IMG/VR virus record: IMGVR_UViG_3300027816_000051
Span: 186,001 to 250,000 of that record
Reading direction: 5' to 3' (one strand)
Length of the DNA stretch: 64,000 nucleotides
Each line of letters starts with the position of its first letter. The first letter of the stretch is position 1. Of the stretch, positions 1 through 64,000 are shown piece by piece. The position numbers and the translations under genes are program-made. The notes below the pieces were generated by a model. The model did not search any database. It saw only the letters and a list, made by a program, of their open reading frames with translations, and was not told where the DNA came from.

Positions 1-1
1 A

Positions 2-466
2 TTTTTAAAGACCGCAGTATATGACGCGTTTCGTTTAGCAACAAATAAGTACACTGCTGATGAACTAATCTCGAATAGGGCGGTGTTTGAAGTTGAGGTT
101 CGTAAACTATTGGAAAGTCAACTTTTAAAAGAAGGGTTTGTGATAAACCAATTCACCTCAAATTTGATTTACCCTGAGACATTTAAGAAGTCCATTGAAG
201 CCAAGAACAATGCGGTCCAAGCAGCGTTAAGGGCGGAAAATGAGGTAAAAACTGCGGAAGCTCAAGCCAAGATTAAAATTGCAACCGCCAATGGTAATGC
301 TCAAGCAATGTTGACCGCGGCTAAAGCGGAATCCGAAGCCAATCGGATGAAACAACAAACAATTACACCTTTACTCCTACAACTTGAATGGATTAATAAA
401 TGGAATGGGAAGTTACCCGAAACCATGTTAGGTGACAAAAATAATACGATGATAGGTATTAAATAA
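2..466 (+). CDS. SPFH/band-7/prohibitin family protein, C-terminal part (5' end outside window)
   Basis: Frame is open from the window start; Ala/Glu-rich coiled coil (AEAQAKIKIATANGNAQA) ending in KWNGKLP, typical of SPFH proteins. Confidence 0.8.
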   Translation, partial: FLKTAVYDAFRLATNKYTADELISNRAVFEVEVRKLLESQLLKEGFVINQFTSNLIYPETFKKSIEAKNNAVQAALRAENEVKTAEAQAKIKIATANGNAQAMLTAAKAESEANRMKQQTITPLLLQLEWINKWNGKLPETMLGDKNNTMIGIK

Positions 467-470
467 AAAG

Positions 471-494
471 AACCCCTCGAAAGAGGGGTTTTTT
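471..494 (+). terminator. Intrinsic terminator
   Basis: aacccctc-gaaa-gaggggtt hairpin followed by a T-tract. Confidence 0.85.
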
Positions 495-527
495 GTTTAC
501 ATACGATATTTATAGATAAAAGAAAAA

Positions 528-761
528 ATGAAAAAAGTAGTTAAATTATCAATCAAAGATTTAGAAAATATTGTAAAAAGAACAATCAACGAAGCTGAGT
601 TTGATGATTTCGATACTCAAGCACAGCCCGAGGAATTACCAGGTGCTCAGGAGTACGAAGATGAACAAGAATTAAAAAGAACTGTGGCTATTGGTAAAGG
701 TGACGATGGAAAAATATACGTAACTGATGTTGAAACCGGTGAAATAATTGCAACCAAGTAA
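528..761 (+). CDS. Small acidic protein with putative capsid-targeting leader
   Basis: N-terminus MKKVVKLSIKDLENIVKRTINE matches the leader family at 50-64 kb; TATTTATA upstream. Confidence 0.6.
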   Translation: MKKVVKLSIKDLENIVKRTINEAEFDDFDTQAQPEELPGAQEYEDEQELKRTVAIGKGDDGKIYVTDVETGEIIATK

Positions 762-762
762 A

Positions 763-1263
763 TTATTGGTCCTTAACTTTTTTCTTCAAGTTCCTTATCA
801 TCCCAATTAATTTCTCATCCCTTTTATTATTAATAATAGTGGTGGTGTTAGATGATTCAGGAAGCATCGCCATCACTCTTACGGAACTATCATCATTAAT
901 ATTATAGGTTTTACGAGACATTGAGTTTACTACTCTTGTCTCGTTTTTCATTTTATTGGTATAGTTTTCAATATCACTTATAATAGTTAATATCTCATTT
1001 TCCCTTTTAACCATTTCATTGGTACACTCTCTTTGATTTTCTATTACTTGGTTGTTTAACTCATCAATTCTATTGTTTAGTTGTACAATCTGATTGTTTT
1101 GGGATTCTATCCTTAATTTCAGTTCTTCGTCATTATATGTTAAAGACTCAGTGATTTTGGGTCCAACCGAGATAATTATAATTGAAAATAACAAAATTGA
1201 CAGAGCAACAATTCTTTGTCTCTGTGTGAATTTTGATAATATTTCAGATATATACTTAAACAT
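763..1263 (-). CDS. Membrane-anchored coiled-coil protein
   Basis: One N-terminal hydrophobic helix followed by a heptad-like N/Q/E-rich region. Confidence 0.6.
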   Translation of the reverse strand: MFKYISEILSKFTQRQRIVALSILLFSIIIISVGPKITESLTYNDEELKLRIESQNNQIVQLNNRIDELNNQVIENQRECTNEMVKRENEILTIISDIENYTNKMKNETRVVNSMSRKTYNINDDSSVRVMAMLPESSNTTTIINNKRDEKLIGMIRNLKKKVKDQ

Positions 1264-1289
1264 ATAATAATAAATATTTCATAATTAAA

Positions 1290-1628
1290 ATGGCAAACAA
1301 AAAAGGATTAAATACTCGAGTAATTACTGTTTTTCATCCAGACACTGACGAGGAATTTGAATTATTCGTAACCTATGAATACATAAATAAAGATGATTCA
1401 GATGAAGATGATAATTTATTTATGGATAACAATGAGGTTGATATTAAATCATATGAACCAAACAACGAAGTTGATGAATTACCAACTTGGTTAACAGAAG
1501 ATATGGTCTACGAGGCCTTGTACGCTGAATTGGAGATAGATGAATTCGAGGGGGAAGAACTCACAGAAGAAGAGGAAGACACCTACTACAATGATTTTGT
1601 TGAGGATTCTGACAATGATGATTATTAA
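1290..1628 (+). CDS. Highly acidic hypothetical protein
   Basis: 112-aa ORF very rich in D/E. Confidence 0.6.
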   Translation: MANKKGLNTRVITVFHPDTDEEFELFVTYEYINKDDSDEDDNLFMDNNEVDIKSYEPNNEVDELPTWLTEDMVYEALYAELEIDEFEGEELTEEEEDTYYNDFVEDSDNDDY

Positions 1629-1692
1629 AATTACTCTTTAAAATTTTTTATTTTAAAAATTTATTCTTATACTTGTCATAGAAGTATTTCAA

Positions 1693-2172
1693 ATGACAAA
1701 GTATACTATTTTTTGTGATTTAGATGGGGTCTTAATAGATTTCAACCAAGGTTATAAAGACCTTACTGGTATTGATTTGAACAAAGACGAACATCGTAAC
1801 GACTCACAATTTTGGGCACCAATAGAAAAGGCGGGATATGATTTTTGGGTCAATTTGAAATGGATTGAACCTGACGGTCACATTTTGTGGGAACACATTT
1901 CCAAGTATAATCCAACCCTTTTATCTGCACCATCAAGACAAGTTGAATCCCGTATTGGGAAAATGGAATGGGTAAACAGGGAGTTACCCGGTGTTGCTTT
2001 AATATTAAGAAGTGCTAAACATAAAAAAGATTTCGCGGCTCCATACACAATATTAATCGACGATAGGAAAGATACTATAGACGGTTGGAATGAAAACGGT
2101 GGTGAAGGTATTCTTCATACTTCCGCGGAAGAAACAATCAAAATATTAAAAGAAAAATATAATTTACACTAA
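1693..2172 (+). CDS. HAD-superfamily phosphatase, 5'(3')-deoxyribonucleotidase-like
   Basis: Motif I FCDLDGVL, LSAP, conserved K, motif IV LIDDR. Confidence 0.8.
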   Translation: MTKYTIFCDLDGVLIDFNQGYKDLTGIDLNKDEHRNDSQFWAPIEKAGYDFWVNLKWIEPDGHILWEHISKYNPTLLSAPSRQVESRIGKMEWVNRELPGVALILRSAKHKKDFAAPYTILIDDRKDTIDGWNENGGEGILHTSAEETIKILKEKYNLH

Positions 2173-2363
2173 TGGCAGAAAATAGTTCGTCATCAGGAGG
2201 AGTGGGATTCTTCGGTCTGATGTTTTTAATTTTTATGACACTTAAACTTACTGGTGTTATTGATTGGTCGTGGTGGTGGGTGACCGCACCACTATGGGGT
2301 GGGTTTGCCCTCATCTTTATTGTCATCATGATTGTTGTAGTTGTAAAAGCACTTGACCGATGA
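2172..2363 (+). CDS. Small two-TM membrane protein
   Basis: LKLTGVIDWSWWWVTAPLW between two hydrophobic helices. Confidence 0.7.
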   Translation: MAENSSSSGGVGFFGLMFLIFMTLKLTGVIDWSWWWVTAPLWGGFALIFIVIMIVVVVKALDR

Positions 2364-3028
2364 TATATGTATCAATAGACATTGAGACTTCAGGTCTCGA
2401 ACCGTTAAACAATAGTGTGTTGTCTTTTGGTGCTATCATAGAAGACACCACTAATAAATTACCATACGAGAAATTACCAAAGTTTAACGCCATCGTACTT
2501 CAAAACCAAATTACCGGTTCACCGAGAGCGATTTCCATGAACAAAGAAATCATATCATTAATTGGTGAATATAAAGAAGGTAACGAAGAGGATAGGGCAA
2601 ACTTGGAACATCATAGTGATTATGTATTTTTGGAAGAAAATGAACTGGCACAAAAATTCTATGACTTTTTATTCTTAAATGGTATCTACCCAAATTCATC
2701 ATTTCTAAATAATCATGTTAGAAATGTCAATGGAACAATGATACCGGCTTTTAACAATCACACACCATCACTTACAATTAATGTTGCCGGTAAAAATTTT
2801 GGAACCTTTGATAAATTGTTCTTGGAAGAATTACCGTGGTGGAAAAAACTCATAAAAATCAGACAAAGAATTATTGACCCTTCCGTTTTGTATTGTATAT
2901 GGGATGAGGATAACGCAATTCCAAGTCTTAAAAAATGTAAAGAACGTGCTGGAATTGACGGAGAAGTCGCTCACACCGCTCTTGAGGACGCTTGGGACGT
3001 GGTTCAAATGTTACGTAAATTTTATTAA
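2360..3028 (+). CDS. DEDDh 3'-5' exonuclease (DnaQ-like)
   Basis: ExoI SIDIETSG, ExoII NFGTFD, ExoIII HTALEDA. Confidence 0.85.
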   Translation: MIYVSIDIETSGLEPLNNSVLSFGAIIEDTTNKLPYEKLPKFNAIVLQNQITGSPRAISMNKEIISLIGEYKEGNEEDRANLEHHSDYVFLEENELAQKFYDFLFLNGIYPNSSFLNNHVRNVNGTMIPAFNNHTPSLTINVAGKNFGTFDKLFLEELPWWKKLIKIRQRIIDPSVLYCIWDEDNAIPSLKKCKERAGIDGEVAHTALEDAWDVVQMLRKFY

Positions 3029-3047
3029 TAAACTAAATTAAAACAAT

Positions 3048-4088
3048 ATGTCACGAATCAAAGAACTAAAACAAAATCCTGACAACAACATAAATATGGT
3101 TGATGTCTTTCAAATCTTTTGCCCTGAGGGTAAATCTAAGTACATCGAATTTTTAATTCGACTTTCAAAAAACACGAAACATTTAGACATGTACGTCAAT
3201 GAAGTTCGTGAGAATCTAAAAAGAGAATTTGGAATTACAGATGACCACTTTAAAGGAATGACCCCATTTCAAATTTTTAGCTCTTACAGATTTTTGGAAC
3301 AGAGTTTTAATTTTTCAGATTTAAAAACATTCCAAAAATTTTGTGATTACAATGAAAGAGGATTGATTCAAGATAATGACTTATCTAAATTTAAATCTTT
3401 TGACGATGTAATGACGGCGACTAGTCTCGCTGAGATTAAAGCTTTCGAGAAAGATTTGGAAAAACAAATTCACACATTGTTCACTTCAGATGAGTGGATT
3501 GTTTTAAGACCTTTAACGTTTTACGCCTCAAAGAAATATGGGTCATCAACAAAATGGTGTACGTCGTCTGAGAATAACCCGGATTATTTCCTAAGATACT
3601 CCAAAAGAGGTATCCTTATTTATGTGATTAATAAATTAACAGGATTAAAAGTTGGTTGCTTTAAATCACTCGACTCAGACCCTGAATTTTCTTTTTGGAA
3701 TCAAATTGATTCTCGTATCGATTCATTAGAAAGTGGTTTACCTGATTTTATATTGGGTGTCATTAAAAATGAAGTTAGTGAAAACCCAGTAACCAACAAC
3801 TCTTTGTTGACTGAAGAAGATAGAATCAAAGAGGATGTGTTACTGAAAGAGTTTACCAAAATGGAGGTACTACCAGAACCAACGGATATGGAATCCCCAA
3901 TGGGTGAAGCTGATATGGATATGAGAAATGTGGATATAAGAGAAGAGAGAGAATGGGTAGTTGAACGTGATGTTGAAGCGGTTGTGGAAGAAAGGGCGTA
4001 CGAGACAAGTGGAATGATGTCGGAAGGACCGAGAGAAATCTTACGAGGAACCTATGACAATGAAAATGCCACCTTGAGGAGAATTTAA
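3048..4088 (+). CDS. Conserved phage protein (YGxxTKWC motif) with acidic tail
   Basis: ASKKYGSSTKWCTS motif; 346-aa ORF. Confidence 0.55.
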   Translation: MSRIKELKQNPDNNINMVDVFQIFCPEGKSKYIEFLIRLSKNTKHLDMYVNEVRENLKREFGITDDHFKGMTPFQIFSSYRFLEQSFNFSDLKTFQKFCDYNERGLIQDNDLSKFKSFDDVMTATSLAEIKAFEKDLEKQIHTLFTSDEWIVLRPLTFYASKKYGSSTKWCTSSENNPDYFLRYSKRGILIYVINKLTGLKVGCFKSLDSDPEFSFWNQIDSRIDSLESGLPDFILGVIKNEVSENPVTNNSLLTEEDRIKEDVLLKEFTKMEVLPEPTDMESPMGEADMDMRNVDIREEREWVVERDVEAVVEERAYETSGMMSEGPREILRGTYDNENATLRRI

Positions 4089-4148
4089 TTACAATCAAAT
4101 CTAAATTTGTAAGGAGGGATTTCGGTCCCTCTTTTTTTTGAAAAAAAA

Positions 4149-4180
4149 TTTGGATATCTCAAATACTAGTAATATATTTG
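4149..4180 (+). promoter_or_regulatory. Bacteroidota primary-sigma promoter
   Basis: TTTG-N20-TATATTTG matches the -33/-7 consensus. Confidence 0.8.
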
Positions 4181-4197
4181 TATGTAAATCATAAAAA

Positions 4198-4665
4198 ATG
4201 AAAAAATTCTTAATGATATTTTGTATGCTGTTGATGAACAACACATGGGCACAAGGGTTAAGAGTACCCCAAAGAATATTCAATTATGGATTATCTTATG
4301 GTCCTAGAGGTAATTCATCATATTATTCCGCGGGTTACGAATTCTCCAAAGAAAAAACAAATGCCTTTATTGGAATTGGTTATGGTAAATTGATGGCCGA
4401 ATTAAATTTATTTAACCCCAATACTTTAACAATCAATGGTAGACCTGAAGAAATTTATGTTGTTTTAAATTACGTTTACACAAATAAAGATTATAAATGG
4501 TTAATTTTAACAGGTGGGGCGGGTTTATCTGTTGATGGTGGTAATCAAATTATATTGAAGACCGCTGCAAATTTGAAATTATCATATCCCTTGTACTTAA
4601 CTTTAAGTTTTTATCAAACCGATAAACCTCAGTTTATGATTGGGGGTAGGTTGTTTATTTTTTGA
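4198..4665 (+). CDS. Secreted protein, outer-membrane beta-barrel-like
   Basis: Signal peptide, alternating aromatic/Gly beta-strands, C-terminal Phe. Confidence 0.55.
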   Translation: MKKFLMIFCMLLMNNTWAQGLRVPQRIFNYGLSYGPRGNSSYYSAGYEFSKEKTNAFIGIGYGKLMAELNLFNPNTLTINGRPEEIYVVLNYVYTNKDYKWLILTGGAGLSVDGGNQIILKTAANLKLSYPLYLTLSFYQTDKPQFMIGGRLFIF

Positions 4666-4667
4666 TT

Positions 4668-5042
4668 ATGAAAATAGCACTCATAGCACACGACGGTAAG
4701 AAGGCGGACATGGTTGCCTTTGTAATGAAACGATTAGATTTTTTTAATCGAACCGATGTTGATATTGTTGCAACGGGTACGACAGGTAAAAGAATAATGT
4801 TTGCTGGTGTTACAAAGGTTGAACAAGTCAATTCAGGACCAATGGGTGGAGACGCGGAAATTGCTGCAATGGTCTCGAGAAAAGAAATCGATGCGGTTAT
4901 ATTTTTTAGGGACCCATTGGATAAACACCCGCACGAACCTGATGTACAAATGTTAATGAGGGTTTGTGATGTGCACGAAGTGGCATTAGCTACAAACTAC
5001 TCAAGTGCAAGAATGGTCGTGGACCATTTTACGAAAAGTTAA
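4668..5042 (+). CDS. mgsA: Methylglyoxal synthase
   Basis: IALIAHDGKK, ATGTTG, SGPMGGDAEI, FFRDPL, HEPDV, ATN: the hallmark MGS motifs. Confidence 0.93.
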   Translation: MKIALIAHDGKKADMVAFVMKRLDFFNRTDVDIVATGTTGKRIMFAGVTKVEQVNSGPMGGDAEIAAMVSRKEIDAVIFFRDPLDKHPHEPDVQMLMRVCDVHEVALATNYSSARMVVDHFTKS

Positions 5043-5083
5043 ATTTTGGAACAATAATTGTCTAACACTCAAACACTAAAATT

Positions 5084-5650
5084 ATGTTTTACAAATATGA
5101 TAACTCTCTACTCCTTTGGAAAAAGGATTGGAAAAAAGTAAAAATCGCGTTGTCGGTTGTAATTGTTTTGGTAATCTCTTCATTTATTTTAGGTCGTTTT
5201 ATACGGTTTAAAAGTTTGGACAGTTACGAAAAAGAATTAATCGTAATTTCATTAGAAAAAGAAAAAAATAAATTTTCAGAGGATAAGTTTGTATCAGAAC
5301 TAAAAAGATTAAACGTTAAATTTCCACATATTGTTATGGCTCAAGCCATTGCTGAGACGGGACATTACAAAAGTCAAGTTTTCAAGGAAAATAATAATCT
5401 GTTTGGTATGAAACAGGCGACAGTTAGAATCAACACCGCCAAAGGAACTCAAAACGGTCACGCGTTTTATGATAACTGGTACCAATCTGTTTATGATTAT
5501 GCGTTTTACCAATGCCGATACCTTGGTCAGATTAATACTGAAAATGAATACTATTTGTATTTATCAAATACCTACGCCGAAGCGGGTGAAGGGTATGTTA
5601 AATTATTGAAAGACATAATTCAAACTGAAAAATTAAAAGAAAAATTTTAA
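5084..5650 (+). CDS. GH73 glucosaminidase/muramidase with N-terminal membrane anchor
   Basis: AQAIAETG catalytic Glu, NNLFGMK, YA motif; TM segment near the N-terminus. Confidence 0.85.
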   Translation: MFYKYDNSLLLWKKDWKKVKIALSVVIVLVISSFILGRFIRFKSLDSYEKELIVISLEKEKNKFSEDKFVSELKRLNVKFPHIVMAQAIAETGHYKSQVFKENNNLFGMKQATVRINTAKGTQNGHAFYDNWYQSVYDYAFYQCRYLGQINTENEYYLYLSNTYAEAGEGYVKLLKDIIQTEKLKEKF

Positions 5651-5652
5651 TC

Positions 5653-6009
5653 ATGGATATAAAACAAGTCAGGATTCTTTTGGCGTTTATAACGGTCATA
5701 ATTTTCACTGGTATTCTTCATTTTAATAAAGAAAAGATACATAACTATATTACAGATGAAAATATAGTTGAGGAAGAAATAAGTGAGGAAGTTATACCAA
5801 GGAGCGAAAAAGAGTGGTATCCTGTACCGGTAGTATCCTGTGAAGAAATATTCCAAAATCAATATCATATAACATTTGAAAATGGTGTCACAATACTAAC
5901 CAATAAACCCGCCAAAATTGGTGATACCACAAAATGTTGGATAAATGGGTGGTATAATTCCAAAATAGATGAGTCCTTAGACTCGTTGACATTTGAAAAT
6001 CCATATTAA
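5653..6009 (+). CDS. Hypothetical membrane-anchored protein
   Basis: N-terminal TM; hairpin terminator follows at about 6014-6037. Confidence 0.55.
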   Translation: MDIKQVRILLAFITVIIFTGILHFNKEKIHNYITDENIVEEEISEEVIPRSEKEWYPVPVVSCEEIFQNQYHITFENGVTILTNKPAKIGDTTKCWINGWYNSKIDESLDSLTFENPY

Positions 6010-6109
6010 TTTAATCCCCGAAAGGGGATTTTTTTTTATTAATTTTTGGAAATACGATTTCTTTTTATTATATTTTGTTAGTGGTAAGTACAGACTAACT
6101 TAGAATATA

Positions 6110-7219
6110 ATGAAAGTAAATATATCGAATGCAACCTTCTCTTCGATAGTAGGGATTGGTCAGAAAGTTAAAAGGGCGGCAAAAGAATCAGGTAATTCAT
6201 ATCTCGAATTAAATAGAGGTGTAAACGCTGTTACGGAAATCGATTTGACGGGAGTTATGAAACAAATTGATTTTAACTCAAAAGAGTTTCAAGTATATGC
6301 ACCTAACTTGGGTATTGAAACATTTAGACATTCTATCGTTTCAGAATATTTTCCTTCATTTGCAAATTCACCTAATTTCATCAATAATATTGCAATCACA
6401 CCAGGTGGTATGCCTGCGTTAGATTTGGTTATCCAATTATTAAATGTAGAAAATATTTATTTCCCAAAATTTTATTGGGGTTCTTATTCTAAAATGGCAA
6501 CAATTAGACAAAAGTCTTTTTCATTTTATGAATCATTAGAATCTTTAGAAGCATCCAATTTTAGTGAATCATCTTGTATTTTTATTTGTGACCCAAATAA
6601 TCCTACAGGTGTAAAAATAGATGACAACATTCTTTTCAGAAAGATTTATGAGATATCGATGACAGGTGCGATTATAATATTTGATTCACCATACCGTAAG
6701 TTATTTTATGAAGATGATTTCTTTGATAAAGTTGCCCATCTTGATAATGTTATTATCACCGAATCTTTTTCAAAATGGGTAGGTTTATCGGGTTTAAGAA
6801 TGGGTTTCATTTTTTGTAAGGACAAGGATTTTAATTCAGAATTAAACATTCGTTTACTTTATGAATTCAATGCCGTATGTTCCCCATCTCAAATGATTAT
6901 TGAGAAAGTTTTAACCACACCCGAAGGAAGAAGTTCATTAGAACAATTTAAAAATATAACAACTAATAATATCTTTAAGAATGTAAATTACCTAAAAGAG
7001 AAAAACCTACTGGTTGAAGAAATTTACCAAGGTGGTCAACCATTAGGTATCTTCGCGGTTATAAATAAATCGGAAGATTACTTATTTCAACATAGAATCG
7101 GTGCTGTTGGTCTTGATAAGTTTGTTTATCACGATAAGGACTTATGGTCATCATATTCTAGAATCTGCGTGTCAGTTGAGCACGAATTATTTAAAAAATA
7201 TTTACTAAACATAAAATAA
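6110..7219 (+). CDS. PLP-dependent aminotransferase class I/II
   Basis: DPNNPTG, FDSPY, SFSKWVGLSGLRMG (PLP lysine), C-terminal Arg. Confidence 0.88.
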   Translation: MKVNISNATFSSIVGIGQKVKRAAKESGNSYLELNRGVNAVTEIDLTGVMKQIDFNSKEFQVYAPNLGIETFRHSIVSEYFPSFANSPNFINNIAITPGGMPALDLVIQLLNVENIYFPKFYWGSYSKMATIRQKSFSFYESLESLEASNFSESSCIFICDPNNPTGVKIDDNILFRKIYEISMTGAIIIFDSPYRKLFYEDDFFDKVAHLDNVIITESFSKWVGLSGLRMGFIFCKDKDFNSELNIRLLYEFNAVCSPSQMIIEKVLTTPEGRSSLEQFKNITTNNIFKNVNYLKEKNLLVEEIYQGGQPLGIFAVINKSEDYLFQHRIGAVGLDKFVYHDKDLWSSYSRICVSVEHELFKKYLLNIK

Positions 7220-7225
7220 ATAAAA

Positions 7226-7444
7226 ATGCAAACATTAATTTTTAACACAACAACAAAAGAAGTTAAGCTTTACGAAGGTCCAAAAGAATCTTCAAAATTA
7301 TTAGAAATGATTACAGATGCACCAACTGTTAGAATAAGTGACAGTGGTTACTATGAAGTCATGAAGAAATTGGATGGAGATGAAAAAAATATTCCTGTTT
7401 TAAGAGTACCAATTTCAAATACAAACATGTTTATCGAAAAGTAA
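7226..7444 (+). CDS. Hypothetical protein
   Basis: Tightly packed in an operon, A-rich start. Confidence 0.6.
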   Translation: MQTLIFNTTTKEVKLYEGPKESSKLLEMITDAPTVRISDSGYYEVMKKLDGDEKNIPVLRVPISNTNMFIEK

Positions 7445-7445
7445 T

Positions 7446-9359
7446 ATGTCTAAATTTACACCCAGCAAATATCAAAAAGATATTTTCAATTTTATTTTAA
7501 AAGATACTCGAAACGCAGTAGTTTCTGCTGTTGCTGGTAGTGGTAAAACGACGACACTATTAAAAGCTTTGGACTTAATACCTGATGATAAATCAGTATT
7601 GTTTTTGGCATTCAATGTTAGTATACGAGATGAATTAAAAAGAAGGATTCCCGAAAATAAGAACATTGATGTCAAAACGGTCCATGGTTTCGGTTACACA
7701 ATCATGAGGAATAACTATGATTGTGGTGTTGACGAAAAAAGTTTAAAGTATCGAAATCTTTTTTGGGACATCATTAATTTTTACAGTGGTGAAAAACCCG
7801 ATAGTTTAGACAAATACGGATTCAACGAAGAACAAAACAAGTACATTCAAGGCATCCATGATTCTGTTCAAGGTGAGAATATTGACAGGTATAAATTTGT
7901 TACCGATGTTGTAACTCTGTGTAATTTATCGAGACAACATTTAGTAAATTTTGATATCAAACCAATTGGTGTTGGTGAGATAAATAAAATTGCAGAGTTT
8001 CATTCTGTGAACAATCAAGATGGTGAATCCACTGCCGCATGGTATCTGTCTAAATTGGGTATGTCTTATCTAAAGGTTCTCGATTATACCGACATGATTT
8101 CTTTACCAATCATTTTGAACCATTCGGGAGATAATTACGATTTTGTTTTTATAGACGAATGTCAAGATTTGAATTCTTGTCACCGTTTATTGATGCAAAA
8201 AGCAATGAAACCTGATGGTGGTAGATTCATTGCTGTAGGTGACCCTAAACAAGCGATATATGGTTTTGCAGGTGCTGACCATGAGTCATATCAAAAATTG
8301 AAAGAACTACCAAACACGGTTGAATTACCATTGTCTTTTACATATAGAGTCTCGCCTGAGATTTTAAATTTGGTTCGACACATAAATCCAGCAATCATTG
8401 CTCATTCTAAAAATAGGTCAGGTAGAGTAATTGAAAACTTCTCCTATAAAGATATTATGGATGGGGACATGGTTTTGTGTAGAAATACATTTCCGGTTGT
8501 CTCATTGTGTATCAAATTATTAAGTGAAGGTAAAAAATCTTATATAATTGGTTCTGATATTGGTAAGTCTTTGAAAACCATGATACTTTCTTGCAACAAG
8601 AAGAATGAAGAATATAACATGACAAACGTAATATGTTGTCTTCTTAAGGACAAAGAAAAGTTGATTGAAAAAACAATGACAAATCACACAATGAAAAGAA
8701 GTGAAGCGTTAGAGGATAACCAAGTAATTCTATTTGGTGAAAAGATACAAGTAATAGAAGCGTTATCCCACGGGATAGATGACCCCGCAATTGTTGTAAA
8801 GAAAATCGATGATATCTTTTCAGATGATAAAAAAAGTGGAATATGCTTGAGTAACGTACATAAATCTAAAGGTCTTGAATCAGAAAGGGTTTTTATTATC
8901 CACCCAGAATTATTTCCATCGAAATTTGCAACCTTACCATGGCAAATTGAACAAGAAAAAAATTTAGAATACGTTGCTTACACAAGAGCCAAAACCACTT
9001 TAGGATTTGTAACCGACTTTGATGCATTTGTTAACCACAAATCAAGGGACATTGACGAATCCAAATTAAAGGTGAGTAAATTTGTCGGTAGTCCTGGTAT
9101 GAAAATTTATTTTGAACTAACTGTTACCGATATTAGAACCGTGAATGGTCTTTATGGGCCAACAACTGTCTATGATTTGGTTGACAAAAATGGTAACATA
9201 TTTTCTAAATTTGGTGAAATTAATACTGAATACCTAACAACTAATTTACATAAGAGCGTTTCAATTAATTCAAAGGTGTCTTTTTACGGCATAATAAAGG
9301 AACACTCAGAATTTAGGGGAAACAAGGTTACTAAATTGGGTAAGATATCTCAGTACTAA
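7446..9359 (+). CDS. UvrD/Rep superfamily-1 helicase with C-terminal extension
   Basis: AVAGSGKTT, FIDECQD, VGDPKQAIYGFAGA, VHKSKGLE, YVAYTRAK. Confidence 0.92.
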   Translation: MSKFTPSKYQKDIFNFILKDTRNAVVSAVAGSGKTTTLLKALDLIPDDKSVLFLAFNVSIRDELKRRIPENKNIDVKTVHGFGYTIMRNNYDCGVDEKSLKYRNLFWDIINFYSGEKPDSLDKYGFNEEQNKYIQGIHDSVQGENIDRYKFVTDVVTLCNLSRQHLVNFDIKPIGVGEINKIAEFHSVNNQDGESTAAWYLSKLGMSYLKVLDYTDMISLPIILNHSGDNYDFVFIDECQDLNSCHRLLMQKAMKPDGGRFIAVGDPKQAIYGFAGADHESYQKLKELPNTVELPLSFTYRVSPEILNLVRHINPAIIAHSKNRSGRVIENFSYKDIMDGDMVLCRNTFPVVSLCIKLLSEGKKSYIIGSDIGKSLKTMILSCNKKNEEYNMTNVICCLLKDKEKLIEKTMTNHTMKRSEALEDNQVILFGEKIQVIEALSHGIDDPAIVVKKIDDIFSDDKKSGICLSNVHKSKGLESERVFIIHPELFPSKFATLPWQIEQEKNLEYVAYTRAKTTLGFVTDFDAFVNHKSRDIDESKLKVSKFVGSPGMKIYFELTVTDIRTVNGLYGPTTVYDLVDKNGNIFSKFGEINTEYLTTNLHKSVSINSKVSFYGIIKEHSEFRGNKVTKLGKISQY

Positions 9360-9395
9360 ATTGACATTTTAAAAATTATTAATTATATTTGAATC

Positions 9396-9881
9396 ATGGG
9401 ATGTGATATTCATGTGTATTTGGAAAAATACACTTCAGTAAATGGTGAAAATAAATGGGTCAATGTTGACCATTGGCAAATAAATCCACATTTTGGAATG
9501 AACGATTCCGAAAGGGAGTACGACCACGTTGCTTTTTATTGGGGAAGAAATTATGATTTATTCTCAATTCTTGCGGAGGTCAGAGGTTCAATGGACCCGA
9601 TTGCGGACCCAAGGGGTTTACCTGAGGATGTGACTGAGACAACAAGAAAGGAATATGAAAGAGGTGATATGGTCCATACAGCTTCTTACTACACCTTAAA
9701 AGAACTCAAAGATTATCTGTACAATAATTCAGATAATGAAGAAATCGTTGAGAACTTAAAATATTTTGTTGACTCTATGGACAATAGGTTTAAAGAAGAA
9801 TTTTGGATAACAAATGATGACCAAAAGAGGTATACGATTAAAGAGAATGGTTTTAGAGTTGTCTTTTGGTTTGACAACTAA
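9396..9881 (+). CDS. Conserved phage hypothetical protein (MGCDIH...FWFDN family)
   Basis: MGCDIH start, RNYDLFSILAEVR, PRGLPED, VFWFDN end. Confidence 0.7.
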   Translation: MGCDIHVYLEKYTSVNGENKWVNVDHWQINPHFGMNDSEREYDHVAFYWGRNYDLFSILAEVRGSMDPIADPRGLPEDVTETTRKEYERGDMVHTASYYTLKELKDYLYNNSDNEEIVENLKYFVDSMDNRFKEEFWITNDDQKRYTIKENGFRVVFWFDN

Positions 9882-10666
9882 TTCTAATAATGATAACAAC
9901 AACCACAAAAGATTATTATGAATGTGTGAGATGTGGTATTAACACCTCATTCGAATATAGAATTTGTCCATGTAACAGAAAACCATGTGATGCGATAAAA
10001 AAAGGAATTATTACAATCACAAAAAATATTACACTGGATGATGATAATTTTAAAGCCGACGGTAGGGACAGGAATGATGATATAGGACAAATGTTGGCAT
10101 CATGGAATGTTTAAAATATGGAAGAAAAATTATATAGTGCAGCAAAAGACTTCGTAAAGAGGTATGGACAAGATGATGTTAGTGAACACATCATCAACAT
10201 CATTGTATCGGTAATGAGAACAAGAGATGGGGTTGGACCCATTGGGGGTAGTTTCGTTCAATCTGTTGTGAATAACGATTTGTGTGGTGCGGTAGTTAGG
10301 GCCGACAATGAATGTTTAAAACACATCAAGTTAATCGCTCTTTCAAGAAACAATTGTTTCTGTGAAGATTAATTTTGTTTTATCAAAAAAATCATTTATA
10401 TTTAGAATATGAAAAATCTAACATTTGTAATTTTTTTGGGTCTAATATTAATGTCTTGCAAGTACAAGACACAATATACTGACACTAAAATCCCATGTAT
10501 TGTTGATTCTGTTGAATATCATGGAATTGGTTGTGACAATACTTTACAAACAACTCCATATTGGAAATTGTATCTAAAAAACCCCGAAATGAAAATAACA
10601 TCGTACAGGTCATATGAAAAAGGTGATACTGTGTATGTAATCGAAAGAAAAATAAAAAAATAAAAT

Positions 10667-11539
10667 ATGATTAATAGAATTTTTACTCCTGAATGGAAAC
10701 TATGGATTTGGTCTAATATTGTGAATGGATATGATAGAGAGTCCATTTTTAATGTTTTACTTAATAATGGATTTGATTACAATTTAATTAAAAGAGAACT
10801 TGAAATTGAACCAACTAACGCGTTAATTTGGCAAAGACAATATTCACAGGAAAACCTTAATCAACCTTACGAAGTTGAACTTTATCCGTTCAATAAATCT
10901 CTATGTGATAACCCAAGAGCTTATAGAGTTGAAAATAATTTAGTTGAAATTTATCATTACCCTGAATTATTAACATTAATTGAATGTGATGATTTGATAT
11001 CGATTACAGACAAAAAATTAAACTCACAGAAAAAATCTAAGGACTTGCAATCACCCATGATTCATAAGTTAGATAAAAAGTCTGAGATTTATAAAACAGT
11101 AAATGAGAGAATCAATTCTGTTATTGGTATTCGAGATTCATTTGGTGAAGATGTTTTTATTCAAAAAATAACACCCGAATTCAATTATGAGGAAAAATAC
11201 GATTTTCTACTACCTAATCAAATATCGGAGGACAAATTGTTTACAAACATGGGTAATAGATTGTGGAGTGTCCAAATATCATTGAATAACATTACTGAGG
11301 GTGGACATCTAACTTTTAATTCAATTGAAAGAAGTGTAAAACCTGTAAAAGGAGATGGAGTAATTTGGAAAAATTTATACCATGATTTTCAACTAAACCC
11401 TTACACCAAACATACACATTTTAAAACAACCGAAGGCGATAAATACGTTTTGTTTAAGTATTATAGAATGGCTGACGGTAGTCAAGTCGTAAAAGAAGGA
11501 CAACAAGAAATTGAAATTCAATTAGATGAGATTAAGTAG
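10667..11539 (+). CDS. Prolyl-4-hydroxylase-like 2OG-Fe(II) oxygenase (divergent)
   Basis: GNRLWS..LNNITEGGHLTF..PVKGDGVIWKNL..NPYTKH..GDKY follows the P4H pattern. Confidence 0.65.
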   Translation: MINRIFTPEWKLWIWSNIVNGYDRESIFNVLLNNGFDYNLIKRELEIEPTNALIWQRQYSQENLNQPYEVELYPFNKSLCDNPRAYRVENNLVEIYHYPELLTLIECDDLISITDKKLNSQKKSKDLQSPMIHKLDKKSEIYKTVNERINSVIGIRDSFGEDVFIQKITPEFNYEEKYDFLLPNQISEDKLFTNMGNRLWSVQISLNNITEGGHLTFNSIERSVKPVKGDGVIWKNLYHDFQLNPYTKHTHFKTTEGDKYVLFKYYRMADGSQVVKEGQQEIEIQLDEIK

Positions 11540-11821
11540 TATTATTTTATTTGTTTTACTCGTCACATCATGTTCTGAACCAAACACAAAACAAGTTGTA
11601 AACGATAGGAATAACCCCCAAACTATTAAACTTAGTAATCAATCCGAATACAGAGTTTTTGAATGGGAACATAAGGGACATACTTATCTCATAATCGATA
11701 GAAGTCATGGTTCAGGAATCACACACGCAGGACATTGTCCCTGTGGAAAATAAACTTACTTCTGAACAAGAAGAGATTTTATGGTGGGAACACTATGAGA
11801 AAATGTATTTAACCAGCGAAG

Positions 11822-12361
11822 ATGGGGAATCTGAATTTTCATGAAGATATAAAAATCGGTCAAACTAATGAACAAGTAGTCATTGATGTATTTGAAAGAG
11901 AATACAATGCTATTTGTGTTGGGAAGAGTGAAAAAGAAAATGGTAATTTAAAAGAGTTCGATTTAATATTCAATTTCCCAACTAAAACCCATGTGGTTGC
12001 AGAAGTCAAGACAGAAGACAAATGGGTACAACCCGGTAGAACATTACCAAACGGTGCCTATTTTCCCGGTATAGATACTGGTAACCTATGTATTGAATTT
12101 AGGATGCACGGTAAGGACAGTGGAATAATGGTAACCAAATCAGATTTGTGGGTAATAGTTTTTATGAACATCAAAGAGATTTGGGTGATTAAAACTAATA
12201 AATTAAGAAAATTAATTTCAGAAAATAATTTCAAAGTAAAGATAGGTGGTGACGAGGTTTATGCTGGAACTAACGTATTGATTCCTGAAGAGAAAAGGTC
12301 ACATATGTATTTGATTCCAAGAAAAAACTTTGAGTCTCATTTTACAGTTTTAAAATACTAA
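11822..12361 (+). CDS. PD-(D/E)xK nuclease-like protein
   Basis: GQTNE helix, EFDLI, AEVKTE, TGNLCIE. Confidence 0.6.
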   Translation: MGNLNFHEDIKIGQTNEQVVIDVFEREYNAICVGKSEKENGNLKEFDLIFNFPTKTHVVAEVKTEDKWVQPGRTLPNGAYFPGIDTGNLCIEFRMHGKDSGIMVTKSDLWVIVFMNIKEIWVIKTNKLRKLISENNFKVKIGGDEVYAGTNVLIPEEKRSHMYLIPRKNFESHFTVLKY

Positions 12362-12774
12362 CCAAATCTTTCTCTCACGAAATCTTGCATTATCTTACCC
12401 ATAATGTTTGCAAAATTTAATTCAGATAACTCACTTTGAGTTACAAATCTAAGATACTGACCCTCATTTAGTGGAATTTCTTCAATAGGTTTGTCAATCA
12501 CACCGTGAAATATATATTTAATATTTGGGGACACATCACCCTCAATACAGACATACTTCTTCCAAAAAGAAAATCTAACTAAACTGCTCGAGTCAGTTTC
12601 AATTTCTTCTATCATTTCTCTTTTCAACGCTTCTAATGGTGTTTCTCTTTTTTCAACGTGACCACCTATAAGGTCCCAATGATTTGGAAAGGGGATATCT
12701 GGGTTGTTGTCTCTTAAATACACCAAGTATTTACCTTCAGGGTTTTGAAGAATGATTTGAGATATTTGTATCAT
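12358..12774 (-). CDS. NUDIX hydrolase
   Basis: Nudix box GGHVEKRETPLEALKREMIEEI. Confidence 0.9.
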   Translation of the reverse strand: MIQISQIILQNPEGKYLVYLRDNNPDIPFPNHWDLIGGHVEKRETPLEALKREMIEEIETDSSSLVRFSFWKKYVCIEGDVSPNIKYIFHGVIDKPIEEIPLNEGQYLRFVTQSELSELNFANIMGKIMQDFVRERFG

Positions 12775-13207
12775 AATTTTGATTTATAAAGATAAATATT
12801 TATACTTTACGTATGAAAATAGTTTTATTAACATTTGGTATATTGTTTCTAATTGTAACCTGGTTGTTTGCAACTGCAACAACCATAAACGGAGAGCACA
12901 ATCGAACAGCATTTAAAATTAAATCATTATTTTATTGGGTTGCTGTGACCTCATCATTTTGTTTGGGGTATATGATTGCCTCAAAATTTTAAATCGACAA
13001 TAAATGAACAACGCAGAAACTCACGAATTTTATGGATGGATGGCTTTTAATGAAGGATTCTTTCACGAGTGGAGAGATGAGGTTGCGAACAGACTTTTAA
13101 AATTAAGTCCCCATGAGTGTGCTAGAGATGATTTTAGGGCGAATTTGTCAATTGAGGTTTTTAACGAAATGACTAAACGCAAAAATAATCTTGAGTTAGG
13201 GGAATAA

Positions 13208-13672
13208 ATGGTGGATATGACTTTTTTAGAAAAAATAAAAGTAGTTGTTGATAGAAGATATAATTCCGAATTGTTAAAAAGGCACGACGGTGATTTCTTT
13301 TGTAATAAATGGTGGTGCTTTAAAGTCAAAGTAGAGACAATACCAATGTCCGAAATTAAAACAAGAGTAAAATCAATTCATTTAAAACCAATACATAAAC
13401 AAATTGAATTAGATATAATAGAAAGAGGGTTTGATTATAATAAGGGTCACATCTATCTAACAAACAAAAATTATATTTTTGATGGTTATCATAGGTACTT
13501 TATTTTAAAAAGACATTTTGACGATTCACTATTAATTACCGTTTATAGGTTGACAAATGTCAGTAGCGGATTCACATATGCATTTAAAATGTCTATTATA
13601 CATTTGTTTGTAAAAATTTATAGATTTTTGTTTAAAAGAGATAAAGGACAAATCATAGAAATAAATTTGTAA
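13208..13672 (+). CDS. ParB/Srx-like domain protein
   Basis: YIFDGYHRY motif. Confidence 0.55.
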   Translation: MVDMTFLEKIKVVVDRRYNSELLKRHDGDFFCNKWWCFKVKVETIPMSEIKTRVKSIHLKPIHKQIELDIIERGFDYNKGHIYLTNKNYIFDGYHRYFILKRHFDDSLLITVYRLTNVSSGFTYAFKMSIIHLFVKIYRFLFKRDKGQIIEINL

Positions 13673-13697
13673 TCATTTAATTGAGATAATTATAGAT

Positions 13698-14393
13698 ATG
13701 AAAATAGATGCACTTTTTATTTCAGATGTTCACCTTGGTACTAAGGGTAGTAATTCTGAAATGGTGCTTGAAGTCCTAAAAAAATATGAACCAACTTATT
13801 TGTTTTTAGTTGGTGATATCATAGATGGTTGGATGTTACAGAGGAAGTTCAGATGGAAACAAAACGACACCAATGTGATAAGAAAAATATTATCACATTC
13901 CAAAAGAGGTACTCAAGTAATTTATGTTACTGGTAATCATGATGAATTTTTAAGACAATATACGGACTTATCTTTTGGTAACATTGAAATTTGTAATGAA
14001 TACAAATATGGTAATGTATTTATTACCCATGGAGACCTTTATGATGGTGTGGTTAAGTTAAAATGGTTAGGTATTTTAGGTTCCATTGGTTACGATATTG
14101 CGATTTCTATAGATAGGACTCTAAAAAAATTTGGACATAAGAGGTCCCTTTCTAAATTTTTAAAGGACAGTGTTAAAGAGGCTGTTAAATTTATTACGAG
14201 TTTTGAGGTAGAACTGGTTAGACAGGCAAAAAAAAGAGAGTGTGACACTGTGATATGTGGTCACATACACAATCCTGAAGATAAAATTATTGAGGGTGTG
14301 AGGTATTTAAATTGTGGGGATTGGATAGAAAACAATACTTACATAATACATCATAACGGGGATTTTAAACTTCAGAGATATGCCACTTTATAA
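13698..14393 (+). CDS. UDP-2,3-diacylglucosamine diphosphatase-like metallophosphoesterase (LpxH family)
   Basis: ISDVHLG, LVGDIIDGW, GNHDE, HGD, CGHIH, NCGDW. Confidence 0.85.
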   Translation: MKIDALFISDVHLGTKGSNSEMVLEVLKKYEPTYLFLVGDIIDGWMLQRKFRWKQNDTNVIRKILSHSKRGTQVIYVTGNHDEFLRQYTDLSFGNIEICNEYKYGNVFITHGDLYDGVVKLKWLGILGSIGYDIAISIDRTLKKFGHKRSLSKFLKDSVKEAVKFITSFEVELVRQAKKRECDTVICGHIHNPEDKIIEGVRYLNCGDWIENNTYIIHHNGDFKLQRYATL

Positions 14394-15117
14394 ACCAACA
14401 AAAATAAAAAACAAACTAACCATTGTAATTCCATGTTACAATGAAGACAAGTATATTAAGAAGACTCTCGACTCAATACACAAACAAGTTTTAATTGATG
14501 GTACAAGAGTAATCATTGCTGATAACCATTCAACAGACCGAACAAGGGCGATTATCAATAATATGTCTATGATGTACTCTGATAGACTTAAGATAGAAAT
14601 GATTGACGGTGGTAAAGTTGGTGAAGCAAGAAATTTAGGGAGTGATTTGGTTAATACTGAATATGTTTTATTTGTGGATGCTGACATCCAATTCTTCAAT
14701 TCAATTACAATTCACGACTGTATTGAGGAAATGATTTTGGAAGATTTGGATTTGATGACATGTAAAATAAAATCAACATCTAAAAATTGGAAGTCCAAAT
14801 TGGTATTCGTTTGTTTTAATTCCGTTAATAATATTATTAGTAAATTCAGTCCATTCGCTGTTGGTACCTTTTTCTTGACAAAAACTGATAAATTTAGAGA
14901 ATTAGGTAAATTTAATGAGGAATACCAACACAGTGAAGACTATGGTTTAAGTAGGAAATACAATTCAAAAAAGTTTAAAATATCCGAACATTACGTTGGT
15001 CAAGATGACCGTAGATTCAAGAAAATGGGGTATTTGGGAATGATTAAACTAATCATTAAGTCCTTTTTGAATAGGGAAAACGAAGAATATTTCAAAAAAG
15101 ATATTGGTTATTGGTGA
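14380..15117 (+). CDS. Glycosyltransferase family 2
   Basis: IVIPCYNE, DNHSTD, ARNLG, FVDAD (DxD), SED. Confidence 0.9.
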   Translation: MPLYKPTKIKNKLTIVIPCYNEDKYIKKTLDSIHKQVLIDGTRVIIADNHSTDRTRAIINNMSMMYSDRLKIEMIDGGKVGEARNLGSDLVNTEYVLFVDADIQFFNSITIHDCIEEMILEDLDLMTCKIKSTSKNWKSKLVFVCFNSVNNIISKFSPFAVGTFFLTKTDKFRELGKFNEEYQHSEDYGLSRKYNSKKFKISEHYVGQDDRRFKKMGYLGMIKLIIKSFLNRENEEYFKKDIGYW

Positions 15118-15863
15118 TTTCAAAAAAAATTTTGAAATTTAAAATATTCTTCTTAATATTGACTCATGATTGTACTTTTATTATTTATCATTTGCATACT
15201 TTTGTATGCAATCAATGAAAACATCCGAAAAAAATAAATCACTATGCTTCACACCAACATTGAGGTATACGAGTATTTACAACCACACTACAAGTGGAAT
15301 TTAGTATCTATTGCATTCTGTGATAGAATGTTGATGGTGTTGATTTCAAAAGGTTGTAGTGATAAGGAGATATTAGATTTAAAAAAATACCTAAACAAAA
15401 ATCAGTTCTATGAATATGAAGAAACTAATCTATACTACCGTTTAAAAAGTAGGTCGGGTGAATTTGTAGAACCTCCAATATTTGACAGGGAGAATGGTGA
15501 AGTTAGGGTTGAGATGGCGAAAAGATTTATCGGTAGAACACAACAATTTTAATATTATCTTTGTATGGTGGTACACAAAAAAGTCAAAGAAGCATACCAA
15601 GAATATATCAAGTGGTATGATAACTTAGGTATAAATAGGGAATACCTGAGAGAAGTAAAAATCAAGAGTCTTACTGAATTTGCACAAAGGATAATCAATG
15701 ATTATGAACTTTGGTATATGTTCGGTGAGGATTGTACCTTACCACTGTCACTTTTGGAAAGACAAGAAATATTCAAGGAAAGACATCCAAGTTCATGGGA
15801 TATTTTATCTCATAAACATTATGATGATTTTTTAATACCAACAGTAAAATTAATAAGATAAAC

Positions 15864-16448
15864 ATGAAGTATACGCTAAAAACTTATGGATGGAGCGCCG
15901 AGTTTATCGGTAAAAAACTCACTGACGAACAGGTTGAACAAATTGAACTCTTAAAAGAAGAAAAAGAGTACGATGAACTTTGGGAAACTAGATTTGACTT
16001 GGAAAGTTTAGATATTGACATTTACGATGGTGACATCTTTCACGTAAACAAAGCATTGGATAACCAAACAATGACCTTTGAACTTGAAGATGAAAATGGT
16101 AACAACGTACTATCTTTTGGTATTGAAGATATTCAAACAATCTCTTCAGTGAATGAGGATTGGGATGATTATATTTCACACCGAGCATTCCCAATGGAAA
16201 AGGGTGAAAATATCTATGTGAGTGTTGACGAAAACAAAGGTGGTATTTGGGAATATGAAATTGAATCTGAAACGGTTCCAACCATTGAAGATTTTACCTA
16301 CTGTCACGGTTCTGTCGACTTTCCTGATGGGGACTGGGATTACATCGATAGAATATTTTTTAAGGGTGAATCCATGGAACCCTCTGATTTTTTGGACAAC
16401 TGGGGTAAATCCTCTCAGGTAGACATTTTTAAATTTGAAGAAAACTAG
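15864..16448 (+). CDS. Acidic hypothetical protein
   Basis: 194-aa ORF in an operon. Confidence 0.6.
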   Translation: MKYTLKTYGWSAEFIGKKLTDEQVEQIELLKEEKEYDELWETRFDLESLDIDIYDGDIFHVNKALDNQTMTFELEDENGNNVLSFGIEDIQTISSVNEDWDDYISHRAFPMEKGENIYVSVDENKGGIWEYEIESETVPTIEDFTYCHGSVDFPDGDWDYIDRIFFKGESMEPSDFLDNWGKSSQVDIFKFEEN

Positions 16449-16629
16449 TTCACCTTGTAAGGAATGTCCATGGGTTGTCAGAAATAATAATAATGACACC
16501 ATCATCCATTTTTCTAAACGAATGGGTAAATCACACGCTTGTCATATGGTTCAAAAAAACATATGGGACGTTTCCAAAGACAATATTTGTGAAGGTAGTA
16601 AAAGACACTTCAAAAAAAATTAAAATATT

Positions 16630-16660
16630 TTTGCATATTAAAAAATATACATTATATTTG
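16630..16660 (+). promoter_or_regulatory. Bacteroidota primary-sigma promoter
   Basis: TTTG-N19-TATATTTG. Confidence 0.75.
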
Positions 16661-16786
16661 TATCAAAATTAATTATGACAGTTATTTTAGTATACATAGG
16701 ATTCTCTCTTTGGTTTCTCGCTGGTTACAAAGTAGGGGAATATAGAACAAGAAAAGAATATCTAAAGAAACGTTCCGATTAATCAT

Positions 16787-16989
16787 CGGATAGTGTGCCT
16801 CACATGATGAGAAACGGTGTGATAACCGTAGAGGACTGATAATAAGACAACGTCTTATTCGGACTGACTATCCGCGGGGAATACCAAAAGGGTGATAAAG
16901 AACAACGTGCCCCTGTAAGTCTATTCCTAACCCGGCAACGGGGACAACCATAACACCTGAAAGTTGGATAAATTAGGGTGTTTTTTTTT
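16787..16989 (+). ncRNA. Putative structured non-coding RNA (unclassified)
   Basis: GC-richer intergenic stretch with nested stems cggatagt/actatccg, acggt/accgt, aataagac/gtcttatt, ending in a hairpin and T-tract. Confidence 0.4.
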
Positions 16990-17696
16990 GTGATTTTTTT
17001 GGATTTCACAAAAAAATTTTTATATTTGAAGAAAAATGTGATTATGGAAAGATATCCCTTTTGGTTGAACAACTTGGTGTACTTCTTAGCAGGTATAGGA
17101 TTTGGATTTTTAATCTTTATGTATCTATGAACACATTTTATATAGGTCAACGGGTTTTATACAAACAAATGGACTGTGTTGTGACTAATGCATCCATTGC
17201 TCGTGGAAAAAAGTATGAAGTTTCTCCTGTTGGTCGTAATCAATACTTCATCGTGGGGTATTGGGAGATTGAAACACCTAAAACTACATACAATGGACAA
17301 CCAAGGAAAGAGGAAGGAACAAATTGAATTTAGTGAAAAAATGGCTTTTTGGTCATTAATTGGTATTATCGTAATTATTGTGACTTTGATAATACTTAAT
17401 AGGTGAAGGAAAACCAAACTATGAGAATATACAAATCAAACAACTTAGAGAAAGAAACTATGTGCACTGGTACAATTTACAAATTTAAAGACCGATGGTT
17501 CTTTAGATACATCTTAATGTTCGACGATGAATATACAGAAATACCTGTTAATGAGGAATCAATTCCAAAATCTAAATGGATGTCGGAATTTTACTCTTCA
17601 GGTGTAAGAGTAAACGCTCAAATTGTTACAAAACAAAGAGAGGATGGTAGTATGTTTGACGAAGCAATTCTTGCAGAATAAAACTAATTTAATTAT

Positions 17697-17966
17697 ATGA
17701 AAACATTTAACGATTTAGAATTCGAACAAATCGATGAATCCCCATTTATGGTTGGTAAAAAGGTACGTACACAATTTGATAATGGATACGGGGTATCTGT
17801 CGTTTCTCACACATACTCCTACGGTGGTAAGGATGGTTTGTATGAACTTGCGGTCTTAGATAAAAATGGTGACCTCACCTACGAAACACCAATAACCAGC
17901 GATGTCCTTGGTTATTTAGAACCTGAACAAGTTACAGAGATTATGAAAAAAGTACAGTCTCTGTAA
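17697..17966 (+). CDS. Conserved phage hypothetical protein
   Basis: FDNGYGVSV..YELAVL..TPITSDVLGYL pattern. Confidence 0.65.
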   Translation: MKTFNDLEFEQIDESPFMVGKKVRTQFDNGYGVSVVSHTYSYGGKDGLYELAVLDKNGDLTYETPITSDVLGYLEPEQVTEIMKKVQSL

Positions 17967-18613
17967 TGATAGATAATATAGAATTAGTTAAGTCATTACT
18001 CAACTTCGAAAACGAGGGTGACTTCTATATGCTCTACATTTTCAAACGAAAGAAAGACCAACCCGAAGGGGAGAGAGATAATCACCAATCGGTGAGAACA
18101 ATTAAGACTTACTGTATTGAAAGTATCGAACATCTTGAACGTAGGTACGATGAGATTAAACAACTGTGTGAGATGTTTAAGGCGAGGGCATACATCCACG
18201 TTCAAAAACAAAATCACTTTGATGTTTCATTGAATATGATGGTTGACCTCGCTCAACGTATTCAGAATGGACAACATAATCAGAAAGGATTATTTGATAG
18301 CGTTGTTGGTCAGTTAAAGACACAGGAGAAACGTTGGATAGTGGATGTTGATGATGTAAAAGAGATGAGTCCAATGATGGTTGCATTTATTGAATATGAA
18401 TGTAAACCATTTACTGAAGTTGAATTTGATGAAGCCGGTGTTCCAATTGGTTACAAGGTGGGACCAAAGGTTGAGGCTGTAATCCCAACAAAGAACGGAC
18501 ACCACTTAATTACCAAAAAATTTGATGTGATGAAGTTTAAGGAGAGATACCCTGAATTAGATATTCAAAAGAAAAACCCCACACTACTTTATTTACCAAA
18601 TTCATTAGATTAA
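17966..18613 (+). CDS. Hypothetical protein with AEP primase-like motifs
   Basis: WIVDVD and PTKNGHHL resemble AEP motifs I and II. Confidence 0.45.
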   Translation: MIDNIELVKSLLNFENEGDFYMLYIFKRKKDQPEGERDNHQSVRTIKTYCIESIEHLERRYDEIKQLCEMFKARAYIHVQKQNHFDVSLNMMVDLAQRIQNGQHNQKGLFDSVVGQLKTQEKRWIVDVDDVKEMSPMMVAFIEYECKPFTEVEFDEAGVPIGYKVGPKVEAVIPTKNGHHLITKKFDVMKFKERYPELDIQKKNPTLLYLPNSLD

Positions 18614-18614
18614 T

Positions 18615-19310
18615 ATGATAAAAGAAAATCCAAATTACGTAAGGTTCGTAGAATCTTGGTCGTCAAAAGATGATTGGAGAGACCCAATCATGAAACCTGT
18701 TTGTTATGAAAATGGGTGGGTAGTTTCAACCAACTCATACAAAGCGTTGTGGTTTCATGATGTCGACTACATTAATAATGAAAACATACATGACCACAGC
18801 AAAGGTAATGGTGTCAACGCCCAACCTGTCATGTTTGAGTTTCGTAAATTTTATGAAGGTGATTCAAAACCATTCGGGAGAATTAAAGTATCTGACCTTG
18901 AAAAAGTTTATGAAGACATCAAGATGATTCCTGAGTTTGACAAAAAATATAAGGAATGTTATCAATGTGATGGACACGGGACTGTTGAGTGTAATTGTTG
19001 TGGACACGAAACCGAATGTGATGACTGTGATGGGGAAGGTAAGGTAGAATGTGGTGAAGAAGAAAATGGTGAGTACACTTATCCCAATAAACACTTCATT
19101 GTTGTTCACGGTGTTCATTTGTCATTATATGAGATGAGAGAACTCATCGATAATGTCAAGTTTATTGGTGTGGATGAATTGGAAGTTTATCCAACCGATA
19201 GTGATATTAAATCGTTATTTGGTATTCCAAATGAAAAAATGTATATTTTGATTATGGGTAATATGACTAACGATGTCGAAAAAACCTACAAAGTAAGAGT
19301 TAATTGTTAA
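18615..19310 (+). CDS. Protein with DnaJ-type CxxCxGxG zinc finger
   Basis: CYQCDGHG, CNCCG, CDDCDGEG. Confidence 0.65.
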   Translation: MIKENPNYVRFVESWSSKDDWRDPIMKPVCYENGWVVSTNSYKALWFHDVDYINNENIHDHSKGNGVNAQPVMFEFRKFYEGDSKPFGRIKVSDLEKVYEDIKMIPEFDKKYKECYQCDGHGTVECNCCGHETECDDCDGEGKVECGEEENGEYTYPNKHFIVVHGVHLSLYEMRELIDNVKFIGVDELEVYPTDSDIKSLFGIPNEKMYILIMGNMTNDVEKTYKVRVNC

Positions 19311-19440
19311 TATTATGGAAAATTTACATCCAGTAGCACAAGTAGTTGGAATAATCGTAATCGGTTTATGCGTTTGTATTGCGTTGTTATCACTATTCAC
19401 AACTTATTTTGATAAAGAATAAAATAAATCTCATTTCACT

Positions 19441-20283
19441 TTGCGGTACGTTTATAAAATTATTGAAAAATATAAGAGGTCATTATTATTAATATACTTC
19501 TACATCTTTATTGCACAAATCATTTTCTTGGTTGAACCCTATGTGTTGGGTAAATCAATAGATGGTTTATTGAATAAGGAGTATTATTGGATTGGGGTTT
19601 TTCTTTTAATAGAATCTCTCTCCAATTTTTTCATTTATAAACGTATGGTATTTGACACCAAGATTTACACATCTATCTACAATGATATTGTGTTTAACTA
19701 TTTGGATAGTTCAGAGGATTCGGATGTCTCAACGAGGTTGGGTAGAACGGATTTAGCACATAGTATTGTGGATTTCTTGGAACACCACATACACTATTAT
19801 ATAATGTCAATACTTTCCATAATTGGAACATTGTTTTTTATATTCATGTCCCACGTGGTTACTGGTTTTATTGTATTGTTATGTGCTCCGTTCATTTGTT
19901 TTATTGTATGGAAGTTCTACGGTAAGATTGCTCAGTCCACAAAAATTAGTCACAACCAACACGAAAAGAAAATGGATGTGCTCAACACAAACGATAGAGG
20001 TTTGATTGATTCATTCTTTAAAAGGAGAAGAAGGATTTGGATTTCAGCATCCACCCTACAAGGAAAGAATTGGACTTCACTCAATATGGTAAAGACCATC
20101 TTCTTGGTTTTATCATTAATCATTTTCACTCACGAAAATGTGAAACTAACACAAGGTGAAGCCATTGCAATGTATTCTTATATAAATCAATTTTTGGTTT
20201 CCCTCTTATCCATCCCTGTGGGTATGGAAATGTTTACAAGAATGACCGATATAATAAAAAGATTAAAAAATACAAATGAGTAA
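19441..20283 (+). CDS. Stand-alone ABC transporter transmembrane-domain protein
   Basis: Five to six TM helices in exporter-type spacing (EPYVLGKSID); no ATPase domain. Confidence 0.6.
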   Translation: MRYVYKIIEKYKRSLLLIYFYIFIAQIIFLVEPYVLGKSIDGLLNKEYYWIGVFLLIESLSNFFIYKRMVFDTKIYTSIYNDIVFNYLDSSEDSDVSTRLGRTDLAHSIVDFLEHHIHYYIMSILSIIGTLFFIFMSHVVTGFIVLLCAPFICFIVWKFYGKIAQSTKISHNQHEKKMDVLNTNDRGLIDSFFKRRRRIWISASTLQGKNWTSLNMVKTIFLVLSLIIFTHENVKLTQGEAIAMYSYINQFLVSLLSIPVGMEMFTRMTDIIKRLKNTNE

Positions 20284-23200
20284 CGAAAAACTAACACCGG
20301 TAAATTGGTTAATCACCAAACTTCAATTGGATACGAGGTATAGTGGAATTTATGACGATATACTAAACGAAGCAAGAAAAATGGAAGATGACCATTATGA
20401 AAAACTGAAAGATTTTGATAATTGGAAAGATTGGAAAAACGGTATAGAAACTAAATCAGAGTAATATGTTTCATGATTTGATGGATGAACTTATGGCGGG
20501 GGAATTGGGTGTTGATGTAGAAACATACATTGATGTCATTGAAGATAAGTGCACAATGGAAGAAGCCAAGTTTATTATTGATAACATCTTTCAAGAAAAA
20601 GATAAAGAGAAGGCCATAGAATTGTTTAACAGTAAATTAGAATAATATGTATAAATCATTCAAACTAACAAAGAGATATAGTATTGCGTTTAATACTTTT
20701 CCTAAGTCGGCTAAAAGTATCGAGACCAAAATACCGGCATATCACACGGGGATTTGTAAATCAACCGATGAGATAAATGAATTTGATACATACTTTTTTG
20801 TTTTGGGTACTTTTAGAATAATGTGGTATGTTGAACACAAACACAAGTGTGGTGTAACCAATGGATAAAAATCAATATGGAAAAGATTATTACATTCGGT
20901 TGTCAGAAAAATGTTTTTGTATATAAGGAAGGTTGTGGGTTATTACCAAATCCTCCTTACAGAAAACACGAAACGGTGGAAATGGCAATCCAACATTTAA
21001 AAGAAAAAGGAATACAGGAACCAAAAGTAATAGAACATGACACAAAAAGAACAAGCATTAAATGACACCAAAAACCGATTCACAAATCTGTTGGATGGTT
21101 GTGTAAGGTCTGGTGTAAGTGTATCAGAAATCATTCGTTACTACGAATCAAGATTGAACAACCAACCAGTACCTGAAACCAAAAGGTCGTCGGGAATTGT
21201 AGATAATTTTATCGAGGACTATCTCAAACATATGGAGAACGAAGATGGAGGATTTTAAATTATTAAGGGGATATGCCGACCCGTTGGTAAGTTTAAGAAT
21301 GACCATAGAAAGTTTAGCCAGAGTCATGGAGAATTACAATTACAGTTTGATTCAATTGAACAACTCTTTAGAACAATTAAACAATACCTTACGAGAAAAT
21401 AATTAAGATTTTTTGGAATATTCAAATTAATTGGTTATTTTTGTTAAAAACAAAAGGACATGGCTATCATCACCATCTTAATATCAATAATGTACGGATT
21501 CTATATCTTAGTATCCCTATTGCGTAGAAGATGGAATGATTTTCTTTATGGGATATGTCTTGGTTTACTTATCATTTCAAATATTCCAACCATTTCTTTC
21601 GTTATCAGTTTACTCGGTCTTATCATTTTACACAGGTACATAGAAGTAAGGGAAAAAAATACAAACGAATCATAATATGCTTAAACACTATAACATAAAA
21701 GTTTTATTACAATCGGCAACCACACAGTATTGGGCTGAGTACACAATATACGATGTGGTTAAATTCGAGGTAGGTAGAAACCATTATTTTTTACAGACCG
21801 AGGATGGTGATGAGAACTATTTCCCCATAAACTTTTCAATCATCAAACAAATAGAAGACCACCGATAGTGGAAAATATTTTCAAAAAACGTCGTTATAGT
21901 GGAAAAAATTCCCGGTTCCGGTGCCCGAGGTTCATTTTAATGGAAAAAATAAATAATATGGAACCACAAGATAAATGGGTATTCTTCAAAGACATTGATT
22001 GGGATTGTCCAAAGAACAATAAGTTTAATGTGGATACAAGGGATTTCCATGTGGGATATCATTGGAATGATGAAGGACATCCTGATATTTCTACCATAAA
22101 CAAATACCCACATTTCTTTTGGACCAAGGATGAACTAACCACATTACTGGAAAGATACTACGAAGAATCTGGTGGTGAGGGTGAATGGAGGTATTTCTCA
22201 TTGGAAACCTATCGCGATGGTTGGTATCTAAAGTACTTAAGAATATTCAGAACGGATATGGGATTCATCATATGTGATTCTGAGAATAAAGCGTTGAAGA
22301 AAGATATATTAAACGGAAAGGTTTACCAAGAATTATTGCATCATCATTAATGGATACAATTAACTTTACATTGTTAAGGGGAATAACCTATAAAAATCAC
22401 CGTGAAATTCTTCGCCGTGGTGATATGACTATTATATTAAGATTCTTTGAAGAGTCCCCTGATTTTCGATTTGATACCCACGTGGAAATATGTCATAATA
22501 ACGGAACCCGTGTAATTGAGGAAGGTGAGACTTTTAAAAGAAACGGAAACAGGGAAGACTATGTTAATTTTGCTAAAAGGATATTGGATACATATGAATA
22601 CGTGGAAGGTAACATAGAAAACATGTACGATTATATTCGTTTGTTTTTGGGTACACTTTTAGTGATTAACGAATCGCTGGGGGAAATTAATGAAAATAAC
22701 TAAAAAACAATAACTGGGGTTCCAACTAATAATATGAATAACGAAATTACATATAGAGTAATAATAGATACAACCATAAAAGATGGAAGATGTATATATA
22801 ATCTCTCAACTCCTACAGACCAACCTCAAATAACTTTAAATCAAATTACCAGTATACTATCAGGAGCACTATCTCTAAGTATAAGAGGTTCAGAAAATGA
22901 AGCACAAACAATGAGGGATGTAATAAATTACCTTAATGAAGAATTTGTTAGTATAGATTCATTTAAAGATATACATGTAAAGAAATGAAAGGAATACTGT
23001 ATAAAGAAAATAATAATTGGATGGTAAGATGGTATGATGAAATAAACTCATCCACCGATTCAACCCAAATTGGAATAATCCCATTACACCCTGGTGATGT
23101 AAAGAATCATGGTCATATACTAAAGGAATATACTATGGTTGATTTTGATATCATTCCTGTATTTGTGGAAAAGGAAGGTGAAGAATGTGTAAACGGGGAA

Positions 23201-23933
23201 GATGTTCCACACGCGAGGATTAAGAACACAGAGAACATTCTATATGGTTCTATAGAAGAATTGATTATTCGTTGGAATATTGATGGAACAAAAACCGCTG
23301 GTAGTCTCACAAGAGAAATAATGGATATAATAAAAAAACATATTACGTTATGATTACAGAACAGAATTTAATTGATTTGGGTTTTGAAAAGGTTGAAGGG
23401 AATCTTGAAGGACAAACAGAACCATGGTACTATTATAATTTGGATATAGATAATGTTAATCTAACTTCAGATGATAGTGACATGGTTAAAGATGAACACT
23501 GGAATGTTCATGTATGGGAATTGGATTTGGTTATTAATAATATGTCTAACCTAAATGGTTTCATAAACATCATCACAAGAATAATAAGGGATAACAAATG
23601 AAGTATATTAAAAAGTTAATGAACCACCTTTGGTGGTTAAAAAAACAGAAGGTAGAAAGTATGGTTTACTGCGGTAGACCCACATCGGTTTAAACAATTT
23701 GAAACCATAGTTGTTACATCTATATGAAAAAATTTATACTGTACAGACCACTCTCGGATATGGAATCTGATGGGGTTTATTTTGACGAATCGGTTAAGAA
23801 GAAACTGGTTGAAGAGAGAGAAAAACAGGTATGTCATTATAGTGGTTTACCCTCTGTTTGGATGTACAGTAGTGATAGGATTTTGACCCACGATACCCCT
23901 AATGTAATACAGAAAGAGTTAAAAAACCCTTGA
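20276..23933 (+). other. Run of about 14 short co-oriented hypothetical phage genes
   Basis: Abutting 60-160 aa ORFs (e.g. 21868-22350, 22350-22703, 22985-23353) with no recognisable domain. Confidence 0.6.
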
Positions 23934-24133
23934 TTTTAACCCTGTAATCCAGACATTTTTTGTCGTAAGGAATTTTTCTCAGATATATACGAATGTATGA
24001 CAAGAAATCCCGCTGGTCGTATTACAATCCATAAAAGTGGATTAAAGTGGGAAATTGTGGGACATAGTAGGGGATTGACCCTTGTTCGAAATAAGAGTTA
24101 TATTTTTATATTTTCAGAAAAACAGATGTAAAT

Positions 24134-24164
24134 AAAAAACCCCCAAGTGTCATACAAGGGGGTT
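24134..24164. terminator. Hairpin at the convergence of the + and - gene blocks
   Basis: A-tract then aaccccc...gggggtt stem. Confidence 0.55.
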
Positions 24165-24184
24165 AATGTATATACGTATATATG

Positions 24185-24976
24185 TCATACACGTCTCGTG
24201 TCGTCAATAAAAATTCTTACGTTGTGTTTCTCCCTGAACTTTTTTTCTAACTTATCAATAATATTATCTTGTAAGTTATAGGGGAAATCGGGACTACCTT
24301 TTTCGATACCATCTATGGTTTTAAATTTTGAATCAATGAACGGAATTAAATCTTTTTCATTTTTTATATCTTTTTTCCCGCGTACCACAACTCTAATAAC
24401 TGGGTTGTCTACGAGTTCATACTCATGGTCATCTATCTTTCCTTTTTTATATACGGTGTAATACACCGTCGCTCTCTTTATTAAAATTTTTATCCACTCA
24501 TCCATTTGGTCAAAAAACTTAGGTAATACATCTTGAGGTAATACAAGGGAATATTGGCCAGACAAAATGTACTGTATTGTTGGATTATCATACCTGAGGT
24601 GATTGGTATAATTTCTGTCAAACGATTCTTCTAATAAATCAATAATTAAAGGTCCGTTAATAAGGTGAAGTGACCTTATACTTAACTTGAACGGAAATTC
24701 ACCGAACCCAATCTCTTGAATTTTTCTGCCAACCAAAATGTAGATGTCATTAATCATCTCAGGATAAACCCTGTTAACATCAACAAATAGTTTCAATAGA
24801 CATTCACTTATAAAAGGGACACCATCTATTGTTCCTTGGGTTGGGTCTTCAGCTACAACATATTTTATTGTAATGGTCCCATCGGTCAGTCCTTTAAGTG
24901 AGTCACCTATTTGTGGTAAAGCGTCGTGAAACTTTTGGACATCATCACCTTCTAAAGTTTCTGTTAGTTTAATCAT
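24185..24976 (-). CDS. Hypothetical protein (probable start MIKLTE)
   Basis: TATTTATA on the sense strand just upstream of ATG 24976. Confidence 0.6.
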   Translation of the reverse strand: MIKLTETLEGDDVQKFHDALPQIGDSLKGLTDGTITIKYVVAEDPTQGTIDGVPFISECLLKLFVDVNRVYPEMINDIYILVGRKIQEIGFGEFPFKLSIRSLHLINGPLIIDLLEESFDRNYTNHLRYDNPTIQYILSGQYSLVLPQDVLPKFFDQMDEWIKILIKRATVYYTVYKKGKIDDHEYELVDNPVIRVVVRGKKDIKNEKDLIPFIDSKFKTIDGIEKGSPDFPYNLQDNIIDKLEKKFREKHNVRIFIDDTRRV

Positions 24977-25274
24977 CTCATTTACTTTACATATAAATAC
25001 CATTCCCCCGCCAAACTAAATCGACCTCCTCAGGTCCCTGAACTAACAAGTGTTAGTTAGTTTGTGCCAAACAAAATCGGTACCGTCGGACGATTCTGAG
25101 GATTCTGATTCCGCCAAACTAAATCGGTGGATTTATTGTTACAACATCAATTGTCTAAACAACCTTTCCGCCAAACTAAATTGACCATCTCAGGTCCCGT
25201 CGTCAGGATTCTCATTAAAAAAAAAATCCCGTGACGTTAATCACAGGATTTGGTTAAGAGACTTGAGTCGTCTA

Positions 25275-25544
25275 TTACATATTACTCAAGATACTCTTAC
25301 GGAACTCGAAAGCTTTCTTCTTGGAGGAGAAGTTCTGAGAGTAACGGGTTCCGTTAACGCTAGCACGTACACGGTAAGAGAAACCATCATAGTAGATGTG
25401 GTGTGAAACAGGTACGTAAGTACTTACGGTTGTTTTCATAGCCGGAGCTGCTACTGCTTTCTTCCCACCCTTTTTGGGGGCTGGAGCTGGTTTCGCCGCT
25501 GGTTTGCTGGCGGGTTTTTTAGTTGTGGACTTCTTTGTTGCCAT
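25275..25544 (-). CDS. Small basic protein: K/A/P-rich histone-like tail plus AP2-like DNA-binding domain
   Basis: MATKKSTTKKPASKPAAKPAPAPKK then HIYYDGFSYRVRASVNGTRYSQNFSSKKKAFEFR (three beta-strands plus helix pattern). Confidence 0.55.
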   Translation of the reverse strand: MATKKSTTKKPASKPAAKPAPAPKKGGKKAVAAPAMKTTVSTYVPVSHHIYYDGFSYRVRASVNGTRYSQNFSSKKKAFEFRKSILSNM

Positions 25545-25633
25545 AATATATTGATTTTGATATATAAAATATACACAAGAAAATCCTAAAAACCAAATCC
25601 TATAAAAAAATCTTTCAAAGAACTAATGCCAAA

Positions 25634-25954
25634 CTAAATCCACAGTATGATTCCCTCCTCAGGGTTATCAGGGTACCGTGACTCTTCTAAACATACACCA
25701 CATGTGGATGGTAATAATTGCTGCTTACCTTTTATTCCATCTACCTGAAATTGCGATAGAGGTGCTGGTATACTGAATCCACATATGTGACACTCTAACC
25801 TATATACGTTTAACTCACCCTTCCAATATAAATCAGTCAAGTTGAATTTCTTTCCCATCACTACGTTGTCATTAACGTCGGTAATGGTGTCTTCTATTAT
25901 TTCACCTGTGGTAGGGTCCGTGAAGTATACCTTGTCCCTGATGAAGAGTTTCAT
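25634..25954 (-). CDS. Hypothetical zinc-ribbon protein
   Basis: CHICG and CGVC; TAG stop lies inside a GCCAAACTAAAT motif. Confidence 0.6.
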   Translation of the reverse strand: MKLFIRDKVYFTDPTTGEIIEDTITDVNDNVVMGKKFNLTDLYWKGELNVYRLECHICGFSIPAPLSQFQVDGIKGKQQLLPSTCGVCLEESRYPDNPEEGIILWI

Positions 25955-26123
25955 TTACTCTTCCCCCTTTCTTCCAAACGTTGCAAATATTGTGAAAACA
26001 TCTTGGCCGCCATTGCTAACCTTTGAGGTTTAAAACAATATTTCTTATTAAGTCTAGCCATTGCTATCCTCATGAACTGTTCCTGAATCCGTGGTTCTAC
26101 TACTATCATGACTTTAAATATTG

Positions 26124-26585
26124 CTACAGGTGAGTATTGAATACATCAAAATCCCTAATTCCCATATTTTGTCTCTCCACTCTTGCGTTGTGCTGTAAAA
26201 ACGCTTGAATACCTTCACCGTGTGGTACGGCTTGAAATATTAGTTGCTGTTTAAATTGCTCTGAAGTAATAACTCGAACAACAGACAGTCCAAGTAATCT
26301 CATCCAAAATGGTTCGTCGACCATTACAGATTTAATCCTGAAATAGTTCACAGATTCTCGAGTCACACTGAAGACCCCTTTTCGTTCAATTACACAGTCA
26401 TCATAGAATTCATACCTCCAACAATCTACTTCGAAATATTTGTAGATATAGATGACTACCGCCAATGCACATGCATATGGGTGTACGAAGTAAGTTGCTG
26501 GTACCATGGCCAGCCAACCAATATTCAACCACTGAGATGGGGTGAATATGTGAATCGGTTCTTGAGGTTTCTGTGTATTGAACAT
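26124..26585 (-). CDS. Membrane protein with bacterial PH (bPH_2) domain
   Basis: Two TMs, then YEFYDDCVIERKGVFS..RIKSV..PFWMRLLGL. Confidence 0.75.
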   Translation of the reverse strand: MFNTQKPQEPIHIFTPSQWLNIGWLAMVPATYFVHPYACALAVVIYIYKYFEVDCWRYEFYDDCVIERKGVFSVTRESVNYFRIKSVMVDEPFWMRLLGLSVVRVITSEQFKQQLIFQAVPHGEGIQAFLQHNARVERQNMGIRDFDVFNTHL

Positions 26586-26589
26586 AATA

Positions 26590-26880
26590 CTAAGTTTTTG
26601 TTACAGTTTTATTTGCGGTTGTTCCTGCTGGTGAACATCCACATGGTGATGCTTTTCTACACATATTCATAAATGTCAGTGTATCCACTAAGTATACCTT
26701 CATGGTATCACCATATGAACCTTTATCCCATTGGGGTTTAATTACTTCTCGGGTTATGTTGCAATCGATAAAGTAAACTTTGTGTCCACTTACTAATGCC
26801 TTGTCCCCGTGTTGGATATATGTTCGATTGGTTCCACAACCAACTAATCCAAGTGCTGATATAAATAATATTTTTTTCAT
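26590..26880 (-). CDS. Putative lipoprotein
   Basis: MKKILFISALGLVG-C lipobox-like. Confidence 0.55.
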   Translation of the reverse strand: MKKILFISALGLVGCGTNRTYIQHGDKALVSGHKVYFIDCNITREVIKPQWDKGSYGDTMKVYLVDTLTFMNMCRKASPCGCSPAGTTANKTVTKT

Positions 26881-26904
26881 AACTCCAAATCTAAATAAAA
26901 TTTA

Positions 26905-27507
26905 TTACTTCTCAATATGGATATCACGAAAAAATTCAAAATCAATTACTTCGTCTTCCTCCACCGCGAAGTCAACACACATTGCAATAATCTTTCCTCT
27001 TTTCTTTGCAACATATAATGTGTAAGAACCATCACCAAAACCAGATGAAGAAACTACTCCCTCGTCATACACACCGTATCGACTATCACCCAAGGTACGA
27101 GAACACATACTGATGTACCATTTTTCACCTTGTTCTTCCTCACGGGCCTCGGTCATTTCTTTCCAAGGTGTTACACCAAAGAATGAAATGTCACCATCTC
27201 CCAAACCGATTCGTTCTGTAATAGAGTCGTCACGGTAAGATTCTTTGGAGAAGATTCCACACTGACCTGAGTCGACACCGATGGTTGCAGGATAATCTTT
27301 CCAAACCAGTTTGTCGTCTTTATGGTCCTCGTGTATGACAAGTATCATTGAACTTCGGATACCCCAATCACCACAGTCGTGACGCTTAACATAGGTGTCA
27401 TACATACCGGGTTTAACACCACTAACAATTCCCTGACACCAGGTTGGGATTGTGTAACAAGGGTCGGATACTACGACCTCAGTTCCTAATTTGATTTTGT
27501 TTGTCAT
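26905..27507 (-). CDS. DUF4241-like protein
   Basis: VVSDPCY, IGVDSGQ, SSSGFGDGSY. Confidence 0.65.
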   Translation of the reverse strand: MTNKIKLGTEVVVSDPCYTIPTWCQGIVSGVKPGMYDTYVKRHDCGDWGIRSSMILVIHEDHKDDKLVWKDYPATIGVDSGQCGIFSKESYRDDSITERIGLGDGDISFFGVTPWKEMTEAREEEQGEKWYISMCSRTLGDSRYGVYDEGVVSSSGFGDGSYTLYVAKKRGKIIAMCVDFAVEEDEVIDFEFFRDIHIEK

Positions 27508-27598
27508 ACACCTATTGATTTTTAATGTTCTATATTCAAAATTAATACATTTACTAGAATATTCCAAATTTTTCTAGAATATTTTTGCCAATCTAAAT

Positions 27599-27898
27599 TC
27601 AGTACATCTCCTCCTTCAGTTGCTTTGCTTTCTCAAAGTGTTTCTTGATTTGGTTTGCAAAACTCACCAAACGAGCTTTGGTCTTTGCGTATGCGTAGAA
27701 CTGACAATACTCACTGTCAAAATCGATTCCACTACAATTGATGTTTCTCTTGACACAGTCCTCGAAGTCATAGGCAGAGTCGTAGTCGTGACCAATTGCT
27801 TCTTTTTTAGGGAAACCAGTAAGTGTCCACTGTGCTCCATCCCAATCACCTTTGTAAATTGAGAGTCCAATACCTGTTGAAATTGTTTCTGTTTTCAT
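27599..27898 (-). CDS. Hypothetical protein
   Basis: Operon member; stop abuts the motif at 27587. Confidence 0.55.
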   Translation of the reverse strand: MKTETISTGIGLSIYKGDWDGAQWTLTGFPKKEAIGHDYDSAYDFEDCVKRNINCSGIDFDSEYCQFYAYAKTKARLVSFANQIKKHFEKAKQLKEEMY

Positions 27899-27902
27899 AC
27901 CT

Positions 27903-28382
27903 CTACTTTTTAAATGTTGATTTGAATACTCGGATGTTTTCCTCAATCTCGAGGTCCATAGCCTGAGCTAACTTCATCTTGGCTTTGGTCATGAACTCCT
28001 TGTCGCCAGACAAAATCTCCAAATCCTCCTCAGGGTGAAACTCAATCTTGTCGACAATAACACGGACATCTTTTGACTTCTTATCCTTACGGTAGAAAGG
28101 AGTCCTTGCGTAGATGTACTCACGAACTTGAGTCAACTTGATATCACTGAGGTCCTCACGAATTCTCATTTGGATTATAATCTCCTCGAGTGATGCTAGT
28201 TTTTCGAATGTTAATTTACTCTCAGTGATTAAGTTCTTATATAAACCAGTGAGCTCTTTAAGCTCCTTAGAATATTTCTTACCATCACCGTGGTTGATGA
28301 ATTGGTCATATGAACTCAGTTCACTCTTTGACCCTACGATGTCAATGAAGACACCCTCGATTGTTTTATTTACTCGTCCCAT
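27903..28382 (-). CDS. Hypothetical protein
   Basis: 159-aa ORF in an operon. Confidence 0.6.
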   Translation of the reverse strand: MGRVNKTIEGVFIDIVGSKSELSSYDQFINHGDGKKYSKELKELTGLYKNLITESKLTFEKLASLEEIIIQMRIREDLSDIKLTQVREYIYARTPFYRKDKKSKDVRVIVDKIEFHPEEDLEILSGDKEFMTKAKMKLAQAMDLEIEENIRVFKSTFKK

Positions 28383-28654
28383 AATCTTTAAAAGAAGTTT
28401 AATACAGATTTTAACATGCCAAACAAAATTCGGGGTTCGGCTGTCCCGTCGGAAAATTTTACTTCAGAGTTTTCCATTTCTCTTTTCATTTGAATTGCTT
28501 CATCAACTTTAATCCGTTGCTCGATGGTTCTTGCGTGGTATTTGGATGAAACAATGACATTCTCTTGAGTTCTCAATGCGTCTACCCATTCTTGGTAGGT
28601 TAATTCTTCTTGAGGTTCTGCTGTCGATAATATTTTCAAATCTTCCATATGAAT

Positions 28655-29269
28655 TTATTTTACTTTTTCCTTTAGTTCTTCTTCGTATATTCTACGGATT
28701 TCTTTTGCGTCTTCCGTATCCACATAAGGGAATTGTGCAACGAAGTCATCAACACTAGTTTCGTTATCGATTGCATATTCCATCTCATTTTGGAAAAGGG
28801 ATTCCCAAAAGTATTCTTCGTCAAAACGATAGTTACCTTCGAGATAACCATAATCATCCTCAACCACTCCGTTTTGATTAATGGTTGTTTTGCCACAGAA
28901 ATCACTTCCACCCTCCGAGTAGAACAACTCCACATCCACACCATACATCTTGTGTAATACAACACCAAAGTTTATTGGTGGTGACCACGCCGTATCAGGT
29001 GACATATAGATAACATCCTTCTCAAAAGTGAAGTTGCAGTCGGCGTATGACACATCCCATTTGGTACCATACCAACTGGTGTTTGCATTATACCATCCAC
29101 CTTGTTCGTATTCTTCTTTACTAATTTCAGGTTCACGACCGATTAAGGACTCAAACACGATACACTTTTCAGGTTCGGACTTTGGAACATCATTAAGGAT
29201 ACGAGTGAGCAAACCAATCTGCTCTTCAGTACCTGTTATTGTTATTGAGTTTTGACACCAGTTCGGCAT
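28655..29269 (-). CDS. DUF1281/YubB ferredoxin-like family protein
   Basis: MPNWCQN, WYGTKWD, DTAWSPP. Confidence 0.7.
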   Translation of the reverse strand: MPNWCQNSITITGTEEQIGLLTRILNDVPKSEPEKCIVFESLIGREPEISKEEYEQGGWYNANTSWYGTKWDVSYADCNFTFEKDVIYMSPDTAWSPPINFGVVLHKMYGVDVELFYSEGGSDFCGKTTINQNGVVEDDYGYLEGNYRFDEEYFWESLFQNEMEYAIDNETSVDDFVAQFPYVDTEDAKEIRRIYEEELKEKVK

Positions 29270-29352
29270 AATCTATCTATTTTAAGCTGTTCATTAATAC
29301 AAAGGTATAAAGAGGATACCATTTTACCAAACGATATCCTCTTTTTATTTTT

Positions 29353-29898
29353 TTACCAGGATGATTGGTAGTAGAAATCTCCTTCCTTTTCCTCTAATAA
29401 GGGAGTGATTTGTTTGATGGTATCTTCTAAACCTTTTAGATACCACTCATCATATTCAGTTCCCCCGAAAAAGAAACCTGCTTGGGTTGGTAGTAGTTCT
29501 TCCGCAAGTTCGGTGTCGGTGTAGACATCGATGTCCTCATACAATTCCTTACCACCTTGCCAACCAACTTTCACCTGAACCTTCTTCGTCGGAGAATTTT
29601 TCAGGGTTGCTCTAACTTTCCCACAGGTATCCACCAACTCTTTGAGTTTTTCGCGGTCTACATAATACTCACCACAATCGTCCTCACCGTCCTGTACATT
29701 GTTTACAAACCATGCGTGGATGTGGTTGTCCTTTCTCCAATACGCCACCTGTTCCTCGATGGATGAAATTCTGTCGGGTTGAATTTCCTTAACTACTTTC
29801 CCACCCTTCTTAACTGTCACCTTGTGAAGTTGTTCGGGTTCCATATGTGACCAATTTTTCACATAGGTTTTCTTCTTGAGATACATGTCTAATCCCAT
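29353..29898 (-). CDS. Conserved phage hypothetical protein (MGLDMY...YWRK family)
   Basis: MGLDMYL, YWRKDNHIHAWF, GFFFGG, YYQSSW. Confidence 0.7.
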   Translation of the reverse strand: MGLDMYLKKKTYVKNWSHMEPEQLHKVTVKKGGKVVKEIQPDRISSIEEQVAYWRKDNHIHAWFVNNVQDGEDDCGEYYVDREKLKELVDTCGKVRATLKNSPTKKVQVKVGWQGGKELYEDIDVYTDTELAEELLPTQAGFFFGGTEYDEWYLKGLEDTIKQITPLLEEKEGDFYYQSSW

Positions 29899-29902
29899 TG
29901 TA

Positions 29903-30205
29903 TTATTGATTTAAGATGTTAAACAATTTTGTACCAAGACCAAATAACTTTTCGGCCTTATCTTCTCTTTTTCCTTCACTACACACGTAGATTGACTTAT
30001 CAGGTAGAACACCCAAATCCAACATTCCAAATGTGTGTTCCCATTTACCATTGATGAATTGTTCACCTGTAAACCTTTCTTGTGCGTTGTACGCTTCGTA
30101 GGTCATTTTCAATTTGACATTATTCTCATTTTGAATAATTCTCATCTCATATGACTTATCTCTCAAGTGAGATGATACCGAGTGGATTACTTTTTCTTTT
30201 TTCAT
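29903..30205 (-). CDS. Hypothetical protein (probably leaderless)
   Basis: ATG lies 4 nt after TATCTTTG. Confidence 0.6.
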   Translation of the reverse strand: MKKEKVIHSVSSHLRDKSYEMRIIQNENNVKLKMTYEAYNAQERFTGEQFINGKWEHTFGMLDLGVLPDKSIYVCSEGKREDKAEKLFGLGTKLFNILNQ

Positions 30206-30265
30206 AATACAAAGATATAACAATTTTTCTTTTATACCAAATTTATTTTCAACTTTGTTGCCAAA

Positions 30266-30577
30266 CTAAATGTCCTCGACGGTAAAGTCATCCGACTCAA
30301 GGATGTCTATGATGTGTGCGAGTTCATATATGTCCAATTCAACTAACGAGAGTTCTATACTATCACCAAAACTTTCCGACATCACAGTACCATCAGGTAA
30401 TATTCCATACGCCGCGTATTGAACTCTACCATCATCTTCGTACATACCTTCGGTAACCCAAACTCCAAACACATTTCTAAATGTGATTTGTTGGTTCTCA
30501 CCAATAATGGTCGAACATTTGTTTTTAATTTTTTTGATTATTTCCTCTTGTAGGTCTTGAATTTTTTTCTTGTACAT
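30266..30577 (-). CDS. Hypothetical protein
   Basis: Own promoter; TAG stop inside the motif. Confidence 0.65.
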   Translation of the reverse strand: MYKKKIQDLQEEIIKKIKNKCSTIIGENQQITFRNVFGVWVTEGMYEDDGRVQYAAYGILPDGTVMSESFGDSIELSLVELDIYELAHIIDILESDDFTVEDI

Positions 30578-30699
30578 AATAAAATGTTTTAGTAATACAA
30601 AGATATAACAATTTTTCTTTTATACCAAATTTATTTTCAACTTTGTTGCCAACCTAAATCAATGTCCATCCCATAATATATGTGTACGAGGTTTTTAAT

Positions 30700-30725
30700 A
30701 AAAAACCCCACATTTCTGTGGGGTT
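30700..30725 (-). terminator. Intrinsic terminator (same hairpin reused near 34213, 40725, 41816)
   Basis: aaaaaaccccacatttctgtggggtt. Confidence 0.85.
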
Positions 30726-30740
30726 CTCTCCTTAAACCAA

Positions 30741-31331
30741 TCAATCATAAGTAATCCTCGCGTATTTTACTGTGACCCAGTTGTCCTTTACAACAATCTT
30801 ACCCATGTCCTCACCATCCTCGCCTTTCCAATAAACCTCACCATTTAATTTCACACCCCACTTCTCAAAGAAATGATTGATGATATATTTCAACCACTCA
30901 ACGTAGTTGTAAAACTTCTCACCACCATCCCATATTAGATGAGTTCCATTTTCATCCGTAGTCCACTGACACCATAAACCAGGTTGACATTTACCCTCTC
31001 GTGTTCTCAAATCATTTTGTGTCCACCTTTCGTTGTAGTTAGTTGTTAGAAAATCTAGTTGACCTGGAGGTGTATTGTAATCGACAATACTATCATCCTT
31101 GTCTTGACCTGCGAACCCATTACCACCAACAAAGTATTCACCATCGTTTCCGTAGGTTTCTTCTTTTGGTAGAAAAGGGTTTCCGTGTTCACCCTTAAAT
31201 AACTCATAGAGTTTCTCAACATTTCGTTTCATTCTACGAGTGTTGTTGAACTTGGTGATGTAATTCTTTTCATCACTAGTAAGTGGACGACTGAATTCAA
31301 ATCCACCTTCGAAATCGGTTGTGTATCCCAT
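30741..31331 (-). CDS. Conserved phage hypothetical protein (MGYTTDF family)
   Basis: QPGLWCQW, WDGGEKFYNYVEWL, WKGED. Confidence 0.7.
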   Translation of the reverse strand: MGYTTDFEGGFEFSRPLTSDEKNYITKFNNTRRMKRNVEKLYELFKGEHGNPFLPKEETYGNDGEYFVGGNGFAGQDKDDSIVDYNTPPGQLDFLTTNYNERWTQNDLRTREGKCQPGLWCQWTTDENGTHLIWDGGEKFYNYVEWLKYIINHFFEKWGVKLNGEVYWKGEDGEDMGKIVVKDNWVTVKYARITYD

Positions 31332-31410
31332 ACTTTTTTAATTTAATTGTATTACAAAGATATAACAATTTTTCTTTTATACCAAATTTTTTTTCAACTT
31401 TGTCGCCAAA

Positions 31411-31887
31411 CTAAATCCCCCCTGTGAATATGGGGTTTGGTCTGAACTCCAATTTGTACTTTGGGTTGTAACTACCACCCGAACAATTGCTACATGAATA
31501 AGACCTACTTCTTAAACGATGGGCTTTGGATACCTTACCACAACCAACACATGTTGCAATATATTTTGCTTCGGGTGTTTCAACTACTTTACTACTATAA
31601 CAACGATGTCCATCACAACCTATTTCAATCGCTTTCGACCTCCATACATGGTTATGTTTTTGACCAGGACAAAGTGCGTGTGCAATCTCATGTAGAATAG
31701 TATTCTTTACATGACTTTCATCATTAAGTAATGTCAATACTTTGGATAGTGTAATTTGTTTAGGTCTGTATTTACAACACCCAAACCTACTTTTTGCATT
31801 GTCATACGCAAATGTCCACCCCTTAACATCTAACTTGTGTTTGTGAATTAACTTCTCTGCTAACCGTTGTGCTTTAATTAAGTCCAT
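31411..31887 (-). CDS. SprT-like zinc metalloprotease
   Basis: FGCC, ILHEIAHAL, HNHVW, C-terminal CxxC pairs. Confidence 0.85.
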   Translation of the reverse strand: MDLIKAQRLAEKLIHKHKLDVKGWTFAYDNAKSRFGCCKYRPKQITLSKVLTLLNDESHVKNTILHEIAHALCPGQKHNHVWRSKAIEIGCDGHRCYSSKVVETPEAKYIATCVGCGKVSKAHRLRSRSYSCSNCSGGSYNPKYKLEFRPNPIFTGGI

Positions 31888-31908
31888 GTTGTTTTATTTT
31901 AGGCCAAA

Positions 31909-32298
31909 CTAAATTTCACCTTCACCTGTCGTGATGTACACTCCGTAATCGATGGTGTGCAATTGTGGTACTCCATCATTGTCCATGATGTGACCATCGA
32001 ATAACCAGTTGGGTTGAACTCGTGGATTGTATCGAACCCTACGACTTTCATCCTTGTATGGTTGACCTGTGTAAATCTTGATGTCCTTACAAAGTATCCA
32101 CGCACATACTGTTTTATTACCACCATCGAAAATCTTCTGTGCTGTTTTCCTGTGGTTCTTAAATGTGCAACCTGTCATGACCAACTGATTATCTGTTGGA
32201 CTGTAATACAATACACTACCATCAGGGTGTTGTACTTTCCACTTCATGTAGTTCTTACCTCTACCGAGATTGAACCTTACTTTAATACTTTTACTCAT
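31909..32298 (-). CDS. Hypothetical protein
   Basis: Own promoter; KTVCAW, YNP; TAG stop inside the motif. Confidence 0.65.
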   Translation of the reverse strand: MSKSIKVRFNLGRGKNYMKWKVQHPDGSVLYYSPTDNQLVMTGCTFKNHRKTAQKIFDGGNKTVCAWILCKDIKIYTGQPYKDESRRVRYNPRVQPNWLFDGHIMDNDGVPQLHTIDYGVYITTGEGEI

Positions 32299-32316
32299 CT
32301 TGATTGGTTTATAATA

Positions 32317-32348
32317 CAAATATAATACTAATTCTTTTATATTCCAAA
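32317..32348 (-). promoter_or_regulatory. Bacteroidota promoter, representative of about 28 similar ones between 27.5 and 49.6 kb
   Basis: TTTG-N20-TATATTTG on the - strand; similar elements near 30210, 30598, 31355, 33016, 34062, 37123, 40360, 42755, 44112, 46549, 46856. Confidence 0.88.
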
Positions 32349-32392
32349 TGTTTTTTTGCCAAACAAAAATCCCCCTGTGACGGGGGACCTTT

Positions 32393-32995
32393 TTATTCTT
32401 TCAAATCAAAAATCAATTCGGTGTAATTCATCATCCCATTGGTTACGAGTGGACTATCTTTTTCTACCGAGATAACATCTCTTGCCCACGAACCAACAAT
32501 CTCATTTTCATCATCACCTCTAAAATCTCCCCCACCCATTCCGTTACCTTCACTAGTTAATAGTGGTAAAGGGTGAATTTTTACACCATCCCATCCTTGA
32601 ATTTCGGGAACTTTGTTTTTATCCACGAACATTTTTTTGGTGTGGTTTACAATGTAGGGGTATTCATCCGTTGATGACACTTTGGGTTTGATTTGGTTTT
32701 CATCATTACAAAGTGAATACAAATTTGCATCGTACTCCTTCCCTTCCGAAATGACTTTTACACCTGGTTCTTCTCCTGCGTAATCACCCGCCCACACTAC
32801 ACGACTTTTGTAATGTTCACCTCTACGGGTTAATTGTTTTTCAAAAGTTGAAACGAAGTTGTTCCCTTGATAGGAATGCTCCATCAGTTTGAGTCCGTTG
32901 TCGTACTCGTGTGAATACATCCACGCTTTAACTGTTTCGTGTTCACCCTCTTTTGGGGTGTTACCTAAAATGATTGGTTTATAATATTGTCCCAT
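32393..32995 (-). CDS. Conserved phage hypothetical protein (MGQYY family)
   Basis: GLKLMEHS, WAGDYA, IHPLPLLT..GNG.GGGD, GSWARD. Confidence 0.7.
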   Translation of the reverse strand: MGQYYKPIILGNTPKEGEHETVKAWMYSHEYDNGLKLMEHSYQGNNFVSTFEKQLTRRGEHYKSRVVWAGDYAGEEPGVKVISEGKEYDANLYSLCNDENQIKPKVSSTDEYPYIVNHTKKMFVDKNKVPEIQGWDGVKIHPLPLLTSEGNGMGGGDFRGDDENEIVGSWARDVISVEKDSPLVTNGMMNYTELIFDLKE

Positions 32996-33270
32996 TGTTA
33001 TGTTGTTTTATGATACAAATATAATACTGTTATTATTATATTCCAAATAATTTTTTATCTTTTTTATTGTTTTCTTGCCAACCAAGTTTTTGGATTAACC
33101 AGGGTCACCAGCAAAATGACCAGTAAAACTGGCTGTTGCAACCAGTCTGAAGCCAGGTGATTTTGGTTGGCACAACTTAAAGTGTTGATTTTATTAGGAT
33201 TACAGAATGCCAAACAAAATTCCGATGACCAGCATCATGCGCGCAACATCTTCAAGCAATAAAAAACCCC

Positions 33271-34041
33271 TCATTGTGAGGGGTCTACTATAAACTTACT
33301 ATCTTTTTGAGGTCGTTTTCGTGTGACTTTATATTTTAATCCCACAATAATGTCGTTCTCATCTCGATATCTCATATCATATAAGTCACCATCGATAACT
33401 TTTCTACCCCAAAACTTTTTGGGTATTTCTTTTTTGAAAACAACGGCAACTCGTATACCATTGTTCAACATACTAATACAATCTGAAAAGTTTGTACCAC
33501 TAAATGAAAATGTTAAGTCGTAGTTCTTATACTTCTTAACTAACTCCATTCGTTTACCCACTTTGCTGTAGTCGTAAAACATAACATTAGGAAACAATTG
33601 CAAAATGTTTTTTCTTTTACCATCTATCTCCATATGAAAAGATTCGGGTGAAATGTCTGAAGTGTTATTTAAACGAACACTAAAGTGATAACCTTGTTTT
33701 TCTGCCTTCTTTTTTGCCGCCTCAATTTCTGCAACCATCCATTGCATGAAATACTGGCGATGTTCGAAAAACAATTTTGTTTTTTTAATTCTACTCTCAG
33801 TAATCATGTCATCTCTCATGTTCATTCGATTCATACCAGATTCGTTTAAACATAGTGCAGTACACTCCGCGTTTCTCATTGGGCAAACTTCGTAACCACT
33901 TAAGTCCGCGGGTGCGAGGTAAAGACTGTAGGTTAATTCATCATACTTGTACGCCTTAGCGTGTTTTGATGTCAGGTTAACTGAACCTAAATAATTGATT
34001 CCAGTTTCCTTTCTGGCTTGGGTTTTATTTCTGTACTCCAT
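33271..34041 (-). CDS. Gp88-like phage protein
   Basis: LYLAP, CP..C...CL, RLNNTSDI, FYDYSK, NYDLTFSFS, DGDLYDMR. Confidence 0.75.
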   Translation of the reverse strand: MEYRNKTQARKETGINYLGSVNLTSKHAKAYKYDELTYSLYLAPADLSGYEVCPMRNAECTALCLNESGMNRMNMRDDMITESRIKKTKLFFEHRQYFMQWMVAEIEAAKKKAEKQGYHFSVRLNNTSDISPESFHMEIDGKRKNILQLFPNVMFYDYSKVGKRMELVKKYKNYDLTFSFSGTNFSDCISMLNNGIRVAVVFKKEIPKKFWGRKVIDGDLYDMRYRDENDIIVGLKYKVTRKRPQKDSKFIVDPSQ

Positions 34042-34272
34042 ATAATATTGGTTTAACAATACAAATATAAAACGAATTCTTTTATATTCCAAATTTATTT
34101 TTATTTTTTTTCTTCAGGAGGGACCTGTTCTTCCCAGGGCGATATTGTTTGGCGGGCGCCAAACTAATTTAATAGACGAACTGTGCAGCTCCTCCGCACA
34201 CATTCGAGCAATAAAAAACCCCCACATTTCTGTGAGGGTTTTTCGAACCGAACATTAAATCAATATACTAAA

Positions 34273-34650
34273 CTAAAGAACCCCTTCTATTGAATGTCCC
34301 TTTTTGGTGAGGTTTTTACCTTTACGTTCATAGTTGTTGTAGCCAACCAAAAACAAATCGTCTTTGGTCCCTAACACCATCGAACCTTCAAGTTTCATTC
34401 CACCATAAGTTACTTTCAGCTTACGCATAAAATCATTGAAAGAACGCTCAAGCTGTACACCAATCTTATCGGTAGGAGGAACTGGTGCATTTTCAATGTG
34501 ATAACGAGTACCAACACGAGAAAATTTAATTCCCACCATTTCCTTTTTCTCAAAGTTTGGTAAACTCTCATTAAGGCATTCACGAATTTCGTGCAAAGAC
34601 TTCTTCAGAGAATTAGCCGTAGTCTTTCTTGGTTTTTTTATCATATTCAA
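34273..34650 (-). CDS. Basic hypothetical protein
   Basis: Cassette with own promoter and terminator. Confidence 0.55.
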   Translation of the reverse strand: MNMIKKPRKTTANSLKKSLHEIRECLNESLPNFEKKEMVGIKFSRVGTRYHIENAPVPPTDKIGVQLERSFNDFMRKLKVTYGGMKLEGSMVLGTKDDLFLVGYNNYERKGKNLTKKGHSIEGVL

Positions 34651-34899
34651 GTTTTTGAATTACAGTACAAAAGTAATAAGAATATTTTCGATAAACAACA
34701 AATATTTTCACTTTGTTCAACTTTTTTGTCAAAACCTTATACAAAAAGTGTCTTTTTTATTGGATTACAAACATTTGTGTGTTGAAAACTCCGCCAAACA
34801 AAATCTGGAGTCGTCTTCAGGATGTTACATCTTGTGAAATTTTGAGCAAAAAAAAGGGGTAACCTTTCGGTCACCCCAATCACTAACCCTAATCCAAAG

Positions 34900-35655
34900 T
34901 TAGAAACGAAGGTTCAACTTGTCCTCATTACGACGCTTGTAGTTGTAAATGTCTTCAATCATTTCCGCGTATGATTTTTTATCACCACACATATAGATTG
35001 AACTTGGACGAAGTTTTACTTTATGTAAAAATTCTTCAAACTTAAAATCGGGTTTCTTTTCCATAATGGTAAGAATAGTACGAACAAATACCGATTTGTT
35101 GTAACCCTTTTCAAAGTAAGGTTTCAGTTGGAGTAGGTTATTCGCCCATTCTTTGGCGGTTTCCATATTACCAACAACAAACTTACCATCCGCAAAATCT
35201 TGTTTGTCACAATGACGAGTACCAGAATTTTGTAGTAACATAATTCTTTCGGTCAAAGAAAACATCGGAAACTCTTTTGAAAAATCTTCCAAAGTTTTGT
35301 AAGATTTGTTTCCTTGTTCGGAAAAACCATGAATGTAATCTTTCTTACCCCACTCTTTCATGTTCTGGTTGAACTTACGTGCGGCTTCAAAGATACCTTT
35401 CGTGGTGTTGGGGATTGAGTTGTCTACAATAAAGTAGATACCTTTACCCGCTTCTTTTGCTGCGGTTAGTCGGTGTTGTCCGTCTACAACCACATACTGG
35501 GAGTTTACAATGATTGGAACGAGTTTTAATCCGTCCTTCTTCATCGAGTCTGTAATACGCTTAACGCGTGGAGAGTCTACCTCACGATTTACATTGTGAA
35601 GTTTGAACATACCCAAATTTTGGGTGAACTTTACTTGAACATTTTTTGTACTCAT
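34900..35655 (-). CDS. ParB-N/Srx domain protein
   Basis: NREVD, PIIVN, VVDGQHRLTA. Confidence 0.8.
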   Translation of the reverse strand: MSTKNVQVKFTQNLGMFKLHNVNREVDSPRVKRITDSMKKDGLKLVPIIVNSQYVVVDGQHRLTAAKEAGKGIYFIVDNSIPNTTKGIFEAARKFNQNMKEWGKKDYIHGFSEQGNKSYKTLEDFSKEFPMFSLTERIMLLQNSGTRHCDKQDFADGKFVVGNMETAKEWANNLLQLKPYFEKGYNKSVFVRTILTIMEKKPDFKFEEFLHKVKLRPSSIYMCGDKKSYAEMIEDIYNYKRRNEDKLNLRF

Positions 35656-36028
35656 TTTCGTTTCTAATTTTAGATTAAAGATTTAATGTGGGTACAAAGA
35701 TATAATAGTTTTTCTTTTTTTCCAAATTTTTTTTAAAGTTTTTTCAAAAAAGTTTTTCCACATACATCTTTGACTTTGTGTATGACAAACATACTAAAAC
35801 TTTTAAGGATATTCACCAAGAATACTAGTATTTCTTGCCAAACAAAATCGTCCAGCCGTCGTCCAGTTTTCCCCCTGGCGTATGTTAAAACGAAGATTTT
35901 CAGTATTTTAGAAACAAAAAAAGGGATTCCGAAGAACCCCTTTAGTGTGTCAAACCAAACACAAATTACAACTATGAAATGTAATCCAATAAAAAGTTAC
36001 ACATCATATTTTACATTGTCAAGTGTTT

Positions 36029-37102
36029 TTAGATTACAGGTAATACATCAAGTTCTTTACCTTTTTCTTGGTAGAACAAACTTCCACCATCATTTCCCTC
36101 ATCATCCATAGAAGGAATACATAGTGTTCCGTTGTCCAACTCAATACAAATTGGTCTCTTGTACCAACCCATAAGTTCCATTTCCTCATCGGTAAGATAA
36201 CGAACTGATTTGATAACTCGTCCCTTTAGGACTTTCTCACTTTGATTTACCCAATGGGTAGTTATTTCTTGATTTGTCATACGAATGGTTTTTTACAAAG
36301 GTATAAAGATTATTTCTTTTTACAAGTTATTTTTGCCAATCAATATTCACTGTTCACCATGTCTTCGGGTATCTTTCCAAAATATCTTGGGGATAGAGAA
36401 CACCATTACCATTAAGTAATACATCCTCCCACCAACGAATACCAATTTGTAAACGGGGTACTGCGAATTTTGGAATGTCATCTTGATGGACTCTAAAGAA
36501 CACATCGTTTCTTCCACCCGTTTCAGGTTCGCCTGGTGTAGGTAGTGTTTCTACTTCCTCACAATATTTTGCACGAACACCGAATTCTTGTTTTAACCAC
36601 TTTTCGAATTCCTTAATGTTGGACTTACCGATAAGAGTTGCGGGCCAAACACAAACTTGACTGAAATTTTTCATGTTACAAATAATTTAATTGACAATAA
36701 TCCTCAAGGTCAACTAATGGTATGCGACCATATTTTACGGAAGAATAATACCCTTGAGTTTCGTACCCTTTCTTCCATTGTTCGAACGCCTTACACGCCG
36801 CTCTGTGCGACTTGTAGTAAGGTACATCCCTTTCGAGTGTGAACCCATCAGGGGATAAAATTTGAATTTTCTGTGCCATATGATTAACGATAAAGAGTTA
36901 CATAGTCACCGAAATACTTTTCAATCACGCCAATCAAATTCTCATAATCCCCACTCATCATCTCCTCTTGAATTTTCTTGGAGTCCAAACCGAGTTGTTT
37001 CGCCCATTTTGAGGCGAGACCAATAAGAACGAACGCGTTCCCATCAGGTCCTGTGAGGTCAATCTCAATACCTCCTTGTTTTTCATCAATAGATTTTATC
37101 AT
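36029..37102 (-). other. Four small hypothetical genes (36029-36280, 36354-36674, 36676-36879, 36884-37102)
   Basis: Co-oriented ORFs with promoters; motifs SMDDEGNDGG, GGRND and LTGPDGNAF. Confidence 0.6.
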
Positions 37103-37244
37103 TGTCTTGTCGTTTTATAATACAAATATAAATCAGTAATTAATATAATCCAAATATTTTTTTATTTTTCTTGCCAATCTAATTTCCGTCCTGAACCGTG
37201 ACTCAGAGTCCTGAGAAATAAAAAAACCCCTTTCGGGGTTTCTC

Positions 37245-37652
37245 TTACGAGGTGTACTTGTTATAGAACACTTCCATTCGTTCCATTACCACATCTAAAC
37301 TCCAACCACTTGTGTCTTGGTCGTTCCAATGAAAGTAACCCATTTGAAATTTCTCAACACAATTAGGTATTGATTTATCGTGTACGAACTCGGGGCAACC
37401 ACCATCAACAAAATCATCTTGGTAGTTACCACGATACTCAATTACGATATCCTTACCATTGAACTTTTTGGTGTAAGTTACTTTTTGAGTATACTTTTTG
37501 GTTTGAACTTTACCCTTTCGTGTCCAACCATGTTCGGACATAAAAACATCCATTTGTTGGTTAACACTTTCTTTTATCTTAGAAAGTTCATTCTCTTTTT
37601 CCTCTTTTTGTTTTTTCAAGAAGGAATAATAATCTTTAATTGTCGTGTACAT
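37245..37652 (-). CDS. Hypothetical protein
   Basis: Cassette with promoter and terminator (aaacccc-tttc-ggggttt). Confidence 0.6.
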   Translation of the reverse strand: MYTTIKDYYSFLKKQKEEKENELSKIKESVNQQMDVFMSEHGWTRKGKVQTKKYTQKVTYTKKFNGKDIVIEYRGNYQDDFVDGGCPEFVHDKSIPNCVEKFQMGYFHWNDQDTSGWSLDVVMERMEVFYNKYTS

Positions 37653-37977
37653 ATGTTTATTAATTTAACACCACAAATATAAAAGTATATAGAATATAAT
37701 CCAATAATTTTTTTATTTTTTTTGCCAAACAATTTGGTGGATTCCAGGTCCCCGCAGCAGGAAACCAGTAAAACCAGAAGCAATGACTAGAAAAAACCAG
37801 TTGTGCAACAGCAGCAACCAGCCCTTGATTTTGGTTGGCGAACCCAAACCATTGATTTTATTGGGTTTACAGAATGCCAAACAAAATCACGAACAGCAGC
37901 GCAACCAGCAGCAACTTCGGAGCAATAAAAAACCCCCACCTTTTGAGTGAGGGTTTTAACCAATAAAAATGAAACAA

Positions 37978-38667
37978 CTAACTCTCTGCGACCAATAGTT
38001 TTCGGTATTCTTTTTCGGTCAAGTGTCTAACCGAACCACTTTCACACTTCTTTTTCTTCTTAATAAGAACACAATCACCTTGCCGAACAATTTTCTCAAT
38101 TCCACCTTCTTTAATGTCTGTTTGAATTGTCCACGCGATTGCTTGAATAGGGGTAATCTTTTCACCAAAGTTCTCACTACTACTCAACCATTTGTCTTTG
38201 TTGTTAGTACGATAAACACTTTGTGCGTCCACCCAAATAAAATACTCCCTATCAGTTGAGGTGTCCTTACACTTTACAAAGTGAACATTATCTGGTCTAC
38301 GCCAACCAAATTCTGCACCTTCACCCCAAACATTTCCTTTTACTTCATAAAGTTCGTAGGTGTCCTCAAAGTTTTTCTTAATGAGTTCACCATTCTCACC
38401 AACCCAAAATGTTTCTTTTGAAATCGTTTCGGACTTAATAAGTGTGGGGTTCACTTCTTTGTAAATGTTTTCCAAACCCAAACAACCTACGGCGATACGC
38501 CTCTGTTCAATGTTTTGAATTTCGGTTGTAATTTCTTTGAAAGTAATAGGAACAATATCTTCCCAAATATCTTCCAAACCATTAAAGGGTGTATTACGAT
38601 ATTTTGTTTTTAATAAACGACAACCAATGTTGTAGTCAAAACGAGTGTTTTCAATTATGATTTTCAT
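37978..38667 (-). CDS. DUF6745-like protein
   Basis: NIEQRR, YELY, VKCKDTSTDREY, AIAWT. Confidence 0.5.
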   Translation of the reverse strand: MKIIIENTRFDYNIGCRLLKTKYRNTPFNGLEDIWEDIVPITFKEITTEIQNIEQRRIAVGCLGLENIYKEVNPTLIKSETISKETFWVGENGELIKKNFEDTYELYEVKGNVWGEGAEFGWRRPDNVHFVKCKDTSTDREYFIWVDAQSVYRTNNKDKWLSSSENFGEKITPIQAIAWTIQTDIKEGGIEKIVRQGDCVLIKKKKKCESGSVRHLTEKEYRKLLVAES

Positions 38668-38687
38668 TTCTTTTACTTTTTAATTGT

Positions 38688-39341
38688 TTACATATCACTT
38701 TCAGTCAATACCAAAAATTGTCTTGTTAGTGAAACGAATAATGTGTTATCTACAATTTTAGGTAATACATCACTATCCACTTCTTCTGTGTTGAATTGAA
38801 ACCAATCCTCTTGTTCGCCGTCTGCGTTTTCAAATTCGTGGTTCTCAACAACATCAGTAATCTTTTCCAATAATGTATCAGAAATCTGTTCTTCCTCATC
38901 ATTGAGAATACAATCACCTTTGTAGTTAATTGAACTTCCGTCTTGACTGCCAACCAAATTAAGGACTTTGGTTCTAATAAACTCAACCTCTTTTTCTGTG
39001 AGTTCAACAACAACTTCTTCTGTAAAACTCTCTGACCATTCCGCCTGTGCAGATTTGTAATACGAGAAAGTGGGGTTTTCCTCATCATCTTCATCAAGTG
39101 TAATCTCAACACTTCCAAATTCACCAATGTAGTGTCCGTCAGAGTTCACATAAAATTCTACTCTACGGAAAACATCATCATCAAAGAAACTATCAAGTTC
39201 ACCACTCTCAACATCTTTGTTTTCTGAATTGTAAAAATTAAAGTGATAATCATTCATACTATCACCACCACAACTAAATTCCATAGTTGCGCTTGTAATA
39301 CCTAACTCTTTCCAGAGTGCGATTGCTTCATTAGTTTGCAT
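38688..39341 (-). CDS. Acidic protein, DUF6878-like
   Basis: GITSATMEFSCGGDS N-terminus. Confidence 0.5.
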   Translation of the reverse strand: MQTNEAIALWKELGITSATMEFSCGGDSMNDYHFNFYNSENKDVESGELDSFFDDDVFRRVEFYVNSDGHYIGEFGSVEITLDEDDEENPTFSYYKSAQAEWSESFTEEVVVELTEKEVEFIRTKVLNLVGSQDGSSINYKGDCILNDEEEQISDTLLEKITDVVENHEFENADGEQEDWFQFNTEEVDSDVLPKIVDNTLFVSLTRQFLVLTESDM

Positions 39342-39735
39342 ATTCGTGGATTTTTTGGTTTAATTGTTTAACTACTTCGTACGCTTCGGGGTTGTCTAAA
39401 TCTTTTACCCCATTACACATCCAGGGTTGAACCTCTAAATGTTTAAGGTAATCTTGTGGGGTTGGAACGAACTTCATTCTAAAATCTTCTGCGATATGTA
39501 ACATCGCAATATCAACAACATCAACTGACTTACCATCACTATTAGTAATGTTGTAACCGAAGATTTTTGGAATGATAGTGTATGCGAACCAAGTGTTGTG
39601 GGTGAGTAACCGAGAACTATTATTGTTCATTGTCGCTTTCGGACTATCAATAAGTTCGTGGATAGGTAAATAATCTTCTACCTTACCACCCCAACGCTTG
39701 ACGCTGCTCTTTGAGTGAATTAGTGGGTTCGCCAT
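39331..39735 (-). CDS. DUF6915-like protein
   Basis: MANPLIHSKSSVKRWGGKVEDYLPIH..DS, HIAED, VPTPQD. Confidence 0.65.
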   Translation of the reverse strand: MANPLIHSKSSVKRWGGKVEDYLPIHELIDSPKATMNNNSSRLLTHNTWFAYTIIPKIFGYNITNSDGKSVDVVDIAMLHIAEDFRMKFVPTPQDYLKHLEVQPWMCNGVKDLDNPEAYEVVKQLNQKIHEYAN

Positions 39736-39737
39736 AG

Positions 39738-40016
39738 TTAATCCCAAATTTGAGTGATAGTACCTTCAAACGGATTGTACTCAACTTGTTTTCCCATAAC
39801 CCAATCACCTTGCTCAACTTTGAGTGGTTTGTGTTCGTTTGAGAAACTTCCATCGGGTTGTTCGTGTCTTAATACACTATCCTTTCTAACTTCAACTTCT
39901 GCGAAATCTGTTTGTGTTTCATCAACAATGAAATCACCATACAGAGTGTGCTGGTTAACACCCTCACCCTTTAAGAGTGTGTGTTTTTTCTTCGGAGTTA
40001 CTTTCTTGTTTTTCAT
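39738..40016 (-). CDS. Small His-containing conserved protein
   Basis: GEGVNQH, LRHE, EH, QVEYNP. Confidence 0.55.
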   Translation of the reverse strand: MKNKKVTPKKKHTLLKGEGVNQHTLYGDFIVDETQTDFAEVEVRKDSVLRHEQPDGSFSNEHKPLKVEQGDWVMGKQVEYNPFEGTITQIWD

Positions 40017-40776
40017 TTTTAGATTGTTTTATGGTACAAATATAAATCTATTTTTTGTATAAGTGAATTTTTTTTTTATTTTTTTCGCCAAACAAAAATC
40101 ACCCGTGAAGGTGATTTCGTCATTCGTTTCGTACAATATCTAATAGGTCATTCACAATTTCTTTTTTGGTTAATGAAAGAAGTTGATTACCTCTGAACGA
40201 CAACAACTTAAAGGTATTCATTCCTTTAATACCTTTTTCACCCTCTACATAGTAATCCATTTTCCACTTACCCAAATACTTAACATTCCCTATGTGTTTT
40301 ACATAGTAGACATTACCGATAGTTAGTTTTTCTAAAACCATATAAATTAATTTAGAACACAAATATAAATCTATATTTTGTATAATCCAAATTTATTTTT
40401 ATATTTCTTGCCAAACAAAAGTTATCCTGTGCTGCATCATCACCATCTTGGATACTTATTATTATGATAGAAGGGATACTTTATACATTAGGAGTTGAGT
40501 TCGTATTAGTCATTATATTGTTTTGTTATGAGTTAAGAAGACAACTAAAAGAAGATTATCAAGAGAAACCATTTAGATTCTGGGAAGATACATGAACATC
40601 TCCTGGTTGCGCGCAGCCCTCGATTTTGGTTGGCTCGAACCCAAAGTATTGATTTTATTGGGTTTAGAGTTTGCCAAACAATTTTCACTGTTTGCGCGTA
40701 GCTCACCATCAACTTTGGAGCAATAAAAAACCCCACATTTCTGTGGGGTTCTTATTAATTGAGTACCTAACCAATC

Positions 40777-41631
40777 TTAAACCAACTCAACCAATTCTTT
40801 GAAAATTTGACGTTCCCTTTGTCCATAGGTTCCAAACATCTTGTTTTCAGAGTTATCACCTTTACTTAAGGAATGTGTGGTGTACTTAGTAACCCCACTG
40901 AACAATCCCCAAAGGTTATCACCTTTCTCTTTTACTTCACCATTAAGGTCTACGTAGAAACGAGAAAGACGATTACGAGTCACGGTCGACACATCTTTGT
41001 CACTATTCAAATCAACATCTTTCATGATATTGAACAATGTACGTGTAACCCAATCCTCTTGTTTCTTGGTCATCTTCGTTTCAGAAAGTTTCTTAATGTC
41101 TTCGAACATTTCTTTTTCTTCCACGAGTACCCCCTCCAAACCACGACAGATATCATCGATTCTCATCTCCATGTTTTTGGTGTGACGAATTTTCGCATTC
41201 AAGTTACGGAACGCTGCGAAGAATGAATTCTGACAACTGATTGTAATATTACTTGGACCGAATGCCAAACTAGTTGACCCATCGAAGGAATTCACACCAG
41301 TGATGAAACCCTCAACTCTGTCATTGCCCAATTTCAAATCATTTGATTTCAATTGAAGGTATACTTTCTCACCCCCACCAAAGTAACCACCTTTGTGAAT
41401 TGGTAAACCAACCTGTTGAGATACCTTGTCTAGTAAATCAACCATCTGATGATTTTGATAAGGAAAGTAACCATCACCATGTACAGACAAAACAGTGTTT
41501 GTGTCCTCACGGATGATTGCTTTACTCTTAGGAACAATGATACCACTTTCTGTAGTGATACTTTCTTCTCTTACGGTCCAATTTAGGCCGACTTTGTTGA
41601 GAACTTGCTGTGTGCGATTTTCTTGTGACAT
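40777..41631 (-). CDS. DUF932/DUF945 family protein
   Basis: GLNWTV, YQN, NSFDGS, CQN, IRHT, LWGLFSGVTKYTTH. Confidence 0.8.
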   Translation of the reverse strand: MSQENRTQQVLNKVGLNWTVREESITTESGIIVPKSKAIIREDTNTVLSVHGDGYFPYQNHQMVDLLDKVSQQVGLPIHKGGYFGGGEKVYLQLKSNDLKLGNDRVEGFITGVNSFDGSTSLAFGPSNITISCQNSFFAAFRNLNAKIRHTKNMEMRIDDICRGLEGVLVEEKEMFEDIKKLSETKMTKKQEDWVTRTLFNIMKDVDLNSDKDVSTVTRNRLSRFYVDLNGEVKEKGDNLWGLFSGVTKYTTHSLSKGDNSENKMFGTYGQRERQIFKELVELV

Positions 41632-42035
41632 ATGGATGTTTTTTAATTTGATACAAATGTAATACACTTTTCATTATAATCCAAATAAATCTTTATTTTT
41701 TTTTTCTGACCCCAGAATTCACCGTACCATCTCAGAAATTGGTTGGCATCTGTCATACACCCGCCAAACTAAATTGAACACGGGATTTGCCGGCGACGAA
41801 TTTTTTTAGCAAACAAAAAACCCCCACATTTCTGTGAGGGTTCCTTAACCAAATAAAACTAATCTATGAACGACAAATCAAGTGTATTACACTTTAACCA
41901 AATATAGGAATTAAAACAAACATTGTCAATAGGAAAAACATAAGTATTACAATGCCACCCAAAATTCCATCCCAAAATTCCTTTCGGTCTTCTTGGTAAA
42001 CTTCTTTGAAAGTTGAAAACATTTCCTTTAACATA

Positions 42036-42395
42036 TCAATAATTGTTTTGATTATCGTAGTTGTCTCGGTAAACTCTTTTACGAGGTTGGTTGGTTCGTT
42101 GACCATTCCAATGGCGGTCTCCATTACCACCATTTTCGTAGTATGAGTTATTAATCATTTCATCAACCGATGGAACTTCAAAGTCCATATCACAACTTCC
42201 ATTCATCATCTTCCACTGAATTTCATAAATGGTTTTAATGTCTTCTTCAACATTGACATATGTACCATCTATGTATTCAATCTTCGTTGCTATCTTGTCG
42301 TTTCTTTTATCCAAGATACTAAAAATGTTTTTGACATTTTGTAGATTGACAAGTGTTGGGGTTCCTTTACCTTGATAAGTGAGTTTAATTAACAT
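42036..42395 (-). CDS. Hypothetical protein
   Basis: Own promoter; LVN..TKIEY..VNVEE pattern. Confidence 0.55.
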   Translation of the reverse strand: MLIKLTYQGKGTPTLVNLQNVKNIFSILDKRNDKIATKIEYIDGTYVNVEEDIKTIYEIQWKMMNGSCDMDFEVPSVDEMINNSYYENGGNGDRHWNGQRTNQPRKRVYRDNYDNQNNY

Positions 42396-42488
42396 TTTTT
42401 GTTTTTTTAATTATTGGACAAATATACAAATGAATTTTTGGAATATACAAACGATTGTGCCAATCAAAATCGGCGGTTCACCATCTCC

Positions 42489-42734
42489 TCAGATATTTCC
42501 CGAAAAGACAAGAAAATTGTTGGGTGGTAAATAAGTGTCGGGAGTGTCAATGATTTCATATTCATCTTCACCCTCAACTACACCAAGAGTCCTACCACTA
42601 TCCCAACGGACATTGATAACACCATGACCAACATGATAAATTGTTCCCATTGAACCTTCCTCAACGGGGTTAGGGTCGTTCTCCATTGAAACGAGACGAA
42701 TTCTTTTTCCGATTAATTTTTCGTTTATTTTCAT
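42489..42734 (-). CDS. DUF4314 family protein
   Basis: RIRLVSMENDPNPVEEGSMGTI..VRWDSGRTLG. Confidence 0.75.
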   Translation of the reverse strand: MKINEKLIGKRIRLVSMENDPNPVEEGSMGTIYHVGHGVINVRWDSGRTLGVVEGEDEYEIIDTPDTYLPPNNFLVFSGNI

Positions 42735-42809
42735 ATCTGTATTAGTTTATTAATACAAATATACAACTTATTTTATGATATCCAAATTTTTTTTAGGATA
42801 TTTTGCCAA

Positions 42810-43115
42810 TCAAATTGATGTCAATCTGAATATTCGTTTGAACTCTTTTTCAATTCTTCTGAATCTTATTTCGTCTTTTTCTCTAACATAACGCGATATT
42901 GTTTTGTTAAATTGAAAGTTAGAACGAGTAAGAAGATAGATAAATTTTCTCCTCTCCACTTTGTGACCTTCAAAGTTGTATGCCCATTCAACATCAACCG
43001 AAATATAATTTTCAGTTTCAATGATGTCACACACTTTACCTTCTTTTTCCGATTTTTTTAGGTAGTTCATTACTTCCTCATCGGTATTCAATGATATGTC
43101 GTTATAGTTTTTCAT
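42810..43115 (-). CDS. Hypothetical protein (probably leaderless)
   Basis: ATG 4 nt after TATATTTG; TGA stop inside the motif at 42805. Confidence 0.6.
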   Translation of the reverse strand: MKNYNDISLNTDEEVMNYLKKSEKEGKVCDIIETENYISVDVEWAYNFEGHKVERRKFIYLLTRSNFQFNKTISRYVREKDEIRFRRIEKEFKRIFRLTSI

Positions 43116-43350
43116 AATACAAATATACAATTCATTTTATGATATCCAAATTTATTTTAAAATATCCAATAACACCATCTACTGTTTCACCCGGCGTCGT
43201 AAAAATTTTGGTTGGCTGACCACATAAAACACTTAAATATAATAGGTTATCCGCCAAACAAAATCCCCACCAGGCGTGGGCTGGGCGAATTCTGGTATAA
43301 AAAAAAATCCCCGACTTTCGCCGAGGACTTTTCACCTAACCAAACAAAAT

Positions 43351-43758
43351 CTATTCGTATTCTTCTGCGTACAATTCACCCGTGAGGTACATGTCGTAAG
43401 TTTTTACTTCACCCTCCAACACTTCGGTTACTTTGTCAATAAGACTTTGGGTAATTTTCTTTACTCCATATTCTTCACGGACTTTCTTCTTTGAAACAAA
43501 GTACCAACCAACTTGTCCACTATCCCAACGACAACTGAACGGACTTGTGTTCATTGTAATTCCCGAGTGGTCGTACAAGTAAAGAGGTAAGATAACACAA
43601 ACATCTTCTTCTTTGATGATTGCGTTTTTCATTTCTTCCCAACCATTGTAGTTATTGTGGTTGTAGTCGTGTTTGTCTCCAAGGTCGTAACGTCCGTGAA
43701 AACACACCATTTTTCCGAGGTTGTCCCAACTCCGTGGGTTGTCAAAATCTTGATACAT
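43351..43758 (-). CDS. Conserved phage hypothetical protein
   Basis: PRSWDNLG, LPLYLYDHSGIT, WDSGQVG, YLTGE. Confidence 0.7.
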   Translation of the reverse strand: MYQDFDNPRSWDNLGKMVCFHGRYDLGDKHDYNHNNYNGWEEMKNAIIKEEDVCVILPLYLYDHSGITMNTSPFSCRWDSGQVGWYFVSKKKVREEYGVKKITQSLIDKVTEVLEGEVKTYDMYLTGELYAEEYE

Positions 43759-44367
43759 AGTCGTTATTATTTATTGGTTTATACAAATATATAACAATTT
43801 TATTCGTTTACCAAATCTTTTTTGCCAAACTTTATTCGTCTGTACGCCTTCGCCGAAGGTTTCGACTTCTGTAACATTTTCCTACGGACTATTTGTGCGA
43901 CGTGTCTCACACTTAATCCATTAAGGGTTTCATTCTTCATAGTTAAATTCGGTTTCATCTTCTATTTCTTTAAGTTTTTGTTCAAACTCATTTCTCATTT
44001 CATCGGTATCAAAGATTGGTTGTTTAGTTTCATCATCAATGTAATAGTAAACACCGACTTTGATTTCCGTTGGGATTGATTTCTTACTCATAGTAATTAT
44101 GTATTACGATACAAATATAAAACTATATTCAGTATAATCCAAATTTTTTTTCATACCTGTCGTCTCCATCCCACAAATTGTTTGGCGTGTTGTTTAATGT
44201 TTTGACCGAAAGATTAAACAAAACATATAGTGTAATACGCCTTTATTGAGTGTCATACAGTGCCAACCAAATTTAGGATACAGCACGTGCTGTGAGGTGA
44301 AACTAAAACGCAACAAAAAAGGGTAACATTTCTGCTACCCTTTTCCACCGCAACCGAGTTAAACCAA

Positions 44368-44916
44368 TTAAATCGACAAGTACAGGCGGTTGTGGTTGTA
44401 TAGTGCGACTGGGTTTTCTTCCGCAATCTTACCATATTCCTTTTTAATGATTTCGTACATTCTATCTTGTGGTTCGTTAATACACTCCGATAAAAGTTCA
44501 CAAAAACCATAGTTACTTTCATCAACTACTTCTTGTTCGGTACCAGGTAAACCACAATAGTACGCTTCCCCTACTTCGGAAATAAACATTCCCGAATAAA
44601 AACCTTTCAACTTAAAGTGATTAACGAATTTGTCCGCGTTACACCAAATAAAAATTGAATTGTCTTTTTCTTTTAATAGGTACACCATACTTTCATCAAT
44701 GATGAAACCATTTGAACCAGGAAATTGTCCAACCGAGAACAATCCCATAGGTGCTCCGTGTCCACACATTATTACTCTGTCGTGGGCGTCGATAAGTTTT
44801 CTAACTTCTTCTTTTGTTACCCCACCCGTGATAATTGTCTTATTCGGTATAGGTTCGTACACAATATCTAAAAATTGTGTCGATTTGTCTTTTGGATGAA
44901 TTACAAGTGTTTTCAT
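44368..44916 (-). CDS. Hypothetical protein with possible His-Cys peptidase dyad
   Basis: VIMCGHG and IFIWCNA. Confidence 0.5.
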   Translation of the reverse strand: MKTLVIHPKDKSTQFLDIVYEPIPNKTIITGGVTKEEVRKLIDAHDRVIMCGHGAPMGLFSVGQFPGSNGFIIDESMVYLLKEKDNSIFIWCNADKFVNHFKLKGFYSGMFISEVGEAYYCGLPGTEQEVVDESNYGFCELLSECINEPQDRMYEIIKKEYGKIAEENPVALYNHNRLYLSI

Positions 44917-45552
44917 TATTTTGTCGATTTTATGATACAAAGATATAACGAGTTTTTTATTCTACCAAATTTATTTTTATTTTTCTTGCCAACTAACCAA
45001 ATAGTAACTTACCATTCGGTAACATCTCAGAACCGCTGCGTCGGGAAAATTTTGGTTGGCGTTCTTACAATCTGTAAAGTAAAAACCTACTAATCTGTAA
45101 AGTGGATGCCAAACAATTTTCACCCTGAACCGTGACTCAGGACTTCAGGTCATAAAAAAACCCCAACTTTCGTTGAGGTCTTGTCTTTACTCTTCTTCAC
45201 TATCCCGAAAAATTTGAATCGCTTCGTTGAACAATTCATTCTGTAATTGAAATAGTGTATATCCACTCTTAATACATTCATCTACCCAATCATTATCACC
45301 TTCAAAAATTCCTTCCCAACTTCTATTCGGTGGTAAACCCATTTCGTTTTCGGTTTGAATATGTTGGTAAATTAAACCAACAACTTCTTGTCTTGTCATT
45401 TTAATTAGTTTTGGTGAAACACAAAGATAAAACATTTTTTCGTATAATCCAAATTTTTTTATATCTTTCTTGCCAACCAATTTTCACCCTGAACCGTGAC
45501 TCAAGTTCTTCAGGTCATAAAAAAACCCCCACCTTTCGGTGAGGGTTCGTTG

Positions 45553-45855
45553 TTAAAAAACTTCGGGTTCAAACTCAATTTGTGGGATACCCAATAGTTC
45601 GTAATCATCAAATTCCCCCCAATCGGGTTCATTGAAATAACGAAAACGGACATCCATAGTTCCATCTTCGTTCCACCAAATACGGACTTGGGTTCGGTGG
45701 TCGGAAATAAAAAACCCTTCAAGTTGTTCCAACTTCTCAATTAGAGGTTGAACATCCGAATCGTCAATAGTTACTTCTTCGTTATTAACGAGGAAATCAT
45801 CAACACATTCACAATTACCATCGTAGTCGATAGAGAAATCAATGTACTTTTCCAT
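45553..45855 (-). CDS. Acidic hypothetical protein
   Basis: Cassette with promoter and terminator. Confidence 0.6.
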   Translation of the reverse strand: MEKYIDFSIDYDGNCECVDDFLVNNEEVTIDDSDVQPLIEKLEQLEGFFISDHRTQVRIWWNEDGTMDVRFRYFNEPDWGEFDDYELLGIPQIEFEPEVF

Positions 45856-46144
45856 TTTGTTTTTTTTGTTTTATTGGTTTAACAATACAAATATAAATCA
45901 AATTTTAATATACACAACATTTGAGTATATTTTTTTTTATCTATTTTGCCAAACTACCACGAAACAGATGACCACCTGTCGTCAAATCCGAAAAATTGTT
46001 TGGCGTAGGTGTAATACAATGTATGATAGTGTCATACAACGCCAACCAAAATTCCGAGCTGCAACTGTGCAGCTCCACTGCACACATCCGAGCAAAAAAA
46101 ATCCCCGACTTTCGCCGAGGACTTTCCACCTAACTAAACCAAAC

Positions 46145-46519
46145 CTAATATGAACCAAACCTTTCTTTTAACGCCACGTCAAACGCGGACATAAATGTTA
46201 CTTGTTCTTTGACTTCTTCAAGTGAAAGTTTGGTATCACCATTTTCACCCGTTTCATCATCGTAACCCATTATCAACCCATTACCCGATAGAGGTTGTCG
46301 GTAATTTTTCAACTTGAAAAACTTTGTGTTTTCATCAACACTCATTATACCTTCTTCATCAACATACACATCGTTTTCGTTGTTGTAACTAACAATCTCA
46401 AAAATAGAACACTTTAAGTGTCCATAGATACTTGGTAACTGACTACCAGTTTCATCACGAACAACTTCAACTTCGGAAATTGTTTTGTTTTCTACGTCGA
46501 TTAAAATTCCTCTTGACAT
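46145..46519 (-). CDS. DUF3846-like protein
   Basis: DVYVDEEG, PLSGNGLIMG. Confidence 0.6.
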   Translation of the reverse strand: MSRGILIDVENKTISEVEVVRDETGSQLPSIYGHLKCSIFEIVSYNNENDVYVDEEGIMSVDENTKFFKLKNYRQPLSGNGLIMGYDDETGENGDTKLSLEEVKEQVTFMSAFDVALKERFGSY

Positions 46520-46614
46520 TTCTTTTTTGTTTTATTGGTTTAACGATACAAATATAATACTATTTCTTTTATATTCCAAATCTTTTTTTGCCAATCAAAT
46601 TCCAACATCTCCCG

Positions 46615-47980
46615 TCAGGAGGTCAGGTATTTCTTGTCTTTGACAAATTTGAGGTGTCTACATTCCTCAATAGTCAATCCCACAAATTCGTTGGGAGTGA
46701 AACTGATTTCATCGGGATAGTAGTCGAACAAAAATTCTTCTTGTCCATTTTCCATTGTAACCCACACTTGGGGCATCGGGTCGAACAAACTCTTTGGTTG
46801 TTCCGTAATACGAGATGAGATAACTTTCATGATTTTGTCTATTGGTTTAACTATACAAATATAAAACTATTTTTCTTATATACCAAATTTATTTTTATTT
46901 TTCTCAGAACCGTCGTCCGTATCCAAAAATTGGTTGGCGTAGGTGTAATACGATACTCACTATTTGTCATACGGCGCCAAACAATTTTCCTTCAGGGCCC
47001 TGACTCAAGTCCTGAAATGTTCACCTTATCAATAAGGGAAACAAATAAAAAACCCCCACCATTACTGATGAGGGTTAGTCTGAACCAACAAACTAAATTC
47101 AATTTAAACAAAGATTTTTCATAAGGTCGGAAACTTGGTAAGGTTTATAAAAATCAAAAACCTCTTGATGTTTTTCATCGGTTACAAAATTGTGGAACTC
47201 AACATTCAAAACGCCCTTGTCAAAGGTTGTTTCAACACTACACAAAATTTCGTGTCCATCCCTTTCAATGATTTGTGGAACAACTCGGTCGTACACCATT
47301 CTACCGATTGGGTCGTTTGGTACTGGTCCACCACCAACACCATACTCGGTTTCCCCTTCTTCGTTTACTTTTTTCAAAAGGTACATTTTTACATTGGGTA
47401 CACTATCGTTTGTTCCCAACATTTCTTCGGTACTCACTTTTGCGGAGTGTGTCATTCCTTGAATAAAATCTCTGATTTCTTCAATGTCTTTGTAATTGTT
47501 CATACTTGTTCTTTTTATTTGGTTTAACAATACGAATATAATATGATTAAACGGATATTCCAAATAAATTTATATTTTTTTTGCCAACTTACGATACAAG
47601 ATGTCGAGGGACAGAAGACGGATTTTGATTTTTGGTTGGCGAGCGTAATACGATAATACCAATGTGTAATACCCCGCCAAACAATTTTCTACGCTGCTCA
47701 AATCCACCACAGAACCTCGTGTAAATAAAAAACCCCCAACTTTCGTTGAGGGTTAATTACCATTTTGGAATTTTTAGAACCTTTGAGGTTGTGGTTTCTT
47801 TTTACTCTTGATGTAATTTTTGATGTCCTCAAACAAAATGATAAAGAACATACCAATACCCATACAAGAAAATAAGAACATACCCATTTGATTGTCTACG
47901 GGAATATCCCAAGTTAATGATACCCACATTGAGTAAACAATGAACCCGATGATTGCGATGTAAGGAAATAACTTTTTCAT
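46615..47980 (-). other. Three single-gene cassettes (46615-46830, 47099-47503, 47774-47980; the last is a two-TM protein)
   Basis: Each has its own -33/-7 promoter. Confidence 0.6.
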
Positions 47981-48078
47981 AATTGTTTCTTTTGTTTGGT
48001 TTAACGATACAAATATAATATAAGTTTCAATATAAACAACATTTTTTTATATCTATTTTGCCAACTTGATAACACCAA

Positions 48079-48276
48079 CAACTTCTCCTTCGAGCAACAG
48101 CGCATGGTTGGAAATTAGATTGGCGGTTTTAGCAACACCTAAAGCATTTAGCAACTTCTCCTTCGAGCAATTGCGCATGAGGGAAATTAGATTGGCGGTT
48201 TTAGCAACACCTAAAGCATTTAGCAACTTCTCCTTCGAGCAATTGCGCATGAGGGAAATTAGATTGGCGGTTTTAG
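48079..48276. repeat. 72-bp tandem repeat, about 2.7 copies
   Basis: Unit caacttctccttcgagcaattgcgcatgagggaaattagattggcggttttagcaacacctaaagcatttag starts at 48079 (variant), 48152 and 48224. Confidence 0.95.
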
Positions 48277-48479
48277 TCCGTGTCGGCGCATTTGCAACAA
48301 ACTCGCCAAACAATATCTAACAGCGCAGCCCGGGTGAAATTCTGTTCCCAAATTTTTTCTTACTTTTTTTATTCGTTCCCGCCAAACAACATTCCCGATG
48401 GTTCACGGGGTTCGGAAAATTTCACACACAAAAAAAGGGGATACTTTCGTACCCCCTTCGGTTTTTCTTTCGGTGTGTG

Positions 48480-49043
48480 TTACTCCTTTACAATTTCGTA
48501 CCTATCTCCGTTTACCGAAATTTCAAGTACATTGTCAAGGTCGGGTGTTATCGGTTTAACCTCTCTATCCAAACCTTGTTTTTCGTTACTACTCTTTCTA
48601 TCACTTATCCACTTTTCAAACAATGTTTTGTCTATTGAGTTACCACGAAATTCGTACTCCGTTGTTCCTTTGATTTCGGGAAACCACTCTACCATAAGGT
48701 AGGTTTTTGTTTCGGTGTCGGTGTCAGTCAGTAATGATTTACTGATATGTTTTTTACCCGTTGGACTTTCAACCTTAAAGGTGTTCGGGTCTTTACCCTC
48801 TTTCATAAGGTTGTTGTGTACCCTCTTTTCGTAGTCAGTTACCAAACGATAAGTTTTAGATGATACCTTAAAGATTTCCTTATAGTAAGGGTTTAATTCT
48901 TTGGTGTCCTTTGTCTTTTGTAAAACTTCTTTGTAAAGGGTTTTCATTTTTACCCCTACAAAAGTGTTAGGACTTTTTTCCTCAATCTCTTTGATGATAC
49001 TGATGATTTCGGACTTCGTTACTTTTTTGATTTCTTTGTTCAT
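48480..49043 (-). CDS. Hypothetical protein
   Basis: Cassette with promoter and terminator; NPY, DYEKRV motifs. Confidence 0.65.
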   Translation of the reverse strand: MNKEIKKVTKSEIISIIKEIEEKSPNTFVGVKMKTLYKEVLQKTKDTKELNPYYKEIFKVSSKTYRLVTDYEKRVHNNLMKEGKDPNTFKVESPTGKKHISKSLLTDTDTETKTYLMVEWFPEIKGTTEYEFRGNSIDKTLFEKWISDRKSSNEKQGLDREVKPITPDLDNVLEISVNGDRYEIVKE

Positions 49044-49304
49044 ACTTTTATTTTTTAGTTTGTTAGGAATACACAAATATAAAACACTATTTCATATAAA
49101 CAAAACTTTTTTTTATTTATTTCGCCAGACTACCACGAACCCGATGACCACCTGTCGTCCGTATCCGAAAATTGGTTGGCGAGTCGGTGCAATTATGGTC
49201 TATTCGCCAATCAAATTTCCACCTGAACCATCTCCTCAAGTTCACACAAATCTTCTTGGACAAAAAAAATCCCCACCTTTCGGTGAGGACTTTCGGTGTG
49301 GTGT

Positions 49305-49562
49305 TTAATCTTCTTCACCCTCTTCAATTCCCGACATTACAACTTCGGTCAAGTGATTAACAAAGGTTTCGTACAACTTGTAATCCAACATAACCTTTTG
49401 TCTTGTGTGTACAAGGGTTACGTTCTTTTCGTTTTTTTCATCGTACAACTCATTTGTTAGGTCATTCGTGAAATCAGTACCATTCCACTCGTAGTCAATT
49501 TGGTTTGACAATAACTGGTCAATTTTACTTTTAACCAAGTTTTTAACTTTTTGTGTGTCCAT
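49305..49562 (-). CDS. Hypothetical protein (first gene of the - strand block)
   Basis: TATCTTTG upstream, terminator downstream. Confidence 0.6.
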   Translation of the reverse strand: MDTQKVKNLVKSKIDQLLSNQIDYEWNGTDFTNDLTNELYDEKNEKNVTLVHTRQKVMLDYKLYETFVNHLTEVVMSGIEEGEED

Positions 49563-49697
49563 ATTTTTATTAATTGGTTTGTGGGTACAAAGATATAACA
49601 ATTTTAAAATAATACAAGTGAAAGTTATTCACATCCTGAATGTGGATTTTGACCACCCTGAACCTGACGACCCCCATCCCACAAATTGTTTGGCATA

Positions 49698-49940
49698 CCC
49701 CCTATACCTACCCCCTCCCCTCAAACCATACCCCCCTCCCTCCCGTATCCCCCCTTAATATAGGGTATTTTGGGTGTCTGTAGAGGGGGGACAATACCTT
49801 AACAGAAATTTTTCCGGAAAAAATCTGAAAAATCGGAAAGTACCCCCTTTTCTGAAAAAAAAATTTTGGGAAAAAATCTAAAAATCTGAAAAAAGGTCAA
49901 AAACCGTTTCTGGAATTTCCGGAAAATTTTTCAAAAAATT
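49698..49940. other. C-run/G-run tract plus A/T-tract region at the strand divergence
   Basis: At least seven C3-C6 runs in 49698-49754, then repeated aaaaatc(t/g)gaaa and tttccggaaa elements. Confidence 0.6.
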
Positions 49941-49992
49941 TGGAATATTCAAAAAGATATCATAACTTCGTATCAACATAAGAAAAGAAGTC

Positions 49993-50610
49993 ATGAAAAA
50001 AGTTTTTTATTTATTACCACTCGTGGTATTCGTCACAATCGGAGCGGTCCTTTCATTTACCACCGAGGGTCAAACAATCGTTCAACAGATAAAACCAAAT
50101 AAGGTTATCTACATACAACCAATGGGTGATGTGAAACAAGAGTATTTGGAATTGGTAGAAAAGACCGTGGAATCTTTTTATGGTTTTGAATGTATTGTAA
50201 ATCCTAAGGACCCTTTAACCAATAATCTTTTGGCCGAAAGTAAAACAAGGTATTCTGCCAATAAGATACTAAGACAATATAGAGGGAAAGATAACTATCT
50301 AATTTTAACCGAGAAGGATATTGCAACACCAAGTCGTGGATATCCTGAATGGGGTGTGTTAGGATTGGGTTACAGACCTGGTAGTGTATGTGTGGTATCA
50401 ACGTTCAGAATGAAACGTAATGTTAGTGTGGATGTAATTAAGGAGAGAATAAAAAAAGTGTCCATACATGAAGTTGGACACAATTTAGGTTTGGACCACT
50501 GTACAAATCATCCTGAATGTTTAATGAATGATGCCAATGGTACAATCAAACAAGTTGATAGAGAAAAGATGTGGTTGTGTGATAGATGTAAACAGATTAT
50601 TGGTATGTAA
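49993..50610 (+). CDS. Archaemetzincin-like (M54) zinc metalloprotease with N-terminal anchor
   Basis: HEVGHNLGLDHC, CLM, LCDRC. Confidence 0.88.
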   Translation: MKKVFYLLPLVVFVTIGAVLSFTTEGQTIVQQIKPNKVIYIQPMGDVKQEYLELVEKTVESFYGFECIVNPKDPLTNNLLAESKTRYSANKILRQYRGKDNYLILTEKDIATPSRGYPEWGVLGLGYRPGSVCVVSTFRMKRNVSVDVIKERIKKVSIHEVGHNLGLDHCTNHPECLMNDANGTIKQVDREKMWLCDRCKQIIGM

Positions 50611-50612
50611 CC

Positions 50613-52196
50613 TTAGGTTGATACCATCTGAATTTTATATGTCCTTGCAATCTGTTCGTAATTGTTCTTATTGATATTTTTAAAGACCGACCTCTTATAT
50701 ACAACTTTGTTGGTTTGACTATCTCGGATTGGTCCTTGGAAATTCCAAACAATTAAATCTTTTTTAGTGGTTGGGTCTTCTATGGTCATACCAACTTCTC
50801 CGTCTATATAACTAAGACCTTTAACACGGAATTGCATTACCATATCATCCTCAACATTTGCTTCGGCTTTAAAGTTTGATAGTACATTGGATAATACCTT
50901 TTTGATAGATTCACTAATAATACTTTCAGCCATGGTTGAAGTTTCATCATTTCCACTCAATTGTTGGGCTAACATCATAGGACTTTTACAAACTTCACCA
51001 TCACCACCCAATTGTTCGAAATATGTTGGTGCGTTTTGAACGAGATAACTTGTTCCTTTATCACCCATTGCAAATACTCTTGCACCTTTGGCTAATTTTT
51101 GAACCCTTGGGTCTTCAATGAATTTAGCGGGAACCCCAACACATCCATAACTTTGATTCGCATTTGCGATTAATTTAATTGAGTTCAAATATTCTTTTGG
51201 TACCTTACCCGCAGATAAGTCGGCTTTTAATACGTTTCTTAAATCTTCACTGGCTGTTAGTCTCCCTTCAATATTGGGAATACCGTGAATCGCGGCAGCC
51301 ATTTGTTTACCCCCTTGGTCTTTCAAATTGAATACATTTTTACCTTTACCAGTATATCCCGTATTACTACCTAAACTTGATATGTTATAAATGCCCTTTG
51401 CTAAAAAACGTTCTTTGTAGTGGTCAACAACAAAATAAGCAGCATCGGCTATACATATTTTTGATGACTCATCCCATCTTCTTCTTGAGTCTTTTACACA
51501 GGATTCTTTTGTTGTAAAATTACTTGCGGTACAAAGACGAGGAGACGCTTCTAATTTTTGACCTTTTGCGTCATCACCGGGTACCGGACTATTTTTACAC
51601 CAATCCGCGTGAGTATAACTTTTACTATCTGATATTGATTTTTGTTCATTAGCACCATCAACAACTTGGGTGTGAAGTACGTATTTACTACCTGTATCAA
51701 AAAGATATATCAAATTGTACTTTGGGTCGTAAACGAAAAACGGTTTGTCGTTTAATTTTCTTTTTTCAATGTATGTTAATTCAGCATCGATTCTTGGGGT
51801 ATAGTTATATTTTGTACCTACAGTTTCGGATTTCTTTTCCAATTCTGATTTTTGTTTAGCAACTGGATTTACAACAATTGGTTTGGTTTGTAGATTGTCT
51901 TGATATCCAGCATAACCTCCTTGTTGACCAAGTCTACCCGTATTTAAACCCGTAAATTTCTTCACAGGTTCCACCGGTTTTGTTGAACCGAATACTTTTG
52001 TTTTGATTGCTTCTTTTCCCGTACCGGTGGCTAATCTATATGTTTTTTGGTTTTTTAATTTATAATAGTAGTTGTCACCATCTTTCATGTAATCGTACTT
52101 ACCATCATAATTGGTGACATAGGTTTTCTGTTCGTTGATAACTGATTCGACAATATTAACTAAATCCGACTCAGTGAGTCTTATTACTTTTCCCAT
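50613..52196 (-). CDS. Leader-bearing protein with L,D-transpeptidase (YkuD)-like domain
   Basis: MGKVIRLTESDL leader; PFFVYD..IYLFD, AIHG, SYGCVGV. Confidence 0.65.
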   Translation of the reverse strand: MGKVIRLTESDLVNIVESVINEQKTYVTNYDGKYDYMKDGDNYYYKLKNQKTYRLATGTGKEAIKTKVFGSTKPVEPVKKFTGLNTGRLGQQGGYAGYQDNLQTKPIVVNPVAKQKSELEKKSETVGTKYNYTPRIDAELTYIEKRKLNDKPFFVYDPKYNLIYLFDTGSKYVLHTQVVDGANEQKSISDSKSYTHADWCKNSPVPGDDAKGQKLEASPRLCTASNFTTKESCVKDSRRRWDESSKICIADAAYFVVDHYKERFLAKGIYNISSLGSNTGYTGKGKNVFNLKDQGGKQMAAAIHGIPNIEGRLTASEDLRNVLKADLSAGKVPKEYLNSIKLIANANQSYGCVGVPAKFIEDPRVQKLAKGARVFAMGDKGTSYLVQNAPTYFEQLGGDGEVCKSPMMLAQQLSGNDETSTMAESIISESIKKVLSNVLSNFKAEANVEDDMVMQFRVKGLSYIDGEVGMTIEDPTTKKDLIVWNFQGPIRDSQTNKVVYKRSVFKNINKNNYEQIARTYKIQMVST

Positions 52197-52302
52197 GTTT
52201 TTTTTCTATATAAATATCATAATCAGTCAGAAATTATGAACCTCGTACGCCGGAACCGGGAATTTTCTTAAAACGTAATATTTATTGGAAATAAAGATTA
52301 AT

Positions 52303-52581
52303 ATGAAAAAAAGTATAAAATTAACCGAAGCCGAATTGATAAAGGTGATAAAAAAGGTTATTAAAGAATCGAATCTTTCTGAATCCATGTTACCAGGAAC
52401 TTACGCCATGATGGCAGCAGAAGAAGCCGCATCTAAAGTTTCACAAATGTTAATGAACGAATATTCAAGATTTGCCGGACCTGAACAAAAAGGGTCTATT
52501 AAGAATATGTTTTTGAAAATGTTTTGTGAACGTCTTGAAAGTATCATCTTGAATAAAGATGAAGAAATGGGTCAAGATTAA
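52303..52581 (+). CDS. Small leader-bearing protein
   Basis: MKKSIKLTEAELIKVIKKVIKE. Confidence 0.6.
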   Translation: MKKSIKLTEAELIKVIKKVIKESNLSESMLPGTYAMMAAEEAASKVSQMLMNEYSRFAGPEQKGSIKNMFLKMFCERLESIILNKDEEMGQD

Positions 52582-52593
52582 AAAGAAATAATC

Positions 52594-52716
52594 ATGGCAA
52601 AGGCAAGAAAAGAACACCCCAAACCCAAAAGTAGAAAATCAGTAAAAAAGACATCTCGTAGAATCGAAAAGAACAATGAGATGTTGAGAAAGATTTGGGA
52701 AGAAATGCGTAAATAA
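52594..52716 (+). CDS. Very basic 40-aa peptide (not in the ORF track)
   Basis: MAKARKEHPKPKSRKSVKKTSRRIEK... fills the gap between two genes. Confidence 0.45.
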   Translation: MAKARKEHPKPKSRKSVKKTSRRIEKNNEMLRKIWEEMRK

Positions 52717-52731
52717 AAACTATTTGTAAAC

Positions 52732-53208
52732 ATGGGACAAAGAATTATCATATCAGAAGAAGATAAAAACCGTATAAAAGGTTTATACGAACAAACCAGT
52801 AGTAAACCATTTAATTTCTTCACATATAAGGACACCGTACACAATATGATTGAATCCATGACATCTTTAATGGAAAACATTGAGAGGTCAAAACTGTGTC
52901 AATCATTGGACAATCAACTCCAACCGACTTTTGGTTTGGTGGACGATTTGGTTGCAAGAATGGCGGCAGATAATGGTATGAGTGAAGGTGAGTCTATTAA
53001 GTATGTTTACGATACTTGGAAACAACAAAAAACAGGTGGTATGCCACTTTTAATGAAACTAATTGGTGGTAACGTAAGTGTCTCAAAAGAAATGGTGGAC
53101 AAATTATATGCCCACATTAGAACCAAACAAAACGGAGCGTTATTAACCTCCATCATATCGGACATATTTGGAAGTGCCGGTATTAAACAAATACCAATGT
53201 GTTCTTAA
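52732..53208 (+). CDS. Leader-bearing hypothetical protein
   Basis: MGQRIIISEEDKNRIKGLYEQ. Confidence 0.65.
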   Translation: MGQRIIISEEDKNRIKGLYEQTSSKPFNFFTYKDTVHNMIESMTSLMENIERSKLCQSLDNQLQPTFGLVDDLVARMAADNGMSEGESIKYVYDTWKQQKTGGMPLLMKLIGGNVSVSKEMVDKLYAHIRTKQNGALLTSIISDIFGSAGIKQIPMCS

Positions 53209-53221
53209 AATATTTATATAC

Positions 53222-53782
53222 ATGGGACAAAGAATTATCATATCCGAAGGGGACAGAAAACACATAAGAGGTTTGTACGAACAACCAACTTCAACACCTG
53301 AAGAAAACACACCATTTTTAGAGTGGGCGGAAAACGCTGAGATTACACCATTTATTGCACCAAACCCATATAGTGGTGGTGATTTGAAATTAGGTGTACA
53401 AATTAAAAGTTCAACCGGTGAGGATTTATCTAAAATAAGTCAAACCGCAAACCAAAAGACAATCATAAACCTAATTGAAAGAATGGATATCATTACCGAA
53501 AACGGACAGGTTGTTCATACTTTCACAACCGAAGAACAAGATGGAAGTGGTAGTGGTTTATTTAATTTCTCAACGTTTAAACCCACATATGAAATAATCG
53601 ATAACTCATTTGTTGTTTACACCACCATAAGTGAAAATTCTGAGGTGATTCAAAAACTTAAACAGTTTACAAATAAAACAAATAAATTCATTGTTACTGT
53701 TACCCCTCGTCTATCAAACGATTTATTAAAGACTGGTTCCAAATTATTCAAAACCAAGTCAAACATATTAATGGTAAACTAA
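53222..53782 (+). CDS. Leader-bearing hypothetical protein
   Basis: MGQRIIISEGDRKHIRGLYEQ; TATTTATA upstream. Confidence 0.65.
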   Translation: MGQRIIISEGDRKHIRGLYEQPTSTPEENTPFLEWAENAEITPFIAPNPYSGGDLKLGVQIKSSTGEDLSKISQTANQKTIINLIERMDIITENGQVVHTFTTEEQDGSGSGLFNFSTFKPTYEIIDNSFVVYTTISENSEVIQKLKQFTNKTNKFIVTVTPRLSNDLLKTGSKLFKTKSNILMVN

Positions 53783-53808
53783 TATTTATAAAAAAACATT
53801 AAAAAATT

Positions 53809-54135
53809 ATGGCAAACAAAATTGAATTAATTGATTTATTGACAAGACTATATGATTACATGGAAAATCGTGCGGATGCAGACGGTAGTTCAGAAGGGTA
53901 TGTTGCAAACGAGGAAATGGGTTTAATGGGTGAAATTGATGATATGTTACATGCGTTGGGTCAAAAAGGTTTTGGTAGTGATGTCAGAGCGTCCCTTGAT
54001 TCAAAATACAAATTCGGTGGTTTCAGTTTAAATGAAAACTCAAAAAACAGTAGTAAGAAAAAGGTTATTAAATTAAACGAATCAGAACTGATTAAGGTGA
54101 TTAAAAAAGTTATTAAAGAAAACTCAAAAATATGA
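53809..54135 (+). CDS. Hypothetical protein with the leader-type motif at its C-terminus
   Basis: Ends KKVIKLNESELIKVIKKVIKENSKI. Confidence 0.6.
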   Translation: MANKIELIDLLTRLYDYMENRADADGSSEGYVANEEMGLMGEIDDMLHALGQKGFGSDVRASLDSKYKFGGFSLNENSKNSSKKKVIKLNESELIKVIKKVIKENSKI

Positions 54136-54794
54136 AACCAAAAACATTAAACGAAGAGATTAACCGTATTAAAAACATCATGGGTTTCATTAATGAATCC
54201 ATGGATGAACCTACTGGTGAAACTCAAGAATTTAACGGTAAAACCTATCCAAGTCACCACGGTAGTCCCTTTGATAGAGGTAGTGCTGATAGTTGGTATA
54301 GCCGTGGAACCAACCCACATAAAAACCATCCTGAATATTCCGAAGATTTAACCCCCGAGGAAATCGATGCGTATTATGCTGGATTCTATTGGAATGAGAG
54401 ACATGGTGACCATAAAGATTATGGTGATGATGACGATAGAATGAGAGATGATGATTTGGATGAATCTAATCATGAATTAAATGAAGATGAGGTAAACTAT
54501 AATATTAATCGAGCTATCCAATGTTTCTTAAATAAGAAAGGTATTAAAGATGATGCCGGTCAACCACTAAAGATTGATGGTTCTATTGGTAGATTACCTA
54601 ATTCAAAATCAGCTCAAGCCATTGCAAAATACCAAGAAAAACTTGGTGTTTATCCTGTGGATGGTGTTTGGGGTCCTGATACCATGGAAAAAATGCCACC
54701 GAAAGATTTGGCGATGTATAAAGATTGTAAATCTGAATATGGTGACATATTCGATAAGGGTCTCCACATGTTGGGACTCGACGAAGAAAAATAA
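54132..54794 (+). CDS. Leader-bearing protein with peptidoglycan-binding domain
   Basis: IQCFLN..LKIDGSIG..AQAIAKYQEKLG..VDGVWGPDT. Confidence 0.75.
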   Translation: MKPKTLNEEINRIKNIMGFINESMDEPTGETQEFNGKTYPSHHGSPFDRGSADSWYSRGTNPHKNHPEYSEDLTPEEIDAYYAGFYWNERHGDHKDYGDDDDRMRDDDLDESNHELNEDEVNYNINRAIQCFLNKKGIKDDAGQPLKIDGSIGRLPNSKSAQAIAKYQEKLGVYPVDGVWGPDTMEKMPPKDLAMYKDCKSEYGDIFDKGLHMLGLDEEK

Positions 54795-54848
54795 AATTGA
54801 AACCCTCCACTCGGAGGGTTTTTTATTTGTAAAACTATTTATGGTGAG

Positions 54849-56000
54849 ATGAAAATAATTATTTCAGAATCACAATTCATAAAACTTAATCAATCAATAT
54901 CACAAGAAAGTGAATTGAATGAGAACCTATTGAGGTATTTTATGGGTGGTTATAAATCCGCAAAAGATTTCGCGAAACTATTAAGAACAAATAAAACGAT
55001 TTCATCAGAAATTCAAAACGTATTCAAGGACCCCGTCATGTATGGGAAATTTAATTTAGTTGGTGTTAAAACAGTAGACGATTTCGCAAAATTAATTGAG
55101 TCTAATAGATATACACCAAAATTGAAAGGTCAGTTTGAACTTTTTATTTTAAAATCCCCGAAAGTTTATCCAAATCTAGTGGATATTTCCGCAAATTCTT
55201 TAGTGAAGAACAAAACGTTTTTAGAAAAATTTAGACCAGAGATGATGCAAGGTGAATCGGAATTTAGAATACAATTAAAAAAATCACGATACAACGATTA
55301 TGCTATAAATAAAATTGTTGAGAAAACTAAACATCTAATCAAAAAATCAACAAATCAATTTACATCAGCATTAGCACCAATTCAAGCCGAAATCGGGACA
55401 TTAAAACCCGATTATGTAAAACTTTTTGGTATTGAGAAGTATGATAACTTGGTATCAGCACTATTGACTAATAAAATAAATCAGACTCAATTCATCAATA
55501 CTTTAAGAAGAACAACCGGTAATACCAAAAAAGTTGGTAGTAATATGGTTAAAGTGTTTAGGGCGGGACCTAAGAAAGATAATTTTTTCTATGTTAGTCC
55601 TAGTAAAAAATATGTTACAAAAAACTATGCGTCAAATAATCCAAACGCTGTTCAACCTATGTATGTTAATTTGGGTAGAACTTTAGATTTAACTCGTTTA
55701 GACCCAAGAGCGGTGAAGATGGACTCTTTTGTAAAATATTTAAAAGATTCGGGTGTAAAATTCACAAAAGAAGAAGAAATTAAATTATTAGGTAAATTCC
55801 TCAAACCACAAAGTAAAACATCATTTGGAAAAAGTTACCATGACGTACAACTGTGGCACATAATTAACACATCACCCGAAATCGCGAGTGCAGCATCAAG
55901 AAGTGGTTTTAATTCAATTAAACAATTTGAAACATCATCATTCGCACCAGATGCGTGGAATAAAGGTGACTTTTCATATTTTATTTTGAAACAACCTTAA
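54849..56000 (+). CDS. Leader-bearing protein with C-terminal ADP-ribosyltransferase-like domain
   Basis: VFRAG, FFYVSPSKKY..Y, PMYVNL..LDL, GFNSI. Confidence 0.45.
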   Translation: MKIIISESQFIKLNQSISQESELNENLLRYFMGGYKSAKDFAKLLRTNKTISSEIQNVFKDPVMYGKFNLVGVKTVDDFAKLIESNRYTPKLKGQFELFILKSPKVYPNLVDISANSLVKNKTFLEKFRPEMMQGESEFRIQLKKSRYNDYAINKIVEKTKHLIKKSTNQFTSALAPIQAEIGTLKPDYVKLFGIEKYDNLVSALLTNKINQTQFINTLRRTTGNTKKVGSNMVKVFRAGPKKDNFFYVSPSKKYVTKNYASNNPNAVQPMYVNLGRTLDLTRLDPRAVKMDSFVKYLKDSGVKFTKEEEIKLLGKFLKPQSKTSFGKSYHDVQLWHIINTSPEIASAASRSGFNSIKQFETSSFAPDAWNKGDFSYFILKQP

Positions 56001-56233
56001 TCTTATTTTATTTGTTTTTATTGTATTGGTCAAAAAAGACCATTCCCCATCCGATAAAGACAACCCCTAAAATAATATACGGTAAAATCATAACATTTGT
56101 TTTTACATAAGATATCAATATTATTTTAATAAACAAAACAATTCTCAATCTACGTAATTAAGAAACAATAAAAAGACCGTCTTTGAAAGATTTTTTTTGT
56201 TTTACCTAATATTTATTAGAAAAGAAAATTATC

Positions 56234-56764
56234 ATGTATAAAAATTTTAGAGTTTCAGAAGAGGAGAAAAAACAAATTCTTGAAATGCACCAATCAAATG
56301 GATATAACGCCGCAAGTAATTTAATTAACGAACAAGGTGGACAAGACCCCGCTTGGATTAAACAATCCGACTCAAATCTTAATTTTACTTCAAAAGCAAA
56401 AATGGGAATTGAGGATGGAACTCAGGCGACTTATGTGGCTGGTGGGTCGGGAGACGACAGTTTTGTAATTATTATCCCAAAAGGAAGTAAATTTAAAGTA
56501 TCTCCAAGTGGTTCATTCCTTTTGTCAATAGGATATCTTGTGAGTAAAACCGCACTATTTCAAAATGGACTTCAACCCGCAACACTTTTCACTGATAATT
56601 TAGCAGTGTCAAAAGCACTTCATAGTGGTAAATTAAATGCAAGGGCGGTTAATATTGCAGGAACTGTTGATGGAAATATAATTTATGAGGGGGGTTCAAC
56701 AGCGTTTAGATTACCTAACACTGGTGAAGCTTTATCTCAGAGAATTCAAAAATCTTTTGCATAA
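56234..56764 (+). CDS. Leader-bearing hypothetical protein
   Basis: MYKNFRVSEEEKKQILEMH..LINEQ. Confidence 0.65.
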   Translation: MYKNFRVSEEEKKQILEMHQSNGYNAASNLINEQGGQDPAWIKQSDSNLNFTSKAKMGIEDGTQATYVAGGSGDDSFVIIIPKGSKFKVSPSGSFLLSIGYLVSKTALFQNGLQPATLFTDNLAVSKALHSGKLNARAVNIAGTVDGNIIYEGGSTAFRLPNTGEALSQRIQKSFA

Positions 56765-56785
56765 GTAAAAACATTTATTAAATAT

Positions 56786-56814
56786 AAAAGGGGAGTTAAA
56801 CTCCCCTTTTTTTT
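56786..56814. terminator. Bidirectional terminator (near-copy at 58785-58809)
   Basis: aaaaggggagt-taa-actccccttttt between convergent genes. Confidence 0.85.
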
Positions 56815-57355
56815 ATTTTACCAATATCATAAAATTATAGGTCTTATCACTGTAATTCTGTGAGAAAAAAACACCAACCGTTTTTGAAGACGGATTTGTT
56901 AAATCGGAAAACAAATCAGAATCTAACGACATAACATCTAATAGATAATCACAAAACTTTAATTCTTTATTTTCAAAGTGCGCAACATACCCATACTCAC
57001 TGAACAATCCGTATGTTCCCCATGTAAATCCTTGAGATAAAGGTAAACCATTTAAATTGGATACTGTGAGATAATCACTAATATCACAACTGAAGGTCAC
57101 CTCATTTACACCGTTTTCACTTCTTAAGTTATTAATTGACGTTAGAACACTTTGAATAACTAATTGTTGGTTGAGACCATATTCGGTGATTGGGGATGTC
57201 TTATCTTCTTGTAAAGGTATAATCTTAATCGACCAATCACCGTTATCCACATATGTAATAATATCTGATTTAAATCTTTTCTGAATATCAGAAGTTTGAC
57301 CAAAAGAGTTTAGTACCATTACCAAACTAACACACAAAACAACTACATTTTTCAT
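56813..57355 (-). CDS. Secreted protein with degenerate CAP-like domain
   Basis: Signal peptide; INNLRSENGV, LTNPSSKTVGV. Confidence 0.45.
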   Translation of the reverse strand: MKNVVVLCVSLVMVLNSFGQTSDIQKRFKSDIITYVDNGDWSIKIIPLQEDKTSPITEYGLNQQLVIQSVLTSINNLRSENGVNEVTFSCDISDYLTVSNLNGLPLSQGFTWGTYGLFSEYGYVAHFENKELKFCDYLLDVMSLDSDLFSDLTNPSSKTVGVFFSQNYSDKTYNFMILVK

Positions 57356-57491
57356 AACTTTTGTTTTAATATTTGAACAAAGTTATATATATTTTTAATA
57401 TATCCAAATTTTTTTTGAAATATTTTTAAAAAAAAATAATCATGGGTGTCTAATATATTTCTTGATATTTATATTATAAAGAAGAAAATTC

Positions 57492-58784
57492 ATGAGAAAA
57501 GTAATACGATTAACAGAATCGGACTTAGTGGAGGTTGTTAAAAATATTTTATTAGAACAAAATTATTCAGAGATACAAGGAACCACTGACCCTACACCAA
57601 TTGCAAAACTTTCGGTTTTAACTGATGCTGGTCTACCGGCTGATAATAATAATTTTAGGGGGAGATGGGTTTTAGAACAACCAAACATAGGTAAAACTTT
57701 TAGTGAAACAAAAAATTTAAGTCTATTTAGAAATTTAACACCAAAATCACCCGCTGGTGGTGAGAATTATATTGAGATGATGGTACAAAAATTTATACCT
57801 AATGAACTAAATCCTGATAAAACAATTAAAAAGAAAGGTTATCCCGATACGAGTACCCCACCTGTTGTAGAATCTTTAACTAATAGTGGTTCAAAAACAT
57901 TTAATGTTAAATACAAAGACCCCGATGGTAAACATACTTGGAGTCTCATTAGGATAGTAGCATCAGGTAATGGTTTGTTAGCCTTATCTAGAGCGTTATT
58001 AGAAGCTCAAGGAACACCAAATAAAATTACAATTGGTATGTCACAAACTAAAAGGGCTAGCGGTAGTTATGTATATAATGCGGCAAAAATTGGTAATATC
58101 ACACCAACGTTGAATCTAATATCGAATATGGTAACCGCATCCATTATTACTAAGAGTGGGTTACTTTCTCCAACATTAAAACAATACGTCAGTGGTGATA
58201 TGGTTAGTATTGGTACATATTTTAACAGGTCTAACGAAGACATTGCAAAATTAATCGCGAATTCGTTATACTTTTTTGATACATTTTTTATTCCCGAAAA
58301 CGAAATTCAGGTTTTCAGAAAAAAAACAGATTCGTCAGGAAAGTTACTTTTACCAAACTATAATTCTCAACCTTTTTTAGATTTGATAAACACAATGCCA
58401 GTGTTTAATGACATCCAAGGGTTGGTGGATGGACAAGGTGGATACCAAAAATGGAAAAATGTTGAACCAGAGGTTATAAAATTATATGACAAATATAATG
58501 AATTAATTAAAAATGCTGTTGTTGAACAATACAAGAAAAGATTATTAGCATTTTTTACTGATGTTTATAAAGACGCAAATCAAGCAAATCAACTTGTAAG
58601 TTCGACACAATTTAGGTCTGCTAGTATAAAAATTGAGGGTGCATTTAACAACGCGGTCGAAGGTGTGAAATACACAGGTACGGTAAAAATTGATAATGCA
58701 ACATCAAAAACAACGGCTAACACCTATGAAGTCGGTAAATCAAAACCTATTACAAATACCCCAAAACAACCTAACCAAAAATAA
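57492..58784 (+). CDS. Leader-bearing hypothetical protein
   Basis: MRKVIRLTESDLVEVVKNILLEQ; TATTTATA upstream. Confidence 0.7.
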   Translation: MRKVIRLTESDLVEVVKNILLEQNYSEIQGTTDPTPIAKLSVLTDAGLPADNNNFRGRWVLEQPNIGKTFSETKNLSLFRNLTPKSPAGGENYIEMMVQKFIPNELNPDKTIKKKGYPDTSTPPVVESLTNSGSKTFNVKYKDPDGKHTWSLIRIVASGNGLLALSRALLEAQGTPNKITIGMSQTKRASGSYVYNAAKIGNITPTLNLISNMVTASIITKSGLLSPTLKQYVSGDMVSIGTYFNRSNEDIAKLIANSLYFFDTFFIPENEIQVFRKKTDSSGKLLLPNYNSQPFLDLINTMPVFNDIQGLVDGQGGYQKWKNVEPEVIKLYDKYNELIKNAVVEQYKKRLLAFFTDVYKDANQANQLVSSTQFRSASIKIEGAFNNAVEGVKYTGTVKIDNATSKTTANTYEVGKSKPITNTPKQPNQK

Positions 58785-58814
58785 AAAAAGGGAGTTTAAA
58801 CTCCCTTTTGTTTT

Positions 58815-59255
58815 TTATAAACCGGCTTCCCAAGTTATAAGATGGTCATCTTGGGGTAAAGAAACTTTCACAGAGTCCTGTCCAATAAATTTAATGTAAC
58901 CATTTAACTTATCACCGATAATTTGAATGGTTATGGTATTCATGTCGTCATTTTTGTAGTATTGTGAAACTTTATAACCACGACATTCACCTTTTAGGTT
59001 CATAACAATCACGGAATCTGGTTTGATATCCATGGGTGTTTTACGTCTCACCAAAATACGGTCGGCATAAATCAATGGGTCAGTTATTCTTTCTTCAAGA
59101 TTATCATCCTCCATTGGGGTTATCTTCAACCCATTCTTGATTTCAACCAACTTAATTGGATAAATCAAATCCACCGATGAATCGGTTTCGTTTTCTTGTC
59201 CAAACAATACCACTGAAGACAAGATGAAGACGGCGATTAATGATAATTTTTTCAT
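58815..59255 (-). CDS. Secreted hypothetical protein
   Basis: Bacteroidota-type signal peptide ending FG-Q. Confidence 0.6.
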   Translation of the reverse strand: MKKLSLIAVFILSSVVLFGQENETDSSVDLIYPIKLVEIKNGLKITPMEDDNLEERITDPLIYADRILVRRKTPMDIKPDSVIVMNLKGECRGYKVSQYYKNDDMNTITIQIIGDKLNGYIKFIGQDSVKVSLPQDDHLITWEAGL

Positions 59256-59378
59256 GACTTTAATTAATTTGTTGATTCAAAGGTATGGCGACTTTTAGAA
59301 TATTCCAAATTTTTTTCAAATATTTTTAAAAAAAAATCGTAACTAATTCAAAATCAACTTATTAAATTTGAAAATATT

Positions 59379-59717
59379 TTACCAAAATAGTTGTATACAT
59401 ATCATTGCCACTGCTAAAATCAAGGTAATTACGGTCTTTAAAGTCATAACCTCGGAAAATAACCACATAGACATAAAGGTGAAAACAATCATTCCTGACG
59501 CAAAACCTATAAGTCTCGCTGGCCATAACTGAAACCCAAAATATGTTACAATAAGTCGAACTGATTCTAAGGTCAGTAACATTGCGGGTACCCCAAAAAT
59601 AAAAAGACTAATTATTTTGTTATCGTTCATCCATTTATATTTCAAAGGTCCCTGATATTGTATAAATGTTAAAATGTGAGCACAAATAGCATAGACTAGT
59701 CCTAAAATTAAATTCAT
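59379..59717 (-). CDS. Small four-TM membrane protein (SMR/DMT-like topology)
   Basis: Four hydrophobic helices in 112 aa. Confidence 0.6.
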   Translation of the reverse strand: MNLILGLVYAICAHILTFIQYQGPLKYKWMNDNKIISLFIFGVPAMLLTLESVRLIVTYFGFQLWPARLIGFASGMIVFTFMSMWLFSEVMTLKTVITLILAVAMICIQLFW

Positions 59718-59812
59718 GTATTAAAGATACGAATTATTTCTATCAAATCAAAATATAAAAAATATTTTAAAATTTTTTTGGATATTCCAAAAATATGTTT
59801 TATGTTTGTGGT

Positions 59813-60484
59813 ATGAAAAGATTGATTCTGATATTATTATTGGTGAAGTCACAAATTGTTGTCTCTCAAACAAATCGTATCTCACAAGACTCTATTAATA
59901 TCTATTTTCAAAATATTGTCAACGAGTATAGGGTTAACAATAACCTAAGTAGTTTATCTATTGATACCACATTAAGTCCTTTTACAAAAAATTGGTCGGA
60001 GTACATGTTTAAACAAAATTATTGTGGACATGGTGTTGGCGACGAATCATTTGAAAATCGAGCAATTAATTTTGTATCTATAAGAGAACTTTATTGTGTT
60101 GAAAACGTGGCGGGTCCGTGGGATTTTACCAAAGACTTACCATATGATGTTGAAGACCCAAGTTACACATATTATACTAAAATTGGATTGGATGGTCTCG
60201 ATTACAAATACAAATTAACCAGCACCGAAATACACACTTTATTGGATGTTGAAAATAAAATAGGTGAAGGTGTAAACACCAACAAAAATATTGCAGTTTT
60301 CGTTTTTTATCTATGGAAAAACTCACCATCTCACAACGAAGCGTTATTAGATTATCAAACAACTAAATTCTATGTTTCCATAACATATGTTGGTACAAAA
60401 ATAACAGCGTCGTATTTAGCCACAAGTTCCCCGAAACCAATAAGTAAAAAAAGACAGGGATGGTTAAGTAAATTATGTCGTTAG
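59813..60484 (+). CDS. CAP/SCP domain secreted protein
   Basis: VNEYRVNNNL, CGH, ENVA, WKNSPSHNEALL; promoter TTTG-N20-TATGTTTG at 59777-59808. Confidence 0.8.
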   Translation: MKRLILILLLVKSQIVVSQTNRISQDSINIYFQNIVNEYRVNNNLSSLSIDTTLSPFTKNWSEYMFKQNYCGHGVGDESFENRAINFVSIRELYCVENVAGPWDFTKDLPYDVEDPSYTYYTKIGLDGLDYKYKLTSTEIHTLLDVENKIGEGVNTNKNIAVFVFYLWKNSPSHNEALLDYQTTKFYVSITYVGTKITASYLATSSPKPISKKRQGWLSKLCR

Positions 60485-60525
60485 ATTTATAACAATTAAA
60501 TGAGATATTTATAAATAAAAAAGTC

Positions 60526-60987
60526 ATGACCCAAATTATAGTAACAGAAACGCAGTTAAAGAACCTCACAAGAAGATTAAACGAAGATTCTATGGATAGT
60601 AAGTATAGAATGGAATGTAAAGCCGACGTTGATTATTATAAAGTAATGTACAACGGTATGGAAATTGAATATGTATATCCATTAAATATTAACGTAAATT
60701 TTGACATCGATTTAGAGGGAAGAAGTTATGGTATTAAAAGTGTATCCGTATATAATATCGTTGGTCCATCTGAAGTAGAAATGGAGATAGAATACTACCC
60801 TGAAAATAGTGATGATTCAGTAGATGAAACCGTTGTTGTGCCACTAAATTGGGATAATGTTGTAATAGATAAGGATGAGAATTTGGGTTATATTGGTATT
60901 GGTGATATTATACAAATTTCATTGAAAAATGATGAGAGTGGTAAAATCGTTTGTGATACCATTACAGTAAGTAGTTTCTCTATATAA
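60526..60987 (+). CDS. Leader-bearing acidic protein
   Basis: MTQIIVTETQLKNLTRRLNE; TATTTATA upstream. Confidence 0.65.
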   Translation: MTQIIVTETQLKNLTRRLNEDSMDSKYRMECKADVDYYKVMYNGMEIEYVYPLNINVNFDIDLEGRSYGIKSVSVYNIVGPSEVEMEIEYYPENSDDSVDETVVVPLNWDNVVIDKDENLGYIGIGDIIQISLKNDESGKIVCDTITVSSFSI

Positions 60988-61118
60988 TCTTTACATTTTT
61001 TTAAAGTAATCGTATACTTATAATAGACCTTGTGGTTGAAGTCGAAGTGTCCTCGTGATATTTGAGTTGGAATTGATACCAACGAATTCGGGTTCAAATA
61101 CAAAAAAATATAAGGAAT

Positions 61119-61913
61119 ATGAATTACACAACCTCAAACAGGTATGCTGTACCTCAATCTTTTATTACAAGAAGTAAACAAAGATTAAAACAGCACGTAG
61201 ACACCGTATACATGAATAACGGTGATGAGTTCGAAATCGAACTTTACAATCCCACACAAAATAAAGTTTTAGCTAAGATTGAACTGAATGGTAAATCCAT
61301 CGGTAATGGTATCATAGTTCGTCCTGGTGAAAGAGTTTTCCTCGAAAGGTACTTAGACGAAGCGAGAAAGTTTTTGTTTGAAACTTATGTTGTAAATGGG
61401 AATAATGAAGAAGTCCAAAAATCCATAGAGAATAATGGTGACGTTGTTGTCAGATTTTACGATGAAGTATCAACATACCCGTATTATGGTAGTATTCCCA
61501 CTTGGAATAGTAATTGGAATAATAGTGGAACCCTTAGTTATCCACCGGGTGTAAGAACCTTTACAACAAATAATATGAATTCTATTAGTTCTTCATCATC
61601 TAATTATTCATATGTGAATGATACCATCACCAGTAGTATTGATGTGAACCTTAACATTCCAAAATTAAAAAAGAGTAAAGAAAGACACATTGAAACTGGT
61701 AGAGTTGAGAAAGGTTCTGAGTCAAACCAAACTTTTGTTTATGACAACAGTAATTTTAACTCTTTTCCATGTAAAACAAATTGGTGGAAAATAAAACCAA
61801 ATTCAACCAAAGTGATGGTTCGGGAAGATTTAACTGTTTACTGTACTGAATGTGGCTCAAAAAGAAAAAAAGATTCTCATAAATTTTGTCCCCATTGCGG
61901 AACAAAATATTAA
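61119..61913 (+). CDS. Hypothetical protein with C-terminal zinc ribbon
   Basis: YCTECG..FCPHCG. Confidence 0.7.
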   Translation: MNYTTSNRYAVPQSFITRSKQRLKQHVDTVYMNNGDEFEIELYNPTQNKVLAKIELNGKSIGNGIIVRPGERVFLERYLDEARKFLFETYVVNGNNEEVQKSIENNGDVVVRFYDEVSTYPYYGSIPTWNSNWNNSGTLSYPPGVRTFTTNNMNSISSSSSNYSYVNDTITSSIDVNLNIPKLKKSKERHIETGRVEKGSESNQTFVYDNSNFNSFPCKTNWWKIKPNSTKVMVREDLTVYCTECGSKRKKDSHKFCPHCGTKY

Positions 61914-61936
61914 AATAAACTAATCACAAGGTCTAT

Positions 61937-61963
61937 GAAGGGGTTACAGGTTGTAACCCTTTC
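61937..61963. terminator. Hairpin between convergent genes
   Basis: gggttac-aggtt-gtaaccc core stem. Confidence 0.7.
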
Positions 61964-62257
61964 TTATTTAAAATCAACAGGTATTGATTTTATATCACTA
62001 ATCGTGATATTTTTTAAACCCAACGTACCGTGTGAAATTGGTGCGAATACACCTTGGGTATGTAGGAATTGAAAATAATAATATAGGTACGTTGGGTCAA
62101 TTTTGTTAAGGTATTCTTCTTTTACTTTAACACCAATGTTCTCTTCATAAAACTCCTTTGAGGGTTTACCGACACTTTGTTCGGAACCTTTTCTTTGTAA
62201 CCAAAAATCGGCTTCGGGAAAATTGGTTTTAAATATACATACATCTCCTATTCTCAT
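61964..62257 (-). CDS. Small protein resembling a type I R-M specificity (HsdS TRD) domain
   Basis: IGDV, RKGS..VGK, IDPTYLYYYF, GT..KNITISDIKSIPV. Confidence 0.5.
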   Translation of the reverse strand: MRIGDVCIFKTNFPEADFWLQRKGSEQSVGKPSKEFYEENIGVKVKEEYLNKIDPTYLYYYFQFLHTQGVFAPISHGTLGLKNITISDIKSIPVDFK

Positions 62258-63858
62258 AATTCTGAAAGTCTATCGTTTAAATAACTGTTGAAATCGTTAT
62301 CATCAATATCTGGTGACCATCTGTCGTCAATATAGAATCTTGGTTTTTCATAGTACTCACCTAGTAATTCATGAAAAACACATTGGGCATCATCGTCACA
62401 TTTTTCAAAAAACTCATCCATTTCATCTTCACCATAACCCATGTTATCTATTATGTTTTTTAAATTAATTCGTATGGTTGCACCTCTATCATTTAGACTT
62501 AAAACATCTCCGTAATCACTAAGTGCGTTTCGTAGTTGCTTCATTGCATAATCATAGTAAGATGAATTTGCGGAATCGGAAAACGCCGAACCTAATGCAC
62601 CTCGAACTTCATAGTTATCGTCATACTCTTCTATTAATTCATCTATAGACATGTTTGGTTCAAATTCTTCACCTGCTCTATCTCTAAGATAATCAATGAT
62701 TGTTCTTTTATTATCTTCGTCTGCATGGTATTCTAACGCAGATTTCCAATCATCATAATACCCATCAGTTAATTCCCATATATCACCTGATAATAAAGTC
62801 TCGATAAAACCTATTTTTTTTGTACGACCACTGGCATCTCTCGATTGTCTAATGGTCCAATCCCCCTCAACGTAATATGGAACAGAATCCGGTTCAATAT
62901 CCCAATCAAAAACCGTATCGGGTTCTTGAAAATCTTGGGTTATACCCATCTTCTGTAGTTTTCTTTTTAGTTTACGAGTGTTGAATATTTCAGGTTTAGA
63001 TTGATATATCTGTGTAATTTGTTCATCAGATAAATCGGCAATACTGAAATCATCACCACTATTGTATTCACTACCAAAACCTTTTACGATGTCTGTATTT
63101 AAAATTAAATCAACAACATAGGGATAAAATTCTGGTTTTGGTTTACTATTTTTAGGACCTTTTAATTGATAAACAATCCCATCCTCATCACCAATCGCGG
63201 CGGTTAAATGACTTTTGTTGACTGTGTAATTATCTTTAAGTTTTTTTGTTTCTCTTAACGAGAATATCGTGTTACTTGAATTTGTTCTACCACAGTGACC
63301 CATGCGGTTACATTCTTCTCTTGAATCATTCGTATTTAAATCCACCCAATAGAAACCAACACCGTCTTTATTTCTGTAGTCTTTTACGATGTCGTTTTTT
63401 TCAACATAATTAATATCTCCTTCTCCTGAAGTTAACTCTTGGTGCCACTTTCTTGATTCATTGTAAAGTTGACCAAAATTTAAGTTTTTATTATCACCCA
63501 AATTTCCGTTTAAACCAATGCGTATCCAGTCCATTATTGATACGATATTACTTCTCATACCTCTAACACCAGCACTTTTATTTATTGCGTCGATACCCAT
63601 TTTTCTTCTATACTCAGGGTCTTTTCTAAAAGTTTCTCTGGCTTGTTTTTCTTCATCTTCAGGTACCGCACTCATCATATGTTCTAATCTTTGTTGTGCG
63701 AATACATCGATTAATTTATTGGCTAATATGATTGATAACGGACCCCCCAATTCTTCTATTTGGTCAGCATTATCTTGACTCAAACCAAGTTTGTTTACCA
63801 ATATATCTTTCCTATTGGCTTCAAGAATTAATTGCTCAATTAAATTTATTGTCTTCAT
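62254..63858 (-). CDS. Large leader-bearing protein with PcfJ-like motif
   Basis: MKTINLIEQLILEA; SRKWH, EECNRMGHCG, IFSLR, QLKGPKNSKP. Confidence 0.5.
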   Translation of the reverse strand: MKTINLIEQLILEANRKDILVNKLGLSQDNADQIEELGGPLSIILANKLIDVFAQQRLEHMMSAVPEDEEKQARETFRKDPEYRRKMGIDAINKSAGVRGMRSNIVSIMDWIRIGLNGNLGDNKNLNFGQLYNESRKWHQELTSGEGDINYVEKNDIVKDYRNKDGVGFYWVDLNTNDSREECNRMGHCGRTNSSNTIFSLRETKKLKDNYTVNKSHLTAAIGDEDGIVYQLKGPKNSKPKPEFYPYVVDLILNTDIVKGFGSEYNSGDDFSIADLSDEQITQIYQSKPEIFNTRKLKRKLQKMGITQDFQEPDTVFDWDIEPDSVPYYVEGDWTIRQSRDASGRTKKIGFIETLLSGDIWELTDGYYDDWKSALEYHADEDNKRTIIDYLRDRAGEEFEPNMSIDELIEEYDDNYEVRGALGSAFSDSANSSYYDYAMKQLRNALSDYGDVLSLNDRGATIRINLKNIIDNMGYGEDEMDEFFEKCDDDAQCVFHELLGEYYEKPRFYIDDRWSPDIDDNDFNSYLNDRLSEL

Positions 63859-64000
63859 CTAAATCTCTTAAAAGAAAGAATACTTTCAAATAGTTTATAA
63901 TTAGTTCCGTAAGATGCTAAATTTTCCACCTTTACCGGCCCATCAAACCTTTCTCCCGTATTTTTATTATAGTAAGTTATATTAATACTTTCTTTTTCAC

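What the first reader, a model, noticed from the sequence alone, without database searches (positions are those of the whole stretch)
30205..49292. Mix-and-match regulatory modules suggest a gene-cassette shuffling array
Seen: unrelated genes are joined by reused parts. These include a 65-bp promoter+motif unit (x3) and terminators ccccacatttctgtg (x4), atccccgactttcgccgaggacttt (near 43307, 46101), ccccaactttcgttgagg (near 45161, 47734) and ccccacctttcggtgagg (near 45527, 49271). Shared segments include cctgaaccgtgactca (near 37190, 45124, 45488), aactgtgcagctcc..gcacacat.cgagcaa (34179, 46063) and ctaccacgaa..gatgaccacctgtcgtc (45954, 49129). Established: promoter/stem-loop (PeSL) cassettes mediate modular shuffling in T4-type phages. 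Inference: a hypervariable host-takeover or anti-defence array diversified by recombination between modules.
Basis: partly seen in the sequence, partly recalled or inferred. Interest (0 to 1): 0.6.

Follow-up and report, generated by a model that had tools for sequence, protein, structure and literature searches.

The report
Phage early-gene cassette shuffling array
A 26-kb block of about 46 small early genes in a 288-kb freshwater phage of Bacteroidota is built from reused promoter, terminator and motif modules, and relatives show that recombination between these modules has added, removed and reordered single genes, as in the PeSL cassettes of T4-type phages.

Summary
That element is the motif TTGNTTGGC: 46 copies in the window against 1.5 expected, and 46 of the genome's 52 copies.

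The array is larger than reported, about 24,185-49,700, all on the minus strand. It holds nearly all host-type promoters of the genome, so it is the early region.

Among about a dozen relatives from IMG/VR, gene content and order are not invariant. Thirteen single-cassette insertions or deletions are each flanked by 12-67-nt direct repeats made of these modules. Distant relatives carry the same genes in shuffled order with mosaic identities.

The genome encodes gp32-like and UvsX-like recombination proteins. No integrase, resolvase or Y1 transposase was found.

New here: the motif lies 32, 42 or 52 nt upstream of the -7 box and forms inverted pairs spaced at a 10.5-bp period. Related lineages carry variant motifs in the same architecture.

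Verdict: a PeSL-like system in an unrelated phage group. Anti-defence function and excised circles remain untested.

The parts
24185..49700 (-). Whole early-gene array: about 46 small genes, all on the minus strand
   Evidence: ORF map. GC skew switches at about 24 kb and 50 kb. 24 of 50 strict sigma-A promoter matches in the genome lie here. 46 of 52 genome copies of TTGNTTGGC lie here.
30188..30271 (-). Copy 1 of the 65-81-nt promoter+motif unit (TAGTTTGGCAACAAAG, A-tract, -33, -7), upstream of gene 30205..29903
   Evidence: family D2. It is the flank repeat of cassette 30272-30586.
30576..30659 (-). Copy 2 of the same unit, upstream of gene 30577..30266
   Evidence: family D2. 60-nt exact repeat with copy 1.
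31333..31416 (-). Copy 3 of the same unit, upstream of gene 31331..30741
   Evidence: family D2. It is the flank repeat of the 1,067-nt segment absent from G002.
45179..45471 (-). Variable cassette (promoter, gene 45435..45187 and its terminator); absent from G001, G005 and G002
   Evidence: Flanked by a 62-nt repeat, 56 nt identical, made of terminator plus post-terminator unit.
42810..43102 (-). Variable cassette (gene 43115..42810, 101 aa); absent from G001, G005 and G002; a homolog is present in L117
   Evidence: Flanked by a 51-nt promoter repeat, 46 nt identical.
40087..40358 (-). Variable cassette (promoter, 73-aa gene 40341..40120, small terminator, TTGTTTGGC); absent from G001, G005 and G002
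   Evidence: Both borders begin at TTTTGTTTGGC.
37178..37672 (-). Variable cassette (135-aa gene 37652..37245); absent from G001 and G005; present in G002, G003 and L116, with a 41%-identical homolog in L119 and L121
   Evidence: Flanked by a 64-nt repeat of motif, A-tract and promoter.
30272..30586 (-). Variable cassette (103-aa gene 30577..30266); absent from G001 and G005
   Evidence: Flank repeat 60 nt, 59 nt identical.
46930..46984 (-). Example of a post-terminator inverted pair: TTGTTTGGC, 37-nt loop, GCCAACCAA. Other pairs span 33163-33217, 37831-37884, 40626-40681, 43208-43261, 44178-44270, 45052-45116, 45996-46049, 47632-47684 and 49172-49214. Close pairs lie at about 34145-34166 and 41739-41771.
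   Evidence: All ten pairs tested fold as hairpins, nine of them with the mismatch at the N position shown in the minimum-energy fold, z -1.3 to -3.9. Pair spacing is periodic at 10.5 bp.
46546..46598 (-). Example of a full early promoter: TTGATTGGC, 33 nt to the -7 box TATATTTG, with -33 TTTGG between. Other promoter cores lie at 30207-30249, 30595-30637, 31352-31394, 32314-32356, 33013-33055, 34059-34101, 35692-35734, 36293-36335, 37120-37162, 40034-40076, 40357-40399, 41651-41693, 42753-42795, 43781-43823, 44109-44151, 44935-44977, 45419-45461, 45885-45927, 46853-46895, 48007-48049, 49071-49113 and 49585-49627.
   Evidence: family D4. The -7 consensus of Bacteroidetes sigma-A is given in PMC9723704.
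40722..40752 (-). Example of a reused terminator (GC hairpin with a GAAA-type loop, then a T run). Others lie at 30697-30727, 33258-33288, 34211-34241, 34856-34877, 35920-35943, 37929-37957, 41813-41843, 43300-43330, 44309-44352, 45152-45182, 45518-45548, 46094-46124, 47051-47076, 47724-47754, 48434-48459 and 49262-49292.
   Evidence: families D6 and D7. Stems keep pairing through compensatory changes in relatives.
34900..35655 (-). ParB/Srx-like protein with a DGQHR motif, 251 aa, encoded inside the array. It is a candidate DNA binder and is unproven.
   Evidence: phrog_12305 ParB-like, E 6e-22. The model (pLDDT 80) matches ParB, Noc and KorB by fold, probability 1.0, TM 0.3-0.4. Present in all 8 motif-bearing genomes first compared and not found in the 6 L118-L123 loci. 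Its divergence does not track the motif variants.
48110..48253 (-). Exact 72-nt tandem duplication in the 499-nt spacer upstream of gene 47980..47774. Each unit carries an inverted motif variant.
   Evidence: family D16. Copy number differs in an otherwise identical strain contig.

Best explanation
The stretch is most of the early-gene region of a 288-kb lytic phage of freshwater Bacteroidota.

Anatomy. About 46 small genes lie on one strand. Most are separate transcription units read by the host sigma-A RNA polymerase. Each unit is built from interchangeable modules, in this order:
- an upstream TTGNTTGGC element;
- one to three helical turns of A-tract;
- the -33 TTTG and -7 TAnnTTTG boxes;
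- a short leader and the gene;
- a GC hairpin/T-run terminator;
- often an inverted pair of the same motif behind the terminator.

Mechanism. The modules are 50-80 nt long and 80-100% alike. General homologous recombination, probably by the phage's own UvsX-like and gp32-like proteins, can therefore cross over between non-allelic modules. This can happen within one genome, giving deletion, a possible circle and re-insertion. It can also happen between co-infecting relatives, giving insertion, replacement and reordering. Each gene moves with its own promoter and terminator. This is how PeSL cassettes of T4-type phages work, but here it is built from unrelated sequence.

Shown: the anatomy; the restriction to this region; gene gain, loss and reordering among relatives; module repeats at every junction examined; the absence of known site-specific recombinases.

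Inferred: that recombination is homology-driven and uses phage enzymes; that the promoters are early; that the TTGNTTGGC element is a DNA-level protein-binding or curvature-linked promoter element.
For: Identity of the phage: a 288,260-bp virus record, 92% complete. Its UvrD helicase is nearest to those of Bacteroides and Flavobacterium phages.

Promoters match the sigma-A -7 box of Bacteroidetes. 30 of 46 genes have their own box, 20 have the phased motif and 19 have a strict terminator. Strict promoter matches are concentrated in this region.

A phage sigma factor is encoded elsewhere. This fits host-polymerase early genes and phage-sigma later genes.

Relatives: G001, G005 and L052 are three independent assemblies with the same structure. 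G002, G003, G004, L116, L117 and L118-L123 were also compared.

Thirteen indels are flanked by 12-67-nt direct repeats of the terminator module, the motif+A-tract+promoter module, or the motif alone.

Gene order is shuffled in G003, G004, L116, L117 and the L119 clade, with all called genes on one strand.

Identities are mosaic. In L117, genes 29-31 are 88-92% identical to ours while their neighbours are 59-78%. In G001, most genes are 80-100% identical but three are 41-67%.

Exact repeats within relatives are at most 31-63 nt, so misassembly is unlikely.

gp32-like SSB (E 3.7e-16) and a UvsX-like recombinase (phrog_97, E 7e-17) lie side by side.

No Phage_integrase or Resolvase match was found, and no Y1_Tnp match above the cut-off.
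Against: - No recombination intermediate or circle was seen. Only Logan contigs could be laid, and their joints have short sides of 20-45 nt.
- Two junctions share only the motif: 21 nt in G001 and 12 nt in L119. That is short for homologous exchange and would also fit a site-directed process.
- Early timing and promoter activity are inferred from consensus alone.
- All relatives are metagenome assemblies.
- Selection against gene-disrupting events would by itself place surviving indels in spacers.
Confidence: 0.75

Rival explanations
1. A dedicated, site-specific cassette-exchange system. In this reading the TTGNTTGGC sites, singly or as hairpin-forming inverted pairs, are recombination sites comparable to integron attC, cut and joined by an unrecognised phage recombinase.
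For: - Several cassettes begin and end exactly at the motif: 40087-40358, and the 475-nt insertion in G001 at window 46598.
- One indel in the sister clade is flanked only by that clade's own motif.
- Inverted pairs behind genes have a mismatch at the N position in all ten pairs of the window.
- A strain that is otherwise identical lost 68 nt starting exactly at an arm edge.
Against: - No tyrosine or serine recombinase was found, and no Y1 transposase above the cut-off, in a genome that is 92% complete.
- At least six of the 13 junction repeats contain no motif. They are promoter-only or terminator-only.
- Cassettes carry their own promoters.
- Pair spacing follows the DNA helical repeat, which points to double-stranded DNA rather than a folded single strand.
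Confidence: 0.1
2. The repeats are only shared regulatory signals, and the TTGNTTGGC element is a binding site of one regulator of the early promoters. That regulator might be phage- or host-encoded, for example the array's ParB-like protein acting like KorB. Gene-content differences then arise by ordinary illegitimate recombination and selection, with no special role for the modules.
For: - The motif ends 31-33, 41-43 or 51-53 nt before the -7 box in 43 non-redundant promoters.
- An orthologous promoter differs by an 11-nt indel that keeps the phase.
- Inverted pairs are spaced 13, 24, 33-37, 42-47, 54-56 and 81-86 nt apart. The best period is 10.5 bp, with resultant 0.77.
- The motif is conserved between divergent spacers.
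- Lineages carry their own variants in the same architecture.
- A ParB-fold protein is encoded in the array.
Against: - Every indel examined has module repeats at both borders. Random illegitimate events would not give that.
- Modules are homogenised within each genome, which itself suggests exchange between them.
- A regulatory role and a recombination role do not exclude each other. This rival mainly disputes the mechanism of shuffling.
- ParB-like divergence does not track motif variants. Proteins 84% alike go with different motifs, and proteins 42% alike go with the same motif.
Confidence: 0.1
3. The inverted pairs are small selfish palindromic elements of the MITE, REP or BIME type, or back-up bidirectional terminators or RNA 3' stabilisers. 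They spread in the spacers and are incidental to cassette exchange.
For: - They are intergenic and occur in both orientations.
- Arms are lineage-specific.
- All ten tested pairs fold, with energies of -12 to -20 kcal/mol.
- Arms are flanked by A and T runs.
- One pair is missing in a strain that is otherwise identical.
Against: - No transposase was found.
- No target-site duplication was noticed.
- The pairs lie downstream of strong terminators, so they are rarely transcribed.
- Loops are 25-75 nt, too long for intrinsic terminators.
- Single motif copies are phased to promoters.
- The helical periodicity of the spacing is unexpected for RNA hairpins.
Confidence: 0.05

Closest known systems
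PeSL (promoter-early stem-loop) cassettes of T4-type phages (Arbiol et al. 2010, PMC2839356; Comeau et al. 2014, PMC4122927)
   Same: - Dense repeats of a strong host-type early promoter, an AT-rich upstream tract and a terminator stem-loop.
- Concentrated in a hyperplastic region full of ORFans.
- Indels and replacements between close relatives are bordered by the repeats.
- Each gene travels with its own promoter and terminator.
- The phage has T4-like recombination proteins.
   Different: - The host is Bacteroidota. The promoter is the -33/-7 sigma-A type, with no sigma-70 enrichment.
- The terminator is separate from the promoter, 60-250 nt upstream of it, rather than overlapping it.
- There is a third component, the 9-nt motif, phased to the promoter and also present as inverted pairs, with lineage-specific variants.
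- Mini-circles were not shown.
- There is no sequence relationship to PeSL.
Integron gene cassettes with attC sites
   Same: An array of single-gene cassettes in one orientation. Imperfect inverted repeats lie behind many genes. Some cassette borders lie exactly at a short conserved site.
   Different: No integrase was found. Cassettes have their own promoters. Crossover positions vary between module types. Pair spacing follows the duplex helical repeat.
KorB/OB operator network of plasmid RK2 and other ParB-family regulators (PMC11790492)
   Same: A ParB-fold protein is encoded in the region. One short site is scattered many times at varying distances upstream of many promoters.
   Different: The sites are 9-nt units, single or in pairs with variable spacing, not one 13-16-bp palindrome. 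Binding is untested. Protein divergence does not follow motif variants. The GERRxRA box of canonical ParB (recalled from general knowledge, not checked here) is replaced by DGQHR.
REP/BIME and MITE-like intergenic palindromes
   Same: Short palindromic units, specific to a lineage, in both orientations behind genes. They are possible substrates for recombination.
   Different: No RAYT or other transposase was found. The elements are confined to one 26-kb region. Single copies are phased to promoters.

Membership tests
PeSL cassettes (T4-type phages) | Repeated strong early promoter recognised by the host primary sigma factor | tested here: met
   At least 30 of 46 genes have a TAnnTTTG box, most with a -33 TTTG. 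The consensus is as in PMC9723704. This rests on sequence only; activity was not measured.
PeSL cassettes (T4-type phages) | AT-rich tract upstream of the promoter and an associated terminator stem-loop | tested here: met
   A-tracts of 9, 19 or 29 nt lie between the motif and the -33 box. 29 terminator-like sites against 13.2 expected. The stem-loop is separate from the promoter rather than overlapping it.
PeSL cassettes (T4-type phages) | Concentration in hyperplastic regions next to ORFans | tested here: met
   Motif and promoters are confined to genome 210-236 kb. Most products have no Pfam family or only a DUF.
PeSL cassettes (T4-type phages) | Indels and replacements between close relatives bordered by the repeats | tested here: met
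   13 events with 12-67-nt flank repeats.
PeSL cassettes (T4-type phages) | Excised mini-circles carrying one chimeric module | tested here: inconclusive
   Only assembled contigs could be laid. One 'goes back' joint (42527 to 40359) has a 39-nt side and does not join module to module.
PeSL cassettes (T4-type phages) | Sigma-70 type -35/-10 sequence and membership of the T4 superfamily | tested here: not met
   Sigma-70 consensus is not enriched: 70 against 62.3 +/- 6.4. The only T4-like traces are a weak gp19 hit, gp32 and UvsX-like. This is an analogue, not a member.
Integron | IntI-type tyrosine recombinase | tested here: not met
   No PF00589 match in the genome, which is 92% complete; the controls were positive.
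Integron | Promoterless cassettes, each ending in an attC with a fixed crossover point | tested here: not met
   Cassettes carry their own promoters. Junction repeats are of three kinds.
REP/RAYT or MITE | Cognate Y1 or other transposase | tested here: not met
   PF01797 gives only 15.3 bits in a 92-aa frame, below the cut-off. No integrase or resolvase.
ParB/KorB operator network | ParB-family protein with an N-terminal ParB/Srx domain and a DNA-binding domain | tested here: met
   phrog_12305, E 6e-22. Foldseek matches to ParB, Noc and KorB over about 240 columns, probability 1.0. Sequence-level hits are weak.
ParB/KorB operator network | The protein binds the scattered sites | not testable with these tools
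   The gene and the motif co-occur in 8 of 8 motif-bearing genomes first compared and in 0 of 6 L118-L123 loci. That is a single phylogenetic contrast, and there is no co-variation in the wider set.

The most novel reading that the evidence does not exclude
The lineage-specific short motif has two roles at once. The variants are TTGNTTGGC here; TTCTGTGGC, TTCTTTGGC, GTTTTGGCAG, CTAATTGGCAC and TTGTTTCGC in other lineages; and TTACTGGGG in the sister clade. In this reading the motif is the operator of a dedicated early-region DNA-binding factor that sits in helical phase with about 40 promoters. It is also the preferred junction at which cassettes are exchanged. The phage group would then maintain a self-specified cassette-exchange and control system: a functional cross between PeSL, an integron attC array and a KorB-type global operator network.
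Probability: 0.15. Interest if true: 0.8.

Novelty: new variant of a known kind. Interest (0 to 1): 0.6.

Why it matters
Promoter/terminator-mediated cassette shuffling has so far been described for T4-type phages of Proteobacteria. This case shows that it also arises in large aquatic phages of Bacteroidota, with a completely different promoter type. That suggests a general route by which big lytic phages turn over their early accessory genes.

A recent survey of large aquatic Bacteroidota phages (PMC12619734) pointed to variable genomic islands whose gain and loss dynamics are unknown. Whether this phage belongs to that lineage is not shown. This array offers a concrete mechanism and clear cassette borders for such islands.

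The borders define about 46 single-gene units here, and many more in relatives. They are natural candidates for screens of host-takeover and anti-defence functions.

The phased, lineage-specific motif is a testable handle on early transcription control in a phylum where phage regulation is almost unstudied.

Tried and rejected
- Rfam gathering scan and tRNA scan of the window: nothing.
- Megablast of 20 kb against the INPHARED phage records: no match.
- Coding explanation for the motif (a shared C-terminal peptide): rejected. Copies occur in both orientations, behind terminators and in different frames, although a few overlap stop codons.
- Sigma-54 and sigma-70 readings of TTGGCA, checked by eye only against the sequences: the following TTG is not conserved among relatives and the spacing does not fit. 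Sigma-70 consensus is not enriched.
- Second upstream promoter using the motif's TTTG as a -33 box: the 16-nt spacing is too short.
- Assembly artefact: exact repeats in relatives are at most 31-63 nt, and three independent assemblies agree.
  - The joints have short sides.
  - At least one pair of loose ends (45862/45906) proved to be a paralogous module elsewhere in the genome.
  - The loose ends at 40359, 42777, 42808 and 43108 lead into sequence absent from the genome and from all loci held. This is weak support for further alternative cassettes.
  - RNA runs hold pieces of genes 14, 16, 17 and 18, but do not prove transcription.
- Relocation of cassette 37 in G002: dropped. The proteins are only 38% identical.
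- ParB-like protein as a co-evolving partner of the motif: the wider set shows no co-variation.
- Search for a DNA-binding protein in the sister clade: nothing in Pfam.
- Motif copies outside the array as possible autoregulatory sites: they are coding repeats or isolated matches.
- Moraphage membership: no class II LysRS family hit and only a weak gp19 hit. Left open.
- DUF932, DUF3846 and DUF4314 as known anti-defence markers: none of the papers listed by the full-text search contains these names. No such claim is made.

Full report
WHAT THE WINDOW IS. The window is bases 186,001-250,000 of a single 288,260-bp virus record, 33% G+C and rated 92% complete. It has no close relative among deposited phages. 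Its UvrD-type helicase is nearest to those of Bacteroides, Chryseobacterium and Flavobacterium phages, at 33-36% identity. Near-identical DNA occurs in freshwater and lake metagenomes of 16 studies. Many IMG/VR contigs are 100% identical to it. The genome encodes a sigma-70-family factor, no RNA polymerase beta subunit, and a gp32-like SSB next to a UvsX-like recombinase. It may belong to the large aquatic Bacteroidota phages described in PMC12619734. I could not show that.

OBSERVATION. The repeats are far beyond chance:
- a promoter family of 23 copies;
- 29 terminator-like sites against 13.2 +/- 3.8 in shuffles;
- a 9-nt motif, TTGNTTGGC, with 46 matches against 1.47 expected.

The array is larger than reported. 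Genes run on the minus strand from about 49,700 down to 24,185.

ANATOMY. Read in the direction of the genes, a typical unit has these parts:
- TTGNTTGGC, often followed by AAnAAA;
- an A-tract;
- -33 TTTG(G);
- -7 TAnnTTTG;
- a leader of about 20-30 nt;
- the gene;
- a GC-rich hairpin, often with a GAAA-type loop, and a T run;
- about 30 nt of G+C-richer spacer;
- in twelve spacers, an inverted pair TTGNTTGGC - loop - GCCAANCAA.

The -7 box is the consensus of Bacteroidetes sigma-A (PMC9723704). E. coli-type promoters are not enriched. Of 46 credible genes, 30 have their own -7 box; gene 45435..45187 makes it 31 once its start is corrected. Twenty have the motif at a phased distance and 19 have a strict terminator. 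The rest sit in short operons.

Strict promoter matches (TTTG, 18-21 nt, TAnnTTTG) number 50 in the whole genome. Of these, 24 lie in this block on this strand, against about 12 genome-wide in shuffles. The motif is equally confined: 46 of 52 genome copies. The few outside copies are coding repeats or isolated matches.

Together with the phage sigma factor elsewhere, this marks the block as the host-polymerase-dependent, hence early, region. That is an inference from sequence.

A pattern scan of IMG/VR and two protein-guided scans gave relatives at several distances.
- G001, G005 and L052 are three independent assemblies of one type, about 90% identical in DNA.
- G002 is about 80% identical.
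- G003, L116 and L117 are 76-78% identical in protein for gene 18.
- G004 is 68% identical.
- The clade L118-L123 is about 65% identical.

Gene content and order are not invariant.
- Against G001/G005, our genome has five extra single-gene cassettes: 45179-45471, 42810-43102, 40087-40358, 37178-37672 and 30272-30586. It lacks at least four that they have.
- G002 shares three of those absences, keeps 37178-37672, lacks 30275-31341 and has its own insertions.
- More distant relatives hold many of the same gene families in a different order, always on the same strand. G004 reads 16-11-9-14-18-30-27-12-35-43-21..24-32-33 in our numbering. L117 reads 4-29-15-16-18-9-27-28-30-31-33-34-43-39-40-42-44-45 (shared genes only; lineage-specific ORFs left out). 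In L119, genes 2 and 14 are adjacent, and gene 1 lies next to gene 18.
- Within the L119 clade, close relatives again differ by single cassettes.

Protein identities are mosaic. In L117, genes 29-31 are 88-92% identical to ours while their neighbours are 59-78%. In G001, most genes are 80-100% identical but three are 41-67%. Cassette 15 is present in our genome and in L117 but absent from the nearer G001 and G002.

Misassembly is an unlikely cause. Exact repeats inside the relatives are at most 31-63 nt, and one junction shares only about 11 nt.

JUNCTIONS. For 13 insertions or deletions I aligned the two borders within the genome that carries the extra segment. Each pair of borders is a direct repeat of 12-67 nt, mostly 50-65 nt at 80-98% identity. 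The repeats are of three kinds:
- terminator, with or without the post-terminator spacer (five events);
- motif plus A-tract plus promoter, or promoter alone (six events);
- the motif alone (two events: 21 nt in G001, and 12 nt of the sister clade's own motif in L119).

The three near-identical 65-bp units at 30.2-31.4 kb are explained by this. G002 has one module between genes 35 and 38. G001 has two, with gene 36 between them. Our genome has three, with genes 36 and 37.

Crossovers in all kinds of module fit homologous exchange between dispersed repeats. So do the presence of gp32 and UvsX-like genes and the absence of an integrase, a resolvase or a Y1 transposase. That is the PeSL mechanism (PMC2839356). 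They argue against a strict site-specific system.

THE TTGNTTGGC ELEMENT. This is the part not covered by the PeSL description.

(a) Promoter-proximal copies. In 43 non-redundant promoters of this clade the motif ends 31-33, 41-43 or 51-53 nt before the -7 box, with 11, 21 and 11 promoters in the three classes. The same spacings recur in L138, L144 and L151. One orthologous promoter differs between genomes by an 11-nt indel that keeps the phase. The spacer consists of A-tracts, so curvature units of one helical turn may be what varies.

(b) Inverted pairs behind terminators.
- Spacing falls at 13, 24, 33-37, 42-47, 54-56 and 81-86 nt in 56 non-redundant pairs. The best period is 10.5 bp, with resultant 0.77. 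Orthologues inflate the count, but six separate spacing classes share one phase.
- All ten pairs tested can fold as hairpins, at -12 to -20 kcal/mol and z -1.3 to -3.9. The two arms differ at the N position in all ten pairs of the window, and nine minimum-energy folds show that position unpaired.
- They lie behind strong terminators, so I favour a function on double-stranded DNA.

(c) Lineage variation.
- The motif is conserved where the surrounding spacer has diverged.
- Other lineages have variants in the same architecture. The sister clade L118-L123 has TTACTGGGG and its complement (16-36 forward and 12-31 reverse copies per locus). It has almost no TTGNTTGGC, and the reverse holds in our clade.
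- Other lineages have TTCTGTGGC, TTCTTTGGC, GTTTTGGCAG, CTAATTGGCAC or TTGTTTCGC.
- Uniformity within a genome with divergence between lineages fits a sequence-specific reader. It also fits homogenisation by the same inter-module recombination that moves the cassettes. I cannot separate the two.

(d) A candidate reader. The 251-aa product of 35655..34900 is a candidate.
- It has a ParB/Srx-type N-domain with a DGQHR motif. It matches phrog_12305, and its model matches ParB, Noc and KorB by fold.
- It is present in all eight genomes first compared that carry the motif, and was not found in the six sister-clade loci.
- In a wider set its divergence does not follow the motif variants.
- It remains a lead, not a finding.

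READS. One call of 5,991 letters on two DNA and two RNA runs was possible, and all runs are kept as contigs. No clean circle junction was seen. Joints between modules have short sides. One pair of loose ends (45862/45906), checked by eye against the window sequence, is a paralogous module elsewhere in the genome. Contigs that leave the reference at cassette borders 40359, 42777/42808 and 43108 continue into sequence found neither in this genome nor in any locus held. This weakly suggests further alternative cassettes in the same lakes. RNA libraries contain pieces of genes 14, 16, 17 and 18. That does not prove transcription.

GENE FUNCTIONS. Most products are small and many are acidic. They are ORFans or belong to families without known function: DUF932, DUF3846, DUF4314, DUF6915, DUF4241, GP88, L5 gp82, an Api92-like domain, SprT-like and bPH_2. 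No known anti-defence family was recognised.

COMPARISON AND NOVELTY. The array works like PeSL cassettes and meets their operational features, except for mini-circles (untested) and sigma-70/T4 membership (not met). It is an analogue built from Bacteroidetes signals. It is not an integron and not a REP/RAYT system (see Membership tests). I rate it a new variant of a known kind. The new aspects are the host phylum and promoter type, the separate third module with helical phasing and lineage-specific variants, and the breadth of the phenomenon. At least a dozen distinct lineages of large aquatic phages show an abundant motif of this family.

CAVEATS. All relatives are metagenome assemblies. Promoter strength, timing, terminator function and motif binding are inferred from sequence. 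Periodicity counts include related copies.

Noticed in passing
window 49690-49790 (minus strand), and L119 1049-1458: A G-run element with G-quadruplex-like spacing (runs of 3-6 G separated by 1-4 nt) sits at the head of the array, between the array and the divergent peptidase gene, next to one inverted motif copy. A similar G-run block lies in the sister clade next to that clade's own motif.
   Followed up: no
window 48110-48253: Exact 72-nt tandem duplication (about 2.6 units) in a 499-nt spacer. Each unit carries an inverted motif variant. One strain contig that is otherwise identical has one unit fewer, and several IMG/VR contigs end here, probably as assembly breaks.
   Followed up: partly
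window 47642-47709, compared with L074: A contig otherwise 100% identical lacks 68 nt: one arm, the loop and 26 nt of spacer of an inverted pair. The deletion starts exactly at the edge of the remaining arm, with no obvious microhomology.
   Followed up: partly
window 40464-40595 (+) and about 41900-42035 (-): Small hydrophobic ORFs of about 43-45 aa are hidden in long 'intergenic' spacers. One lies on the opposite strand inside the 435-nt spacer. The other follows gene 42395..42036 and is conserved in L119 (5776-5971).
   Followed up: no
window 45062-45105, 46005-46040, 46940-46975, 47642-47675: The loops of several inverted pairs contain two direct repeats about 22 nt apart: ACTTTACAGATT twice, or GTATGACA(C) and GTATTACA(C). 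GTATGACAC also forms a terminator loop at about 24140. This may be a second binding site.
   Followed up: no
window 34900-35655 (-): A ParB/Srx-like DGQHR protein is encoded inside the early array. Homologs at 24-100% identity occur in about 80 IMG/VR loci.
   Followed up: partly
L106 7258-7875 (-): In relative G005 a 205-aa gene on the opposite strand, with no Pfam family, is inserted between an inverted pair and the next promoter, at the place of window 46905-47101.
   Followed up: partly
genome 84,050-85,985 and 142,709-142,915 (outside the window): A gp32-like SSB lies directly followed by a UvsX-like recombinase. A sigma-70-family factor of 276 aa lies at 142.7 kb, with a weaker second hit at 40.9 kb.
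   Followed up: partly
window 49993-50610 (+), 54132-54794 (+), 59795-60484 (+), 6110-7219 (+), 10667-11539 (+): The flanking regions encode an M54-like metallopeptidase, a protein with a peptidoglycan-binding domain, a CAP-domain protein, a class I/II aminotransferase and a 2OG-Fe(II) oxygenase.
   Followed up: no
genome 113,123-116,030 (outside the window): A coding repeat rich in GTATTGGTTGG units produces chance matches to the motif. It is unrelated to the regulatory element.
   Followed up: no

What the first reader, a model, noticed from the sequence alone, without database searches (positions are those of the whole stretch)
33077..49694. GC-rich 25-80 bp segments next to the motifs are dense in palindromic, restriction-like sites
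Seen: the AT end of most intergenic motifs is followed by a short segment unlike the AT-rich genome. Examples: GCGCGC (near 33239, 40609), GCCGGC (41789), GAATTC (41715, 43287), CACGTG (44284), GGGCCC (46995), CCCGGG (48329), CAATTGCGCA (72-bp repeat), GGTACC and CCTCAGG (25 kb cluster). There are also runs of CCAG/GCAGC (33097-33158, 37744-37822, 37894-37912) and CCTGA/TCAGG/GACTC. GCGC occurs more than ten times here, while I noticed only about three elsewhere. Speculative inference: protein-flanked decoy or bait sites for host restriction or methylation enzymes, or a methylation-sensing panel. They could also simply be GC-rich structural spacers.
Basis: partly seen in the sequence, partly recalled or inferred. 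Interest (0 to 1): 0.7.

Follow-up and report, generated by a model that had tools for sequence, protein, structure and literature searches.

The report
Phage early-gene cassette spacers, not restriction decoys
The GC-rich stretches are real, but they are fast-changing spacers of fixed length beside a 12-base motif in the promoter–terminator cassettes of a giant freshwater phage's early genes, and they hold no more restriction-like palindromes than their base composition predicts.

Summary
The window lies in a 288-kb uncultivated jumbo phage that encodes ribosomal protein bS21 and uses Bacteroidota-type promoters. Window 24.2-49.7 kb holds about 47 small minus-strand early genes. Nearly every gene has its own promoter and intrinsic terminator.

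Confirmed:
- The motif GCCAAMCWAWWT occurs 42 times (0.17 expected), only in this block.
- Each copy is followed by about 25-30 nt of 54-58% GC, against 25-30% GC in the flanks.
- 14 of the window's 16 GCGC sites lie here.

Not confirmed:
- Six-base palindromes number 17, against 17-21 in shuffles.
- Four-base palindromes are depleted.
- The segments' typical words (TCAGG, CCTGAA, GACTCA) are not avoided elsewhere in the genome.
- GATC, which the genome truly avoids (0 sites, about 800 expected), is also absent from the segments.

The segments are length-constrained: the median distance from motif to terminator is 40 nt. They are unstructured and non-coding, and they evolve faster than third codon positions. 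Whole-gene gains and losses between relatives break inside the repeated promoter, motif and spacer, as in T4 PeSL cassettes. A sister clade has the same layout with a different anchor, TTACTGGGG.

Best model: a protein-binding upstream element plus spacer, which also acts as a recombination substrate. The binding protein is unknown.

The parts
24185..49601 (-). Block of about 47 small early or host-takeover genes, all on the minus strand. Most are ORFans. Recognised domains are DUF932, GP88, a ParB/Srx N-terminal domain, DUF3846, DUF4314 and DUF6915.
   Evidence: ORF lists. Pfam and PHROG scans.
30207..49627 (-). At least 23 copies of a Bacteroidota-type promoter. On the minus strand each reads A-tract, TTTGG (-33), about 19 nt, TAnnTTTGTA (-7). 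Examples on the + strand are 33013-33055, 37120-37162, 44109-44151 and 46853-46895.
   Evidence: Repeat families D1-D4. 63 promoters were scored across five phages. The -33/-7 consensus is from established knowledge of Bacteroidota sigma-A promoters.
24728..49694 (.). Anchor motif GCCAAMCWAWWT: 42 exact copies, 31 on the + strand and 11 on the - strand, plus degenerate copies. It occurs in three settings: singly next to the promoter A-tract; as an inverted pair around an AT-rich centre; and in direct tandem at 25010-25181.
   Evidence: 42 copies against 0.17 expected. Position weight matrix from 169 units. The promoter-proximal copy ends 18-19 nt before the -33 element in 17 of 63 promoters, 9 nt before in 4, and 29-31 nt before in 4.
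33221..33257 (.). GC-rich spacer holding GCGCGC, between a motif and a terminator. It is one of 41 such segments.
   Evidence: Segment table. GC profile. Site coordinates. Motif-to-terminator distance has median 40 nt and interquartile range 35-43 nt, n = 66.
48110..48253 (.). Two exact tandem copies of a 72-bp unit, each holding a minus-oriented motif and a spacer with CAATTGCGCA. A third, diverged copy lies just to the left (about 48038-48109; its motif is at 48113-48124).
   Evidence: Repeat family D20. Units at 48124, 48196 and 48268.
46939..46975 (.). AT-rich centre between inverted motif copies, with the direct words GTAATAC and GTCATAC about 21 nt apart. Other centres are at 33172-33208, 37840-37875, 40635-40672, 43217-43252, 44187-44261, 45061-45107, 46005-46040 and 47641-47675. 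At 34142-34169 the two half-sites abut and form a palindrome.
   Evidence: Read directly from the sequence.
33264..33286 (-). Intrinsic terminator (GC hairpin followed by a T-run on the minus strand), one of about 20. Others are at 34856-34877, 37929-37957, 45523-45548, 47051-47076, 47731-47754 and 48434-48459.
   Evidence: Terminator scan: 25 found against 11.4 +/- 3.5 in shuffles, with nearly all strong ones on the minus strand. Repeat families D6, D7 and D10.
45106..45471 (-). A whole gene cassette that is present here and absent from a relative about 90% identical in nucleotide sequence. It is bounded by two copies, 97% identical over 33 nt, of motif plus spacer (GCCAAMCAATTTTCACCCTGAACCGTGACTCA). 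Similar cassette indels lie at 30217-30604, 37171-37721 and 42809-43163.
   Evidence: Alignment of the window with L007 and L008 and their indel breakpoints. Repeat family D9.

Best explanation
What is shown. The segments belong to a repeated regulatory cassette that separates the early genes of a jumbo phage. The phage uses Bacteroidota-type promoters and belongs with the bS21-encoding freshwater phages, whose predicted hosts are Bacteroidetes. Read in gene direction, each cassette has this order:
1. the gene's stop codon;
2. an intrinsic terminator;
3. about 40 bp of GC-rich spacer;
4. the anchor motif ATTTTGTTTGGC;
5. optionally an AT-rich centre, an inverted anchor and a second GC-rich spacer;
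6. an A-tract;
7. a host-type -33/-7 promoter and the next gene.
The repeated promoter, anchor, spacer and terminator are also the points where whole gene cassettes are gained and lost between relatives, as with PeSL cassettes in T4-type phages.

What is inferred. The anchor is the binding site of a sequence-specific protein, phage-encoded or delivered with the virion, that acts on early promoters and/or insulates neighbouring transcription units. The GC-rich stretch is a spacer or non-specific footprint next to that site. Its length and its non-AT composition are selected; most of its sequence is not. It therefore turns over quickly by mutation and by exchange between cassettes. Restriction-like palindromes appear in it only because any 51% GC sequence stands out in a 33% GC genome.
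For: - Motif enrichment and confinement to the early block.
- A GC-rich flank of fixed polarity and length.
- The promoter-proximal anchor sits at phased distances of 9, 18-19 and 29-31 nt from the -33 element.
- In one place the half-sites abut as a palindrome, at 34142-34169.
- A sister clade (DUF932 protein 65% identical) keeps the layout but uses a different, mutually exclusive anchor, TTACTGGGG/CCCCAGTAA. It has 50-63 copies per about 20 kb in the longest loci and the same AT tail followed by a GC-rich flank. This is what co-evolution of a site with its binding protein would produce.
- Against the relative about 90% identical in nucleotide sequence, spacer identity is 0.76. Third codon positions score 0.86, the motif 0.89, promoters 0.905 and terminators 0.93. 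Against a more distant relative the spacer scores 0.57 and third positions 0.71.
- The spacers show no excess folding (mean z = -0.28), no open reading frame, no match elsewhere in the genome and no Rfam family.
- Cassette indel breakpoints fall inside the repeated promoter, motif, or motif plus spacer.
- PeSL precedent: PMC4122927 and PMC2839356.
Against: - No binding protein was identified. The block's ParB/Srx-domain protein shows no recognisable DNA-binding domain, and the complex prediction was not run.
- The spacers are not sequence-free. Words such as GTTCAGG occur 8:0 on the gene-sense strand in this block and 26:4 when relatives are included, and boxes such as CCTGTCGTC recur. These point to extra, unexplained specific contacts or signals.
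- The two copies of an inverted anchor pair differ systematically (GCCAACC against GCCAAAC), and their separation ranges from 2 to 75 nt. That is unusual for a simple dimeric operator.
- No strand-resolved transcript data exist for this phage. The RNA-library contigs that match are too sparse to use.
- The relatives are not independent samples, and gene calls and segment limits are my own.
Confidence: 0.5

Rival explanations
1. One reading: the segments are decoy or bait sites for host restriction or methylation enzymes, or a methylation-sensing panel.
For: GCGC is depleted genome-wide (45 sites, observed/expected 0.2-0.42), yet 10 sites lie in the 1.6 kb of segments. In the sister clade, GATC is depleted about three-fold in coding DNA but is at expectation in non-coding DNA, often at a fixed place before the anchor. 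The phage carries two DNA N-methyltransferase genes.
Against: Palindromic hexamers are at chance level and tetramers are depleted. The GCGC excess over the segments' own composition is marginal. GATC, with 0 sites in 288 kb, is also absent from the segments, where 5-6 are expected. GACGTC is also absent genome-wide (0 against 22 expected), but under one copy is expected in the segments, so it does not bear on the question. The segments' typical words are not avoided elsewhere.
Confidence: 0.05
2. A by-product of recombination only. The anchor and spacer have no function of their own and are hitch-hiking junction sequences of cassettes shuffled by homologous recombination between promoters and terminators.
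For: Cassette indels break in the repeats. The same spacer type sits at different loci in different phages: the GAGCTGCAACTGTGCAGCTCC type lies downstream of DUF932 in L008-L011 but at 46053 and 34170 in the window. Spacers evolve faster than third codon positions.
Against: In a 33% GC genome, neutral DNA should decay towards AT. Instead the GC content (about 55%), the polarity relative to the anchor and the roughly 40-nt length are held across five phages, and in a clade with a different anchor. The phased spacing to the -33 element is also not expected of junk.
Confidence: 0.2
3. The anchor is a promoter, or the 5' handle, of short RNAs whose variable GC-rich part acts as a guide or antisense sequence.
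For: Regular units of 12 nt constant plus about 35-45 nt variable, sometimes in direct tandem (25010-25213). The variable parts evolve fast.
Against: No -10-like element lies at a fixed distance after the anchor. No phage RNA polymerase was found; for the single-subunit type the search was uninformative, since the family also failed to ring in the control genomes. The spacers' G-over-C bias follows the gene direction, not the anchor's orientation. No complementary target exists elsewhere in the phage beyond chance. There is no structure and no Rfam match. The repeat is far shorter than a CRISPR repeat.
Confidence: 0.07
4. The inverted anchor pairs with their centres are miniature transposable elements (MITE-like) inserted into GC-rich targets.
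For: Inverted 12-14 nt ends flank AT-rich centres of a few recurring types. A 40-nt hairpin-like insert sits in the centre at about 44190-44230 here, while a similar one sits in a different centre in L008.
Against: There is no consistent target-site duplication (read). No transposase or tyrosine recombinase was detected. There are no copies outside the early block. Single and tandem direct anchors carry the same GC-rich flank without forming an element.
Confidence: 0.08

Closest known systems
PeSL (promoter-early stem-loop) cassettes of T4-type phages (PMC2839356, PMC4122927)
   Same: Composite terminator and early-promoter repeats lie between small genes of unknown function in a hyperplastic early region. 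Indels between close relatives have their ends in the repeats.
   Different: This is a different phage group with Bacteroidota-type promoters rather than sigma-70 ones. It also has an extra lineage-specific anchor motif, often in three copies of alternating orientation, each with a length-constrained GC-rich spacer. That feature is not part of the PeSL description.
REP/BIME elements of enterobacteria (from my own knowledge)
   Same: High-copy intergenic elements placed after terminators, often as inverted pairs around a central AT-rich part that binds a host protein.
   Different: REPs are GC-rich imperfect palindromes that fold. These spacers show no excess folding, and the conserved part is the AT-rich anchor, not the GC-rich part.
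Operator networks of plasmid global regulators such as KorB of IncP plasmids (from my own knowledge)
   Same: A short palindrome-type site (T-rich outside, GC inside) is repeated next to, or at various distances upstream of, many promoters of one replicon. A ParB-family gene lies in the same region.
   Different: No binding was shown. The ParB/Srx-domain protein here lacks a detectable helix-turn-helix domain. The sites are mostly split half-sites with variable gaps.
Restriction-site avoidance in phage genomes (from my own knowledge)
   Same: GATC and GACGTC are absent and GCGC, CCCGGG and GCCGGC are depleted genome-wide.
   Different: That is a property of the whole genome and is the opposite of offering decoy sites. 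The segments share the GATC avoidance.

Membership tests
PeSL-type mobile regulatory cassettes | A conserved composite of intrinsic terminator (stem-loop) and early promoter, repeated between genes | tested here: met
   Promoter families D1-D4 and terminator families D6, D7 and D10. Terminator scan of 25 against 11.4 expected.
PeSL-type mobile regulatory cassettes | Lies in a variable region of small genes, mostly of unknown function | tested here: met
   About 47 small genes, most without any family match. Gene content differs between relatives.
PeSL-type mobile regulatory cassettes | Insertions and deletions between close relatives end inside the repeats | tested here: met
   Four whole-cassette indels against L007 break in the promoter, the anchor, or the anchor plus spacer.
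PeSL-type mobile regulatory cassettes | Described in T4-type myoviruses with sigma-70 early promoters | tested here: not met
   The promoters are of the TTTG / TAnnTTTG type. The phage is a bS21-encoding jumbo myovirus. So this works like a PeSL but is not homologous to one.
Integron attC array (or a cluster of attC sites without an integrase) | Integron integrase (tyrosine recombinase) nearby | tested here: not met
   No PF00589 match in the 288-kb record, while the control genomes all gave matches.
Integron attC array (or a cluster of attC sites without an integrase) | Core sites RYYYAAC ... GTTRRRY bounding an imperfect hairpin | tested here: not met
   GCCAAAC/GTTTGGC fails the consensus at one position. 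The centres hold direct rather than inverted words, and there is no excess folding.
CRISPR mini-array or solitary repeat units | Direct repeats of about 23 nt or more separating unique spacers of foreign origin | tested here: not met
   The conserved part is only 12-13 nt. Units occur in both orientations, and spacer types recur at several loci.
REP/BIME | The GC-rich unit is an imperfect palindrome that forms a stable hairpin | tested here: not met
   Mean folding z = -0.28 over 40 segments, not significant. A hairpin abutting the anchor occurs in 18% of units against 11% in shuffles.
   Only GCGC is both depleted genome-wide and present here, and only at about its compositional expectation.

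The most novel reading that the evidence does not exclude
Every early cassette of this phage clade carries the docking site of a lineage-specific DNA-binding protein. The site is GCCAAAC-type in this clade and TTACTGGGG-type in the sister clade. Together with its roughly 40-bp GC-rich footprint, the bound protein coats the first-expressed DNA. It would act as a roadblock insulator behind each terminator and an upstream activator of each promoter, and it would shield the covered DNA. Shielding would explain why sites that are counter-selected elsewhere (GCGC here, GATC in the sister clade) survive only in these segments.
Probability: 0.15. Interest if true: 0.65.

Novelty: new variant of a known kind. 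Interest (0 to 1): 0.4.

Why it matters
The early regions of uncultivated jumbo phages are where host-takeover and anti-defence genes accumulate. Their regulatory layout in Bacteroidota phages is essentially undescribed.

This block gives a clean, repeated cassette: terminator, a spacer of fixed length and free sequence, a lineage-specific anchor, and a host-type promoter. That has three uses:
- It helps to delimit early genes in metagenomic phage genomes.
- It explains how those genes are swapped between relatives.
- It supplies defined parts (promoters, terminators, candidate insulators) for Bacteroidota genetics.

It also shows how a GC-rich island in an AT-rich genome can look 'restriction-like' with no enrichment beyond composition.

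Tried and rejected
- blastn of 7.9 kb of the block against 50,697 phage records gave no match.
- Rfam search at a permissive threshold gave only three sub-threshold chance hits.
- Coding potential of the spacers: no frame stays open in either sense.
- Guide-target idea: the longest exact matches of spacers to the rest of the genome are no longer than those of shuffled spacers.
- Hairpin or second-terminator idea: there is no general excess of folding. Only a minority of units (18% against 11% in shuffles) place a hairpin against the anchor's T-run, for example at 32370-32389 and 40099-40115.
- Pairing between inverted anchors: the two copies of a pair differ systematically (GCCAACC against GCCAAAC), so pairing is not maintained (read).
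- Phage RNA polymerase promoter idea: a T7-promoter-like string lies at 46946-46963, but the beta-prime search and ten scanned large proteins revealed no polymerase. The single-subunit search was uninformative because the controls did not ring either. The string is not conserved in the other centres.
- Sigma-factor promoter idea: the phage has sigma-70-family genes, but there is no conserved -10-like position after the anchor.
- Metatranscriptome contigs from four RNA runs were laid on 43,001-49,000. They were too sparse, carry no strand information and break at repeats, so they are not evidence either way.
It is no evidence either way.
- The ParB/Srx-domain protein was searched against sequences of solved structures, with no match.

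Full report
**Context.** The window is bases 186,001-250,000 of a single 288,260-bp IMG/VR virus record with 33.5% GC and an estimated completeness of 92%. The record encodes a tail sheath, DNA polymerase, ribonucleotide reductase and an SbcC-like protein. It also encodes at least one clear sigma-70-family factor, two DNA N-methyltransferases and ribosomal protein bS21. The bS21 gene places it among the freshwater bS21-encoding jumbo phages, whose predicted hosts are Bacteroidetes (PMC9723584). Near-identical DNA is present in many lake metagenomes. No tyrosine recombinase or multisubunit RNA polymerase domain was detected. The search for a single-subunit polymerase was uninformative, because the family also failed to ring in the control genomes.

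**Anatomy.** Window 24.2-49.7 kb is a block of about 47 small genes, all on the minus strand.
- Most genes are ORFans. The recognisable domains are DUF932, GP88, a ParB/Srx N-terminal domain, DUF3846, DUF4314 and DUF6915.
- Nearly every gene or short operon has its own promoter copy. On the minus strand this reads A-tract, TTTGG, about 19 nt, TAnnTTTGTA, which is the Bacteroidota sigma-A pattern (repeat families D1-D4).
- Each also has its own intrinsic terminator, a GC hairpin followed by a T-run on the minus strand. The scan found 25 against 11.4 +/- 3.5 in shuffles (families D6, D7 and D10).
It has 42 exact copies against 0.17 expected, all between 24,728 and 49,694. It is essentially absent from the other 260 kb, where the few regex hits at 110-120 kb are a coding proline/threonine repeat.
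- Long intergenic regions of 230-500 nt read on the + strand as: promoter (reverse complement), A/T tract, anchor (+), GC-rich spacer, anchor (-), AT-rich centre, anchor (+), GC-rich spacer, terminator.
- Short intergenic regions keep one anchor and one spacer.
- At 34142-34169 the inverted anchors abut as a palindrome. At 25010-25213 four units stand in direct tandem.

**The observation.** The GC-rich flank is real and has a fixed polarity. Averaged over 54 non-coding units, GC is 0.54-0.58 for about 25-30 nt after the AAAT end of the anchor and 0.25-0.30 on both sides. The same holds over 169 units from five phages. 14 of the window's 16 GCGC sites lie at 33,239-48,323.

**Palindromes.** The claim of density does not survive a composition control.
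- In 41 merged non-coding segments (1,591 nt, 51% GC) there are 17 palindromic hexamers. Mononucleotide shuffles give 20.9 +/- 4.5 and dinucleotide-preserving shuffles give 17.4 +/- 4.0.
- Palindromic tetramers number 51 against 90 and 70, a depletion.
- GCGC is 9 against 5.8 (p = 0.12) or 4.1 (p = 0.012), counted with one copy of the duplicated 72-bp repeat removed. Several of these sites belong to one spacer family.
- What is enriched are non-palindromic words. TCAGG and CCTGA are 6-8 times over expectation; CCTGAA and CTTCAG are 18-20 times over.

**Restriction pressure on the genome.** The phage does avoid sites, but genome-wide.
- GATC: 0 sites against about 800-890 expected.
- GACGTC: 0 against 22.
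- GCGC: 45 sites, observed/expected 0.2-0.42.
- CCCGGG and GCCGGC: observed/expected 0.25-0.32.

The segments share the GATC avoidance, with 0 sites where 5-6 are expected (p <= 0.003). The words typical of the segments are not avoided elsewhere, at observed/expected 0.9-1.3.

One residue remains. GCGC is depleted elsewhere but not in the segments. In a sister clade, GATC is depleted about three-fold in coding DNA but sits at expectation in non-coding DNA, often as CTGATCRTC at a fixed place before that clade's anchor. Segment function seems to outweigh a partial restriction cost. Where the cost became absolute (GATC in this clade), the box reads CCTGTCGTC instead of CCTGATCGTC. That last link is my inference.

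**What the spacers are not.**
- They show no general excess of secondary structure: mean z = -0.28 over 40 segments. A minority do form the hairpin of a terminator that uses the anchor's T-run as its tail, 18% against 11% in shuffles.
- No reading frame is kept open.
- They match nothing else in the phage beyond chance.
- They match no Rfam family.
- Their G-over-C bias follows gene direction whichever way the adjacent anchor points. This argues against transcription starting at the anchor.

**What constrains the spacers.**
- Length. The distance from anchor to the terminator's A-run has a median of 40 nt and an interquartile range of 35-43 nt. 89% of 66 cases in five phages fall within 28-46 nt.
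- Composition, as described above.
- Sequence hardly at all. The table gives nucleotide identity to two relatives by sequence class.

| Sequence class | Identity to L007 (relative about 90% identical) | Identity to L008 (more distant) |
|---|---|---|
| Spacers | 0.76 | 0.57 (with 39% gaps) |
| Third codon positions | 0.86 | 0.71 |
| Anchor motif | 0.89 | 0.885 |
| Promoters | 0.905 | 0.815 |
| Terminators | 0.93 | 0.873 |

- Spacer types also move between loci. The GAGCTGCAACTGTGCAGCTCC type lies downstream of the DUF932 gene in four relatives, but at 46053 and 34170 in this phage.

**The anchor behaves like a protein site tied to the promoter.** The promoter-proximal copy ends 18-19 nt before the -33 TTTG in 17 of 63 promoters, 9 nt before in 4, and 29-31 nt before in 4. 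These distances are steps of about one helical turn. A sister clade (loci L012-L017, DUF932 protein 65% identical) has the same layout of terminator, roughly 38-nt GC-rich spacer, anchor, short centre, inverted anchor, spacer and promoter. Its anchor is TTACTGGGG/CCCCAGTAA, with 50-63 copies per about 20 kb in the longest loci, and GCCAAAC-type sites are almost absent. This clade has none of the other type. The polarity of GC core, AT tail and GC-rich flank is the same in both. A switch of anchor with the architecture retained is what co-evolution of a site and its binding protein would produce. The protein itself is not identified.

**The repeats are recombination substrates.** Against the relative about 90% identical in nucleotide sequence, four whole cassettes differ, and each difference ends inside a repeat.
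- 30217-30604 lies between two promoter copies.
- 37171-37721 lies between two 'TTTTTATTTTT|TTGCCAA' junctions.
- 42809-43163 lies between two promoter-plus-anchor junctions.
- 45106-45471 lies between two copies, 97% identical over 33 nt, of anchor plus spacer (family D9).

This is the behaviour described for PeSL cassettes in T4-type phages (PMC2839356, PMC4122927). Some anchors overlap the end of a gene: ATT-TAG supplies the last codon and the stop at 30260, 31405, 31903 and 25628. A few lie inside coding sequence. Both fit frequent rearrangement at these sites.

**Verdict.** The most likely account is a protein-binding upstream or insulator element with a length- and composition-constrained spacer, embedded in PeSL-like shuffling cassettes. 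I put this at about 0.5. The binding protein, the reason the spacer must be GC-rich, and the strand-specific words GTTCAGG (8:0 here, 26:4 with relatives) and GACGACAGGTGG remain unexplained.

**Limits.** Gene calls and segment boundaries are my own. The relatives are not independent samples. There are no strand-resolved expression data, and the one protein-DNA prediction was not run.

Noticed in passing
whole genome (G000) and window 1-64000: GATC is completely absent from the 288-kb genome, against about 800 expected. GACGTC is also absent, against 22 expected. Relatives L007-L011 likewise have no GATC, whereas the more distant L012-L017 have 13-37 per locus. The phage nevertheless carries a D12-class (Dam-family) adenine methyltransferase gene at genome 150,847-151,572 and an N6/N4 methyltransferase at 166,488-167,213, outside the window. 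No C5 methyltransferase was found.
   Followed up: partly
window 49695-49790: An odd C-rich tract (ATACCCCCTATACCTACCCCCTCCCCTCAAACCATACCCCCCTCCCTCCCGTATCCCCCC...) marks the upstream edge of the early block, right after the last anchor copy. A similar tract flanks the last anchor in L009. It could be a genome end, a packaging site or an origin.
   Followed up: no
window 40464-40595 (+ strand): A 43-codon ORF on the strand opposite to the block encodes a small hydrophobic peptide (MIEGILYTLGVEFVLVIILFCYELRRQLKEDYQEKPFRFWEDT). Its start region is conserved in L008 and L009. It lies inside one of the longest intergenic regions.
   Followed up: no
window about 44190-44230; L008 centre orthologous to window 41747: A roughly 40-nt insert with inverted ends (GTTTAAT...ATTAAAC) sits in the AT-rich centre at this locus in the window and in L007, but is missing there in L008. 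L008 carries a similar insert in a different centre. It may be a tiny mobile hairpin.
   Followed up: no
window 46946-46963: TAATACGATACTCACTAT resembles the T7 promoter (TAATACGACTCACTATAG) apart from two extra bases. It is not conserved in the other centres and no phage RNA polymerase was found, so it is probably chance.
   Followed up: partly
window 33099-33153 and 37744-37818: In the two long CCAG-rich spacers, CCAG recurs at steps of about 9-13 nt or 21-23 nt, which is roughly helical phasing. Both elements share the centre TTGATTTTATTGGGTTTACAGAAT, as does a third at 40635-40672.
   Followed up: no
genome 107,949-124,367 (outside the window): A single 5,472-codon ORF made largely of proline/threonine-rich repeats (...ACNCCNACNAAYACN...). 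It raises local GC to 0.44 and gives spurious hits to the anchor regex.
   Followed up: no
window 30260, 31405, 31903, 25628: The anchor GCCAAACTAAAT overlaps gene ends. On the minus strand ATT-TAG supplies the final isoleucine codon and the stop of four genes, so these genes run straight into the next cassette without a terminator.
   Followed up: partly

What the first reader, a model, noticed from the sequence alone, without database searches (positions are those of the whole stretch)
33160..49217. Back-to-back inverted motif pairs enclosing a second repeated motif
Seen: about 12 intergenic units read TTG(G/T)TTGGC-loop-GCCAA(A/C/T)C. The two arms are usually non-identical (GGTTGGC versus GTTTGGC), and the polarity is swapped at 44186/44262 and 46004/46041. 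Loops fall into classes. (a) TTGATTTTATT(A/G)G core near 33185, 37852, 40649. (b) Direct repeats of (T/C)GT(A/C)ATAC spaced 20-21 bp: 44231/44251, 46010/46030, 46944/46965, 47644/47665. (c) AATCTGTAAAGT twice, 23 bp apart (45069/45092). (d) Very short loops (34153/34158, 41747/41763). Inference: composite nucleoprotein sites for two factors, or cruciform/ssDNA hairpins reminiscent of attC-type recombination substrates.
Basis: partly seen in the sequence, partly recalled or inferred. Interest (0 to 1): 0.75.

Follow-up and report, generated by a model that had tools for sequence, protein, structure and literature searches.

The report
Phage gene-island operator-like repeat sites
The inverted motif pairs are real, conserved DNA words lying between the terminator and promoter of nearly every small gene in an accessory-gene island of an uncultivated 288-kb phage; they look like binding sites for phage-encoded regulators, not recombination hairpins.

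Summary
TTGKTTGGC occurs 40 times in the window against 1.1 expected. All 40 lie at 24.7-49.7 kb, a minus-strand island of about 46 small genes in a 288-kb IMG/VR jumbo phage.

Read in gene direction, each spacer runs: intrinsic terminator, arm, loop, inverted arm, often a further arm, A-tract, then a Bacteroidetes-type promoter (TTTG...TAnnTTTG).

- Arms are as conserved as the promoter boxes (0.92 against 0.52 for loops).
- Promoter-proximal arms sit 7-9, 17-20 or 28-31 nt from the -33 box, never between.
- Arm pairs are complementary no more often than chance.
- ssDNA folds are weak, and no tyrosine, serine or Y1 recombinase is encoded.
- Related phages keep the architecture and the inner word GTATKAC, but each lineage has its own arm word.
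- A ParB/KorB/Noc-fold protein encoded in the island (34900-35655) occurs in 17 of 17 loci with TGGC-type arms and in none of 10 others.
- Single-gene cassettes come and go between relatives, with breakpoints in the repeated spacers.

Best reading: composite double-stranded operator or insulator sites for a lineage-specific factor plus a conserved second factor. Cassette shuffling of the T4 PeSL kind is a by-product. The attC/cruciform reading is not supported. Binding itself is untested.

The parts
24185..49700 (-). Accessory-gene island: about 46 small genes, all on the minus strand, most with their own promoter and terminator. It holds all 40 exact motif copies of the window.
   Evidence: protein families
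33163..33217 (.). Paired unit, loop class a (AATAAAATCAA core; matches WATCAANNNNTTR)
34145..34166 (.). Tight unit: near-perfect 18-bp palindrome GTTTGGCG-CC-CGCCAAAC. It sits in the same relative position after the ParB-like gene and its neighbour in this phage, L134, L135 and L136.
37831..37884 (.). Paired unit, loop class a
40626..40681 (.). Paired unit, loop class a
41739..41772 (.). Short paired unit with one GTATGACA. In orthologous units of relatives the loop is 15-76 nt long, but the arms and GTATKACA are kept.
43208..43261 (.). Paired unit
44178..44270 (.). Paired unit, long loop with two GTATKACA 20 bp apart; arm variants swapped
45052..45116 (.). Paired unit, loop with AATCTGTAAAGT twice
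45996..46049 (.). Paired unit, two GTATKACA; arm variants swapped; best ssDNA fold of the set (z -6.7)
46930..46984 (.). Paired unit, two GTATKACA 21 bp apart
47632..47684 (.). Paired unit, two GTATTAC 21 bp apart. A natural variant (contig 3300008116_000055) lacks 68 bp: the left flank, the gene-direction arm and the loop. The other arm remains.
49172..49217 (.). Paired unit (TTGATTGGC ... GCCAACCAA in gene direction)
46590..46598 (-). Promoter-proximal single arm, 9 nt upstream of the -33 TTTG
45472..45480 (-). Promoter-proximal single arm, 18 nt from -33; also the edge of a cassette missing in L133 and L134
42805..42813 (-). Promoter-proximal single arm, 18 nt from -33; contains the upstream gene's TGA stop
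42459..42467 (-). Promoter-proximal single arm, 7 nt from -33
40410..40418 (-). Promoter-proximal single arm, 18 nt from -33
40087..40095 (-). Single arm fused to a terminator T-run; edge of a cassette missing in L133 and L134
37724..37732 (-). Promoter-proximal single arm, 19 nt from -33
37173..37181 (-). Promoter-proximal single arm (TAGATTGGC), 18 nt from -33
33077..33085 (-). Promoter-proximal single arm, 29 nt from -33
32358..32366 (-). Promoter-proximal single arm, 9 nt from -33, fused to a terminator T-run
31405..31413 (-). Promoter-proximal single arm, 18 nt from -33; its TAG is the upstream gene's stop codon
30260..30268 (-). Promoter-proximal single arm, 18 nt from -33; its TAG is the upstream gene's stop codon
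27587..27595 (-). Promoter-proximal single arm (TAGATTGGC), 18 nt from -33
34900..35655 (-). ParB/KorB/Noc-fold protein (251 aa, DGQHR motif): candidate binder of the arms
47731..47754 (-). Example of the intrinsic terminators that precede the units in gene direction. Others: 47051-47076, 45523-45548, 44309-44352, 37929-37957, 34856-34877, 33264-33286.
   Evidence: 28 found against 11.8 expected
48079..48276 (+). 72-bp tandem repeat, 2.7 copies, each carrying TAGATTGGC; copy number differs in a near-identical phage

Best explanation
The arms (core ATT-TWGNTTGGC) are double-stranded DNA recognition sites for a sequence-specific, phage-encoded protein. The inner word GTATKAC(A) is the site of a second factor that is conserved across the phage family. 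Three loops instead carry an IHF-like consensus. Together they form composite operator or insulator sites in the untranscribed gap between the terminator of one small gene and the host-type promoter of the next. They occur throughout a roughly 25-kb accessory (probably early, anti-defence-type) gene island.

Single arms placed whole helical turns upstream of the -33 box would let the bound protein touch RNA polymerase or a polymerase-bound partner. The inverted pairs further upstream would be the stronger, dimer-type nucleation sites. In this lineage the most likely arm binder is the orphan ParB/KorB/Noc-fold protein encoded in the island at 34900-35655. It would act like KorB with KorA on plasmid RK2, with proximal and distal operators and a second factor.

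Because the same spacer is repeated about 30 times, homologous recombination between spacers also adds and removes single-gene cassettes.

Shown: motif enrichment, position, conservation, phasing, lineage switching, cassette mosaicism, and the fold and distribution of the ParB-like protein. Inferred: that any protein binds, which one, and whether the effect is activation, repression or insulation.
For: Enrichment and confinement to one island.

Fixed place in the spacer (terminator, arm, loop, arm, arm, A-tract, promoter).

Host-type promoters are concentrated here: 24 of 53 in the genome. Of those 24, 14 have TTGGC within 45 nt upstream, against 0 of 29 elsewhere.

Proximal arm to -33 distances in this phage and five relatives are 7-9 (13 cases), 17-20 (43) and 28-31 (13), with none at 10-16 or 21-27. 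An unrelated arm word in L168 shows 12, 23 and 35.

Conservation against L134: arms 0.92, -33 box 0.95, -7 box 0.94, coding sequence 0.84, other spacer 0.76, loops 0.52.

Orthologous units keep the arms and GTATKACA while loop length varies from 15 to 76 nt.

Each lineage has its own arm word, while GTATKAC is kept at 14-38 copies per locus.

Relatives carry tight 22-bp palindromic versions, TTGTNTGGC-N3/4-GCCANACAA.

The ParB-like family is the only one of 347 gene families that splits loci exactly by arm type. Neither a sequence search nor a profile search finds it in five whole contigs of other-arm lineages; the positive control is. Lineages with and without it interleave in three gene trees.

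The AF2 model has pLDDT 89. Its best PDB matches are ParB, Noc, KorB and Spo0J across both the N-terminal and DNA-binding domains.

KorB operators lie 4-10 bp or 45 to more than 1000 bp upstream of promoters and work with a second operator, OA (PMC11790492).
Against: Lineages without the ParB-like gene have the same architecture with other arm words. So the ParB-like protein cannot be the universal binder, and its perfect association could be shared ancestry plus cassette exchange.

The protein has DGQHR rather than the canonical GERRxR CTP motif, and Pfam sees no helix-turn-helix in it.

Most copies are half-sites or split palindromes, unlike parS, OB or NBS sites.

Fixed spacing could partly reflect common descent of duplicated promoter cassettes.

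GTATKAC is also enriched inside coding sequence on the gene strand, which a simple operator model does not explain.

The RNA data were too sparse to show that the units are untranscribed.
Confidence: 0.6

Rival explanations
1. The units are attC-like or cruciform recombination substrates. They would fold as single-stranded hairpins and be cut and joined by a site-specific recombinase to move gene cassettes.
For: The cassette-like gene array has inverted repeats with variable centres, and single-gene cassettes are present or absent between relatives. The arm words differ between lineages on both arms at once.
Against: No tyrosine or serine recombinase is found, and only a sub-threshold Y1 hit (15 bits), in a 92%-complete genome. 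About two thirds of copies are single arms. Variable arm positions are not compensated: 12 of 71 against 18.4 expected, and 0 of about 22 tight palindromes are perfect. Folds are weak with large open loops. Cassette breakpoints show 50-70 bp of overlapping homology that includes the promoter, which is the signature of homologous rather than site-specific exchange. Each cassette has its own promoter and terminator. The polarity is the reverse of attC core sites.
Confidence: 0.04
2. The arms are selfish or neutral repeats of the REP/BIME or MITE kind, or just the best-conserved remnant of a duplicated ancestral spacer. They would spread with cassette duplication and have no dedicated regulatory role.
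For: Inverted pairs with discrete linker classes, three of them with an IHF consensus, resemble BIME/RIP elements. The arms carry an extended degenerate flank of about 35 nt, typical of duplicated sequence. Spacers are clearly paralogous. Recombination between them is seen.
Against: Arms are conserved like the promoter boxes while the sequence around them decays. Arm spacing to the promoter is quantised in helical turns, and different lineages favour 18, 19 or 29. The arm word is kept even where it overlaps stop codons and C-terminal codons. A whole lineage replaces the word at 40-60 sites at once, which needs selection by a reader. No RAYT scores above cut-off.
Confidence: 0.13
3. The units act at the RNA level, as 3'-UTR stabilising hairpins, back-up terminators or small RNAs made by read-through.
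For: A-run before and T-run after many pairs resemble a bidirectional terminator. Two contigs from RNA libraries cross units: 44191-44437 and 45992-46083. ssDNA fold z-scores are mostly around -2 to -3.
Against: The units lie downstream of strong intrinsic terminators and upstream of the next promoter. Single arms cannot fold. There is no compensation at variable positions. No Rfam family matches at E up to 0.1. RNA libraries may contain DNA, and coverage was sparse. Phasing to the -33 box is a DNA property.
Confidence: 0.08
4. The arms are protein-binding sites, but the reader is a host factor or an unidentified phage protein encoded elsewhere. The ParB-like gene would be only a passenger anti-defence gene.
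For: Lineages lacking the ParB-like gene keep the architecture with other words. The island is full of anti-defence-type passengers: DUF932, DUF4314 and SprT-like here, and SAM lyase, C5 methylase and RadC in relatives. ParB-like nuclease-domain proteins are common in such islands (background knowledge).
Against: The 17/17 against 0/10 association holds across interleaved lineages. The fold spans a DNA-binding domain. The tight palindrome lies next to the gene in the same relative position in four lineages.
Confidence: 0.3

Closest known systems
PeSL (promoter-early stem-loop) regulatory cassettes of T4-like phages (PMC2839356, PMC4122927)
   Same: Repeated composite terminator-plus-host-promoter spacers with an A/T-rich upstream tract. 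They are concentrated in a hyperplastic region of small ORFan genes. Insertions and deletions between relatives have breakpoints in the repeats.
   Different: PeSLs are defined by promoter and stem-loop only. Here there are two extra conserved words (arm and GTATKAC), inverted pairs, helical phasing, and lineage-specific rewriting of the arm. The promoter is Bacteroidetes-type. Mini-circles were not tested.
KorB-OB / KorA-OA global silencing network of plasmid RK2 (PMC11790492)
   Same: A ParB-fold DNA-binding protein is encoded on the element. Many operator copies are spread over one regulon, either just upstream of the promoter or tens to hundreds of bp away. A second factor has its own operator.
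   Different: OB is a perfect 13-16 bp palindrome, whereas most sites here are half-sites or split, deliberately imperfect palindromes. No ParA partner, no KorA homologue and no canonical GERRxR motif were found. Binding is untested.
Stoperators of Cluster A mycobacteriophages (PMC6550527, PMC9283540)
   Same: A short asymmetric word is present in dozens of intergenic copies, mostly in one orientation relative to transcription. Its consensus differs between related phages.
   Different: Stoperators are spread genome-wide in temperate phages and are read by a known monomeric immunity repressor. Here the sites are confined to one island of a phage with no integrase, are often in inverted pairs, and enclose a second word.
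BIME / RIP elements (REP pairs with an IHF-binding linker) of enterobacteria
   Same: Alternating-orientation repeats with non-identical arm types and discrete linker classes, lying after gene ends. One linker class carries an IHF consensus.
   Different: Single arms here are not themselves palindromic. No RAYT is present. The elements are in a phage rather than a chromosome, and the arms are phased to promoters.
Integron attC sites
   Same: Imperfect inverted repeats with variable centres lie between cassettes.
   Different: There is no integrase, the core polarity is reversed, the cassettes carry promoters, many arms are single, and pairing is not selected.
P1 parS (ParB boxes flanking an IHF site)
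   Same: In the three class-a units, two inverted protein-box arms flank a central IHF-consensus site, and a ParB-fold protein is encoded nearby.
   Different: There are dozens of sites instead of one centromere, no ParA, and no HU/IHF gene in the phage. A host IHF-like protein is only assumed.

Membership tests
Integron attC / cassette array | Integron-type tyrosine recombinase (IntI) encoded with the array | tested here: not met
   PF00589 gives no match in the 288-kb, 92%-complete genome, and the control rings in 14 of 14 genomes. PF00239 also gives none.
Integron attC / cassette array | Core sites R'' RYYYAAC ... R' GTTRRRY, with AAC/GTT towards the centre | tested here: not met
   The arms read TTGKTTGGC ... 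GCCAAMCAA on both strands, so GTT is outer and GGC/GCC inner, the opposite polarity (read directly from the sequence).
Integron attC / cassette array | Conserved single-strand fold kept by compensating changes; promoterless cassettes | tested here: not met
   12 of 71 pairs are fully complementary against 18.4 expected. Folds are weak. Each cassette has its own promoter and terminator.
REP/BIME | REP-associated Y1 transposase (RAYT) | tested here: not met
   PF01797 gives only a 15.3-bit hit, below the 23-bit cut-off.
REP/BIME | Inverted repeat pairs of two arm types joined by a few linker classes, one with an IHF site | tested here: met
   Arm variants T and G alternate between the two arms. 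There are four loop classes. Three loops match WATCAANNNNTTR.
REP/BIME | Each repeat unit is itself an imperfect palindrome of about 35 nt | tested here: not met
   The conserved arm is a 9-13 nt non-palindromic word. GC-rich mini-hairpins occur in only some flanks.
PeSL regulatory cassettes | Host-sigma early-type promoter with an A/T-rich upstream tract, plus a stem-loop terminator in one intergenic repeat | tested here: met
   24 TTTG-N17-21-TAnnTTTG promoters lie in the island. A-tracts are seen upstream. Terminators number 28 against 11.8 expected.
PeSL regulatory cassettes | Located in a hyperplastic region of ORFans; insertions and deletions between relatives break in the repeats | tested here: met
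   Gene content is mosaic. Window stretches 45178-45472, 42810-43103, 40087-40358 and 37178-37672 are absent from L133 and L134, with 50-70 bp of overlapping flank.
PeSL regulatory cassettes | Excised mini-circles | not testable with these tools
   Only assembled contigs of RNA libraries could be laid. They show rearranged relatives but no circles.
ParB/KorB-type operator network | Element-encoded protein with a ParB N-terminal domain plus a helical DNA-binding domain | tested here: met
   phrog_12305 at E 6e-22. AF2 model with pLDDT 89. Foldseek top hits are ParB, Noc, KorB and Spo0J over 215-269 columns at E 1e-4 to 1e-3, though TM is only 0.3-0.4.
ParB/KorB-type operator network | 13-16 bp palindromic site bound by a dimer | tested here: inconclusive
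   This phage has one near-perfect 18-bp palindrome at 34145-34166. Tight N3-4 palindromes dominate in L171, L174, L162, L173 and L167. Most sites in this phage are half-sites or split by 15-75 bp.
ParB/KorB-type operator network | Operators proximal (4-10 bp) or distal (45 bp or more) upstream of the regulated promoters | tested here: met
   Proximal arms lie at 7-9, 17-20 and 28-31 nt, and pairs at 55-190 nt, compared with PMC11790492.
ParB/KorB-type operator network | CTP binding (GERRxR box) and specific binding to the site | not testable with these tools
   The protein has DGQHR at residues 58-62. Complex prediction did not fold the protein-DNA job.
Stoperators | Asymmetric short site in many intergenic copies, mostly in one orientation relative to transcription, with a consensus that differs between related phages | tested here: met
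   31 co-oriented against 14 reverse copies. All single proximal arms are co-oriented. The arm words are lineage-specific.
Stoperators | Cognate immunity repressor of a temperate phage | tested here: not met
   No integrase is present. No Cro/CI-type protein was found among the island proteins scanned.

The most novel reading that the evidence does not exclude
A family of freshwater jumbo phages, probably infecting Bacteroidota, runs its anti-defence or accessory gene island with a two-word operator code. A universal inner word (GTATKAC) would be read by a conserved factor. An outer 9-bp arm word has been rewritten wholesale, at 40-60 sites at a time, in each lineage, so it co-diversifies with a lineage-specific reader. 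That would be a phage counterpart of KorAB global silencing. The arm word would act as a specificity label, for example keeping co-infecting relatives from controlling each other's islands.
Probability: 0.25. Interest if true: 0.75.

Novelty: new variant of a known kind. Interest (0 to 1): 0.6.

Why it matters
Accessory (anti-defence) gene islands of large phages are where new genes arrive and leave, yet how they are regulated as a block is almost unknown for uncultivated phages and for Bacteroidota phages generally.

This locus offers a readable regulatory grammar: terminator, paired arms around a second word, a phased arm, then the promoter. It is shared by at least 20 lineages, with a natural experiment in which the arm word was swapped many times.

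If the ParB-fold protein reads the arms, ParB/KorB-type silencing would extend from plasmids to lytic jumbo phages, and to half-site and split-site recognition.

The same repeats explain mechanically how single-gene cassettes are shuffled. That is useful when annotating and comparing metagenomic phage genomes.

Tried and rejected
- A whole-collection scan for GTTTGGC-N25-55-GCCAACCAA returned mostly single chance matches. It was useful only because a few loci turned out to be near-identical phages. The 400-kb record G005 has only dispersed chance hits.
- Megablast of the region against the phage collection found no match.
- Recombinase searches: no tyrosine or serine recombinase, and only a sub-threshold Y1 transposase hit.
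- HU/IHF: none is encoded. The IHF consensus is not enriched across the window, at 13 against 11 expected, so the three loop matches are only a hint.
- Sigma70_r4_2: none found. A sigma70_r2 gene exists at genome position 142.7 kb, but no fixed -10-like partner follows the arms, so an alternative-sigma promoter reading was dropped.
- E. coli-type promoters are not enriched, at 61 against 57.
- Rfam: no match at E up to 0.1.
- RNA-library contigs from four runs were too sparse to define transcript ends.
- Complex prediction (ParB-like dimer plus the 31-bp palindrome) was not folded by the tool and is not evidence either way.
- A PDB sequence search with the ParB-like protein found nothing.
- A search for a replacement DNA-binding protein in lineages lacking the ParB-like gene found only a methylase, a SAM lyase, a RadC-like protein and ORFans.
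- A literature search for the motif strings returned only primers.

Full report
**What is there**

The window is bases 186,001-250,000 of a 288,260-bp IMG/VR virus record, estimated 92% complete. TTGKTTGGC occurs 40 times in the window against 1.09 expected by shuffling. The whole genome has 45 copies, and 40 of them fall in window 24.7-49.7 kb.

That stretch has higher G+C than its flanks (0.35-0.39 against 0.31-0.33) and reversed skew. It consists of about 46 small genes, all on the minus strand. The field of motifs is larger than reported, and about two thirds of the copies are single arms.

**Anatomy in gene direction (minus strand)**

Printing every spacer as reverse complement shows one recurring order:
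1. stop codon;
2. GC-rich hairpin with a T-run;
3. 20-60 nt that are relatively G+C-rich;
4. A/T run plus arm TTGKTTGGC;
5. loop of 4-75 nt;
6. inverted arm GCCAAMCAA;
7. 30-190 nt, often with a further arm in gene direction;
8. phased A-tracts;
9. TTTG, about 19 nt, then TAnnTTTG;
10. the gene.

TTTG/TAnnTTTG is the -33/-7 promoter type of Bacteroidetes (background knowledge), so the host is probably a member of the Bacteroidota. Of 53 such promoters in the genome, 24 lie on the minus strand of this island. Fourteen of those have TTGGC within 45 nt upstream, against none of the 29 elsewhere. Intrinsic-terminator-like sites are enriched (28 against 11.8), and the strong ones sit just upstream of the units. 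E. coli-type promoters are not enriched.

The relaxed arm is ATT-TWGNTTGGC. In tightly packed junctions its TAG or TGA serves as the stop codon of the upstream gene, and the ATT before it is kept even as a codon.

**What the island encodes**

Family hits are GP88, DUF932, DUF4314, DUF6915, SprT-like, L5 gp82-like, an Api92-like domain, bPH_2 and a ParB-like protein. Most genes have no hit. Relatives add a SAM lyase, a C5 methylase and a RadC-like protein at the same locus. This is the make-up of an accessory, anti-defence-type island. The genome also encodes a sigma-70-family protein elsewhere. That fits an island driven by host polymerase and other genes under phage control, which is an inference.

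**DNA site or folded strand?**

As single-stranded DNA, the twelve units fold at only -5 to -14 kcal/mol, with z-scores from -0.6 to -6.7. The energy comes from the arms, and most loops stay open. No Rfam family matches.

Across seven lineages, 12 of 71 arm pairs are fully complementary where 18.4 would be expected if arms were drawn independently. In this phage the figure is 0 of 13 against 3.2 expected (P about 0.01). None of about 22 tight palindromes in relatives is perfect. So pairing at the variable positions is not selected and may be avoided.

Single arms cannot fold at all. The genome encodes no tyrosine or serine recombinase, and no Y1 transposase above cut-off. The arm polarity is the reverse of attC core sites. 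These results rule out membership of the attC and REP/BIME families and make a hairpin mechanism unlikely.

**Signs of a protein reader**

- Conservation. Against the relative L134, arms are 0.92 identical and the -33 and -7 boxes 0.95 and 0.94. Coding sequence is 0.84, other spacer 0.76 and loops 0.52. The same ranking holds for four other relatives.
- Phasing. In this phage and five relatives, the distance from the last base of a proximal arm to the -33 TTTG is 7-9 nt (13 cases), 17-20 (43) or 28-31 (13). It is never 10-16 or 21-27. Lineages differ in which turn they prefer: 18 here, 29 in L135, 19 in L137. L168, with a quite different arm word, shows 12, 23 and 35.
- Orthologous units. Upstream of the DUF932 gene the arms and an adjacent GTATKACA are kept, while the loop varies from 15 to 76 nt.
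- A second conserved word. GTATKAC is about 20-fold enriched on the gene strand of the island. It usually follows the gene-direction arm by 0-4 nt, and a second copy lies 20-21 bp on.
- IHF-like sites. The three class-a loops carry WATCAANNNNTTR with an A-tract. The core survives in L134 even though the small internal hairpin does not.

**Relatives: one architecture, many arm words**

Near-identical phages recur in several freshwater metagenomes. Using the DUF932 protein, and then an alignment of it, I fetched about 60 distinct related loci, many from contigs of 170-330 kb.

Lineages with DUF932 identity of 54% or more keep the spacer architecture and GTATKAC (14-38 copies per locus, gene-strand biased). 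The arm word differs between them:
- TTGTTTGGC or TTGWTTGGC in this phage and eight others;
- ATGTTTGGCT, TTGTCTGGC, TTGTGTGGC, TTCTGTGGC, ATGACTGGC, TTGTTTCGC and TTCTTTGGC in seven more lineages;
- unrelated words in others: TTGCCCCAC (22 forward, 19 reverse), TTAGTCTGG, TTTACTGGG (35/28), TTTACTGGA, TTTACCGGG and TTTGTCTAG.

In several lineages the commonest unit is a tight 22-bp palindrome with a 3-4 bp centre, which is classical dimer-operator geometry. Both arms, and dozens of sites, change together between lineages. That is what a co-evolving reader predicts, and it parallels the stoperators of mycobacteriophages (PMC6550527).

**A candidate reader**

After clustering all ORFs of 24 loci into 347 families, only one family splits the loci exactly by arm type. 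This is the ParB-like protein of window 34900-35655. It is present in all 17 loci with TGGC/TCGC-type arms and in none of the others.

Sequence and profile searches of five whole contigs of other-arm lineages, one of them 97% complete, find no homologue. The profile finds one copy in each genome of the first kind that was searched. Lineages with and without the gene interleave in the trees of three different island genes. For example, L170 and L172 are sisters at 98/97 support, and L152 and L153 sit inside this phage's own clade.

A 16-sequence alignment gave an AF2 model with mean pLDDT 89. Its best PDB matches are ParB, Noc, KorB, Spo0J and pNOB8 ParB across both the N-terminal and DNA-binding domains. 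TM-scores are low (0.3-0.4), as expected when domain orientation differs. The tight palindromic unit lies in the same relative position, after this gene and its neighbour, in this phage, L134, L135 and L136.

KorB of RK2 is the closest functional model. It is a ParB-fold repressor with operators 4-10 bp or 45 to more than 1000 bp upstream of promoters, and it acts with a second operator-binding protein (PMC11790492).

Several caveats apply. Lineages lacking this gene must use another reader. The association may be inflated by shared ancestry. The protein has DGQHR rather than GERRxR. Binding could not be modelled.

**Cassette turnover**

Synteny comparisons show that whole single-gene cassettes are present or absent between relatives. 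Window stretches 45178-45472, 42810-43103, 40087-40358 and 37178-37672 are missing in L133 and L134. The two flanks overlap by 50-70 bp of repeated arm-plus-promoter sequence, the mark of homologous exchange between spacers.

Gene content across lineages is a mosaic. Contigs from four RNA libraries show further rearranged relatives, and one loses homology exactly at the outer edge of an arm. One natural variant has lost 68 bp comprising an arm and its loop. This matches the PeSL model of T4-like phages (PMC2839356; PMC4122927). I regard it as a consequence of the repeated regulatory spacers, not the purpose of the arms.

**Verdict**

The feature is real, strongly non-random and conserved. The best-supported mechanism is a set of composite double-stranded binding sites for two factors that control or insulate the promoters of an accessory-gene island. 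I put confidence in that general reading at about 0.6, and about 0.3 that the ParB-like protein is the arm reader. The attC/cruciform reading fails its defining tests. I class the feature as a new variant of known kinds (PeSL, KorB operators, stoperators). Its unusual traits are lineage-wide rewriting of the arm word, split and deliberately imperfect palindromes, and a universal inner word.

Noticed in passing
window 49690-49990 (minus strand); also L136:2601-3922 and L139:442-1458: A conserved non-coding head region lies between the island and the divergently transcribed gene at 49993. It has long G-runs (GGGGGGATACGGGAGGGAGGGGGG...) and repeated palindromic TTTCTGGAAATTTCCGGAAA-like words, and it is recognisably conserved even in the lineage with a different arm word. 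It could be an origin, a packaging signal or a control region.
   Followed up: partly
window 48079-48276: A 72-bp tandem repeat (2.7 copies, 96% matches) overlaps the start of the small gene 48053-48250. Each copy carries TAGATTGGC on the + strand. A near-identical phage (contig 3300008114_000020) differs by one repeat unit.
   Followed up: partly
window 24149-47666, gene strand: GTATKAC is enriched about 20-fold on the gene strand, not only in the loops but also inside coding sequences of the island. There are 31 hits in genome positions 210-240 kb against about 0.5 per 10 kb elsewhere. TGTATTACA is a 9-bp palindrome except for its centre base. A polar signal or internal sites remain unexplained.
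   Followed up: partly
genome G000:C1:142709-142915 and 40895-41080 (outside the window): The phage encodes a sigma-70-family protein (region 2 hit, 65.9 bits, 276-aa frame) and a second weak candidate. This suggests a phage-directed later transcription programme, distinct from the host-type promoters of the island.
   Followed up: no
window 47642-47709 compared with L147:3899-4071: A natural 68-bp deletion variant removes the left flank, one arm and the loop of the 47.6-kb unit but keeps the other arm. The right breakpoint lies one base from the retained arm.
   Followed up: yes
window 45069-45103; L139:20183: The loop word AATCTGTAAAGT (class c) also appears in the distant lineage L139. It is also in a contig from an RNA library (run X19) that matches only these 35 bases, with unrelated sequence on both sides.
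   Followed up: no
L152:16540-17427, L152:8980-9408, L172:11138-11608: The same island in relatives carries a C5 cytosine methylase, a RadC-like JAB protein and a SAM lyase. This supports an anti-defence role for the island as a whole.
   Followed up: partly
window 25010-25180: Four arms in gene direction (three TAGTTTGGC, one TTGTTTGGC) are spaced 47-57 bp apart in one 271-bp spacer at the downstream end of the island. They resemble the multi-arm arrays (about 50-58 bp spacing) seen in the TTTACTGGG lineage.
   Followed up: no

Follow-up and report, generated by a model that had tools for sequence, protein, structure and literature searches.

An N-terminal leader shared by unrelated proteins of an uncultured T4-like jumbo phage may be a capsid-targeting propeptide

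The window analyzed here is the 64,000-nucleotide stretch from position 186,001 to 250,000 of the IMG/VR virus record IMGVR_UViG_3300027816_000051 and belongs to a virus contig of 288 kb. About 20 open reading frames (ORFs) of this contig begin with a leader of one of two interchangeable classes, and these ORFs are located mostly at 50.6 to 60.6 kb of the window and just past the window end. The class A leader reads MKKVIRLTESDLxxIVKxVIxE and begins at 528, 52196 (minus strand), 52303, 54849, 57492, and 60526. A recurrent second class, B, reads hhhISEE(D/E)KxRIxxLxE and begins at 52732, 53222, 56234, and 54132. All of the starts named by an earlier note on this DNA were genuine ORF starts. The features are, in window coordinates:

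506 to 761, plus strand: ATATTTAT promoter-like element (506-513) and class A ORF of 77 aa (528-761), E 1.6e-11; Ile replaces the otherwise invariant Glu-9 in this copy
50613 to 52217, minus strand: class A leader ORF of 527 aa (50613-52196), E 2.5e-13; ATATTTAT at 52210-52217, 13 nt upstream
52278 to 52581, plus strand: ATATTTAT (52278-52285) and class A ORF of 92 aa (52303-52581)
52718 to 53208, plus strand: class B ORF of 158 aa (52732-53208) with the variant element TATTTGTAA upstream
53210 to 53782, plus strand: ATATTTAT (53210-53217) and class B ORF of 186 aa (53222-53782)
53782 to 54135, plus strand: ATATTTAT (53782-53789) and ORF of 108 aa (53809-54135) with a class A leader at the C-terminus (about 54058-54129, four residues before the stop)
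54132 to 54794, plus strand: ORF of 220 aa, combining a class B-like leader with a PG_binding_1 domain; its own promoter is absent and its start overlaps the stop of 53809
54799 to 54822, plus strand: terminator-like hairpin directly 5' of the promoter of 54849
54836 to 56000, plus strand: TATTTAT (54836-54842) and class A ORF of 383 aa (54849-56000)
56209 to 56764, plus strand: ATATTTAT (56209-56216) and class B ORF of 176 aa (56234-56764)
57465 to 58784, plus strand: ATATTTAT (57465-57472) and class A ORF of 430 aa (57492-58784)
60505 to 60987, plus strand: ATATTTAT (60505-60512) and class A ORF of 153 aa (60526-60987), E 1.5e-9
62254 to 63858, minus strand: ORF of 534 aa, a doubtful member, with two L-I-E-type triplets at the N-terminus

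It was confirmed that the shared-leader family is real and clustered. The genome scan proposed in the earlier note was performed in six frames with a profile from 11 seed leaders; the members (E 1e-9 to 1e-2) were separated by a sharp gap from the noise, and additional members appeared beyond the window at 253.7 to 256.5 kb and at 283.4 kb of the genome. An independent search with alignment A2 gave 13 matches in the same genome (E 2.5e-13 to 0.03), and the motif reported at the C-terminus of 53809 was recovered in this search as a class A match with an E value of 1.3e-5. The cargo parts of 22 leader proteins, from residue 29 to the end, gave no pairwise BLASTP match at E<=1e-3, in agreement with the claim that a common N-terminal leader precedes unrelated proteins, about 20 of which were found. 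The near-identical DNA of 52732 and 53222, likewise claimed before, extends from about −14 to codon 21, and the two genes are unrelated downstream of that. The ORF 63858 on the minus strand, which had been counted as a member, was missed by both profiles, is not preceded by TATTTAT, and is doubtful.

An IMG/VR scan that used residues 1 to 12 only, with residues 13 to 22 unconstrained, recovered 135 leaders. Ile, Leu, or Val was present at position 20 in 133 of them and Glu at position 22 in 128, both positions being outside the scan pattern, and beyond residue 22 conservation collapsed into a linker rich in Glu, Asp, Ser, and Pro. A second triplet, L-T-E, occupies residues 7 to 9. Across orthologues down to 43% identity, the leader was conserved as strongly as the body. 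When two leaders shared an amino acid, they used the same codon in 46% of the cases, compared to 48% expected from the codon usage of the genome. Because the synonymous sites are random, the leader is selected as a peptide and not as DNA or RNA, and an element acting at the DNA or RNA level was ruled out.

The predicted fold of the leader is a short strand followed by a T/S-E-x-D/Q helix cap and by an amphipathic helix with (I/L/V)-x-E at its end. The leader has 22 to 23 residues. In the model of 57492, it is a low-confidence helix appended to a well-folded, confident body, and a Foldseek comparison of this model with the PDB gave no significant match. A ribbon-helix-helix DNA-binding domain was rejected because a conserved second helix is missing, since conservation stops at residue 22 to 23. 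A Sec or Tat signal was rejected, too, because the leader is charged and amphipathic and possesses neither a hydrophobic core nor a twin-arginine motif. Classical Sec-type signal peptides are present on other ORFs of the window, and the phage has an endolysin-type gene without the leader, which together indicate that the leader is not the export or lysis route of the phage.

An exhaustive profile search revealed 2,174 protein clusters with the leader. The match was at residue 1 in most of the best 150 database matches; in about 1 of 7 database matches, the motif was internal or present in 2 to 4 copies. The leader is frequent in jumbo contigs of IMG/VR and nearly absent from cellular genomes: an exact, degenerate DNA pattern of the leader was found in more than 120 IMG/VR stretches, compared to one occurrence in 596 Gb of prokaryote genomes. 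A related-locus search with the single protein 57492 returned identical copies only. Among deposited phage genomes, neither megablast of the region nor tblastn of a 26-residue consensus leader gave a match, and tblastn of the 57492 protein gave a single match at chance level (E 0.5), which points to a lineage without a deposited isolate. The motif matched no Pfam model when about 120 leader proteins were scanned and no PHROGs model when 10 were scanned, and no mention of it was found in the searchable literature.

The earlier note had also assigned a TATTTAT(A) element to the family. Indeed, TATTTAT is present no more than 45 nt upstream of 16 of the 22 leader genes, compared to 43 of the 338 other genes (Fisher p 1.4e-9), and the pairing of promoter and leader recurs in other contigs (95 of 132 versus 478 of 1957). 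There are 62 copies of ATATTTAT genome-wide, 51 of them with an ORF start at most 45 nt downstream, compared to 15 of 62 for the reverse complement, and ATATTTAT is also located upstream of terminase, scaffold, sheath, and baseplate genes. Judged from its sequence and positions, the TATTTATA / ATATTTAT element is the general late-type promoter of the phage. Since it occurs genome-wide, it does not define the leader family on its own; the association stands, the family specificity does not. In metatranscriptome data, three of the four exact contigs, all short assemblies, end within about 12 nt of the start codon of a leader gene, a signal that indicates presence but is too weak for mapping the starts of transcription. 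Sigma-70-like promoter sites were not enriched (61 versus 67 expected). Terminator-like sites were enriched, 21 compared to 7.3 +/- 2.7 in shuffled sequences, and hairpins similar to that at 54799-54822 are located at 56786-56810, 58786-58809, and 61937-61963. The position of the hairpin 54799-54822 directly before the promoter of 54849 indicates a cassette-like insulation. In the DNA, a terminator, the late promoter, and the leader may form one cassette, in which recombination at the leader's 3' edge would exchange the cargos.

Such an exchange is visible for the cargo of 53222: the leader preceding it is of class B in the window but of class A in the relative L019, and the junction coincides with the end of the leader. 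The leader is therefore directly portable. L019 also has an intact gene of the order domain-leader-cargo, of which the ORF 53809 looks like a remnant. The cargo of the 527-aa ORF contains an invariant His304 and a Ser-x-Gly-Cys352 motif, the signature of an L,D-transpeptidase or YkuD-like protein, and is probably a peptidoglycan enzyme. In this enzyme family, 59 of 81 homologues possess class A, most others class B, and three have both in tandem. The C-terminal half of 54849 is possibly an ADP-ribosyltransferase, as suggested by weak but concordant matches (Pfam E 0.09; Atlas score 0.88, TM 0.51), with R238, S250, and E361 invariant in the homologues. A profile search of 54849 against the PDB gave nothing relevant, and its AlphaFold model, made from 5 sequences, was too poor for a structure search (mean pLDDT 49). 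Other cargos include OmpA-type, GNAT, and zinc ribbon proteins and many small orphan proteins.

The contig contains a T4-type head module, in which a Peptidase_S77 (gp21-like) prohead protease at 28951-29427 of the genome (79.7 bits) has the portal on one side and an acidic scaffold and a gp23-like capsid protein on the other. In an alignment with T4 gp23, the triplets LYE-51 and INE-60 of this capsid protein come just before the position of the mature T4 N-terminus, and the leaders end with the same triplets. S77 is encoded in 15 of the 16 largest leader-bearing IMG/VR contigs, which have 4 to 19 leader genes each, and in all 9 of those with a completeness of 90% or more; every smaller carrier contig is a fragment of 12 to 45%. 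Leader ORFs adjoin the protease gene in three relatives. The leader is absent from the closest cultured S77-bearing T4-like relatives, Flavobacterium phage immuto, Microcystis phage Mel-JY01, and Rhodothermus phage RM378, which means that the S77 association may only mirror one clade. A co-fold of the S77 protease (alignment A6) with residues 1 to 40 of the 57492 family had a score of 0.00 and was uninformative either way.

Taking these data together, the leader is on balance likely to be a cleaved capsid (prohead) targeting propeptide in uncultured T4-like jumbo phages that form a freshwater clade. For the leader proteins, we infer the following course of events. Their genes and the structural genes would be read from one type of promoter, ATATTTAT, the leader would dock the cargo onto the scaffold core during prohead assembly, and the Peptidase_S77 prohead protease would cut after Glu-22, perhaps also after Glu-9. 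The freed cargos would remain in the head and exit with the DNA at the next infection. A capsid-loading tag had already been proposed in the earlier note, and every testable prediction of it at the sequence level turned out as expected. Two details of that note, the family-specific element and the membership of 63858, need correction.

Some properties of the family speak against capsid loading. Neither the length of the leader nor its very high conservation would be required of a minimal signal for cleavage or targeting, and (I/L/V)-x-E is frequent by chance in proteins rich in Glu and Lys. Internal and multiple motif copies occur, one copy in the window is C-terminal, and the member 528 has no Glu-9. 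Cargos of 430 to 530 residues would need to pass through the tail.

Alternatively, the leader may be an adaptor that incorporates proteins into the virion outside the head interior, at the baseplate or tail or on the capsid surface, by strand addition and helix binding and without being removed. The recurrent peptidoglycan-binding and peptidoglycan-enzyme cargos would suit a tail-borne function in entry, one database member has a tail-fiber chaperone domain, the tail genes have the same promoter, too, and the conservation of the leader is far above the need of a cleavage site. This is nevertheless unlikely: the leader is on no recognized tail or baseplate protein of this genome, at least 20 different cargos, many with fewer than 130 residues, would be hard to seat at one structural site, conservation ends exactly after (I/L/V)-x-Glu, and leader genes are neighbors of the protease gene in three relatives. 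The last two points, the strict use of the late promoter, and the N-terminal position in most matches would also be left unexplained by a generic helix for oligomerization or for docking to a common partner inside the cell (for example, a phage hub protein, a chaperone, or a host factor), with no link to the virion; the predicted strand, cap, and amphipathic helix form a plausible binding module and proteins with 2 to 4 copies exist, yet the probability of this explanation is similarly low. An unconventional export or membrane-targeting signal would bring the cargos to the cell envelope and so account for those directed at peptidoglycan, since PG_binding_1, YkuD-like, and OmpA-type cargos recur. 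It is very improbable, however, given a highly charged leader with neither hydrophobic core nor twin-arginine motif, classical Sec signal peptides on other proteins of the same genome, and cargos that look cytoplasmic (the possible ADP-ribosyltransferase, GNAT, zinc ribbons), and the near-absence of the leader from cellular genomes leaves no known host pathway that would read it. A functionless peptide, either left over from common descent or maintained as a nucleic acid sequence for recombination or translation initiation, would agree with the near-identical leader and promoter DNA of 52732 and 53222 and with conserved cassettes that can drive shuffling in T4-type phages (PMC2839356), but is hardly tenable and largely refuted by amino acids that are kept while synonymous sites are randomized, in a leader that matches the conservation of the body in orthologues and is conserved across 2,174 clusters.

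A broader version of the capsid-targeting reading is tentative and, with all its parts taken jointly, rather doubtful. The two leader classes might be a clade-wide code that sorts more than 2,000 unrelated families into virions; terminator, late promoter, and leader might be an integron-like capture cassette for injected effectors; and proteins with 2 to 4 leaders might be polyproteins cut by the prohead protease. If this were true, the leader would be a portable tag for packaging and a ready index of phage-injected effectors, with tools for anti-defense and for the cell wall among them. As a capsid tag, the 22-residue motif would name, from sequence, the injected proteins of a large clade of uncultured phages of 250 to 410 kb. 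These would comprise thousands of orphan families acting in the first seconds of infection, when functions in anti-defense and host takeover are expected. For phage engineering in this group, the leader could provide a packaging tag.

Encapsulins provide a cellular counterpart, in which a short portable cargo-loading peptide brings unrelated enzymes into a shell with the HK97 fold. Their tags are usually C-terminal, are not cleaved, and are encoded in cellular operons adjoining the shell gene, and no sequence resemblance between them and the leader is known.

The "PeSL" elements, an early promoter plus a stem-loop, are involved in the modular shuffling of ORFans in T4-type phages (PMC2839356). 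As in the cassette described here, where hairpin, promoter, and leader precede the cargos and swaps occur at the cassette edge, a short conserved cassette 5' of orphan genes in plastic regions provides its own promoter and terminator and a recombination site (PMC2839356). PeSLs, in contrast, are non-coding, sigma-70-like, and early, whereas the motif here is of the late type and is combined with a coding, peptide-selected leader.

In the phages phiKZ, 201phi2-1, and SPN3US, ejection or inner-body proteins possess N-terminal propeptides, and processing after Glu affects many of the head proteins; the SPN3US paralogues gp53 and gp54 share an identical N-terminus of 15 residues and have diverged bodies (PMC5694885). 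These are also jumbo phages, with a diverged gp21-like protease. Their propeptides are mostly longer than 100 residues and cut at S/A-x-E, in contrast to a leader of 22 to 23 residues with Ile, Leu, or Val at P3. Moreover, N-termini are shared there within paralogous families and here on unrelated cargos, and the head module here is of the classical T4 type.

In T4, a capsid-targeting sequence on the internal proteins IPI, IPII, and IPIII and on Alt is removed by the prohead protease gp21, which has the cleavage motif (I/L)-x-Glu and acts on targeting propeptides of 10 to 20 residues (PMC9026906, PMC5694885). Both systems have short N-terminal sequences, propeptides in T4 and putative ones here, that end with (L/I)-x-Glu and precede otherwise unrelated, non-essential proteins; both have a T4-type head module with a protease of the gp21 family and diverse cargos in which only the tag is conserved (PMC3012670, PMC9026906). 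The promoter motif suggests that the leader genes, like those of the T4 proteins, may be late. The possible ADP-ribosyltransferase cargo of 54849 recalls Alt, which is packaged and injected (PMC5512222). The leader profile had no match at E<=1 in the T4 genome, compared to 13 matches in its own genome with the same tool. The leader differs in its length of 22 to 23 residues compared to about 10 in T4, in a far stronger conservation, in the occurrence of internal, tandem, and C-terminal copies, and in a TATTTATA promoter motif instead of the T4 late TATAAATA, and there are two interchangeable classes, on about 20 different cargos in one genome and on more than 2,000 clusters of cargos overall. 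Should the leader indeed be a capsid tag, the one-tag-many-cargos strategy of T4 would be expanded about tenfold in these phages, and the additions would be polyprotein forms, a pair of tags that can replace each other, and a cassette that explains the gain and swap of cargos.

Unrelated ORFs of this genome share an N-terminal leader of 22 to 23 residues, joined to different protein bodies (cargos). This family, as the earlier note had described it, was borne out by a simple regular expression, which recovered the listed ORFs with most matches at genome 236.6-256.5 kb (contig coordinates), and by two profiles. A profile of 11 seed leaders, run against the six-frame translation of the genome, set members (E 1e-9 to 1e-2) apart from noise and added five just beyond the window end and two near genome 283.4-283.8 kb. 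An alignment of 20 sequences, searched with an independent tool, yielded 13 matches (E 2.5e-13 to 0.03). Pairwise BLASTP among the cargo parts of 22 leader proteins found no similarity at E<=1e-3, and scarcely any of these parts had Pfam or PHROG matches. ORF 63858 (-), also placed in the family by the earlier note, is a doubtful member; neither profile recovered it, and the promoter element is absent. The leaders belong to two types, class A with the consensus MKKVIRLTESDLxxIVKxVIxE and class B with the approximate form hhhISEE(D/E)KxRIxxLxE.

Leader-bearing ORFs (window start coordinates, or genome where indicated; strand where noted)
528, class A leader
52196 (-), class A leader, 527-aa protein
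52303, class A leader
54849, class A leader, 383-aa protein
57492, class A leader, 430-aa protein
60526, class A leader
53809, class A copy within the C-terminal part
52732, class B leader
53222, class B leader
56234, class B leader
54132, class B leader, looser match
genome 181119, class B leader, looser match
genome 283772, class B leader, looser match

A total of 135 leaders was retrieved with an exact degenerate DNA pattern covering residues 1-12 only. Residues 13-22, which lie outside this pattern, were strongly conserved (Val-16 in 116, Ile/Leu/Val-20 in 133, and Glu-22 in 128 of the 135), and conservation collapsed from residue 23 on into an acidic, Ser/Pro-rich linker; the ORFs bearing these leaders had a median of 130 codons. 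Both leader and body are conserved in orthologues of the 430-aa protein with identities as low as 43%. In a comparison of ten class A leaders from this genome, identical amino acids at a position are encoded by the same codon in 46% of pairs, compared to 48% predicted from genome codon usage, which indicates that selection acts on the leader peptide. The extreme conservation over all 22 residues suggests a docking more specific than that of the minimal tag of T4. Triplets L-T-E and (I/L/V)-x-E are located at residues 7-9 and 20-22, respectively. The class A leader at window 528-596 contains Ser-Ile-Lys instead of the Thr/Ser-Glu-Ser of all others; Glu-9 is absent and Glu-22 kept; were cleavage to occur at both Glu positions, this leader could be processed at the second only.

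The DNA of 52732 and 53222 is indeed almost identical from 14 nt upstream of the ATG through codon 21 and unrelated beyond, and the motif reported at the C-terminus of 53809 proved to be a class A copy. A relative (locus L019) encodes a 254-aa protein in which a class A leader links a domain homologous to the 85-residue N-domain of 53809 (79% identity) to a cargo that is the homologue of the 53222 cargo. In the window, the leader ahead of the 53222 cargo is a class B one, copied from 52732, and the 53809 ORF ends four residues past its own leader. Both junctions fall exactly at a leader end. The N-termini of the 527-aa family are class A in 59 of 81 homologues, class B in most others, and both in tandem in three; from this interchange, the two classes appear functionally equivalent.

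When 1.84 billion cluster representatives were searched exhaustively with a leader profile, 2,174 clusters matched at E<=1e-3, with the consensus MKKVIRLTESDLVRIVKRVINEQ; the match begins at residue 1 in the great majority of the best 150 of the 2,174 clusters. In some proteins the leader is internal or is repeated two to four times. Possible polyproteins, with two to four leaders or a class B plus class A tandem, are P0018, P0019, P0046, P0024, L019 5471-6142, and L021 10001-10897. Of the proteins from the profile search, 101 were scanned against Pfam, and only nine had any domain match, including PG_binding_1 in two and YkuD, OmpA, a tail-fibre chaperone domain, and GNAT in one each. The DNA pattern for residues 1-12 matched at least 120 IMG/VR stretches, many on contigs of 150-412 kb, whereas 596 Gb of prokaryote genomes gave a single match, on a 3-kb MAG contig, a distribution that marks the leader as specific to viruses and absent from integrated prophages. 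An IS605 OrfB/TnpB-type (Cas12f-like) gene is located within the leader-rich region of another freshwater phage contig (L023 1725-2894).

The element ATATTTAT occurs in 62 copies in the genome. An ORF of at least 40 codons begins within 45 nt downstream of 51 of these, but of 15 of 62 for the reverse complement, and the element is therefore genuinely promoter-like and oriented. The genes for terminase, scaffold, and sheath, an ORF the size of a tube gene, and a gp25-like baseplate gene all have it upstream, which makes it the promoter of the (presumably late) structural genes. Here the motif on the sense strand is TATTTATA (e.g., window 57465-57473), which is the T4 late promoter TATAAATA in exact reverse complement, and the same orientation statistics (51 versus 15 of 62) assign the functional orientation in this genome to TATTTATA in sense. 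The association of TATTTAT with the leaders, proposed in the earlier note, is real, with the motif within 45 nt upstream of 16 of 22 leader genes versus 43 of 338 other genes (odds ratio 18, p 1.4e-9), but is not family-specific, since the element is genome-wide. On IMG/VR contigs carrying leaders, the corresponding numbers are 95/132 leaders and 478/1957 control ORFs, and the spacing to the leader peaks at 14-19 nt. Sigma-70-type sites were not enriched in the genome. Terminator-like hairpins were (21 versus 7.3 +/- 2.7), several of them immediately before a promoter-leader unit, and the genes thus look like insulated cassettes. GC and AT skew flip sign at window ~24,000 and ~50,000-52,000, matching switches of the coding strand, and the second switch is the start of the leader cluster. 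At window 61119-61913 (+), a 264-aa ORF whose C-terminus holds a zinc ribbon (Pfam Zn_Ribbon_1, E 1e-4) lacks both leader and TATTTAT; a strong hairpin (61937-61963) lies behind it.

Concerning the cargos, the 527-aa family is probably a peptidoglycan-active enzyme: His304 and Ser-x-Gly-Cys352 are kept in 81/81 members, many contain PG_binding_1, and a language-model search points, as a lead only, to PG_binding_1/YkuD clusters. PG_binding_1 domains are also present in ORF 54132 and genome ORF 181119. A distinct, leaderless endolysin-type gene (PG_binding_1 plus GH19) exists in the relative and, judged by its N-terminus, in this genome. Just past the window, the gene at genome 256,572-257,399 (L011), with a late-type promoter, has a PG_binding_1-like N-terminus but lacks a leader; given the PG_binding_1 plus Glyco_hydro_19 annotation of its L018 counterpart, this gene probably encodes the true endolysin. 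The 383-aa protein is possibly an ADP-ribosyltransferase (Pfam ART-PolyVal, E 0.09; Atlas feature score, 0.88; structural TM-score of 0.51 for residues 228-382, with invariant Arg, Ser, and Glu in homologues), albeit with a predicted model too poor to support this call. The T4 protein Alt, which is packaged and injected, has this activity (PMC5512222). The model of the 430-aa protein shows a confident fold except for the leader and had no match in the PDB. Some ORFs among the leader genes (window coordinates) carry classical Sec-type signal peptides whose last residues are ...SQ or ...GQ, a style that may point to a Bacteroidota host:

49993-50610 (+), signal peptide, also HExxHxxGxxH zinc-protease motif
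56813-57355 (-), signal peptide
58815-59255 (-), signal peptide
59795-60484 (+), signal peptide

The 288,260-bp source is a single IMG/VR virus contig, rated 92% complete, with ~33% G+C; the window covers its bases 186,001-250,000. Distant from the window, it contains a classical T4-type head module, with a T4-type tail sheath gene beyond:

large terminase
portal (PHROG 213)
two small ORFs
protease, 227-aa Peptidase_S77 (S77; genome 28855-29538; Pfam PF03420, 79.7 bits, exceeding the cut-off)
scaffold-like protein, 417 aa, very acidic
major capsid protein, 587 aa, gp23-like

The closest cultured relatives of the capsid protein, Flavobacterium phage immuto, Rhodothermus phage RM378, and Microcystis phage Mel-JY01, reach 34-41% identity only, and the accessory region had no match in deposited phages. 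The T4 protease gp21 cleaves after (L/I)-x-Glu, and T4 targeting propeptides have 10-20 residues (PMC9026906, PMC5694885). In the capsid protein, LYE-51 and INE-60, the same triplets that terminate leaders, lie just upstream of the segment aligned to residue 27 of mature T4 gp23, where the maturation cut is expected. Between the portal and protease genes, a 246-aa ORF (L002 7364-8104; genome 27364-28104) with an upstream late-type promoter and K-L-T-E-S near its N-terminus, like the leader core, could be a processed core protein of the T4 gp67 or gp68 type.

S77 was present in 15 of the 16 largest carrier contigs (4-19 leader genes each) and in 9/9 of those at least 90% complete, the sole S77-less contig being 49% complete, although the carrier genomes may be one clade and these associations thus non-independent. 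Thirty-one mid-size carriers were all 12-45% fragments, with S77 in 15, and no complete leader-bearing genome without S77 was found among the carriers examined. The closest cultured T4-like phages possess S77 but not the leader, and a search of T4 for the leader gave no match. In two 412-kb genomes, leader ORFs directly adjoin the protease gene at the position of the scaffold gene in this genome; no scaffold homologue was found beside S77 there (L158, L159), where 109-164-aa class A leader proteins are located instead, which might themselves be part of the core. Another relative has a leader ORF between the protease and scaffold genes.

The best-supported reading, as first proposed in the earlier note, is a capsid-targeting propeptide analogous to the targeting sequence of T4 internal proteins. 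The scaffold core would read the leader on late-made proteins, S77 would remove it, and the cargos would travel with the DNA. All four steps of this reading (binding, cleavage, packaging, and ejection) are deduced, for which reason it is given slightly better than even chances. A virion adaptor for another site and a docking helix for a non-virion partner are each considerably less probable. An export signal is unlikely, because the leader is charged and the phage has Sec signals of its own in use, and a nucleic-acid-level relic, contradicted by the codon comparison, is very improbable.

Two elements are established already: the principle of a common tag for many mutually unrelated cargos in T4-type phages (PMC3012670) and the cassette-mediated shuffling of ORFans (PMC2839356). 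Neither Pfam nor PHROGs offered a model of the tag, and searches of the literature gave no match. New here are the tag itself with its length and conservation, its two interchangeable classes and its internal and tandem forms, the scale of ~20 cargos per genome and >2,000 clusters, and the fusion of late-type promoter and coding leader as one mobile unit.
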